Below, piece by piece: positions 1 to 22,874 of a DNA stretch of 22,874 bases (positions are counted from its first letter, which is position 1; the number at the start of each line of letters is the position of its first letter). Under the pieces are notes generated by a model. That model searched no databases and was not told the DNA's origin. It worked only from the letters and a program-made list of their open reading frames with translations. The position numbers and the translations under genes were made by a program. Origin of the DNA: a virus (Duplodnaviria; Heunggongvirae; Uroviricota; Caudoviricetes); the IMG/VR virus record IMGVR_UViG_3300029305_007758; one strand, written 5' to 3'.

Positions 1-1
1 G

Positions 2-2428
2 TTTTGTGATATCACGCATGAATTTGGTCATTACGTTTAAGTTTTTGAGTCCTAAAAAGTCGAACTTCAAAAATCCTAACTGACCTTCTGCCTGAATCAT
101 ATCTGCCTGAATTGCAAGTTTTTCCTCTTCATTGGTGCAAATCAGCGGAATATAATCTTCCACACGACCATTTTGAATGGCGATAATGCCTGCTGCATGC
201 TGTCCATATGAAGTAATGTATCCTTCAATCATCTTTGCGTATTCAAAAATACTCATTGCAACTTTATCTTTACTGAATTTTTCAACAATAATGTCTTCAA
301 TTTCAATAAGATGTGAACATTCACGCGCATAACCACGTAAGGATGCACCTGTTGATGCATATGTTCTCGTATCTTCTCCTCTCTCCATCGCATAAAGCTT
401 TGGCGCATATGTTAATGCATTAAGAGGGCCCATGATAGACTTTGTCATGATACCGGCAATTGCCTGTTCACCATATGTTTCTGTGACGTAGTTAATGGCA
501 AACTCACGAGCGAAGCCACTAAAATCAGAATCCACATCAGGCATGGATACTCTTTCTGGGTTTAAGAAACGTTCAAATAATAGATCCAAGTCAATCGGAT
601 CAAGTTCTGTAATACCTGCAAGATAGCAAACTAATGAACCTGCTGCCGATCCACGACCCGGACCAATGTCCATTGCGTTTTCTCTTGCAGCTTTACATTT
701 ACCAAGTACGTCAGCAATGAATAAATGGTACGAAGCAAATCCCATGTTACGAATTGTTTCTAATTCATAATCAAGACGCTTCTGTAACTTATTGTTCCAT
801 TTACTACCGTATCGCATTTCGATACCTGCTTCCGGACATGCAATTTCAATTACTTTGCCATCCATTGTTTCAACAGTTACAAAACCATTAATTGTAAGTT
901 CTCTTAACTTTGCATCAGCATCCTTAAATTCTGGATAATGCTGATTCGGCTTTACCATTTCTTCAGTGATACCTTTTTTCGGATTAGCCTTTGTTTCAGG
1001 CAATCTTGCGTTACATTTCGCAACTATTTCAGCAATGTTTGAAATTGCTTCAACAACCATGTCATCTGGTAGAATCTGAGACAACATTTCTGCTTTCTCA
1101 ATATTTGTTTTGAAATATAACTCGGAATCACTATCAATTGGTCCAGACCACTGTCCTGTTTTGATTCTGGTACAGTTTTTAAGAAGCATTCTTTTCTTTA
1201 AGTCTTCCGGACGTGCCATGTGGTTATCATTTGTTGCAACAAGTTTGATACCATTTGCACGTGCAAGTTTCGCAATCACCGGATAAAGTTCTGCTTCTAA
1301 CGCATCACCATGATACTGAACCTCTGCATAAAAATTACCTGTTCCAAAAATACTTTCATACAACTTAATTGTTTCAGTTGTTTCCATAAGTATTCTTGCT
1401 TCAGATTTTTTCGCTGCATTTAAAGCAGTAATCTTATCAAGATTTGATTCGATTGTCTGTGCTTTTGGTTTGTGTTTTGTTAAAAGCTTTTTATCTTCAG
1501 AAATTGTTGCTTTAAACTCCTGAATCTGTTTCTTTAACTCTGCAACACGTTCTTTTGCATCTTTTGTTTCTGCCATTTCAAGTGCTAATTTTTCTTCCAG
1601 ATAGGTACGAATTGCTTCATCTGGTTCAGCTTTGATATTGGCTTTTGTTTCCTTAAATTTCTTGCCAGCCTTTTCTGCTAATGCTTCAATTTCGGCATTT
1701 AATTCATCGATGCGAGCGTTTACTTTTGCAACCTTTTCTCTTGCCGCAAAATATTCTGCTGGCAATAAACTTTTACTTTTTTCGATACGTTTCTCGATTT
1801 TTTCGATTTCGTGATCGATTTTGTTGTTAAAAGCAAGTGGTGTTGCAAGTACACCACCGATACAAGCACTCATTGCAACAACATTGCCCGAATCCACTGC
1901 ATCTGGTCCAAAACATTCGTATAACAATCGTTCTGTACCAATTGGTCTACCCTTATCGTCTATGTTTCTGTTTGTTGCAGATACATAGCGAGCAATCTGT
2001 TTCATACCTTTGTAATTTTTTGCAATAAGTACTAAATGCTGCGGAATCTCTTTACCCTTAAATACTTCTGCAACAAGTGCATCTGTTTCAGGGTTATCAG
2101 ATTCCATGTCATAGTAACCCATTGTTGTTACATAAGCTTCTACGCCAAGAATTGGTTTGATAGGTGCCTGTTCTTTTGGTAACTTCTTGTGGTCTGATGT
2201 TTCATCACCGTTACAATAGTTGTAAAAATCGAGCCAGTTTACACAGTTACCATGGTCTGTGACAGCACATGCTACTGCACCTTTCTCGATTGCTACATTA
2301 ACTAATTCTGTTACTGACTGTGCACCGTCACCGATACCTATATTTGCATATGCATCTGTGTGACAATGAAGTTCAGTATTCGTTTCGATTGGTAATGATT
2401 CAATCGTTTTTCTTAAGTCTTCTGTCAT
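2..2428 (-). CDS. dnaE: DNA polymerase III alpha subunit (DnaE-type), 3' end runs off the window (~809 aa visible); missing from the ORF track
   Basis: Hand translation from ATG 2428 (RBS AGGAGG at 2435-2440): PHP motifs LHCHT, TDHG, GVEAY, QHLVL, SAC, TNDNH; palm motifs GPGRGSAAGSLVCY, FERFLNPERVSMPDVDSDF, HAAG, KFDFLGL; frame open to the window edge. Confidence 0.97.
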   Translation of the reverse strand, partial: MTEDLRKTIESLPIETNTELHCHTDAYANIGIGDGAQSVTELVNVAIEKGAVACAVTDHGNCVNWLDFYNYCNGDETSDHKKLPKEQAPIKPILGVEAYVTTMGYYDMESDNPETDALVAEVFKGKEIPQHLVLIAKNYKGMKQIARYVSATNRNIDDKGRPIGTERLLYECFGPDAVDSGNVVAMSACIGGVLATPLAFNNKIDHEIEKIEKRIEKSKSLLPAEYFAAREKVAKVNARIDELNAEIEALAEKAGKKFKETKANIKAEPDEAIRTYLEEKLALEMAETKDAKERVAELKKQIQEFKATISEDKKLLTKHKPKAQTIESNLDKITALNAAKKSEARILMETTETIKLYESIFGTGNFYAEVQYHGDALEAELYPVIAKLARANGIKLVATNDNHMARPEDLKKRMLLKNCTRIKTGQWSGPIDSDSELYFKTNIEKAEMLSQILPDDMVVEAISNIAEIVAKCNARLPETKANPKKGITEEMVKPNQHYPEFKDADAKLRELTINGFVTVETMDGKVIEIACPEAGIEMRYGSKWNNKLQKRLDYELETIRNMGFASYHLFIADVLGKCKAARENAMDIGPGRGSAAGSLVCYLAGITELDPIDLDLLFERFLNPERVSMPDVDSDFSGFAREFAINYVTETYGEQAIAGIMTKSIMGPLNALTYAPKLYAMERGEDTRTYASTGASLRGYARECSHLIEIEDIIVEKFSKDKVAMSIFEYAKMIEGYITSYGQHAAGIIAIQNGRVEDYIPLICTNEEEKLAIQADMIQAEGQLGFLKFDFLGLKNLNVMTKFMRDITK

Positions 2429-2467
2429 TGTTTACCTCCTTGAATTATTTGACATATATTTACGAAT

Positions 2468-2477
2468 TAAATATGGT
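2468..2477 (-). promoter_or_regulatory. Class I motif ACCATATTTA upstream of dnaE
   Basis: Exact 10-mer 40 nt before the ATG; one of five exact intergenic copies. Confidence 0.6.
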
Positions 2478-2493
2478 ATGGGACCTTTTGAAA

Positions 2494-2531
2494 CAAAAAA
2501 GCTTGTTTCAATTTTTAACTGAAACAAGCTC
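2494..2531 (-). terminator. Intrinsic terminator after the primase
   Basis: 11-bp stem AGCTTGTTTCA/TGAAACAAGCT followed by a U-tract on the minus strand. Confidence 0.8.
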
Positions 2532-2537
2532 TTTCTT

Positions 2538-3959
2538 TTACAATAATTCTTTTGCTGCAATTTTCGCAAATGCCTCAATATATACGGTACGTTCTTCTTT
2601 TGAAAGTTTTGACACTTTTGAAGCATCAATGCCGGTTTCTTCTTCTGCACCGGAATATGCCATATCAAATACTTCCAAAAAACGTTCAAATGATACAGAT
2701 TTTGTCTCATTTCTGTATCCGGCAAAAATCATATCATCAATCCCTTTTCCATAAATTTCTGGCCAAATAGCAAATGCCACAGTAATATCCGGTCGAAACT
2801 CTGTCACATAAGATGCTAATGCAATTCCTGCTTTGTATACCTGAATATTGTGAATTAAATCTGCGTCATAAAAAACATGTAATGTTTTCAATTTACGACC
2901 AATTTTACGTTCTACATCCATCAGCATTTCAATAATTCCTGCATAGTTATTCACACCTTGTACAGAAAGTGCAATTAACCCTTGTTTTGCAAGAATTTCA
3001 GCTTTAAAACGGCCTTCTGTAATACATATATTGGTACGTTCTGTAATTTTATCAGGAAACACTACATCAATCGGTGTACCACAAGAACCACCACCACGGA
3101 CATATTTTGTAGGAATAAACTCTTTTGAAAAGTACTTGTAACGAAGACCATTTTCATCCTTTTTATCCATACGTACTTGAACTGCAACAATATTGTCATC
3201 CACATCACGAAGTAACATGCCAATTCCGGAATACTGTAATGCAGAATCATCCCAGAATCCATTACTCATAAGCATTTCAAAGAATCCTGGAACGGTATGT
3301 AATTTATCCGCATATTCCGGAAACTGTTTTTTGATTTTAAGAATCAGTGCAACAGTAGCTTTTGGATCAGAAGTTCGCATGGTAAAATAATCTTTTTTAA
3401 TCCGATTATCTGCTAACTGACGTTCGTCTCGTAACTGTCTTTCATGTTCCGGAATTAATTTCCATTCTTTAGCCATGTAAGAATAAATATCTGTCCACAT
3501 TTTAAGTGTTTCCGGCGTTTGTTTTGTTACAGGTAATAACATGGTACGAACATTTGAATTATTTGTTTTTTTGCAAACATATTCAATTTCAGACAGCTCA
3601 TTATATGTATCTTCGTCAATGAGTTCTTCATCCATTGCTACCTGTAATACTGCTTCCTGCCATTCCATATCAAATAAATGCATTGCAGAATTGATAATAT
3701 CGCCACCAGCATTGCAAGCGTAACACCAACAAGAATTCTTTTTTGCATCTACAGAAAAACTGCCAACGTGATTATCCATATGAAATGGACACAATGAGAC
3801 ATAACGACTTCCGCCGCTACGATGAAATCTTGTGCCATAATGTGACAATACATCTACAATGTTTAAATTTTTCACTGCTGCGATAATCATACTCATTTTG
3901 CGAATTGGATCCGTAATTTCTGATTCAAATCCACCAAATGACTCGATAAATGAAATCAT
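2538..3959 (-). CDS. DNA primase-like protein: CHC2 zinc finger plus TOPRIM domain (DUF3854-like); start moved from 4019 to 3959
   Basis: CPFH...SFSV...CYACNAGGD zinc finger; TEGRFKA and YDAD TOPRIM acidic motifs; AGGAGG RBS just upstream of ATG 3959. Confidence 0.88.
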   Translation of the reverse strand: MISFIESFGGFESEITDPIRKMSMIIAAVKNLNIVDVLSHYGTRFHRSGGSRYVSLCPFHMDNHVGSFSVDAKKNSCWCYACNAGGDIINSAMHLFDMEWQEAVLQVAMDEELIDEDTYNELSEIEYVCKKTNNSNVRTMLLPVTKQTPETLKMWTDIYSYMAKEWKLIPEHERQLRDERQLADNRIKKDYFTMRTSDPKATVALILKIKKQFPEYADKLHTVPGFFEMLMSNGFWDDSALQYSGIGMLLRDVDDNIVAVQVRMDKKDENGLRYKYFSKEFIPTKYVRGGGSCGTPIDVVFPDKITERTNICITEGRFKAEILAKQGLIALSVQGVNNYAGIIEMLMDVERKIGRKLKTLHVFYDADLIHNIQVYKAGIALASYVTEFRPDITVAFAIWPEIYGKGIDDMIFAGYRNETKSVSFERFLEVFDMAYSGAEEETGIDASKVSKLSKEERTVYIEAFAKIAAKELL

Positions 3960-3996
3960 ATTTAACCTCCTTGTTTCTTTTTTTTTGTTTACGTTA

Positions 3997-4006
3997 TAAA
4001 TATGGT
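3997..4006 (-). promoter_or_regulatory. Class I motif ACCATATTTA upstream of the primase
   Basis: Exact 10-mer 38 nt before ATG 3959. Confidence 0.6.
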
Positions 4007-4021
4007 TTCTGCTGTTCATAT

Positions 4022-4065
4022 AAAAAAAAACACCTGCTACAGAAAAATCTGTAACAAGTGTTTTT
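4022..4065 (-). terminator. Intrinsic terminator after the 1486-aa gene (possibly bidirectional)
   Basis: Minus-strand stem CACTTGTTACAG/CTGTAGCAGGTG followed by a long T run. Confidence 0.8.
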
Positions 4066-4072
4066 GTAATTA

Positions 4073-7000
4073 TTATTCACAATGACCATAAATCCATGTA
4101 TCAAGATTTACATTAGCATTATCACAAACTCTGCTCCAGTTAGTTGTTGAGCCGTTCCAACAATGTGTTGTGTATGGATGGCCATTACATGAAACTCCAA
4201 TAACAAGCGTTCCTGTAGAATCCATTAATGTTTGATAATTATTACATGAACCTGTTGCGGCTGGTGTAATGTCATAGTGCCAATCCCAATGAGTATGCCC
4301 ATTACATGTTGCTGAAATAAATATACCAGATCGACCATTGTATGTTACTTTATTAGTATTATACCAATTCCATTTACTTGCTGATAATGCATCACCATTT
4401 GCAATAGAAATATTGGCATTTTCTAACAATGTTGTAACTCTATCTGTTGTTGTGTCAAATCCATTTGCTGCTAATAATTCAAGAATTTCATTCAGTTCAT
4501 CTTTTGCGTCATTCACATTTTTAATCTTTTGATTTAATGAATAATATTCACTCTTTGATGAAACGTTTGTATATGTACTAACAGCGTAATCAAGTACATT
4601 TATTTTTGATTCAAGGTTATCAATAGCTTTCTTTCTTTTAACAGCCCATTCATCCCAAGTTGATAAATCACTATTTGCACTATAAACCTCACTCATTTTT
4701 GAGCGTGTGTTATTGTTTAAATAATCATAAGCTGCATATTGAGATACTTGACTGCTAAATGTTTTTTGGAACAATACACTTGGCCAACGACCAACGAATG
4801 TATAATACAAATCTTTGTAAGCATCTAAATATGAATCATATTTTTCGTATACATAATCTTTTGCAACAACATCACCGGTTACACTATCATATGTATATTT
4901 TGTTTCTACGGCTCCATTTTCATTTGTTGTGTATTTTTCAAAAACATTATAATATAACAATGATTCTTCTGTGCCGCGATTCTTACTTACTACATAAGCA
5001 TGTGTATAAGCAGTTGATGGTAAAATACCATACTGATCATAGTAACTTAATGTTACATCTAACATTTCTTTCTTAAATGTTTTGCTATGAGCGTCTGTTG
5101 CAATATAAACATTACCATCAAATAACTCTTCTTCATAAAAACCAGAATAGTCAACAGTAATTGTGTTTCCAAAGATATCTTCGTATTCAGTGTATCCTGT
5201 TTCCCATTGTGTACCACGTAGCAAATAAATAAATGCTTTAATATTTGTATCGGTCCACCCACTGAATACACCAGATTGTCCATAAACAGAGTCAATCACA
5301 TATCCGTTTGGACGAACTGTGCCAACAATGTTGTTTGCATCTAAGTTGTCTAAATCATATTTACGAATAGAACCTGTTGAATTATCATAATCTGAACCAG
5401 ACAGGTTCAAATTTCTTGAATAAGCAACAAACTTATTATCACCAATACAAAGCATAGGCACTAATTCTGTTTCAATTATTTTATATCCCACACTACCCAC
5501 TTCATAATCTTTTGGTTCAAAATCTGGTACAACTAAATTACTTTGAACATTTGTTGAATCCGGAACATAAAATGCAATATCTCCCACTTTAAAAGTAAAT
5601 ATAGATGGGGCTTCTTCGTTATACATATGTGCAAGTTCTGAATATACACTTGGTGTTTTTACCCCATGTTTTGCTAATACATAACGGATAAAATCATAAG
5701 ATGAAATCTTATCATAAGACGAAATTTCATTTTCATCCAAAGTATGATTTTTTACATTTGATGTTGTGTCAAAATGTCCTGTTGTAAAGAATGATGTTTC
5801 TGCCATTTCAGCATTAACTGTGACATTAATTGCTGTTTCAAAACCATCTTCGTTCTTTGTTTCTTCATTGAAAATGACATCCGCTGTGTTTGAAAACAGT
5901 AAAATGATATTATTACTATCATAAAATGGTTTGAATGGATCAAACTCATCTACAATTGCATCAATTTCTACAGCACCTTCTACATCAAGATTTGTAGATG
6001 TTGAGCCAGGAATATTTGGTCGCCACACTACTGTATTTAAAGCATTGTAACTATGATTACCTGCTACGGTTGGTACAGCACTACGTAAACTATTTGTTGA
6101 ACCATTTGAATAAACATAATGTTTTCCATTTGCATTGTAAGCAAAAATTTCTGTATGTCCGGACCAACCATAATTTCCTTCGTCATCATATTTATAAGAA
6201 CCATACGTAATGATATCGCCTTCTTGCAACACATTCCATCCGTTCCAACTATATTTTGTAAAACCGGATATACTTGGCGCATTTAATAAGCTTTGTGAAT
6301 TAAAGTTTGTACCAGACGCTGCTGCACCATTTAACCATAGACAAGCAGATACAAATCCGGAACAATCTGTTCTTACCTGATAAACGGTACCATTTACATT
6401 AATTGGAAGATATGTTGTTTGATTATATGTTGCCTGTGTTTGCGCAATAAGTGTTTTAATAGTTCTTACAACATTCATCCAGTCACTATTTACAACTGTA
6501 CCTTTTGGGCAATTTGTTGCATCAATATTTACTTGCCCACCAGAACTACCTGTTGTAACTCCTGCCATTGCTTCATATGCTAACATCTCATCATACTGAA
6601 TATCTACATAAATGTGACATGCATGGCCAACTGATCCGTCCGCATAATAAAAATCATACGGCTCTGTTGTTACAATATGTGTTTGGTCATATAGTTTATC
6701 AACCCAACTTTGTAATTCTGCGTCTGTTACAGTATCAAAGTCAAAATCGCACATAACTTCCACTGCACAAAAGATTTCTTTGTAATTTTCTAACGAACCG
6801 CTCGGATATTGTGTGTCAGTTGTATCATATTGTTTACGAATCTCTGCAATTTCATCCAACATATCATTGTGACTCGTATTTAGTGTTACCATAATTTTCT
6901 CGCCACGATCTTGCAGTTGCGATGACCATTCAGATTCGATGTCCTCACTTATAAATGATTGATTAGCTTGATTTTCATTGATAACATTTCCTAAGAAAAA

Positions 7001-8533
7001 GTTACTTGCTTTATAATTATAATTATACAATGTTTGAATGAAAAGGTCTAAAACTGTAATTATAAGACTTGCTAGTAAAAGAAATACAACCGCAAACATA
7101 AGAATTTTTGCTACTGTTGCGAAAATTTTTGCAACACCTTCTGCAAATTTTTGAAATACCGTTTGCATAGTTTTAATTGCTGTTTTTTCTGCAAATTTTC
7201 CCGTAACTTTTTTTACAGAAGATCCCAATTTTGTTCCAATAAGTTTGTTTTTCAGTTTACCTGTAACCTTTTTTCGTAGCACAGTGTTAATTTCATTTTT
7301 TGTCAACACATGGTCTTTGAGCAATTGACCCCGAAGTTCTAAAATGTCTAATGCGCCTTTTGCAATAGAACTGTTTTTATGAGAATCTATAAATTTCGTC
7401 AAACTTTTAATTGCAAATTTATTTGTATCTTCCGATAATTTTCGTCGCAACAATCTTGATGCAGAATCTTTTCCCCATGGACGAACTTTTGTAGTTCCCC
7501 ATGTCTTTGAAAATGCTTCTGTAGCTTGGTTAAACGCTAAATCCGTTTTTACTCCAGATTTTATAAGTACAGTTGCTTCTTTTTGGATTTTAAAAGTTTT
7601 ATACATTTTAAATCCTGCGGCACTTGAGATATTTCCAGTAAATCGACCGATTGCCATGGCACCGCCCATACCAGCTTCAAGAATGTTCATACCTTGCATA
7701 ACATCAGCACCTTGAAGTGGTGAAGATGCAAGACGAAACATTTGGCGACCCCAAGTTTTTGGATTTGAAAACTTTGCTGATTTGCCTGCTGTGTTTTTAA
7801 GGCGTTCTGTAATCTCTGTACCCTTTTGAAGAAGTGGCAATTCTTTTTTCGCATCAGAAAGCGCTTGTAATTTCAAATCATATATATCTTTTGTTATAAT
7901 GCCATTTTCAAAAGCAACACGAGCTTGATCAAATTCTACTGTTAATAATTCGACTTGCTTTTGTTGCTCTTTTAAACAAGTTGCATAAATTCGATTTAAT
8001 TCGCCAGCATCAACTTTTAAATCAATAAACGAAAATGAATCATTCGCATTTTTTGTAATTATAACACCCTTTTTTTGAAAACTTTCCGGAAGATTTTCAC
8101 AATTCGTTATTTTTACCGTCGTAGACAGACCACCATCTGTATTAAATGTTATATTTGGATTTTTACTTTCTTCTAAAATAACATTTTGCTTATTAAAATA
8201 TTCCTGTAACGCTCTTGGTGTTTGAAGGTGTTCTGTATTTTTAACTAATTCTTTGTATTGTTGTAAATTATAAGCACTTGCACCAGAGTAAATTGCAGAT
8301 CCTACTCCTGTTCCAACTGGTGTCGCAACCCTTGTGGTAGTGCTAATAACTTTCCCAGTTTCTCTATCAGTTGTTTCATTTACACTCTGACGTTCTGCTT
8401 GACGGCTAATTGATGATGATGTTTGTTCTACCATACCTTTTGCAGTAGATACTGTATCAAAACGTTTAAAGTTTCGAAGCATATCCATTCCACAACCCGA
8501 CACACTCATCATTGATTGATTTATTTTTGCCAT
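4073..8533 (-). CDS. Large membrane-anchored cell-wall hydrolase (1486 aa): NlpC/P60-like domain plus degenerate lytic domains; VirB1-like conjugative hydrolase or phage tail lysin
   Basis: Basic N-terminal region; hydrophobic helix ILMFAVVFLLLASLIITVLDLFI; RTDCSGFVSACL...LQEGDII...GHTEIF Cys/His motifs; RBS GAAAGGAG. Confidence 0.72.
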   Translation of the reverse strand: MAKINQSMMSVSGCGMDMLRNFKRFDTVSTAKGMVEQTSSSISRQAERQSVNETTDRETGKVISTTTRVATPVGTGVGSAIYSGASAYNLQQYKELVKNTEHLQTPRALQEYFNKQNVILEESKNPNITFNTDGGLSTTVKITNCENLPESFQKKGVIITKNANDSFSFIDLKVDAGELNRIYATCLKEQQKQVELLTVEFDQARVAFENGIITKDIYDLKLQALSDAKKELPLLQKGTEITERLKNTAGKSAKFSNPKTWGRQMFRLASSPLQGADVMQGMNILEAGMGGAMAIGRFTGNISSAAGFKMYKTFKIQKEATVLIKSGVKTDLAFNQATEAFSKTWGTTKVRPWGKDSASRLLRRKLSEDTNKFAIKSLTKFIDSHKNSSIAKGALDILELRGQLLKDHVLTKNEINTVLRKKVTGKLKNKLIGTKLGSSVKKVTGKFAEKTAIKTMQTVFQKFAEGVAKIFATVAKILMFAVVFLLLASLIITVLDLFIQTLYNYNYKASNFFLGNVINENQANQSFISEDIESEWSSQLQDRGEKIMVTLNTSHNDMLDEIAEIRKQYDTTDTQYPSGSLENYKEIFCAVEVMCDFDFDTVTDAELQSWVDKLYDQTHIVTTEPYDFYYADGSVGHACHIYVDIQYDEMLAYEAMAGVTTGSSGGQVNIDATNCPKGTVVNSDWMNVVRTIKTLIAQTQATYNQTTYLPINVNGTVYQVRTDCSGFVSACLWLNGAAASGTNFNSQSLLNAPSISGFTKYSWNGWNVLQEGDIITYGSYKYDDEGNYGWSGHTEIFAYNANGKHYVYSNGSTNSLRSAVPTVAGNHSYNALNTVVWRPNIPGSTSTNLDVEGAVEIDAIVDEFDPFKPFYDSNNIILLFSNTADVIFNEETKNEDGFETAINVTVNAEMAETSFFTTGHFDTTSNVKNHTLDENEISSYDKISSYDFIRYVLAKHGVKTPSVYSELAHMYNEEAPSIFTFKVGDIAFYVPDSTNVQSNLVVPDFEPKDYEVGSVGYKIIETELVPMLCIGDNKFVAYSRNLNLSGSDYDNSTGSIRKYDLDNLDANNIVGTVRPNGYVIDSVYGQSGVFSGWTDTNIKAFIYLLRGTQWETGYTEYEDIFGNTITVDYSGFYEEELFDGNVYIATDAHSKTFKKEMLDVTLSYYDQYGILPSTAYTHAYVVSKNRGTEESLLYYNVFEKYTTNENGAVETKYTYDSVTGDVVAKDYVYEKYDSYLDAYKDLYYTFVGRWPSVLFQKTFSSQVSQYAAYDYLNNNTRSKMSEVYSANSDLSTWDEWAVKRKKAIDNLESKINVLDYAVSTYTNVSSKSEYYSLNQKIKNVNDAKDELNEILELLAANGFDTTTDRVTTLLENANISIANGDALSASKWNWYNTNKVTYNGRSGIFISATCNGHTHWDWHYDITPAATGSCNNYQTLMDSTGTLVIGVSCNGHPYTTHCWNGSTTNWSRVCDNANVNLDTWIYGHCE

Positions 8534-8556
8534 GTTTTACTCCTTTCTAACTGAAT

Positions 8557-8805
8557 TTACTCAGTTTTATCTGTATCATCTGCTAAGTGATACGCCATAT
8601 CTTCGTCTACAATTAATACTTTATCGGATGTTTTGTATTCATCAGTTTGTATCAACTGTCTTAATTCGTCAAAACTAATTCTTGATTCATTGTAAAGTAC
8701 GGTAAAACTCTGCTCTGATGTTGGAATCAATTTACCTTCACTATCTTTTAACAGTCGTTTGCATTGTAAACTTTTCAATTGGTGAAATGTTTTCTGCATA
8801 AACAC
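8557..8805 (-). CDS. Hypothetical protein (82 aa)
   Basis: Fills the gap between two large same-strand genes; purine-rich RBS-like sequence upstream; no recognisable motif. Confidence 0.6.
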   Translation of the reverse strand: MFMQKTFHQLKSLQCKRLLKDSEGKLIPTSEQSFTVLYNESRISFDELRQLIQTDEYKTSDKVLIVDEDMAYHLADDTDKTE

Positions 8806-8836
8806 TTCCTGCCTTTCGTAATATTTGCTACAAATA

Positions 8837-8863
8837 AGGCTTGAGACAAATATCCCAAGCCCT
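8837..8863 (-). terminator. Hairpin after the lipoprotein gene (weak U-tract)
   Basis: Minus-strand stem AGGGCTTGGGA/TCTCAAGCCT followed by TATTTGT. Confidence 0.5.
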
Positions 8864-8876
8864 ATGTTTCGTTGTC

Positions 8877-10388
8877 TTAAGATTCTGTGCCAGTATTTAT
8901 TTCTGTCTCAGTCTCTAATTCTGTTTCAATTTCAATCGTTTCAGATACATTTGTTTCCGGAATTACTTGTGAACCAGTATTACTGATACAAGTCATAGAT
9001 GAAACAATATAGCCATCATATAAGCCTTCAGGCTCTGTAAATATTACTGTATAAATTTCATTTTCTTGTGGTGTTTCTTTACCAGATTTCTGTGTGTACT
9101 TTAACATAATGACTTCATAATTTTCTGTATTCACAGCTTTGATTTCATATATGTTGTTTTTATCAGAAATTGTTGGCTCAGATACTACAATGAATTCATA
9201 ATCACCGGTATAATATCCGTATTCATCCGCTTTAAGCACCGTTTTATTTTTAATCGGGTTCTTTTGCGATTCAATATATTGGTCATAAGTATTTCCCATA
9301 CCGTCTACTGATTCAAAATTATCAATGAGTTCAGATGCAACTAAGAAACTGTTTTGATCAAATATAAGTCCTATTGTTGTACCATCTACACGTCCTTCTT
9401 CGTTATATGTGTAAATTGTTTTATTGTAGTCACTTGCTTGTAACGATTTATAGTCTGTTTCGTCTTTTAAATAACGAAACATTCCGACACCATTCATATT
9501 GTAATAACCAGTTGTTACATAATCAGGAATGTGAATTTCAGCAATATGCTCTGTAATAAATGAAAACGAACCAAACATGTAGTTTTCAGCACTTGAGAAA
9601 TAATGCACATTACAAGTTAAATTTGCTGCAATCTTTTCGGTTCCGGTTCTAATGTCACATGCATATACATTCATTAATTTTAAACCGGCAATTGTTCCGG
9701 AAAGTGATACATTTACAGGTGATACTCGTTCATAGCTTGCTGGTGTTGCATTTTCAGCAATTGTTCCAACTTCTCCTAATTCACCAAGTGCCACAAAATA
9801 AATACTTGTAGCTTCTAATCCATCAAAACCAACCGCATCAGATGTGGTCATTGTATGACCTTTTTTATTGCTATCTTTTTTTGCAGAATAGTATCTGTAA
9901 TTTGAAGATAAATCTTGTGTCAATCCACATACACCTAACGTGTATCCGTTATCAAAGAATTTTTCCAGTGCATATTTTGTTGGAATGTATGTTGCTGACT
10001 TATAAATCATTTTATCGCCAGGATACATAGTCGGGATTAATCCTTCATCGACATTATAATTAACCCACATAATACGATTTGAATTAAATCCGACACTTGA
10101 TTCATATACGTCAGTAAAATTCTTTTCTACAGCTGCATATATCGGATAATACTTTGTTACTTCAATTTCTGTTTCAGTACCGTCTTTTGCTACCTGAGTT
10201 TCTGTTTCAGTACGTACAATGTAGTACATATCATTTGGCAATTCTGCTTCTGACAAATAATATATTGGTGCAAAATCGTCCGGTGTTTTATATGCTGCTA
10301 CGTTTTCCGTTTGCTTTTGTCCACATGCAGCAAATAAAACTGTAGCCAACATTGTTAATAACATTAATAAATATTTATGTTTCTTCAT
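8877..10388 (-). CDS. Lipoprotein of unknown function (start moved from 10400 to 10388)
   Basis: MKKHKY-hydrophobic-LFAACG lipobox signal peptide; GAAAGGA RBS 11 nt before ATG 10388; Thr/Glu-rich C-terminal tail. Confidence 0.8.
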   Translation of the reverse strand: MKKHKYLLMLLTMLATVLFAACGQKQTENVAAYKTPDDFAPIYYLSEAELPNDMYYIVRTETETQVAKDGTETEIEVTKYYPIYAAVEKNFTDVYESSVGFNSNRIMWVNYNVDEGLIPTMYPGDKMIYKSATYIPTKYALEKFFDNGYTLGVCGLTQDLSSNYRYYSAKKDSNKKGHTMTTSDAVGFDGLEATSIYFVALGELGEVGTIAENATPASYERVSPVNVSLSGTIAGLKLMNVYACDIRTGTEKIAANLTCNVHYFSSAENYMFGSFSFITEHIAEIHIPDYVTTGYYNMNGVGMFRYLKDETDYKSLQASDYNKTIYTYNEEGRVDGTTIGLIFDQNSFLVASELIDNFESVDGMGNTYDQYIESQKNPIKNKTVLKADEYGYYTGDYEFIVVSEPTISDKNNIYEIKAVNTENYEVIMLKYTQKSGKETPQENEIYTVIFTEPEGLYDGYIVSSMTCISNTGSQVIPETNVSETIEIETELETETEINTGTES

Positions 10389-10428
10389 GTAAAAAATCAT
10401 CCTTTCGATAAATCTAAATCTTTCAGAT

Positions 10429-10438
10429 TAAATATGGT
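10429..10438 (-). promoter_or_regulatory. Class I motif ACCATATTTA upstream of the lipoprotein
   Basis: Exact 10-mer 41 nt before ATG 10388. Confidence 0.6.
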
Positions 10439-10450
10439 TTCAACATCTGC

Positions 10451-10486
10451 AAACAAAAACAAAGACGGGAACATACAATCCCCGCC
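10451..10486 (-). terminator. Intrinsic terminator after recD2
   Basis: Minus-strand GGCGGG...CCCGTC followed by TTTGTTTTTGTTT. Confidence 0.7.
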
Positions 10487-10493
10487 TTAAGTA

Positions 10494-12707
10494 TTATGCC
10501 ACAAGTCGTTCCATCAATCGTGTATTACGTTTTGCGTCATCTGTATTATTGATACAATCTATCAAAGCGTCGTCGACATAAACAATTGTTACCATTTCTC
10601 TTGCACGTGTAACTGCCGTATACAATAATGAACGATGCATCATATTTTTTGCTGCTTCTGGTAAGAAAATAATAATAATTGGATTTTCAGAACCTTGTGA
10701 CTTATGAATTGTAAATGAGTATGCATGTATCATGTCATGAATTGCTGCATGTGGTAATACCTTTGATTCGTTGCTAAAACCATCACTGACTACGATTTCG
10801 TTGTTATCAATGTAATCAATGATACAAATTTCTCCATTTACATACAACGGCTCTGCTTCGTCCTCATCTTCAGCTGTAATATATTGATTTCTTAAAAACA
10901 TTACCTTATCTCCCGGCTGAATATCACTTGAAGCATTTTCATCTTTGTGTACAAGTGTTTTATGTACAAATTCATTTACCGCATACGTGCCTACACTGCC
11001 TTTCTTTGATGGTTGAATAACCTGAGTTTTAAACGGATCATCGTTATCATAATATTTTGTTATCAAATTCTTTAATGTTTCAAATCCATTTTCATCATCT
11101 TCACATTTGATAACATGAAAATCTTTATCATTTGCAATTGGCATCTGGCCATCTAAGATAAGGTTTGCATTGTCAACAATTGTACCTTCATCCTTTTGTC
11201 TAAAATTTTCAGTCAATCTGTAAACAGGAAACATATTTGATGCAATAATATCATGTAAACAATTTCCTGCGCCAACAGATGGTAACTGAAACTCATCTCC
11301 TACAAACAAAATTCGTGTTGTATCTTTGAGCGCAAATAATAACATTTCAAGCTTCATTGCATCTACCATTGACATTTCATCAACAATAAGAAAATCAATA
11401 TCTAATGGATTTGCAGCATTATATGTTAGAAGATTTCCTGTTTCAAAAGGCTTTGAGCCAACCAATTTATCAATTGTATAAGCCTTATATTCACCATCAA
11501 GTGATTCTGACAAACGTTTTGCTGCACGACCGGTTGGTGCAACGAATTTTACATTTGCATGCGGATAATATTTCTTGTAATATTCAACAATACCTTTAAT
11601 TGTTGACGTTTTACCGGTGCCTGGCCCGCCCGTCAACACTACAACTCCACCATCCTCTAACATGTAAAATGAATGTCTCTGATCTTTTCCGTAACGAACT
11701 CGAAATCTTTTTTCAATATCAACAATTTCTTCTATTTTAACTGCAATATTGATTTTTGCAGTTTGTGAAATTACTTTTAATCGATTTGCAATGTTAATTT
11801 CAGCATTGTATAGCTTCTTCAATGCAATCATTCCTGTATTAATGTCTAAATAAACTCTTGGATTATTTATAATTGCGTCAGAAATACAAATGGCAGGAAT
11901 TACAGTTGCATAGACAGATCTTACAGAAAACTTATTCAATTCTTTTGCCAATTCATCTGCAAAAGCATAAGTATGTCCATCACTTCCTTGCTTTTCTAAA
12001 TAAAACTCAACAAGACCATTGATGCGATCTTTATTTAATGCAGGAAGATTAATCGCATATGCAACGGCATCAGCAAGTCTCATGCTAATACCAAACTGTA
12101 AAAAAACTCTGTATGGATTTTGTTTGATAAATTTAACTGCATCCTGTTTATATGCATCATAAATATCAAGAATCATTTTGTAATCAATATTATATGGTGA
12201 TAAAAACTGTTCCAATTCTGTTAATGCAGTTTCTGTATCAAAAATTGCTAATACAAATTTATTGATAGAATTTAAATTCCATGTTGGAAAGTCTTTTGAT
12301 AATGATTGTTGCATTGTAAAATGGTCCATACAAACAATATCTTTTCCATACAGTTCTACCATTTGTTCAATTTTTCTTTGTCCAATACCTGTGTTTTTTG
12401 ATTTTGTTAACGATGAATAATAATCAATTGTTGTTTTCTCATTCATCCAAACAAAATTACACTGTGTACAGTTAAAACCATCTTCATCCCAAACACCTTC
12501 TACTTCAACCGGCATGTTAACAACCAGACCGGTTCTAAAAGAACGACAGCAAACAGTATTATCTGCTTCACGTTTGACATTTTTAGCTGGGGTATCAATA
12601 TAAAAATACGTTTTCCCATTTGTATCAACTTTTGTGGAGATTGATTTTACAATGCCACGATATTTAATTAAACAATCAGCATTAATTGAATTTGTTACAA
12701 TATCCAT
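10494..12707 (-). CDS. recD2: RecD2-like SF1B 5'-3' DNA helicase (start moved from 12749 to 12707)
   Basis: GGPGTGKT, APTGRAAKRL, IVDEMSMVD, VGDEFQLPSVGAG, RLTENFRQ, TIHKSQGSE, YTAVTRAR; RBS AGAGGTG before ATG 12707. Confidence 0.92.
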   Translation of the reverse strand: MDIVTNSINADCLIKYRGIVKSISTKVDTNGKTYFYIDTPAKNVKREADNTVCCRSFRTGLVVNMPVEVEGVWDEDGFNCTQCNFVWMNEKTTIDYYSSLTKSKNTGIGQRKIEQMVELYGKDIVCMDHFTMQQSLSKDFPTWNLNSINKFVLAIFDTETALTELEQFLSPYNIDYKMILDIYDAYKQDAVKFIKQNPYRVFLQFGISMRLADAVAYAINLPALNKDRINGLVEFYLEKQGSDGHTYAFADELAKELNKFSVRSVYATVIPAICISDAIINNPRVYLDINTGMIALKKLYNAEINIANRLKVISQTAKINIAVKIEEIVDIEKRFRVRYGKDQRHSFYMLEDGGVVVLTGGPGTGKTSTIKGIVEYYKKYYPHANVKFVAPTGRAAKRLSESLDGEYKAYTIDKLVGSKPFETGNLLTYNAANPLDIDFLIVDEMSMVDAMKLEMLLFALKDTTRILFVGDEFQLPSVGAGNCLHDIIASNMFPVYRLTENFRQKDEGTIVDNANLILDGQMPIANDKDFHVIKCEDDENGFETLKNLITKYYDNDDPFKTQVIQPSKKGSVGTYAVNEFVHKTLVHKDENASSDIQPGDKVMFLRNQYITAEDEDEAEPLYVNGEICIIDYIDNNEIVVSDGFSNESKVLPHAAIHDMIHAYSFTIHKSQGSENPIIIIFLPEAAKNMMHRSLLYTAVTRAREMVTIVYVDDALIDCINNTDDAKRNTRLMERLVA

Positions 12708-12741
12708 CCTGTCACCTCTTTTATACCTGTTACATAATATT

Positions 12742-12763
12742 AGGGTCAAAAATGCCTAAAACG
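12742..12763 (-). promoter_or_regulatory. Class II bipartite motif CGTTT-N11-GACCCT upstream of recD2
   Basis: Fixed 11-nt spacer; 35 nt before ATG 12707. Confidence 0.55.
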
Positions 12764-12766
12764 TAG

Positions 12767-12806
12767 AAAAAAAAAGAAAGAGAATCTTCACATCCTCTTC
12801 CTTTTT
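12767..12806 (-). terminator. Intrinsic terminator after the epsilon-like gene
   Basis: Minus-strand AGGAAGAGGAT/ATTCTCTTTCT followed by a T run. Confidence 0.65.
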
Positions 12807-12826
12807 CTTTATTGCAAAACAATGTA

Positions 12827-13651
12827 TCAGCCTTCTGCCAACTTTATCAAATCCCAAATCGAGTCACATTTTTTATGATTCAATACATATGTTGTAAATG
12901 CGTCCATGTCAACCATATCAAAGAATCCCGGTGTCTTTTCTTCCCAAAAACCTGTGTAACAATTAAGTCTCACATCACCACATGGAGTGTTAAAAAAGAT
13001 ATACCGTCTATCGTAAGCAATTTTCCAATAACGAGCTTTTGTAACAGTAGTCTGCTCTGTTCCAGTTGGTACCAATGAGTATAACTTATTGAATAAGTCT
13101 ACGTACCCTTTTAATCCCTGGTCCGATTTGATTTTGAATCGAGTTGCTAATTCGACATAACCATATCCAACATTTTTTTTCTGGAATACTAAAGATTTCG
13201 CCATCTGTGTGATATTCAATACACAATTTACAGATAATTTTTTGTCGACGCGCATTAATTCATTCATTAAAAATGGACCAAGAAAATCTTTTGTATTAAA
13301 GCCTGCAACAGCAATTGGTTCGTTACCCAAAAATTCTGCCACCTTTTTAAATACTGTTTCAGAATCTGGCGCTTTTTCAATCATTTCATTTGTGATACAA
13401 TTAATTGCAGAAACTTCATTTGGAATTAATCTGTCCGGATTTACTAAAGTTTGATACGAATCCTGTAATACAAATTTATCATCCTGTAGCTGCACTTTTG
13501 CAATTGCAATTCCTACGACACGGTCATTAATTGGGTCTAAACCGGTTGTATCAATTTTAATTAAATATAATGGTTGCCATTTTACCTTTTGAATATTAGA
13601 ACGCCATGTAGATCGTTCATTTGTTTTATACATTCTTGTTTCTGTTGCCAT
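12827..13651 (-). CDS. DnaQ/epsilon-like DEDD exonuclease fold, catalytic residues apparently degenerate
   Basis: IKIDTTGLDPINDRVV, TLVNPDRLIP...ITNEMIEKAP, VAGFNTKDFL align with the epsilon fold, but DxE is KxD, HNxxFD is FNTKDFL, and no Exo III H...D is visible. Confidence 0.82.
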   Translation of the reverse strand: MATETRMYKTNERSTWRSNIQKVKWQPLYLIKIDTTGLDPINDRVVGIAIAKVQLQDDKFVLQDSYQTLVNPDRLIPNEVSAINCITNEMIEKAPDSETVFKKVAEFLGNEPIAVAGFNTKDFLGPFLMNELMRVDKKLSVNCVLNITQMAKSLVFQKKNVGYGYVELATRFKIKSDQGLKGYVDLFNKLYSLVPTGTEQTTVTKARYWKIAYDRRYIFFNTPCGDVRLNCYTGFWEEKTPGFFDMVDMDAFTTYVLNHKKCDSIWDLIKLAEG

Positions 13652-13702
13652 AATCTATTTTTACCTTTCGTTTTTATGCAAGTTTGCTGTCATGTAAATA
13701 AT

Positions 13703-13736
13703 AGGTTCATAATTTATATAAACGTAGTAAAAGTTT
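13703..13736 (-). promoter_or_regulatory. Class II motif AAACTTTTACTACGTTT-N11-GAACCT upstream of the epsilon-like gene
   Basis: 17-nt upstream block identical to the copy at 18312-18328. Confidence 0.6.
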
Positions 13737-13772
13737 AAAAAACTCTGTCTCAATTTTAACTGAAACAGAGTT
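13737..13772 (-). terminator. Intrinsic terminator after the PilZ gene
   Basis: Minus-strand AACTCTGTTTCA/TGAGACAGAGTT followed by TTTT. Confidence 0.75.
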
Positions 13773-13781
13773 TATGTTTTA

Positions 13782-14450
13782 CTATTTACGTTTTCGTCTT
13801 AATCCGGCACGTTGTTTTTCTGTTATATATTTTGATAATGCATAATCTTGTCGTTCTTTATATTTACATCCAATGGTAATCCTGTTGTCATTTGAATCTT
13901 TAATACGAACGACAATCAGTTTCATAGTAAAATTTGCTCCACATTCTTCATCTTTGAAGAACAATGTAACTTCATCATTTACCTTTATATTTATATTTTT
14001 TGCTGCAGATAATCCAATTCCATTCAAACTAATATCACGAAGCATTACATAGTCAGTTGTATTGTCTGGTAAATAAATAACTCCAGATACGCAAATTTGC
14101 TGTCTAAAACTACGTCTCAATCCTTTATTTGATATATTTTGATTACAAATAAAAACATGAAATGGATTTTTCCCGATTTTTATCATTTGAATAGAAATAT
14201 TGTCTGTCCAAATGTAAGATGTATTATTTTTTGTGCCAATAAAATGAATATCACAATCAGATATGTCAACCTTTGTTAGTTGAACAATTGGTTTTGTTAC
14301 AATAAAATTATCTCCAAATGTTTCTTTTAACTTTTCTACATGTTTCTGATTTAATGATACAACAGTTGTTTGTAAATCATAGTATTTCTGGTCTTTTCGT
14401 ACCAAACGAATTGTAACGGGTGTTTCCGGCACTATTTCATTAATATACAT
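13782..14450 (-). CDS. PilZ-domain c-di-GMP-binding protein (YcgR-like two-domain layout)
   Basis: RRSFR (RxxxR) and DISLNG (DxSxxG) motifs in the C-terminal half; ~110-aa N-terminal domain; RBS GAAAGGA. Confidence 0.85.
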   Translation of the reverse strand: MYINEIVPETPVTIRLVRKDQKYYDLQTTVVSLNQKHVEKLKETFGDNFIVTKPIVQLTKVDISDCDIHFIGTKNNTSYIWTDNISIQMIKIGKNPFHVFICNQNISNKGLRRSFRQQICVSGVIYLPDNTTDYVMLRDISLNGIGLSAAKNINIKVNDEVTLFFKDEECGANFTMKLIVVRIKDSNDNRITIGCKYKERQDYALSKYITEKQRAGLRRKRK

Positions 14451-14481
14451 TGATTAAGTTTCCTTTCACGTTTTGTTACAT

Positions 14482-14491
14482 TAAATATGGT
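14482..14491 (-). promoter_or_regulatory. Class I motif ACCATATTTA upstream of the PilZ gene
   Basis: Exact 10-mer 32 nt before ATG 14450. Confidence 0.6.
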
Positions 14492-14501
14492 TTGAATTAT
14501 A

Positions 14502-14542
14502 ACAAACAAAAACACCGTACCAACATTTTGTTGATACGGCAT
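14502..14542 (-). terminator. Intrinsic terminator after the SF2 helicase
   Basis: Minus-strand GCCGTATCAAC/GTTGGTACGGT followed by GTTTTTGTTTGTT. Confidence 0.75.
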
Positions 14543-14550
14543 TTTATTTC

Positions 14551-16290
14551 TTATGAATAAAATCCACTACCGCCACTCTGATAATTATTACCAGTTTTCT
14601 TTGTAGCGTTTTTGTTATTTCCATTTAGATACAATTTCTTTGGTTCATTTTTTAAGCGTTCAATAATGAGACTTGCCTGATGTTTGTTTAATTTGTTAAT
14701 TTCAATATCACCCGGGTCAAATCTTGTCTCAGTAAACAATATCCGAATATAATTCTTCTGTGCATCTGATGCCGGACCAGAGCCCCATTCTGCCACAAGA
14801 CGTGAGTCCCATAAAGCTCTGGAATCGACTTCTCTTTTAAGCAAATAATTATACACACCATTAATAATATCCTGCAATGGCATTTTCTTCGTCTTCTTTG
14901 TAACAGGTAATCCATGTTCATCTTTCTCTGTAAAAATAGCACATGTATCACCTAATGCATCGGAACGAGGAATTGTAATTTCTTTACCTTTACCAAGACT
15001 AAGCTTTAACGAATTGTCGCCCATTGGTACAAAGTTAATATCTCGCAAATCAACTTCGTTTTCTTGAGCAAATAATGCAACACGCTTTGCACCATTAATC
15101 CAACTGTCCGGACCATCAAGTAGTACCTCAATTGTTTCTTCCATATCTGTCACTTTGATACCCTGTAACTTTTCTCGTTTCTTTCTTGGTACTGCTTCAA
15201 TATTTAAGCCAAACAAATGTCCAATATTTACTGGTTTTTGTTTTGTAACACCAACACAATCAACAAGTGTTAATGCCTCTTTCCCCGGATATGGACGTAA
15301 TCCACGTCCAACCATCTGTGTATACAAACTCTGATTCTGGGTTGGTCGAGCCATAAGCACTGTTTCAATAAGAGGTATGTCTGTGCCTTCTGAAAACACC
15401 ATTACACTGGTAATACATGGAATTTTTCGTTCTGTAAATCTTTTAATAATCTCTGACCGATTCGGCGTTTCTCCGGTTACAGTTACGGCTCCAGGAATTT
15501 TTGCTGCAATTGCCTGAGCATGTGCAACACTTACTGCAAAAATGAGTGTCTGACCTTTATGATATTTATTATATGCTTCAACTACTGCATCAACACATTC
15601 TGTTTTCATCATTGCATCGGATAAACTTGAAACGTTATAGTCACCCATCTGATTTTTGACTTTACTTAAATTGTATTTTACATCTACTTGATAGCAATCA
15701 ATATCTGTAAGAAAACCTTCTTTGATTCCCCATTTCATGTCACGCATATAAATGATATCTTCATAAATTTTGTGTAAATCAGCTTTATCATTACGATCTG
15801 GTGTTGCAGTGAATCCAATATGAATGCGTGGTTTAAAGTATTCATAAATCTTTTGATACGATGGTGCTGTTGCATGATGCGCTTCATCCGTAATAATCAT
15901 ATCAAATTCATCCGGATGAAACCGTTTTAATCTTCGCACTAATGATTGAACTGACGCAGATACAACTTCCTCACCGTTACTTGATTCCTCTGCTTGTTCT
16001 ACACCGAAACTACAATCATAATACTTTTGAGGCTGATGTACTAATTCGTCACGATGACTAAGAATCAAAACACGGCCACGACGAGGAATGTGAGAAAAAA
16101 TGTATGTTTTACCCACACCTGTGGGTAGCACCACCAAATGCGACCCACCATTACATTTTTCAATCGCTTCAATTGCTTCTTTCTGATAGTAACGCAATGT
16201 CGATTGGTCCGGTATATGCGGTGGATCAAATTTTACCGGCACAAATGATGTTGTAATGTCAACTTCTTTTGTTTTCTTTTTTGTTGCCAT
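14551..16290 (-). CDS. SF2 DEAH-box helicase (Irc3/YejH-like; ResIII plus Helicase_C)
   Basis: LPTGVGKT, IITDEAH, GFTATP, FSEGTDIP, RPTQNQSLYTQMVGRGLR; RBS AAGGAG. Confidence 0.9.
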   Translation of the reverse strand: MATKKKTKEVDITTSFVPVKFDPPHIPDQSTLRYYQKEAIEAIEKCNGGSHLVVLPTGVGKTYIFSHIPRRGRVLILSHRDELVHQPQKYYDCSFGVEQAEESSNGEEVVSASVQSLVRRLKRFHPDEFDMIITDEAHHATAPSYQKIYEYFKPRIHIGFTATPDRNDKADLHKIYEDIIYMRDMKWGIKEGFLTDIDCYQVDVKYNLSKVKNQMGDYNVSSLSDAMMKTECVDAVVEAYNKYHKGQTLIFAVSVAHAQAIAAKIPGAVTVTGETPNRSEIIKRFTERKIPCITSVMVFSEGTDIPLIETVLMARPTQNQSLYTQMVGRGLRPYPGKEALTLVDCVGVTKQKPVNIGHLFGLNIEAVPRKKREKLQGIKVTDMEETIEVLLDGPDSWINGAKRVALFAQENEVDLRDINFVPMGDNSLKLSLGKGKEITIPRSDALGDTCAIFTEKDEHGLPVTKKTKKMPLQDIINGVYNYLLKREVDSRALWDSRLVAEWGSGPASDAQKNYIRILFTETRFDPGDIEINKLNKHQASLIIERLKNEPKKLYLNGNNKNATKKTGNNYQSGGSGFYS

Positions 16291-16305
16291 AATAACTCCT
16301 TATAC

Positions 16306-16341
16306 AAAAACACGCGCCCCTCTGTGTTAGAGGAACGCGTT
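16306..16341 (-). terminator. Intrinsic terminator after the parM-like operon
   Basis: Minus-strand ACGCGTTCCTCT/AGAGGGGCGCGT followed by GTTTTT. Confidence 0.75.
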
Positions 16342-16420
16342 TCTTGTTCCAAATATTTAATTGAAAATGGTTTTCGTCATCTTCAATCGAATCATTAAGC
16401 TTTAGCTTAATATACTTCGA

Positions 16421-17437
16421 TTATGCTGCAATTTTAATACGTAACACATCTTTACGGCCACACATTGCTTTTAAAAAACCAATTGCATTTACAAATGAAC
16501 TTTCTTCCGGAATGATGATGTCTTCGCCAAATACTTCTTTTACTTCATTTTCAATCATGTTGATTGTTCCACCAATGAATACAAACTGTGTGTAATCAAC
16601 CGGCCACTGTGCCGCACGACAATCATTCATAATGTCTGTAACATAAGTGTTAATATATTTATCAACGATATTTTTTGAATCTTTTTCAATCTGTAAATTT
16701 GGTCTCGTTGGTTTCAAACAACGGTTATCACCGACACGTTTTAATAATTCCATTACATTCTTTTCATTGACACGAGAAAATGCTGCAGATAATTTCTGTG
16801 CCAATCCTGAAATCAACGCTTTTGCACCTTTATCTGTTGTAACAGATGTAAGTGAGTCAATTTCACCTGCATCAAACATTGTCATGTTTACATTTAAGAA
16901 ACCAATATCTACAACACCAACGGTACCGGTTGGGTCTACACCATTTGCAAAAATCGCACCATATGTTTCCGGATATACATATCTGCCAACAATTTTGAAT
17001 TTCTTTGTTACAGGTTCAGATTCACCTGTTAATTTGTATCTCATTTCAATTTCGTCTTCCGGCAAAATAAATTCACGATATTTGTTACGAATCGCTACTT
17101 CCTGATAATCTTTTACCGGAATGCCGATTGCTACATAAACTTCATCGACTTCATCTTCTGAACATTCTCTTGCAATCGCAAATAATGTACTAAGTTTATG
17201 AACAAATGTCTTCTTTGAAGAAATTAATTCTGTACCAATTGTTGCTGCATGGCCAACCTTATACGTATGGCCTTTCATTTCAACAAGATATGTATCTTTC
17301 CCCGGGTCTGTATCTTCAAATGTACCTTCTTCATATTTTGTTTCAAAACTTGCTGTTTTGACGGTTTCTGTTGCAGCATCGTATACTGCTACTTTTGTGT
17401 GTCCTTTACCTGAATCAACTGCAATGTATCTTTTCAT
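16421..17437 (-). CDS. ParM/StbA/Alp-family actin-like segregation ATPase
   Basis: IAVDSGKGHTK (phosphate 1), YVYPETYGA, VGVVDIGFLNVN (phosphate 2), FVFIGGT (adenosine); 338 aa; RBS AAGGAG. Confidence 0.88.
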   Translation of the reverse strand: MKRYIAVDSGKGHTKVAVYDAATETVKTASFETKYEEGTFEDTDPGKDTYLVEMKGHTYKVGHAATIGTELISSKKTFVHKLSTLFAIARECSEDEVDEVYVAIGIPVKDYQEVAIRNKYREFILPEDEIEMRYKLTGESEPVTKKFKIVGRYVYPETYGAIFANGVDPTGTVGVVDIGFLNVNMTMFDAGEIDSLTSVTTDKGAKALISGLAQKLSAAFSRVNEKNVMELLKRVGDNRCLKPTRPNLQIEKDSKNIVDKYINTYVTDIMNDCRAAQWPVDYTQFVFIGGTINMIENEVKEVFGEDIIIPEESSFVNAIGFLKAMCGRKDVLRIKIAA

Positions 17438-17451
17438 ATTTGTCTCCTTAT

Positions 17452-17826
17452 TTACGCATCCATCTTATCAATTAATGCAAAAAATGGATCTTCTTCTGCT
17501 ACTGTTTTATTTGTTTCAACTAACACTTTTTTTTCTACCTTTTTAGGTTCAGTTTTCTTTGGCGTTGTTTTTGCCGGTTCCAAAACTGGAGCTGACCCCA
17601 CTTTGGTTTTTTCAGTTTCTGTCACAATTGCTTGTTCTGTTACAACTGGAATAACCTGTGCTGTTTGCATCGGAATTGGAATACTCTGAATATTTGTACC
17701 AAACCCATTTTGAATTTCAAGCATTGCCTGTCCACGAAACTGAATATATTCCTGTGGTGTCAATTTTCGTCCGATCAATGTTTCATAATCAGATATCATT
17801 TCTCTTGTCAATTCTGTGATTGTCAT
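17452..17826 (-). CDS. Hypothetical protein, candidate adaptor for the actin-like ATPase
   Basis: Directly upstream of the ParM-like gene; helical N-terminus, Lys/Thr/Pro/Glu-rich linker, C-terminal DPFFALIDKMDA; start overlaps the upstream stop (ATGA/GTGA-type 4-nt overlap). Confidence 0.7.
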   Translation of the reverse strand: MTITELTREMISDYETLIGRKLTPQEYIQFRGQAMLEIQNGFGTNIQSIPIPMQTAQVIPVVTEQAIVTETEKTKVGSAPVLEPAKTTPKKTEPKKVEKKVLVETNKTVAEEDPFFALIDKMDA

Positions 17827-18239
17827 GTTACTTTTGCCTCTTTCTTTACTCGCTTTGGTTTATGAATGTTAAAATATTTTGAAATAGCTTGACATTCAAT
17901 ATCCAAAGTAATTCCATTTCCCAATGTTATCTGTTGCTTCTGAGGTGTCTGAATTTCATATAAAAAACCACTTTCTACTTTTGTAACCTCAAGCACCGGA
18001 CCATTAATGAGTAGATATGCATTACGACCGTCAACAATTGACATTGTAATAGACTGGAGCAACTCTTTTTCGATATGCTTTGTTGATATAATTTTGATTG
18101 TGTCCGCTGTAAGCTGTGACAAAATTGCACTTTCGTCTACAAGACTTAATGTTTCGTTTTCTTTCTGTAACGGATTCTTTGGAACATTTAAATAAAATGT
18201 TGCCATACAATACGTTACTGGCATGTTTTTCTTTGCCAT
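17823..18239 (-). CDS. Hypothetical protein (138 aa), first gene of the three-gene parM-like operon
   Basis: RBS AGAGGTG upstream; its TGA overlaps the next ATG at 17823-17826. Confidence 0.75.
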   Translation of the reverse strand: MAKKNMPVTYCMATFYLNVPKNPLQKENETLSLVDESAILSQLTADTIKIISTKHIEKELLQSITMSIVDGRNAYLLINGPVLEVTKVESGFLYEIQTPQKQQITLGNGITLDIECQAISKYFNIHKPKRVKKEAKVT

Positions 18240-18294
18240 AAATTCGTTTCACCTCTTTGCTTAAAGCCTTATAATTCTTGTTTCTTATCATATA

Positions 18295-18328
18295 AGGTTC
18301 AAAAAATAATGAAACGTAGTAAAAGTTT
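18295..18328 (-). promoter_or_regulatory. Class II motif AAACTTTTACTACGTTT-N11-GAACCT upstream of the parM-like operon
   Basis: Same 17-nt block and spacer as at 13703-13736. Confidence 0.6.
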
Positions 18329-18334
18329 ACGTTT

Positions 18335-18700
18335 TTAAAATTTAATTGTCATTATCGCAAACCATGCAAACGCAATCAGGGCCATTGTAAACAACGGCGT
18401 TCCAATATGATATGTTCTACGACCTAAGTGTTCATTTCTGCTACCATCTTTATTAAACATATTTGTTATACTTGTTTCAGATTTTTTCTGTTTTCTTATA
18501 TTCACAAATGTAATTGCTACATAAAGTGCATTTATAATTAATAACGTTGCAAAAATCCACTCATTGTTCTGTAAATATGTAAGTATGTTTAACCATGTGT
18601 TTTCACTTGTTAAATTATGAACATTATCACGAATGCCGGATGTTAATGGTGTGATAATTTCTGTAATTTCTGTATTTGTTACAATTAAATTTGTTTTCAT
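18335..18700 (-). CDS. Small membrane protein with two predicted transmembrane helices
   Basis: Hydrophobic stretches WIFATLLIINALYVAITFV and LFTMALIAFAWFAIMTI; RBS AAGGAG. Confidence 0.72.
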   Translation of the reverse strand: MKTNLIVTNTEITEIITPLTSGIRDNVHNLTSENTWLNILTYLQNNEWIFATLLIINALYVAITFVNIRKQKKSETSITNMFNKDGSRNEHLGRRTYHIGTPLFTMALIAFAWFAIMTIKF

Positions 18701-18715
18701 GTTTTTCTCCTTTTC

Positions 18716-18751
18716 AAAAAGAAGAGAGCCACAAATTTTGCCGCTCTCTCC
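18716..18751 (-). terminator. Intrinsic terminator after the 439-aa gene
   Basis: Minus-strand GAGAGAGCGGC/GTGGCTCTCTTC followed by TTTTT. Confidence 0.7.
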
Positions 18752-18765
18752 TATATTCGATTTAA

Positions 18766-20085
18766 TTATTCTTCCGAATCAGTTGTTTCTTCTGGCGAAT
18801 GTTTCTCAAATCCTCTTTCCATGAAACACTGCGGACATTCTACAAAATGTGGACCCGGTGCTAAGAATGTAATATCTTCTTCCCATTCATTTGCACAAAA
18901 TGCACATCCCATCTTTACAACTTGATGTACAACCTGTTTCTGAAACTCATTTGTTGCAATATCAAGATTATACAAACGTTCATATAATTCTGTGGAATAA
19001 TCATTTGAAATCTCCATATACATCGAACACCATTGTGTCTTAAATTGATTTGTTTTTAATGTATCAATCATGGTGTTCTTAATATTTGTCCACTGCGAAT
19101 TACATGTACTGGTAATATATTCGATTGTTTTTTCATATTGCTTACGAAGTTCATTTAACAATTCCCAATTTCTTTCGTCTTCTTCTTTTGTTAAATGTTT
19201 TTTAATAATAAGATTTGCATCTTTTTTCTCTTTTAAAACAGGAGCTGGTGGTTCATTTGATTCTGTTTCTTTATTTTCTTCTACAGGCTTTGTATCTACA
19301 GGTTTTGTATTTACAGGTTCTTTTGAAGTCATTCTGTTACGAAATCCTTGTAACATAGCACCTGCTGTTCCATGTTTTGGTTTTGTATCTTCTGTTACCG
19401 TTGCATTTGTTTCAGAAGTTACAACATCTTCTGTTTTTATATGTTTTGTTTCAGAAGTTCCTGTAACAGTAATTGGTTCCACTTCTTTTGTTACTATATC
19501 TTTTGTTTCATCGATCCATGCAAAGTCAATATCCGGATTATATGTATCAGTATCACAATTTTCATAATGTGCAATTAATGTGTTGTTTACAAATTGTTCT
19601 ACGGATACGGTTTTTAATATTTCTTCAATCTTTTTGCCAATATCAGAATTCTGTAACAATTCATTTGTTAATCCTTCAAAACCAAGCATATTCACAATTT
19701 CTGTAAAATCAAATGCTGGGTCCTTATATAATCCAGTTACATCAAATTTGTTACAATCTTTTGACTCGCATGATTTAAAGAAATAAAGACTACCCGGCTG
19801 TCTGATTACATCTTTATCATTTTCAAAATAATATGTTTGTGGAGATGTGGTATTATTCTTATCCCGACATACTTTCTCATTTAACATTAATCCGTTTTCA
19901 GCAAAAAACATTGTCTCCTTTTCAACGCAAAGTTCAATGTCTTTGTCAGAGCCTGTTAATATGATATTTTGTACCAAACCTTTACCGCTACGAATTGTGT
20001 ACACTTTATTAAATGCTGCCAATTGAGGACATACATCTTTACACCAGTCAGCAAGTATTACTGATTCTGTCATTTTGTCTCTCAT
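18766..20085 (-). CDS. Hypothetical protein with low-complexity linker and C-terminal CxxC-CxxC zinc ribbon
   Basis: 439-aa ORF; T/E/K/P-rich middle; CAFC...CPQC near the C-terminus. Confidence 0.8.
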   Translation of the reverse strand: MRDKMTESVILADWCKDVCPQLAAFNKVYTIRSGKGLVQNIILTGSDKDIELCVEKETMFFAENGLMLNEKVCRDKNNTTSPQTYYFENDKDVIRQPGSLYFFKSCESKDCNKFDVTGLYKDPAFDFTEIVNMLGFEGLTNELLQNSDIGKKIEEILKTVSVEQFVNNTLIAHYENCDTDTYNPDIDFAWIDETKDIVTKEVEPITVTGTSETKHIKTEDVVTSETNATVTEDTKPKHGTAGAMLQGFRNRMTSKEPVNTKPVDTKPVEENKETESNEPPAPVLKEKKDANLIIKKHLTKEEDERNWELLNELRKQYEKTIEYITSTCNSQWTNIKNTMIDTLKTNQFKTQWCSMYMEISNDYSTELYERLYNLDIATNEFQKQVVHQVVKMGCAFCANEWEEDITFLAPGPHFVECPQCFMERGFEKHSPEETTDSEE

Positions 20086-20103
20086 GTTTTTCTACCAACT
20101 TTC

Positions 20104-20304
20104 TTATACGATTTCAAAAATATTATTATCAGCTTCACCAACAGCTTCTAATCCACGAATCGCTGTTTTTGCTGCAGCTTCTGTTTTGTATTCTTTTGCT
20201 TCATCAATATCATATGTGTTTTCAAAATGCCCCATCTGTCTTGAGAATGCTTTTACATATCCTGTTTCGCCACTAATTTTGTTTGTCCATTGAATTTTAC
20301 TCAT
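20104..20304 (-). CDS. Small hypothetical protein (66 aa, MSKIQWTNK...; start moved from 20391)
   Basis: GAAAGGA RBS before ATG 20304; the longer ORF call overlaps the upstream gene and the ACCATATTTA motif. Confidence 0.7.
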   Translation of the reverse strand: MSKIQWTNKISGETGYVKAFSRQMGHFENTYDIDEAKEYKTEAAAKTAIRGLEAVGEADNNIFEIV

Positions 20305-20347
20305 GTTAGTATTTCCTTTCATTTTGTATCTTTTTCTTTTTTCACAA

Positions 20348-20357
20348 TAAATATGGT
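20348..20357 (-). promoter_or_regulatory. Class I motif ACCATATTTA upstream of the 66-aa gene
   Basis: Exact 10-mer 44 nt before ATG 20304. Confidence 0.6.
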
Positions 20358-20365
20358 CAAGAGTT

Positions 20366-21151
20366 TTACAAAGTAAAATCTGTTTCGCCAATAAATGAAA
20401 TCGCTTCTTCTGTCATTGGTTTCTTATGTTCCAATAAATAAAGACTATCTAATGGATGACACATTTCTATATTTGCCTCAGTAGCTAATGTTACAAGATC
20501 AATACACTGATCCATTGTTAATTTGTCACAAGGAATAATGATACGAAATACGCCTTTATCCATAAATACATTGATACTTGACATATCAATGTTCAAATTC
20601 TTTGTTTTCTCATAAAACCATGCAACATTTTTTCCTGCATCAGTCTTCATAGATAAATATGAGATTTGCGCCGGAGTTTCTGTAATGTATGATTTTTCGA
20701 TACAGGTGTCACCTATCTGTATAAAATCCGGGACAGAAACATCATTATCTTTTTCTATTTCGTCAACCTTTGATATAGCATCTTCCATAACTTCTTCCAT
20801 ACATGAGATCAAAAAATTGATTTCTTCACAATATGTAACAGACACACTTGCCACATGCATTGCTTGCTCCACTCTTTCTAAAAGTTCAATTTCTTCATTT
20901 AATGTTTCAGTTGTAGCAAATAATGCTAAAATTAAATCTGTTTCAATCACCTCTGATGTATCTAAAAATAGACACAACTCATCATTTTTTCGAATGTTAA
21001 TGAACTCATGCAATTCATCACTCGATTGATACAACATGTTTAAAAATCGGTCACCATTAAATTCATTAACCGAAAATCCTTTATTTTCAAATTCATTTCT
21101 TGAAATTCGAATCGTAAAATGTTCTCCTGTAAAATCAGTAATATTTGGCAT
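20366..21151 (-). CDS. Acidic 261-aa protein, possibly a MecA-family ClpC adaptor
   Basis: N-terminal FTIRISRNEFENKGFS and C-terminal INVFMDKGVFRIII...LATEA...YLLEHKKPMTEEAI resemble the two MecA domains (by eye); acidic helical linker; upstream AAAGGGAG RBS. Confidence 0.5.
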   Translation of the reverse strand: MPNITDFTGEHFTIRISRNEFENKGFSVNEFNGDRFLNMLYQSSDELHEFINIRKNDELCLFLDTSEVIETDLILALFATTETLNEEIELLERVEQAMHVASVSVTYCEEINFLISCMEEVMEDAISKVDEIEKDNDVSVPDFIQIGDTCIEKSYITETPAQISYLSMKTDAGKNVAWFYEKTKNLNIDMSSINVFMDKGVFRIIIPCDKLTMDQCIDLVTLATEANIEMCHPLDSLYLLEHKKPMTEEAISFIGETDFTL

Positions 21152-21189
21152 AATATTGCTCCCTTTATTTTTATTTACAAAAAAATAAT

Positions 21190-21211
21190 AGGTTCAATTA
21201 TTTACAAAACG
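21190..21211 (-). promoter_or_regulatory. Class II motif CGTTT-N11-GAACCT upstream of the MecA-like gene
   Basis: Fixed 11-nt spacer; 39 nt before ATG 21151. Confidence 0.55.
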
Positions 21212-21221
21212 AAGTTTTTTT

Positions 21222-21451
21222 AAGTGTAAAAATGTTATGCAAAATGAAATATGTTTTTCATTTTTATTATTAACAACCCATTATACATGACATTTTTTGC
21301 ACTTAGAGCAGAAAAAGTTATAGTGTGTGCCAATTTTATTTCCGTATCATAACTATAAGTTATAATATGGCTTTTTTTTTGCACTTCCGCCATTAAAGTG
21401 CAAAAATCTTGTTTCCAAGTGCAAAAATGTAACATTAACAAAATTGCACTA
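21222..21451. repeat. Array of AAGTGCAAAAA-type repeats in both orientations
   Basis: Exact 11-mers at 21294-21304 (-), 21376-21386 (-), 21396-21406 (+) and 21417-21427 (+); variants near 21222, 21236, 21324 and 21441. Confidence 0.8.
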
Positions 21452-21465
21452 AAATTAATCTGTTA

Positions 21466-21503
21466 CAAAAACAAAAGAGCCAACATTTCTGTTGACCCCT
21501 CTT
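21466..21503 (-). terminator. Intrinsic terminator after ligA
   Basis: Minus-strand AGAGGGGTCAAC/GTTGGCTCTT followed by TTGTTTTT. Confidence 0.65.
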
Positions 21504-21516
21504 GTTTCATTTTTAA

Positions 21517-22872
21517 TTAAACACCTGCAAGTGTTCTATAATCATCTTCACTGATGATAGCAACGCCAAGTTCCTTTGCCTTCTTGTTCTTACCACTTGT
21601 TGACTCGGTATCATTGTTAATCAAATAATCTGTATTCTTTGATACAGAACCGGATACTTTACCACCAAGTGATTCGATTTCAGCTTTTAATGCATCACGG
21701 TTTGCATAATGATTTACACTACCTGTGATAACAAATGTTTTACCTGCAACACCTGAATCAGAATTATATTCTTTTACATAATCTTCTTTTGTATCAATAA
21801 AAGTTAATTCACCAAGAACTCGCATCTCTGGTGTTGTTTCATTCATACATGCTGGTGCAAGGAATTTATCTTCAATAAATGAAACAAGGTTTGCTGCTAA
21901 AACATCACCGAATCCATTAATTGATGTAAAATCAAATCCTGATTCAACCATCTTTACTAATGAATGGAACAAACTCTTACCTTTGCTATGAGATTCTTCC
22001 CAAGCAATGATTTCTGGTGCAAGCATTTTTGCCTGGCCTTTACCAACCATTGGAATACTTAAGGCAGGTAAGAATTTCACAAATGTTGTCTGCTTGCTTG
22101 ATTTAATTGCATCAATCATGTTTTTGACTGATGTTTCTCCCCAACCTTCGAAACTTGATAATTCAATTACGTTTTCAGATGCATCAACTGGTGTCATTGG
22201 CGATACGAAACCAACCTGATCGTATTCATTTGTCATTAAGTATAAATCATAAATATTTTTGACAAATTCATTTCTTACCAAAAACTCAACTGTTGCTTCA
22301 GACATACCCTGGATATCCATGCATCCTCGTTCACAGAAATGTGTAATGTTACCAATCTGTTTGAAGCTGCATTCACTATTTGGACAAGTTAATAATGTCG
22401 CATTTTCAGTTTCTATAATACGCATATTGCATCCACACTCTGGACATCTTGTTGGAGCATTGTATCTTGCTAATAAATCAACAAGCGACATAGCATTTAC
22501 GTCCACAAGTTTTGCATCATAATTTACTGCTACCTGCGGAATAATCTTGTTAGCCTTAAAGACTGCAATAGTGTCACCAATCTTAATATCTTTCTCAATC
22601 ATCAGTCCCAAATTATGCATTGATGCACGTGTAACTGTAGTTCCTTCAAGTTCTACCGGATCAAATACGACAACCGGTGTAAATGCTCCAGTTCTACCAT
22701 CGGACCAAATGATGTCTCGCACAGTTGTGTCTTCTGTCTCATCTTTCCATTTTAATGCGTATCCGTTCCAAACATGTGGATGGTGACCTGTATCTGGCTG
22801 TACTTTTGCAAGTTCATAATCTTCTAAAGCAATAACCAGACCATCAACCGGATATTCATAAAGTTTTGGATC
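21517..22872 (-). CDS. ligA: NAD-dependent DNA ligase, 5' end runs off the window
   Basis: Frame is open upstream of the track's 22722 start: YPVDGLVI, TGHHP, ALKW; then GRTG..TPV, RASMHN, CPEC/CPNSEC zinc finger, HhH repeats and BRCT (FVITGS...GGKVSGSVSKNTDYLI). Confidence 0.96.
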   Translation of the reverse strand, partial: DPKLYEYPVDGLVIALEDYELAKVQPDTGHHPHVWNGYALKWKDETEDTTVRDIIWSDGRTGAFTPVVVFDPVELEGTTVTRASMHNLGLMIEKDIKIGDTIAVFKANKIIPQVAVNYDAKLVDVNAMSLVDLLARYNAPTRCPECGCNMRIIETENATLLTCPNSECSFKQIGNITHFCERGCMDIQGMSEATVEFLVRNEFVKNIYDLYLMTNEYDQVGFVSPMTPVDASENVIELSSFEGWGETSVKNMIDAIKSSKQTTFVKFLPALSIPMVGKGQAKMLAPEIIAWEESHSKGKSLFHSLVKMVESGFDFTSINGFGDVLAANLVSFIEDKFLAPACMNETTPEMRVLGELTFIDTKEDYVKEYNSDSGVAGKTFVITGSVNHYANRDALKAEIESLGGKVSGSVSKNTDYLINNDTESTSGKNKKAKELGVAIISEDDYRTLAGV

Positions 22873-22874
22873 AA

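Follow-up and report, generated by a model that had tools for sequence, protein, structure and literature searches.

The Bacillus subtilis plasmid pBS32 is a large, low-copy Firmicute plasmid that is partitioned by the actin-like AlfA/AlfB system and encodes a sigma factor (SigN/ZpdN) that reads plasmid-specific promoters; it is not known to have a DnaE, primase or LigA set of its own. In pRUMAL01 (NC_014824, 420 kb), a megaplasmid of the cultured Ruminococcus albus 7, two RecD2-like genes are followed by a hypothetical gene, then by a gene for a CHC2 protein and one for an insert-bearing DnaE of about 1350 aa. The 414-kb Brevibacillus halotolerans plasmid CP139434 has CHC2, AAA ATPase, dnaE, ParM/StbA and PemK toxin genes in one region. 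The C. difficile plasmidial siphophages phiCD211 and phiCD5763 exist as circular episomes some 130 kb in size and carry Pol III alpha, zinc-finger primase, helicase, exonuclease, ligase and parM-like genes, as well as addiction modules (PMC5786514), and gut 'NAD-jumbo phages' are described as pairing LigA with NAD salvage and PARP (PMC11662467). The 'Hodor' conjugative megaplasmids of uncultured gut Bacillota, recovered from Logan and ENA assemblies, are 211-389 kb in size, and their description leaves DnaE/Pol III unmentioned (PMC12934698).

Here, we analysed a stretch of 22,874 bp (the window), one protein of which has an identical copy encoded by a 106,235-bp contig. All 17 plausible genes (17/17) lie on the minus strand and form about ten short, co-oriented transcription units, most of them arranged as terminator, private promoter motif, ribosome-binding site and gene. 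The genes named in an earlier sequence-only reading (DnaE, primase, RecD2, SF2 helicase, LigA, a ParM-like actin and an NlpC/P60 protein) were all present in this orientation. Within the window, we detected no tRNAs, rRNAs or Rfam families, no housekeeping neighbour genes or virion families by Pfam and PHROG profiles, and no relaxase, VirB4, T4CP or Rep initiator. With moderate confidence, we propose that a plasmid-like, extrachromosomal element carries this window as its backbone for replication, partition and envelope functions. The element would be about 106 kb long, with 33% G+C, and come from uncultured Clostridia of the gut or rumen; its probable host is a member of the Lachnospiraceae or a relative.

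The polymerase gene (2..2428, minus strand) is cut by the window end and encodes the N-terminal 809 aa of DnaE (Pol III alpha; Pfam PHP and DNA_pol3_alpha, E 6e-63; phrog_405, E 1.8e-122), with a coiled-coil insert of about 140 aa in its PHP domain. In 289 of 301 Lachnospiraceae genomes, the chromosomal DnaE shared 31-40% identity with it, and the best match (36%) was another insert-bearing DnaE, located on a 45.6-kb contig. In a phylogenetic tree, the window DnaE fell inside a clade of 46 insert-bearing DnaEs (SH-like support 98) that includes pRUMAL01 and metagenome contigs, while the Clostridia chromosomal clade was separate (support 98). The nine PHP metal ligands and a PDIDTD motif were invariant in 11 of 11 members of the insert-bearing clade. 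Judged from its sequence, the window DnaE is not the host copy; the comparison with chromosomal Lachnospiraceae orthologs that the sequence-only reading had proposed places it outside the chromosomal Clostridia clade and argues against vertical inheritance from the host.

The primase gene (2538..3959, minus strand) encodes a 473-aa protein with a CHC2 zinc finger and a Toprim-like DUF3854 domain (Pfam E 2e-16 and 4e-9); its start was moved to the ATG at 3959 on the basis of the promoter motif at 3997-4006, a ribosome-binding site and a 472-aa homologue in the relative L271. A RecD2-type SF1B helicase of 737 aa (10494..12707, minus strand, with the start moved to the ATG at 12707) has HHH_RecD2, AAA_30 and UvrD_C_2 domains and a TIGR01448 score of 466 bits, which falls below the 500-bit cut-off. 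The 579-aa SF2 helicase (14551..16290, minus strand) contains ResIII and Helicase_C domains (phrog_16, E 2e-85; RadD-like, 1e-43). LigA, the NAD-dependent DNA ligase, is also cut by the window end, leaving the C-terminal 451 aa (21517..22872, minus strand) with DNA_ligase_OB and BRCT domains (NF005932, E 4e-83). It was at most 46% identical to anything found and was closest to LigA of Clostridia and Lachnospiraceae (38-45% identity).

A 274-aa protein (12827..13651, minus strand) had been described as epsilon-like. An RNase_T/DEDD-fold exonuclease-like protein is indeed present (RNase_T, E 1e-12), but it is a pseudo-epsilon that lacks the catalytic residues: KxD replaces DxE, the first Exo I Asp being exchanged for a K that a relative also has, and no canonical Exo II or III was found in this protein. 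Since it appears catalytically dead, proofreading would probably fall to the DnaE PHP domain, and the epsilon-like protein is more likely structural. The description of an autonomous replisome with its own replication fork was overstated because the window has no sliding clamp, clamp loader, DnaB-type helicase, SSB or initiator. We suggest that the element contributes a polymerase core, a primase, accessory helicases and a ligase for sealing nicks, and that the host, or element genes outside the window, would provide the clamp, its loader, SSB and possibly the fork helicase.

Two classes of private promoter-like motifs stand in place of the sigma-70 consensus in the window. Class I, ACCATATTTA, has five exact copies, all on the gene strand and 28-40 nt ahead of start codons; at one mismatch or fewer, 12 matches were observed, a count reached by 0 of 100 shuffles. 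Class II, CGTTT-N11-GAMCCT, has four exact gene-strand copies before genes, compared to a shuffle mean of 0.37. On the minus strand, class I motifs precede dnaE (2468..2477), the primase gene (3997..4006), the envelope operon (10429..10438, preceded by a terminator at 10462-10488) and pilZ (14482..14491, with a terminator upstream at 14509-14545). Class II motifs, also on the minus strand, precede recD2 (CGTTT-N11-GACCCT at 12742..12763, with a terminator upstream at 12767-12810), the exonuclease-like gene (13703..13724) and the unit encoding the 138-aa, 124-aa and actin-like proteins (18295-18316). Further promoter-like motifs, at 20348-20357 and 21190-21211, lie within or ahead of a region of unassigned genes. 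The suggestion that the element has its own transcription signals was therefore borne out, as both motif classes exceed shuffles and sit before genes in units with their own terminators. An element-encoded sigma factor may read both classes. In addition, the 365-bp gap after ligA contains an array of AAGTGCAAAAA (21222..21427, both strands), with two exact copies on each strand and a fifth, variant copy, together five of the six matches in the window; this array is a candidate protein-binding site, either an iteron, a centromere or an operator.

The envelope operon encodes a lipoprotein of about 503-507 aa (8877..10400, minus strand) with a signal peptide, an all-beta fold (AF2 model, mean pLDDT 86) and a C-terminal OB-like domain that gave fold matches at Z 8-10. 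Its Cys is kept in at least 90% of 43 homologues, and the family comprises 80 homologue clusters, with relatives on contigs that reach about 150 kb. An 82-aa ORF inside the operon (8557..8805, minus strand) is the weakest gene call because it has no family match and was not called in L271. Fold comparison assigned the 1486-aa product of 4073..8533 (minus strand) as a membrane-anchored CHAP/NlpC-P60 protein, consisting of a helical N-terminal region, one hydrophobic membrane span at residues ~470-500, the CHAP/NlpC-P60 domain at ~680-842, a long, conserved region rich in beta structure and a C-terminus rich in Cys and His. Although no NlpC/P60 match was found in Pfam, PHROG or NCBIfam, residues ~680-842 matched about 20 CHAP/NlpC-P60 chains at Z 8-10.9, and Cys724 and His793 were invariant across the three known homologues. 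The fold, the single span and these two residues uphold the earlier call of a membrane-anchored NlpC/P60 hydrolase. A terminator-like hairpin (4026..4065, minus strand) closes the operon. With a conserved lipoprotein Cys and an internal anchor in the P60 protein, which is not a virion-type layout, both proteins are predicted to be host-cell-surface products, and the operon could cut peptidoglycan locally for a surface structure such as a pilus or transfer apparatus.

The actin-like (ParM/ALP) protein ALP338, of 338 aa (16421..17437, minus strand; ALP_N, E 1.5e-10; phrog_691 'partition protein', E 4.5e-36), matched homologues from six Bacillota megaplasmid records but nothing among 50,697 phage records (E 1e-5). 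Its filaments may push copies of the element apart. Two small genes co-transcribed upstream of it, encoding 138 aa and then 124 aa with a 4-nt overlap (17452..18239, minus strand), are candidate adaptors. A 222-aa PilZ-domain protein with RRSFR and DISLNG motifs is encoded at 13782..14450 (minus strand; Pfam E 8e-11). Genes for 261-aa, 72-aa, 439-aa and 121-aa proteins (18335..21151, minus strand; the 72-aa ORF reset to 20104-20322) have no assigned function and no Pfam, PHROG or PADLOC match, and identical copies of them occur in other metagenomes. The 439-aa protein has a C-terminal zinc-ribbon-like Cys cluster, and the 121-aa product is a membrane protein.

Relatives of the element, 32-79% identical to the window where compared and with contigs viewed in part, retain parts of this layout. 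L271 retains RecD2, lipoprotein, P60, primase and DnaE in this order at 70/70/51/73/79% identity, and GCA_963613435.1 retains RecD2, lipoprotein and P60 at 39/51/32%. Portions of the GCA_963613435.1 contig (50 kb) and of a 96.8-kb ENA contig (44 kb) contained HipA, PARP, topoisomerase and ALP; the former also carries a sigma-70-type gene, and the latter PemK/SocA, AbiEii, GGDEF/EAL and Tad-type (T2SSE, RcpC) genes. Contig G157:C15 carries RecD2, DnaE, SSB, TadZ-like and T2SSE genes. In gene content, these relatives resemble plasmids.

A large temperate or 'plasmidial' phage, its prophage maintained as a low-copy episome by the actin-like protein, would make the window a replication module and the P60 protein a virion-associated lysin or tape-measure-like protein. 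The phiCD211/phiCD5763-type phages share the Pol III alpha, primase, helicase, exonuclease, ligase and ParM-like repertoire (PMC5786514), and LigA, PARP and replication genes occur together in NAD-jumbo phages (PMC11662467), with PARP also carried by relatives of the element. The replication genes match PHROGs strongly, strict co-orientation and private promoters are typical of phages too, DnaE-clade relatives are filed in IMG/VR, and the fold matches include CHAP domains of phage tail and baseplate proteins. However, no virion families were detected in the window or, by Pfam, in the ~94 kb examined of the two relatives, and large unassigned ORFs of the GCA_963613435.1 relative gave no structural PHROG matches. 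Circular 199- and 244-kb IMG/VR contigs of the same DnaE clade had no TerL_ATPase, Terminase_6N, Phage_portal or Phage_capsid matches but two T2SSE ATPases each, with an ALP gene in one. The absence of ALP338 matches among phage records, and the placement of the P60 gene with a lipoprotein gene inside the replication block and not in a structural module, also argue against a phage, which we consider unlikely. The sequence-only reading had named both a megaplasmid or chromid and a large phage. Judged from a 23-kb window of a ~106-kb element and from its relatives, the evidence leans towards a plasmid-like element without settling the matter.

An integrated state, as an ICE, a genomic island or a chromid segment within a chromosome and not as a free replicon, is improbable. 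The DnaE-clade relative G306 has been classified as a provirus in the genome of an isolate, and G157:C15 was binned with a Lachnospiraceae genome and bears a SecY paralogue, yet the window has no integrase, tRNA or att-like feature, actin-like partition and an own polymerase are episome features, the closest of the anchored relatives exists as a free plasmid, and the contigs of the element (106 kb) and of lipoprotein-family relatives (up to about 150 kb) also speak against integration. An ordinary chromosome, on which dnaE and ligA would be copies that the cell inherited vertically, is very improbable, since the Clostridia-like LigA is outweighed by the divergent DnaE, the lack of housekeeping neighbours, tRNAs and rRNAs, the private promoters and the ALP partition gene. 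Collectively, the 106,235-bp contig, the separate DnaE clade, the divergent LigA and the private promoters support an extrachromosomal or mobile element, as the sequence-only reading had claimed.

Compared to known systems, this plasmid-like element differs from phiCD211/phiCD5763, which have clearly recognizable modules for terminase, portal, capsid, tail and lysis, a DnaE of 1023 aa without the insert that is weakly similar to the window DnaE (23-28% identity over short pieces), and a ParM with no detectable similarity to ALP338. Hodor megaplasmids resemble it in having ParM/StbA and a conserved surface-associated gene module, but they replicate via Rep_3 with ParA/ParB and carry VirB4, VirD4 and sortases (PMC12934698). 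In CP139434, ParM and DnaE are each 28% identical to those of the window, DnaE is shorter and gene orientation is mixed. pRUMAL01 lacks the promoter motifs of the window, is four times larger than the element and has a DnaE 31% identical to that of the window, and the 29 kb of it that were inspected encode no homologues of LigA, ALP338 or the lipoprotein/P60 operon; beside its DnaE are an SSB gene, two genes on, and a Tad locus, neither of which is in the window. It nevertheless has RecD2-like, CHC2 and insert-bearing DnaE genes as neighbours, comes from a rumen Clostridia host and has a DnaE of the same clade. By description, the element is also like pBS32 in its actin-like segregation and private promoters.

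All plausible genes were found on the minus strand of the window, which has a G+C content of 30-38% and a plus-strand GC skew that is negative throughout. In order of transcription, they begin with the C-terminal 451 aa of LigA, cut by the window end, and a 365-bp gap (21152-21516), followed by uncharacterised genes for proteins of 261, 72, 439, and 121 aa, an operon encoding 138-aa and 124-aa proteins with a 338-aa actin-like protein (ALP_N), a 579-aa SF2 helicase, a PilZ protein whose RxxxR and DxSxxG motifs are intact, a 274-aa protein with an RNase_T fold, RecD2, a lipoprotein gene that shares an operon with an 82-aa ORF and the gene for a 1486-aa protein, a primase with CHC2 and DUF3854 domains, and finally DnaE. 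The replication, partition, and envelope genes listed in the sequence-only reading were thus all present and co-oriented. No tRNAs or Rfam families were found within the window, and a whole-window megablast against phages and plasmids gave zero matches. The N-terminus of the 261-aa protein (20366-21151) looks, by sequence, like the start of MecA-type ClpC adaptors, with no supporting profile match. A defence island was also considered and rejected because the PADLOC matches were to generic helicase and exonuclease domains, with partial coverage.

The same reading had proposed that the element carries its own transcription signals, and shuffle tests confirmed two private motifs. The class I promoter-like motif, ACCATATTTA, occurs in five exact copies in the window, all on the gene strand and 28-40 nt upstream of start codons, and its observed count at up to one mismatch was reached in 0 of 100 shuffles. 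The class II motif, CGTTT-N11-GAMCCT, has four exact gene-strand copies, likewise upstream of genes, against a shuffle mean of 0.37. Gaps bearing a motif are mostly ordered as terminator hairpin, motif, RBS, and start. Motif positions were used to correct three start codons, those of the primase (ATG 3959, 473 aa), RecD2 (ATG 12707, 737 aa), and the 72-aa ORF (20104-20322), and the corrected starts were consistent with gene calls on contigs from other samples. Neither motif was found in relatives of 48-50% identity; therefore, they are a property of this element and its near-identical copies rather than of the wider family. The gap upstream of the SF2 helicase gene (16291-16420) also has neither motif, and a strong terminator (16312-16340) stops only ~20 nt ahead of its start codon, so this gene may depend on read-through out of the partition operon.

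DnaE is cut by the window end at residue 809, while full-length relatives of 1318-1321 aa bear PF17657, PF14579, and PF01336. Its PHP domain (Pfam PHP, E 4e-23) and polymerase core (PF07733, E 6e-63) were both recognized, and the nine PHP metal ligands (H21, H23, D34, H59, E97, H131, C189, D401, and H403) and the catalytic PDIDTD (D631, D633, and D635) are invariant among 11 clade members. The coiled coil inserted into this PHP domain (window 1390-1820) is common to ~50 protein clusters, including the protein of pRUMAL01, the Ruminococcus albus 7 megaplasmid, and is therefore a clade marker rather than a peculiarity of this gene. These clusters, unnamed and 1300-1400 aa in length, are 27-52% identical to the window's DnaE in alignments that span the insert; insert-less DnaEs come next, at 32-35% over the core, and the named ones are mainly from Patescibacteria. 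Chromosomal DnaEs in 301 Lachnospiraceae species genomes matched at 31-40% identity over the core alone, the sole better match in these genomes being another insert-bearing DnaE on a 45.6-kb contig. In a tree of 78 sequences, built with FastTree only and arbitrarily rooted, the window's DnaE fell within a 46-member clade of DnaEs bearing the insert (SH-like support 98); pRUMAL01, contig G157:C15, and four IMG/VR contigs are among its members. Ten chromosomal Clostridia DnaEs formed a separate clade (support 98). The case that the sequence-only reading had set against itself, a chromosomal, vertically inherited dnaE, is disfavoured by this placement. On a contig of the relative GCA_963613435.1 (L273:1-4435 and L273:6675-8930), dnaE is broken into two ORFs, of 595 and 707 aa, separated by ~540 nt, and the SF2 helicase is longer than that of the window by an in-frame insertion of ~155 aa; an intron, intein, or homing element could account for this.

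The 274-aa protein had been described as epsilon-like. Its DEDD fold is supported (RNase_T, PF00929, E 1.2e-12), but its catalytic exonuclease residues are not: compared with the DEDDh motifs DxE, NxxxFD, and HxxxxD, the first Asp of Exo I is replaced by Lys (IKIDTTG), as it is in a 38%-identical relative (IKLETTG), and Exo II and Exo III are non-canonical. Since this pseudo-exonuclease lacks catalytic residues while DnaE retains its PHP ligands and PDIDTD, proofreading by the PHP domain is a reasonable inference from the residues conserved. RecD2 has the HHH_RecD2, AAA_30, and UvrD_C_2 architecture and scored 466 bits against TIGR01448, for which the cut-off is 500; it is therefore RecD2-like, slightly under equivalog level. 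The primase matched CHC2 (PF01807, E 2e-16) and DUF3854 (E 4e-9), a Toprim-like domain of mobile-element primases, and neither the canonical DnaG Toprim nor a DnaB-binding domain was detected in it.

LigA retains its OB, HhH, and BRCT C-terminal modules (PF03120, E 2e-23; BRCT, E 6e-9) and matched NF005932 (E 4e-83) over profile positions 275-662, with the adenylation domain and its KxDG lysine lying past the window's right edge. Identity to LigA from Lachnospiraceae is 31-45%, and it does not exceed 46% for any match in a metagenome scan, which returned ordinary LigA loci alone (37-46% identity) that do not share its gene order. In the LigA tree, the window's protein is a long branch grouped with other long branches, and no donor is drawn from it.

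No clamp, clamp loader, DnaB-type helicase, SSB, or initiator was found in the window; thus, the term "autonomous replisome" exceeds the data, and a complete replication fork is not shown by the genes present. Of the sequence-only reading as a whole, a mobile element with private transcription signals is supported, and a complete fork is not. The gene set raises the questions of whether the PHP domain proofreads in lieu of a dead epsilon and which helicase acts at the fork.

The 1486-aa product of the envelope operon, the P60 protein, gave zero profile matches to Pfam, NCBIfam, or PHROG (E 0.01; including PF00877 and PF05257), zero tblastn matches to plasmids and phages, and only chance matches to PDB sequences by phmmer. 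Its language-model neighbours are CHAP/NlpC_P60 clusters (0.92). A model of residues 545-1000 had a mean pLDDT of 41, rising locally to 59-82 around the Cys helix and His strand, and its papain-like fold matched ~20 CHAP/NlpC-P60 chains (Z 8-10.9, rmsd 3.0-4.0 Å, 117-136 residues aligned). A search of 5.8 billion proteins returned homologues in three clusters in all, and the catalytic pair, DCSG (C724) and GHTE (H793), is invariant in all three. A single hydrophobic span (~residues 470-500) lies N-terminal to the hydrolase domain, from which we infer a predicted N-in, C-out topology. The fold match, Cys724/His793, and this span together lend support to the earlier proposal of a membrane-anchored NlpC/P60 hydrolase. 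The last ~80 residues (window 4073-4400) contain repeated CNGH/GHC motifs, kept in 3/3 homologues, that suggest a putative metal-binding or disulfide-rich module.

The lipoprotein of the same operon (window 8877-10400) has a signal peptide and a Cys that 90% or more of 43 homologues share, and its homologues form at least 80 unnamed clusters, the longest of their contigs being 148 kb. Its model is all-beta (pLDDT 86), with an OB-like domain in the last ~90 residues (Z 8-10); for the main body, Foldseek against the PDB and an atlas search gave no meaningful match (TM up to 0.32). The nearest atlas cluster, a 469-aa "LptM family lipoprotein" with Uroviricota-labelled members, aligned at TM 0.23-0.32. 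The reason for a peptidoglycan hydrolase operon within a replication block is a question raised by this arrangement.

The 338-aa actin-like protein (ALP338) has an actin-like ATPase fold (ALP_N, PF17989, E 1.5e-10) and matched phrog_691, "partition protein", over residues 2-326 (E 4.5e-36). Two small genes are co-transcribed upstream of it and none downstream. The window's only repeat array, AAGTGCAAAAA (21222-21427), lies 3.8 kb upstream of the gene. Actin-like proteins 45% identical to ALP338 were also observed on metagenome contigs (L028:14450-15436 and L023:5152-6138; one of 573 kb), with a LigA gene ~3 kb away.

The record of an identical protein gives the length of the element's contig as 106,235 bp. 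One relative, L271, retains RecD2, the lipoprotein, P60, primase, and DnaE at 70, 70, 51, 73, and 79% identity, respectively. The GCA_963613435.1 contig (50 of 55.6 kb seen) encodes a topoisomerase, HNH, ALP, HipA_C, PARP, primase, and a sigma-70-type gene, along with the split DnaE, HD, SF2 helicase, pseudo-exonuclease, RecD2, lipoprotein, and a P60 homologue. In these 50 kb there were no virion Pfam families and no structural PHROG matches for 10 unknown ORFs, including the largest. A 96.8-kb ENA contig (44 kb seen) encodes a 48%-identical DnaE, UvrD, PhoH, EAL/GGDEF, PARP, topoisomerase, HipA, PemK/SocA, AbiEii, ALP, and a Tad-type locus (T2SSE and RcpC).

We conclude that the element is mobile and very probably extrachromosomal, and on balance we favour a plasmid-like replicon over a plasmidial phage. 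ALP338 matched proteins annotated ParM/StbA on six Bacillota megaplasmids and had zero matches among 50,697 phage records (E 1e-5), which argues against a phage. Terminase, portal, and major capsid genes were unseen in the window, 23 kb of the 106-kb contig, and in 94 kb of two relatives, and models for TerL_ATPase, Terminase_6N, Phage_portal, and Phage_capsid had zero matches in four IMG/VR relatives. Two of the IMG/VR relatives, circular at 199 kb (L169) and 244 kb (L237) and filed as viruses, each encode two T2SSE ATPases, with an ALP in one, and may be plasmids misfiled as phages. A plasmidial phage nonetheless draws support from C. difficile plasmidial phages, which bear equivalent gene kinds (PMC5786514), and from gut "NAD-jumbo phages", which join LigA, PARP, and replication genes (PMC11662467). 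The DnaE of the C. difficile phages, however, is insert-less and barely similar to that of the window, and we regard a phage as rather unlikely. No relaxase, VirB4-type ATPase, or coupling protein was found in the window, and the relatives encode T2SSE ATPases, with AAA_10 matches below threshold only.

A bolder and distinctly improbable proposal is that the window represents an unnamed, widespread family of ~100-150-kb autonomous elements of gut and rumen Clostridia, neither recognizable tailed phages nor classical T4SS plasmids, marked by the at least 80 lipoprotein clusters and ~50 insert-bearing DnaE clusters. Its core would pair DnaE bearing the coiled-coil PHP insert with a catalytically dead epsilon-like partner, RecD2 would replace a DnaB-type helicase, and the lipoprotein and P60 would form a membrane-spanning complex inside the replication block. 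This layout hints at envelope-tethered replication or DNA transfer, the latter of which might proceed via the Tad-type pili that recur beside the insert-bearing DnaE clade.

The window links this uncultured element of 106 kb to a DnaE clade that is distinct and specific to mobile elements, and for which pRUMAL01 is the one cultured anchor. The conserved backbone defined here (RecD2, lipoprotein, P60, primase, DnaE, SF2 helicase, and pseudo-exonuclease) makes such elements, currently unnamed or virus-filed, recognizable in metagenomes. Sequence records include large plasmids that encode a Pol III alpha, primase, helicases, and ligase of their own, but such plasmids have received very little study.

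Among known systems, Hodor megaplasmids were ruled out as the element's family by their Rep_3, ParAB, and T4SS, DnaE being unmentioned in that paper (PMC12934698). On pRUMAL01 (420 kb), two RecD2-like genes are followed by a hypothetical gene, a CHC2 gene, and the insert-bearing DnaE, with SSB two genes beyond and then a Tad locus. G157:C15 has the same layout; this 45.6-kb contig, placed by binning in the genome of a Lachnospiraceae species, encodes a SecY paralogue, an SbcC-like ATPase, RecD2, the insert-bearing DnaE, SSB, a 1441-aa protein of no assigned family, a TadZ-like ATPase, and a T2SSE ATPase. A Brevibacillus plasmid, one of the six megaplasmids matched by ALP338, likewise encodes a CHC2 protein, an AAA ATPase, and DnaE. 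The element belongs to a kind already in the sequence records, large Bacillota plasmids that themselves encode DnaE, primase, and ParM, and is distinguished by its pseudo-exonuclease and by the conserved envelope operon within its replication block.

Follow-up and report, generated by a model that had tools for sequence, protein, structure and literature searches.

A long, predicted coiled-coil arm in the PHP domain is the hallmark of a DnaE family from large plasmid-like elements of Clostridia in gut and rumen

Introduction

C-family DNA polymerases are the replicases of bacteria and their architecture has been comprehensively surveyed. The window analyzed here, a stretch of 22,874 nucleotides from the IMG/VR virus record IMGVR_UViG_3300029305_007758, contains a dnaE reading frame in which an inspection of the letters alone (hereafter the sequence-only reading) had noticed a coiled-coil insertion of about 140 residues within the PHP domain. 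This raises the questions of what the additional segment is, which polymerases carry it and what it might do for them.

Results and Discussion

The window encodes a DnaE-type polymerase with a long insertion in its PHP domain

The open reading frame at positions 2–2428 of the window encodes a C-family DNA polymerase of the DnaE type (Pol III alpha). Pfam analysis of the 809 residues assigned the PHP domain (PF02811, E-value 3.8e-23) to residues 19–223 and DNA_pol3_alpha (PF07733, E-value 6.2e-63) to residues 533–793, and the best Foldseek matches are the Pol III alpha structures 2hpi (E-value 2e-29), 4iqj, 7pu7, 2hnh and 5fkv. The palm harbors the catalytic acidic motif PDxDxDF, here PDVDSDF at residues 630–636 (window 521–541), which aligns with the motif of the Taq and E. 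coli enzymes. The gene is truncated at its 3′ end by the start of the window, and the C-terminal ~500 codons fall outside; full-length members of the same clade (P0002–P0032) contain PF17657, PF14579 and PF01336, representing the fingers, (HhH)2 and OB-fold regions that here lie beyond the window. All nine metal ligands of the PHP domain (H, H, D, H, E, H, C, D, H) are kept. In a clade alignment of 35 sequences (A2), H21, H23, D34, E97, H131, C189, D401 and H403 (the last two at window 1220–1228) are invariant and H59 is conserved in at least 90%; Cys189 is likewise invariant in a further alignment (A1). Judged from these residues, the ligand set appears to be that of an exonuclease-competent DnaE of the Taq or M. 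tuberculosis type. The coordinates of all features are compiled in Table 1.

Table 1. Features of dnaE, its arm and candidate partner genes (positions refer to the window, residues to DnaE)
Feature	Residues	Position	Strand	Evidence and remarks
dnaE, N-terminal 809 codons		2..2428	minus	ORF and translation; Pfam PHP and DNA_pol3_alpha
PHP domain, first part	19-192	1853..2374	minus	Metal ligands H21, H23, D34, H59, E97, H131, C189
Cys189 codon (SAC motif; PHP metal ligand immediately before the arm)	189	1862..1864	minus	Direct sequence reading
Arm, ascending strand	200-254	1667..1831	minus	AlphaFold2 helices 200-220 and 224-254; break at Pro223/Tyr226 conserved
Arm, tip, GKKFKETKANIKAEPD	255-270	1619..1666	minus	AlphaFold2: turn and short helix 259-266
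Arm, descending strand	271-339	1412..1618	minus	AlphaFold2 helices 271-308, 310-318 and 320-339
PHP domain, last part	344-470	1019..1399	minus	Native helix 343-361, FYAEVQYHG, D401/H403
Polymerase palm/NTPase domain	533-793	50..832	minus	Pfam PF07733, PDB sequence alignments
Primase gene (CHC2 zinc finger and DUF3854)		2538..4019	minus	Pfam; adjoins dnaE; candidate partner
RecD2-type SF1B helicase gene		10494..12749	minus	Pfam; candidate partner

The insertion is real and in frame. The two conserved anchors on either side of it, SACIGG (residues 187–192) and LYESIFG (starting at residue 356), are separated by 163 residues, whereas this gap comprises 10–29 residues in ordinary DnaEs, whose aligned segment measures 19 residues. 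Across 288 sequences the gap lengths fall into two classes without intermediates, 10–29 residues in 240 and 98–199 residues in 48. The sequence-only reading had placed the insert at 1390–1820, which is essentially right, although the extra part of ~144 residues (residues ~200–343) is best placed at 1400–1831. Two of its details had to be corrected: the Cys codon of the SAC motif lies one nucleotide lower than the 1863–1865 given there, and 166 rather than 168 residues separate Cys189 from Leu356.

The insertion is predicted to extend a short hairpin of all DnaEs into a coiled coil

We modeled the 809 residues with AlphaFold2 (mean pLDDT 90.6, pTM 0.86) and obtained an entirely helical arm with pLDDT values of 86–98, against 94.8 when the arm was folded alone. 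The model thus describes, with high confidence, an antiparallel two-stranded coiled-coil hairpin, the length of which may be estimated from its helices at about 80 Å. Its sequence is rich in Lys, Glu and Ala, and across 153 aligned arms hydrophobic residues recur in each strand (residues 200–254 and 271–339) most strongly with a period of 3.5 residues, a signal that is clearest in the descending strand. This agrees with the heptad-like character that had been noticed by eye. N201 and A291 are nearly invariant in the arm (Ala291, in the descending strand, at least 90%), and both the break at Pro223 and the motif of the tip are conserved. From the charge profile and the conservation of each column, the clade consensus of the tip reads A-x-K-x-[FY] followed by a stretch rich in Lys and Arg; the descending strand is acidic at its start, and in the window protein the net charge amounts to only +3 for the whole arm and +2 for the tip.

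In every DnaE and PolC a short alpha-hairpin lies between the PHP strand with the Cys ligand and the final PHP strands, and the arm is this hairpin with each of its strands longer by roughly 70 residues. The segment is not an intein, as had already been recognized from missing motifs: it starts with VLATPLAFNN and ends with ETIKLYES, lacks the junction residues (no Cys/Ser start, no His-Asn end) and is all alpha-helical instead of forming a beta-rich Hint fold. Nor does it occupy the insertion site of the PolC-type Exo domain, which lies in another loop, and Pfam finds no exonuclease domain within it. PolC resembles the arm-bearing enzymes in being a C-family polymerase of Bacillota whose PHP barrel accommodates a large insertion, in frame and within a surface loop. 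In the PolC used for comparison (genome G001), however, the inserted domain is found between GVEAY (Glu ligand) and HQIIIAKN (His ligand), while the arm follows SAC, where this PolC has just a 24-residue hairpin. Moreover, the PolC insert is a DEDD exonuclease domain, whereas the arm is a coiled coil without DEDD motifs.

A Foldseek search with the arm alone returned no match at an E-value of 0.001 or better. The best, weak matches (5xg2, 5nnv, 3na7, 4ilo, 4mh6) are all long coiled-coil hairpins of the antiparallel type, Smc arms, HP0958, YscO and p85 iSH2 among them, and a look-up of residues 150–420 in the ESM Atlas yielded generic PHP clusters only. The arms of Smc/Rad50, HP0958/CT398, YscO and seryl-tRNA synthetase are two-stranded antiparallel coiled coils of similar length, but the tip of the DnaE arm is devoid of a hinge, zinc hook or zinc ribbon. 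A Rad50/SMC-type arm was rejected on the same grounds, as the tip GKKFKETKANIKAEPD has no Cys (and hence no CxxC) and the base is a PHP barrel. The resemblance to the Smc, HP0958 and YscO coiled coils is one of generic architecture and not of homology.

The arm defines a monophyletic family on large plasmid-like elements

When the tree is computed without the arm columns, the 48 arm-bearing sequences all fall into one clade free of intruders (support 1.0), which indicates a single origin of the arm. Among the best 150 matches in a library of 1.84 billion proteins, it is present in every assessable representative (144 of 144), with segments of 105–236 residues that measure 160–169 residues in 98 cases; these best 150 matches put the family at no fewer than 144 arm-bearing representatives at 50% identity. 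Over the whole clade the segment spans 98–236 residues, with a preferred length of about 163 residues between the anchors. It is retained across sequences that have diverged to about 27% identity, and toward close homologs its identity is on a par with that of the flanking PHP parts (for P0008, 0.72 in the arm and 0.66–0.68 in those parts). The sequence-only reading had named two findings that would speak against it, a disordered and unconserved insert and one common in chromosomal DnaEs of the host clade. The arm is ordered in the model, and its length has been maintained throughout a large clade. As to chromosomal copies, there was no arm-bearing DnaE among the matches listed for 401 genomes of the Ruminococcus-containing family (two candidates scored per genome), and none of the DnaEs listed at 80 genome-collection loci, where the matches are mostly ordinary DnaE, possesses an arm.

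The genes encoding these polymerases sit on elements of 200–420 kb, and circular elements of 199–346 kb are among the carriers. The carriers include two IMG/VR records bounded by direct terminal repeats (199 and 244 kb), a further record of 346 kb and, as a cultured carrier, the megaplasmid pRUMAL01 of Ruminococcus albus 7 (protein WP_013483299.1). The arm is the hallmark of one monophyletic DnaE family, which occurs in Clostridia of gut and rumen on large plasmid-like elements. We found no published description of a coiled-coil insertion in DnaE in the searchable literature, and surveys of C-family polymerases (PMC3919608, PMC12926913) do not mention one; the arm-bearing DnaEs constitute an undescribed family that is large and deeply diverged. 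One cluster member was located on a 1.08-Mb contig, so that not every arm-bearing copy need be plasmid-borne.

Arm-bearing DnaEs appear to lack the conserved internal clamp-binding motif

Ordinary DnaE1 and DnaE3 enzymes, for example those of E. coli, T. aquaticus and M. tuberculosis (2hnh, 2hpi, 5lew, 7pu7), share fold and domain order with the arm-bearing proteins, and the Taq and M. tuberculosis enzymes also share the intact set of PHP metal ligands. Apart from the length of the segment after SAC, they differ in that most carry a clamp motif of the QxxLF type. This internal beta-clamp motif is typical of cellular DnaE and is not needed for family membership. A Q..[LMIV]F-like motif occurs in the expected linker of 110 of 136 ordinary DnaEs and of 8 of 103 arm-bearing ones; for the DnaE of the window, the statement rests on homologs of at most 50% identity because the corresponding region lies beyond the window. 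By position, 104 of 186 ordinary DnaEs have the motif at +150–175 residues, while among arm-bearing sequences (n = 151) no bin anywhere along the protein holds five or more; absence was scored by regular expressions, which a degenerate or relocated motif could escape. Arm-bearing DnaEs thus seem to be without a positionally conserved internal clamp-binding motif between the HhH domain and the OB fold, a feature that is new here. About 45% of the arm-less DnaEs from IMG/VR contigs lack the motif as well, so that its loss does not single out the arm-bearing enzymes.

The region after the OB fold has a median length of ~178 residues in full-length relatives compared with 195 residues in ordinary DnaEs. 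Arm length and the length of the altered C-terminal linker do not co-vary (Spearman −0.02), which lends no support to the two segments packing together.

Searches of the complete carrier elements with Pfam models (one or two per protein) detected neither DnaN (PF00712, PF02768) nor a clamp-loader domain (PF13177) nor DnaB_C (PF03796). RecD2-type homologs are encoded by all four complete elements with an arm-bearing DnaE. Pseudo-epsilon was found in only two of these four elements and is for this reason a poor candidate for a partner of the arm. The host clamp might still be used via another subunit.

Comparison of nine arm-bearing loci revealed no gene that accompanies dnaE within 10 kb in all of them; recurrent neighbors are RecD2 and a weak HipA_C-like family (four loci each) as well as LigA and CHC2 (three each). 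The CHC2 gene that adjoins dnaE in the window also precedes arm-bearing dnaE on pRUMAL01 and at two IMG/VR loci. A search of neighboring proteins for acidic C-terminal tails that might be targets of the basic tip gave nothing convincing. In one locus with a split dnaE (L143), Rfam reported only a sub-threshold match to a group I intron in the gap between the pieces (14.4 bits, E-value 0.43).

The arm may tether the polymerase to a replisome partner or to DNA

What could such an arm be good for? The sequence-only reading had proposed a long helical hairpin that serves as a docking arm for an element-specific partner (helicase, clamp or pseudo-epsilon) or as a dimerization stalk replacing host tau. 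Its structural half is borne out by the AlphaFold2 model, so that the interpretation as a whole is partly supported. We give about an even chance to the arm being a tether of fixed length to a replisome partner or to DNA in a clamp-independent replicase. The tip would attach the polymerase either to DNA or to a partner, for which the RecD2-type helicase and the primase are the candidates, and the arm would supply contacts that are provided by the clamp and tau in cellular replisomes. We lean toward such a tether because the clade is without the internal clamp motif and because RecD2 is encoded on the complete elements, where neither a clamp nor a clamp loader nor DnaB was detected. A bolder version, which we regard as rather doubtful, is a minimal C-family replisome that operates without sliding clamp, clamp loader and DnaB and in which the arm is the device for both processivity and coupling. 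The arm would then grip the RecD2-type helicase or else close over the DNA, and DnaE, RecD2 and primase alone would replicate replicons of 200–400 kb.

A familiar case of an insertion that confers processivity is the thioredoxin-binding domain of gp5 of phage T7, which docks replisome partners via basic patches. T7 gp5 is an A-family polymerase with its insertion in the thumb; the inserted loop, flexible and about 76 residues long, recruits a host protein and is not a coiled coil. Both are element-specific insertions in a replicative polymerase, and gp5 may serve as an analogy for how the arm could act; it has no sequence or structural relationship to the arm.

Other functions are conceivable for a hairpin of this kind. 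The arm could contact DNA by itself, with the basic tip and the stalk running along or over the duplex product or the template so that the polymerase holds DNA without a clamp. The conserved, Lys/Arg-rich tip with its aromatic residue would fit, as would the missing clamp-binding motif, the lack of a DnaN match on the complete elements and the tightly conserved length that is expected for a reach over a fixed distance. However, the low net charge of arm and tip and the acidic start of the descending strand sit poorly with this role, Pfam and Foldseek recognize no DNA-binding fold or motif, and we consider it unlikely. Pairing of two arms into a four-helix bundle, by which leading- and lagging-strand polymerases would be coupled in place of tau, we judge to be distinctly unlikely. 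Antiparallel coiled-coil hairpins often pair, and the clamp-loader/tau domain was not found on the complete elements, yet the outward faces of the arm carry a high density of charges and no second hydrophobic seam, a hook or hinge motif like CxxC is missing from the tip, and the near-normal length of the C-terminal region indicates that a tau-type contact is not obviously lost.

The intact PHP site brings up a very unlikely further role, in which movement of the arm gates the exonuclease or positions the primer end at its active site. The arm indeed starts three residues past the metal ligand Cys189 and the ligands are conserved, but an arm of the estimated length far exceeds what a gate needs, and the conserved positions cluster not only at the base but also at the distant tip. 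Finally, the arm might have no function at all and represent a surface hairpin expanded by compositional drift in a low-GC element, or the remnant of a mobile insertion. This is hardly credible: the Lys-, Glu- and Ala-rich composition and the variable length at the edges of the clade could be read in its favor, but they are countered by a single origin with retention over deep divergence, a sharp length mode, conservation of heptad register, Pro break, Ala291 and tip motif, an evolutionary rate equal to that of the catalytic PHP parts and the lack of intein, repeat or transposon features.

If the arm does replace contacts of the clamp or of tau, it would represent a second route to processive, coupled synthesis by an enzyme of the Pol III alpha type, and it would help to explain how giant plasmid-like elements manage to replicate in gut Clostridia without depending on the host replisome. 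With R. albus 7 a cultured carrier is at hand, which makes the question testable at the bench.

The window DnaE carries a coiled-coil arm in its PHP domain

The partial dnaE gene of the window encodes a polymerase whose best matches in both sequence and fold searches are Pol III alpha structures. When aligned to the same anchors, the segment between the SACIGG and LYESIFG motifs spans 163 residues in the window DnaE versus 19 in ordinary, arm-less DnaEs. A sequence-only reading had placed this insertion correctly, its coordinates and residue counts being off by at most one base and two residues.

Features of the window DnaE and of its gene block
Feature	Window (nt)	Residues	Remark
DnaE-type polymerase ORF	2-2428 (minus strand)	first 809	3' part beyond window
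PHP domain		19-223	Pfam
Glu97-His131 ligand-strand loop	2027-2146	95-134	33 aa
SACIGG		187-192	Cys189 codon at 1862-1864
Arm helices		200-220, 224-254	AlphaFold2, predicted
Tip turn and short helix		259-266	AlphaFold2, predicted
Arm helices		271-308, 310-318, 320-339	AlphaFold2, predicted
Native helix into which the arm leads		343-361	AlphaFold2, predicted
LYESIFG		begins at 356
Pol III alpha palm		533-793	Pfam
1486-aa protein	4073-8533		no Pfam or PHROG family
PilZ-domain protein	13782-14450
ParM-like actin	16421-17437		ALP_N; PHROG partition protein
NAD-dependent DNA ligase	21517-22872		5' end cut by window

An AlphaFold2 model of the 809 residues (52-sequence alignment; mean pLDDT 90.6, pTM 0.86) shows the arm as wholly helical at pLDDT 86-98, and modelling of the arm alone (58-sequence alignment) returned identical helices at pLDDT 94.8. 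Across 153 aligned arms, hydrophobic periodicity peaks at 3.5 residues in each strand. The long, heptad-like helical hairpin proposed from sequence is thus upheld by a confident model and by the periodicity of both strands; with about 55 residues per strand, helix length would give it an extent of roughly 80 Å. A Foldseek search with the arm found no significant relative, and the weak matches, to Smc arm fragments, HP0958/CT398, YscO and p85 iSH2, are without exception long antiparallel coiled coils of two strands. Since ordinary DnaE and PolC possess a short helix-turn-helix at this position, the arm is an extension of an existing hairpin rather than a foreign domain.

PolC also carries an insertion in its PHP domain. 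In the PolC of one genome (G001), the exonuclease domain lies between GVEAY and HQIIIAKN and just 24 residues separate the SAC motif from the YLEIQ strand; the two insertions thus lie in different PHP loops, that of the arm being one beta-alpha unit further downstream. The site equivalent to that of the PolC Exo domain is the Glu97-His131 loop of the window DnaE, which is partly helical in the model and looks somewhat longer than is usual for ordinary DnaEs.

The arm is as conserved among close homologues as the flanking PHP parts, with identities of 0.72 versus 0.66-0.68 for the homologue P0008 and of 0.40-0.47 versus 0.38-0.52 for P0002 and P0003. Two residues are nearly invariant, N201 at the arm base and A291 in the descending strand, and a Pro/aromatic break at 223-226 is kept across arms. 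The tip bears a conserved A-x-K-x-[FY] motif followed by Lys/Arg-rich residues, directly after which the descending strand starts acidic. All nine PHP metal ligands are kept in the arm-bearing clade, eight of them invariantly and H59 in at least 90%. In the Taq and M. tuberculosis enzymes, proofreading is performed by the PHP domain. By analogy, the conserved ligands suggest that the PHP domain itself may proofread in the clade as well.

The arm was gained once and is found on large plasmid-like elements

Segment length was compared across 288 DnaEs, comprising the closest database matches and loci from species genomes (80), a family-wide search (10) and IMG/VR (80). Its distribution is bimodal, with 10-29 aa in 240 proteins, 98-199 aa in 48 and none between. 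A phmmer search against 1.84 billion cluster representatives found the arm in all 144 assessable proteins among the best 150 matches (105-236 aa; 160-169 aa in 98 of them). As the match at rank 150 still scored E 3e-65, the clade is larger than these at least 144 representatives. In a maximum-likelihood tree on 359 columns, which excluded the insert and ended at residue 620, all 48 arm-bearing DnaEs formed one clade without intruder (support 1.0), and hence the insert was gained once and then retained.

Carriers include the Ruminococcus albus 7 megaplasmid pRUMAL01 (420.7 kb), where the segment measures 163 aa and a CHC2 zinc-finger gene precedes dnaE, as well as IMG/VR contigs, two of which (199 kb and 244 kb; CheckV 100%) have direct terminal repeats and one of which measures 346 kb (CheckV 99%). 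Arms on IMG/VR carrier records span 98-199 aa, and two Pfam models, for terminase and HK97 capsid, had no match in these contigs. As a caveat, a 1.08-Mb contig holds one member of a 90% cluster, so some copies may not be plasmid-borne. The arm is absent from the ordinary chromosomal DnaEs examined in Oscillospiraceae, Ruminococcus and Lachnospiraceae MAGs. In the family to which one Ruminococcus MAG belongs, the top-ranked matches to the clade profile from 401 genomes all start past the arm (profile position ~298), so that among these matches no arm-bearing enzyme was found.

Arm-bearing polymerases appear to lack the clamp-binding motif

The internal clamp-binding motif was scored as a QxxLF-like pattern between the HhH domain and the OB fold, using homologues, as the C-terminus of the window DnaE lies beyond the window. 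Whereas 110 of 136 ordinary DnaEs show the pattern, just 8 of 103 arm-bearing ones do so. In whole-protein scans, Q..[LMIV]F recurs 150-175 aa past FNKSH in 104/186 ordinary DnaEs, while no position bin reached five matches in 151 arm-bearing ones. Judged by these patterns, clade DnaEs lack a canonical clamp motif. About 45% of arm-less DnaEs on IMG/VR contigs also lack it, so the loss is not unique to the clade, within which it is uniform by the same measure. The HhH-OB linker is longer in the clade (median 89 versus 63 aa), with more K/E/R/Q and less G/P/S, and looks helical by composition in the full-length members P0002-P0032; its length does not co-vary with that of the arm.

In the four complete carrier elements, DnaN (PF00712, PF02768), the clamp-loader domain (PF13177, one model) and DnaB_C (PF03796, one model) had no match, whereas control genomes matched all three families. 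By such searches, the carriers are without recognisable clamp, clamp loader or DnaB. RecD2-type helicases occur in all four, with two copies in three, and relatives of the window's epsilon-like protein in only two.

Possible functions of the arm

The arm is a structured, selected coiled coil of fixed length with a conserved tip, adjoining a PHP metal ligand. We infer that it serves as a tether which would span a set distance to a partner or to DNA and substitute for contacts usually made via the clamp or tau; candidate targets are the RecD2 helicase, the primase, a second polymerase or DNA. Rival readings are that the arm clasps DNA directly, dimerises the polymerase or gates the PHP site. A neutral expansion is disfavoured, since the arm arose once, its length has a sharp mode and its register is conserved. 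Neither full-text literature searches nor two comprehensive surveys of C-family polymerases (PMC3919608, PMC12926913) yielded a description of such an insertion.

Gene neighbourhood and split dnaE genes

The gene block of the window also encodes an NAD-dependent DNA ligase, a ParM-like actin and a PilZ-domain protein, and LigA is likewise found near arm-bearing dnaE in two other loci (L092, L095). The 1486-aa protein of the window resembles in length and position a 1481-aa 'serine-rich protein' of the pRUMAL01 replication region (L001:15570-20015), although tblastn detected no similarity between them at E 1e-5.

In many cases, the arm-bearing dnaE is divided into two or three pieces (e.g. loci L143:9923-14448 and L099:9908-20761; proteins P0010-P0012, P0033-P0035, P0288+P0286). 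The break falls within or just upstream of the FERFLNPER / PDIDSDF motif, leaving an N piece of ~575-600 aa and a C piece of ~760-780 aa, and one 90%-identity cluster holds intact proteins of 1337 aa alongside split ones of 596 + 759 aa. The pieces are separated by ~400 nt in L143, with only a sub-threshold group I intron match (14.4 bits, E 0.43), and one gap in L099 measures ~5.7 kb.

Follow-up and report, generated by a model that had tools for sequence, protein, structure and literature searches.

The window, by which we mean the whole 22,874-nt stretch of DNA analyzed here, carries a co-oriented gene block of a large plasmid-like element. It encodes the N-terminal 809 aa of DnaE, a CHC2/DUF3854 primase, proteins of 1486 and 507 aa without Pfam families, a RecD2-type helicase, a PilZ protein, an SF2 helicase, a ParM-like actin, and the C-terminal part of LigA. 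Between the helicase and PilZ genes lies the ORF under study, which is complete and specifies a 274-aa protein (P0001, identical to P0006 of the public collection) that resembles the epsilon subunit of DNA polymerase III and that we describe as a putative pseudo-exonuclease (Table 1). The 1486-aa protein (4073-8533 of the window) matches no Pfam family at E of 0.001 or better; it has counterparts of 1489 aa in the collinear locus L100, following recD2 and a 489-aa gene, and of 1671 aa in the locus of P0180, from which recD2, a gene for about 500 aa, and a gene for about 1500 aa emerge as a recurrent block. Type IV secretion genes (VirB4, PrgI, and coupling protein) are present in related loci, and these loci belong to elements of the same general kind as that of the window. 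In L091, for example, one of the related human-gut elements, an NAD-salvage cluster at 17271-20749, 7 kb downstream of recD2, encodes an isochorismatase (PncA-like), an NAPRTase, a cytidylyltransferase-like adenylyltransferase, and an NAD synthase.

Table 1. Features of the epsilon-like gene, its downstream neighbor, and dnaE in the window
Feature	Position	Strand	Basis
DnaE, N-terminal 809 aa (context, not a demonstrated partner)	2..2428	-	
RecD2-type SF1B helicase, 737 aa from ATG at 12707 (conserved downstream neighbor)	10494..12707	-	
Second copy of promoter-like class II motif, before recD2	12742..12763	-	
Terminator-like hairpin and T-run between the epsilon-like gene and recD2	12767..12810	-	
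Epsilon-like putative pseudo-exonuclease P0001, complete ORF, 274 aa	12827..13651	-	
C-terminal alpha/beta domain, residues 193-274	12830..13075	-	
DnaQ/DEDDh-fold domain, residues 25-192, catalytically degenerate	13076..13579	-	Pfam and structural model
Lost Exo III site: His loop deleted, Asp replaced by G179 (D177-Q178-G179)	13115..13123	-	
Exo II remnant F123-L124 (canonical F-D)	13280..13285	-	
Exo I remnant K32-I33-D34 (canonical D-x-E)	13550..13558	-	
N-terminal extension, residues 1-24, with clade-specific conserved R6 and Y8	13580..13651	-	
Promoter-like class II motif CGTTT-N11-GAACCT, 52 nt upstream of the epsilon-like ATG	13703..13724	-	

A preliminary description of this DNA had reported the ORF to be intact, with a motif and a terminator of its own, and both elements are in place. 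Four copies of the class II motif, CGTTT-N11-GAMCCT, are present in the window against an expectation of 0, and two of them lie in front of the epsilon-like gene and of recD2. Four other genes, namely dnaE and those for the primase, the 507-aa protein, and PilZ, are preceded instead by ACCATATTTA. Because a hairpin separates the epsilon-like gene from recD2 and each has its own promoter-like motif, the two are probably not carried on one transcript in the window. The terminator-like region differs in runs X3 and X4, with 3 bases missing at 12767 and 13 bases inserted after 12800. The recD2 ORF as listed starts at a TTG at 12749, and the second motif copy falls inside that extension; the real start is most likely the ATG, given that the database protein P0173 is 737 aa long.

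A search against Pfam, one of the checks that had been proposed, placed P0001 among the RNase_T proteins (PF00929, E of 1.2e-12, residues 35-178, 49 bits against a cut-off of 24), and the family profile recognized the RNase H-like exonuclease fold. Many NCBIfam epsilon, PolC, and DEDD models also match, all far below their cut-offs. The catalytic positions are degenerate. At Exo I, phmmer aligned LIKIDTTGLDP of P0001 to VLDFETTGLDP of the T. maritima PolC exonuclease domain (2p1j), which puts K32 and D34 where D-x-E is canonical. Exo II is anchored by F123, invariant in 70/70 family members; the residue that follows it is Asp in all 38 members of the active-looking clade described below and L124 in P0001. 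P0001 has a gap where the H-x4-D motif of Exo III places its His, and G179 occupies the Asp position, which is D in 97% of the active-looking clade. Y183 and N188, which had been considered as replacements for this motif, were rejected when a larger alignment put it in the deleted loop and at G179. The change of DxE to KxD, the loss of the Exo II aspartate, and the absence of the Exo III His and Asp, all read earlier from the letters of this single gene, are therefore borne out by alignment. The additional change of DT to NI exists in P0001 (N146-I147) but does not stand as a family trait, since 92% of its clade keeps the Asp; N146 is a private change of P0001.

The predicted structure agrees with the profile matches. 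In an AlphaFold model of P0001 (m5fed04152f54, pLDDT 86.9), residues 24-196 align by VIA-align to the S. aureus DinG exonuclease domain (8zef) with a Z of 19.4 and an rmsd of 2.3, to 9qrn with a Z of 19.1, and to E. coli epsilon (2gui) with a Z of 17.2; many DEDDh structures score between 15 and 19. The 9qrn entry is titled just "DNA polymerase," and we take it to be a PolC. P0001 thus has the same fold as the exonuclease domains of Pol III epsilon (DnaQ), PolC, and Firmicute DinG and retains T-T-G and G-I-T, but unlike them it lacks four of the five DEDDh residues, the fifth being changed from Glu to Asp, and it has additional sequence at both ends, an N-terminal extension and a C-terminal domain of 82 aa. 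The latter (residues 193-274) is modeled as a four-stranded meander followed by three helices, with a pLDDT of 88. Profile searches assigned it to no Pfam or NCBIfam family, and among 48,161 PDB chains no solved structure matched it with a Z of 5 or more. Its sole match in the ESM Atlas was a 291-aa cluster labeled "3'-5' exonuclease family protein," which is its own family. An extra C-terminal domain of about 90 aa had been noted from the sequence; it is present, although it measures about 82 aa and is not peculiar to P0001, being shared by active-looking relatives.

Relatives of P0001 were collected with a word-indexed search, which gave ten full-length proteins at 36-65% identity, and with an exhaustive search, which gave 73 proteins at E of 1e-10 or better. 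Both the exonuclease fold and the C-terminal domain are present in about 70 proteins of roughly 265-305 aa. A quick IQ-TREE maximum-likelihood run with SH-aLRT support split them, with a support of 100, into a monophyletic clade of 32 representatives that includes P0001 and a sister clade of 38. We call the former the dead clade, as the Exo I and Exo II aspartates are absent in 32/32 representatives, the first Exo I position being K, R, S, N, H, or G. In the sister, active-looking clade, the canonical DEDHD set is present in 36/38, and examples such as P0063 and P0094 have the same length, two-domain architecture, and C-terminal domain as P0001. The C-terminal domain is accordingly a signature of the family as a whole and, because the active-looking clade has it too, is older than the inactivation. 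Exo III H..D is still found in the basal dead-clade members P0029, P0034, and P0043, and the loop is deleted in derived members, indicating that the loss was stepwise and ancient.

Genes of the dead clade appear to be carried on large plasmid-like or conjugative elements of gut Firmicutes. Scans of species genomes returned no relative of P0001, and IMG/VR returned only distant, generic DnaQ relatives, as did the phage and plasmid collections, where the matches were likewise distant. Matches on Enterococcus plasmids were rejected as relatives, the protein there being a different one of 600 aa. Several of the 150 best representatives exceed about 360 aa; the eight of these that we scanned (P0044, P0051, P0058, P0065, P0070, P0072, P0076, and P0086) all carry other domains, and none is fused to a helicase. 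In P0044, which is 1045 aa long, three tandem RNase_T domains are followed by GIY-YIG and UVR motifs.

We then compared the clades position by position, using 26 non-redundant dead-clade members. Conserved in both clades are T35, T36, G37, G85-I86-T87, F123, F127, D146, W209, and T222. The dead clade has lost the catalytic residues together with Y118, R134, K164, and R217, and it has newly conserved R6, Y8, P126, N188, P195, G197, and a loop, E238-x-T240-x-G242-x-F244-D245. R6 (85%) and Y8 (100%) are conserved in the dead clade and in neither case in the active-looking clade, and the loop, W-E-E-x-T-P-G-F-F-D in the C-terminal domain, is likewise specific to the dead clade.

The gene also shows the marks of selection. 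Among close relatives, at dS of 0.05-0.2, dN/dS is 0.01-0.06 in both domains, and it is 0.06 for an 80%-identical pair. Contigs from four other samples differ from the P0001 gene by 13 distinct substitutions, 11 of them synonymous and 2 non-synonymous (D73N and D267N). No indel falls in the ORF in contigs of the window's element; indels fall in the intergenic terminator region. P0001 is thus a conserved putative pseudo-enzyme under strong purifying selection, not a decaying gene. The proposal that a dead enzyme has been kept is supported by the monophyly of the dead clade and by this purifying selection, and the suggested check for conserved substitutions came out in its favor, with the aspartate losses clade-wide and no pseudogene-like decay.

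The same alignment bears on whether P0001 could still be an active nuclease or phosphoesterase with a rebuilt site, either through D34, D122, and D177 or through a one-metal mechanism. Position 34 is acidic in most members, and the closest relatives often have D/E122 and D/E177, as would be expected had the site been rebuilt. D122 and D177 are, however, common among those nearest relatives only: positions 122 and 177 are not conserved across the 26 dead-clade members, position 34 can be E, D, Q, or G and position 32 K, S, N, R, H, or G, and the dead clade has no conserved general base. An alternative acidic site had been named at the outset as the result that would speak against a dead enzyme, and no alternative acidic residue is conserved across those 26 members; we consider a rebuilt site very improbable.

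To look for a conserved partner, we searched all sixteen window proteins with tblastn against fourteen loci carrying dead-clade relatives. A RecD2 orthologue lies directly downstream in all 12 loci that extend in that direction, at 36-42% identity, and in those twelve loci it is the only relative of a window protein besides the epsilon-like gene itself. Within 10 kb, none of the fourteen loci searched, 11 of which have flanking DNA, showed a relative of DnaE, primase, ligase, or ParM. The window helicase belongs to the RecD2 type by its Pfam content (HHH_RecD2 PF14490, 3.2e-15; AAA_30, 2.1e-33; UvrD_C_2, 6.9e-14); its SF1 motor has the Walker A/B motifs, and GPGTGKT, DE, and QGSE are invariant in an alignment of 54 homologues. 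The association also holds when approached from the helicase: in two loci reached from the RecD2 side (helicases 62% and 42% identical), a 273-275-aa RNase_T protein is encoded immediately upstream. In L103, which represents a different dead subclade, an RNase_T gene lies immediately upstream of recD2 with a 49-nt gap.

In total, the gene followed by recD2 occurs in six lineages: the window, the P0175 locus, the P0180 locus, L083 (the contig of P0008), the group of L001, L002, and L085-L092, and L103. Their other flanks vary, with PilZ, T4SS (VirB4)/FEN/LRR, AAA_2 ATPase, or NT5C genes, and upstream of the P0175 pair are a ParM-type actin and an SF2 helicase. As all six come from related element types, the adjacency could partly reflect conserved gene order. 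No RecD2 follows the basal dead-clade members P0029 and P0034, whose neighbors are a ParM-type cluster or other genes, and the one sampled member of the active-looking clade, P0063, has no RecD2 neighbor. The C-terminal domain, which that clade shares, is therefore not RecD2-specific.

Several other neighborhoods were recorded. PilZ was rejected as a conserved partner, the gene for about 214 aa upstream of the homologues being unrelated to the window's PilZ protein. In L101 (581-4822), L102, and L097, dead-clade genes (basal and some derived) are divergent from a ParM-type (ALP_N) partition cluster encoding proteins of 124, 136, 105, and 347 aa, with a UvrD-type helicase beyond the cluster in L101; this cluster resembles the parM cluster located 3 kb upstream in the window. 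In the two loci of P0063 (L098, 3641-5271, and L099, 5240-6870), the exonuclease gene starts 3 nt after the gene for a conserved 252-aa protein of no known family, and a prepilin-peptidase-like gene lies downstream of it. The 252-aa protein could be an alternative partner that serves the active form.

The preliminary description had paired P0001 with the DnaE of the window and had placed proofreading in the PHP domain of that polymerase. Its reading of the PHP site is accurate: equivalents of all nine ligands are present, the motif strings are right, and the ligands are H21, H23, D34, H59, E97, H131, C189, D401, and H403. The motif HHDHEH[C/H]DH has been used as the criterion for calling a PHP domain active (PMC12926913), and the window DnaE reads HHDHEHCDH. 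In this it is like the M. tuberculosis DnaE1 type, whose PHP domain is an active proofreader; it differs from that type by a coiled-coil insert between the Cys and D-x-H ligands. The insert, about 150 aa rich in K, E, and A (1390-1830 of the window, DnaE residues ~200-350), lies inside the PHP domain between C189 and D401-x-H403 and gives weak SMC/Rad50-type matches. Proofreading in the DnaE PHP domain would be consistent with these ligands.

The pairing itself fared less well. As a non-catalytic epsilon-like subunit of the element's DnaE, P0001 would attach to the PHP domain or to the sliding clamp and would stabilize the polymerase while the PHP domain proofreads. E. coli epsilon binds the PHP domain, and structures 5fkv and 5m1s are among the fold matches of P0001; the gene shares a replication block with dnaE, the primase gene, and ligA in the window and in L100, and a complete PHP motif would make an epsilon nuclease redundant. 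Yet 10 kb separate dnaE from the gene, the promoter-like motif before dnaE is of another class, and no relative of DnaE occurs within 10 kb of the gene in the 11 loci with flanking DNA or in the gene lists of P0175, P0180, and L103. A conserved association with DnaE (alpha), as expected of an epsilon subunit, does not emerge from the comparison of gene neighborhoods, and in this P0001 differs from Pol III epsilon. The top fold matches are moreover the DinG and 9qrn exonuclease domains, not epsilon, and with no Pfam or NCBIfam family in the C-terminal region, no known epsilon-type alpha-binding tail was identified. The idea of a DnaE partner is without comparative support, the conserved neighbor of this predicted protein being RecD2, and we regard a role as a DnaE subunit as unlikely.

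We instead favor a reading in which the predicted pseudo-exonuclease assists the element's RecD2 helicase, as an accessory protein or by binding DNA ends, and we would give this reading about an even chance of being correct. In this reading, P0001 descends from a DnaQ/DEDDh 3'-5' exonuclease, keeping its fold and the family-specific C-terminal domain of about 80 aa. The dead clade lost the Exo I and Exo II aspartates first and the His loop later, and strong purifying selection has maintained it since. In active DEDDh enzymes, the T-T-G and G-I-T strand-end elements are located at the substrate site. Their retention with the fold suggests a non-cutting binder of nucleic acid or of 3' ends, and the newly conserved N-terminal R6 and Y8 and C-terminal WEExTPGFFD loop may form new surfaces; from the retained substrate-side elements and these surfaces together, we infer a non-cutting binder working with RecD2. 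Such a binder would assist the product of the adjacent downstream gene, the 5'-3' helicase RecD2, whether as an accessory factor, a loader, or a regulator, in the replication or DNA processing of the element. Both DNA binding by P0001 and its physical or functional coupling to RecD2 are proposed here from conservation, gene order, and the class II motif common to both genes.

Binding could also serve an end independent of RecD2. An anti-host binder of nucleic acids or nucleotides might act as a decoy or cap that shields the 3' ends of the element's DNA against host exonucleases or as a sponge for a defense signal. The gene is carried only on mobile elements, substrate-side elements are kept where catalytic residues are gone, and basal members lack a RecD2 neighbor, all of which would suit such a role. 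The very stable adjacency to recD2 in the derived clade does not, nor do the neighbors, which are replication and partition genes with no recognizable anti-defense genes among them; we judge this role improbable, slightly more so than that of a DnaE subunit.

Partnership with RecD2, as favored here, has partial precedents. Like the pExoDinG-like modules, P0001 would combine a DEDD fold devoid of catalytic activity with coupling to a DNA helicase, although the coupling here is proposed from genes. The dead module of the pExoDinG-like proteins has been proposed to bind single-stranded nucleic acid and to modulate the helicase. Those modules are fused, of the DEDDy type, and joined to an SF2 DinG, whereas P0001 is a separate 274-aa ORF of DEDDh ancestry with an SF1B RecD2 neighbor. 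MrfA-MrfB and ExoDinG of Bacillus likewise associate a helicase with a DnaQ-superfamily protein; their DEDDh exonucleases are active or activatable, unlike P0001, which is without the catalytic residues. P0001 also differs from its active-looking sister clade, in which 36 of 38 keep DEDHD and the sampled member has the 252-aa protein and the prepilin peptidase as neighbors. In the literature searched, we found no description of a dead epsilon-like family that stands alone and is locked to RecD2. Coupling of a pseudo-exonuclease to a helicase is already known; what is new here is a putative pseudo-exonuclease that stands alone, has DEDDh ancestry, lies beside an SF1B helicase, and carries an undescribed C-terminal domain.

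More speculatively, the dead DnaQ-fold protein and RecD2 might form a dedicated two-protein machine in which the former holds or senses a DNA 3' end and loads or gates the 5'-3' helicase, serving the replication or conjugative DNA processing of large gut plasmid-like elements. We put this forward tentatively, as a possibility that is clearly less likely than the general partnership; if true, the machine would correspond to the exonuclease-helicase fusions but with unfused proteins and an SF1B helicase, and an undescribed C-terminal domain would be at its core. For annotation, profile-based labels such as "DNA polymerase III epsilon" or "exonuclease" would wrongly imply that these large gut elements encode a DnaQ proofreader; judged by sequence, the DnaE PHP domain is the one candidate proofreader visible in the window. 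The family is compact (about 280 aa) and has an active sister clade, a confident model, and a candidate partner, which makes the function of a dead proofreader directly testable. Nuclease-derived pseudo-enzymes are a recurring route to nucleic-acid-binding regulators, and the dead clade may be a further instance on the large mobile elements of gut Firmicutes.
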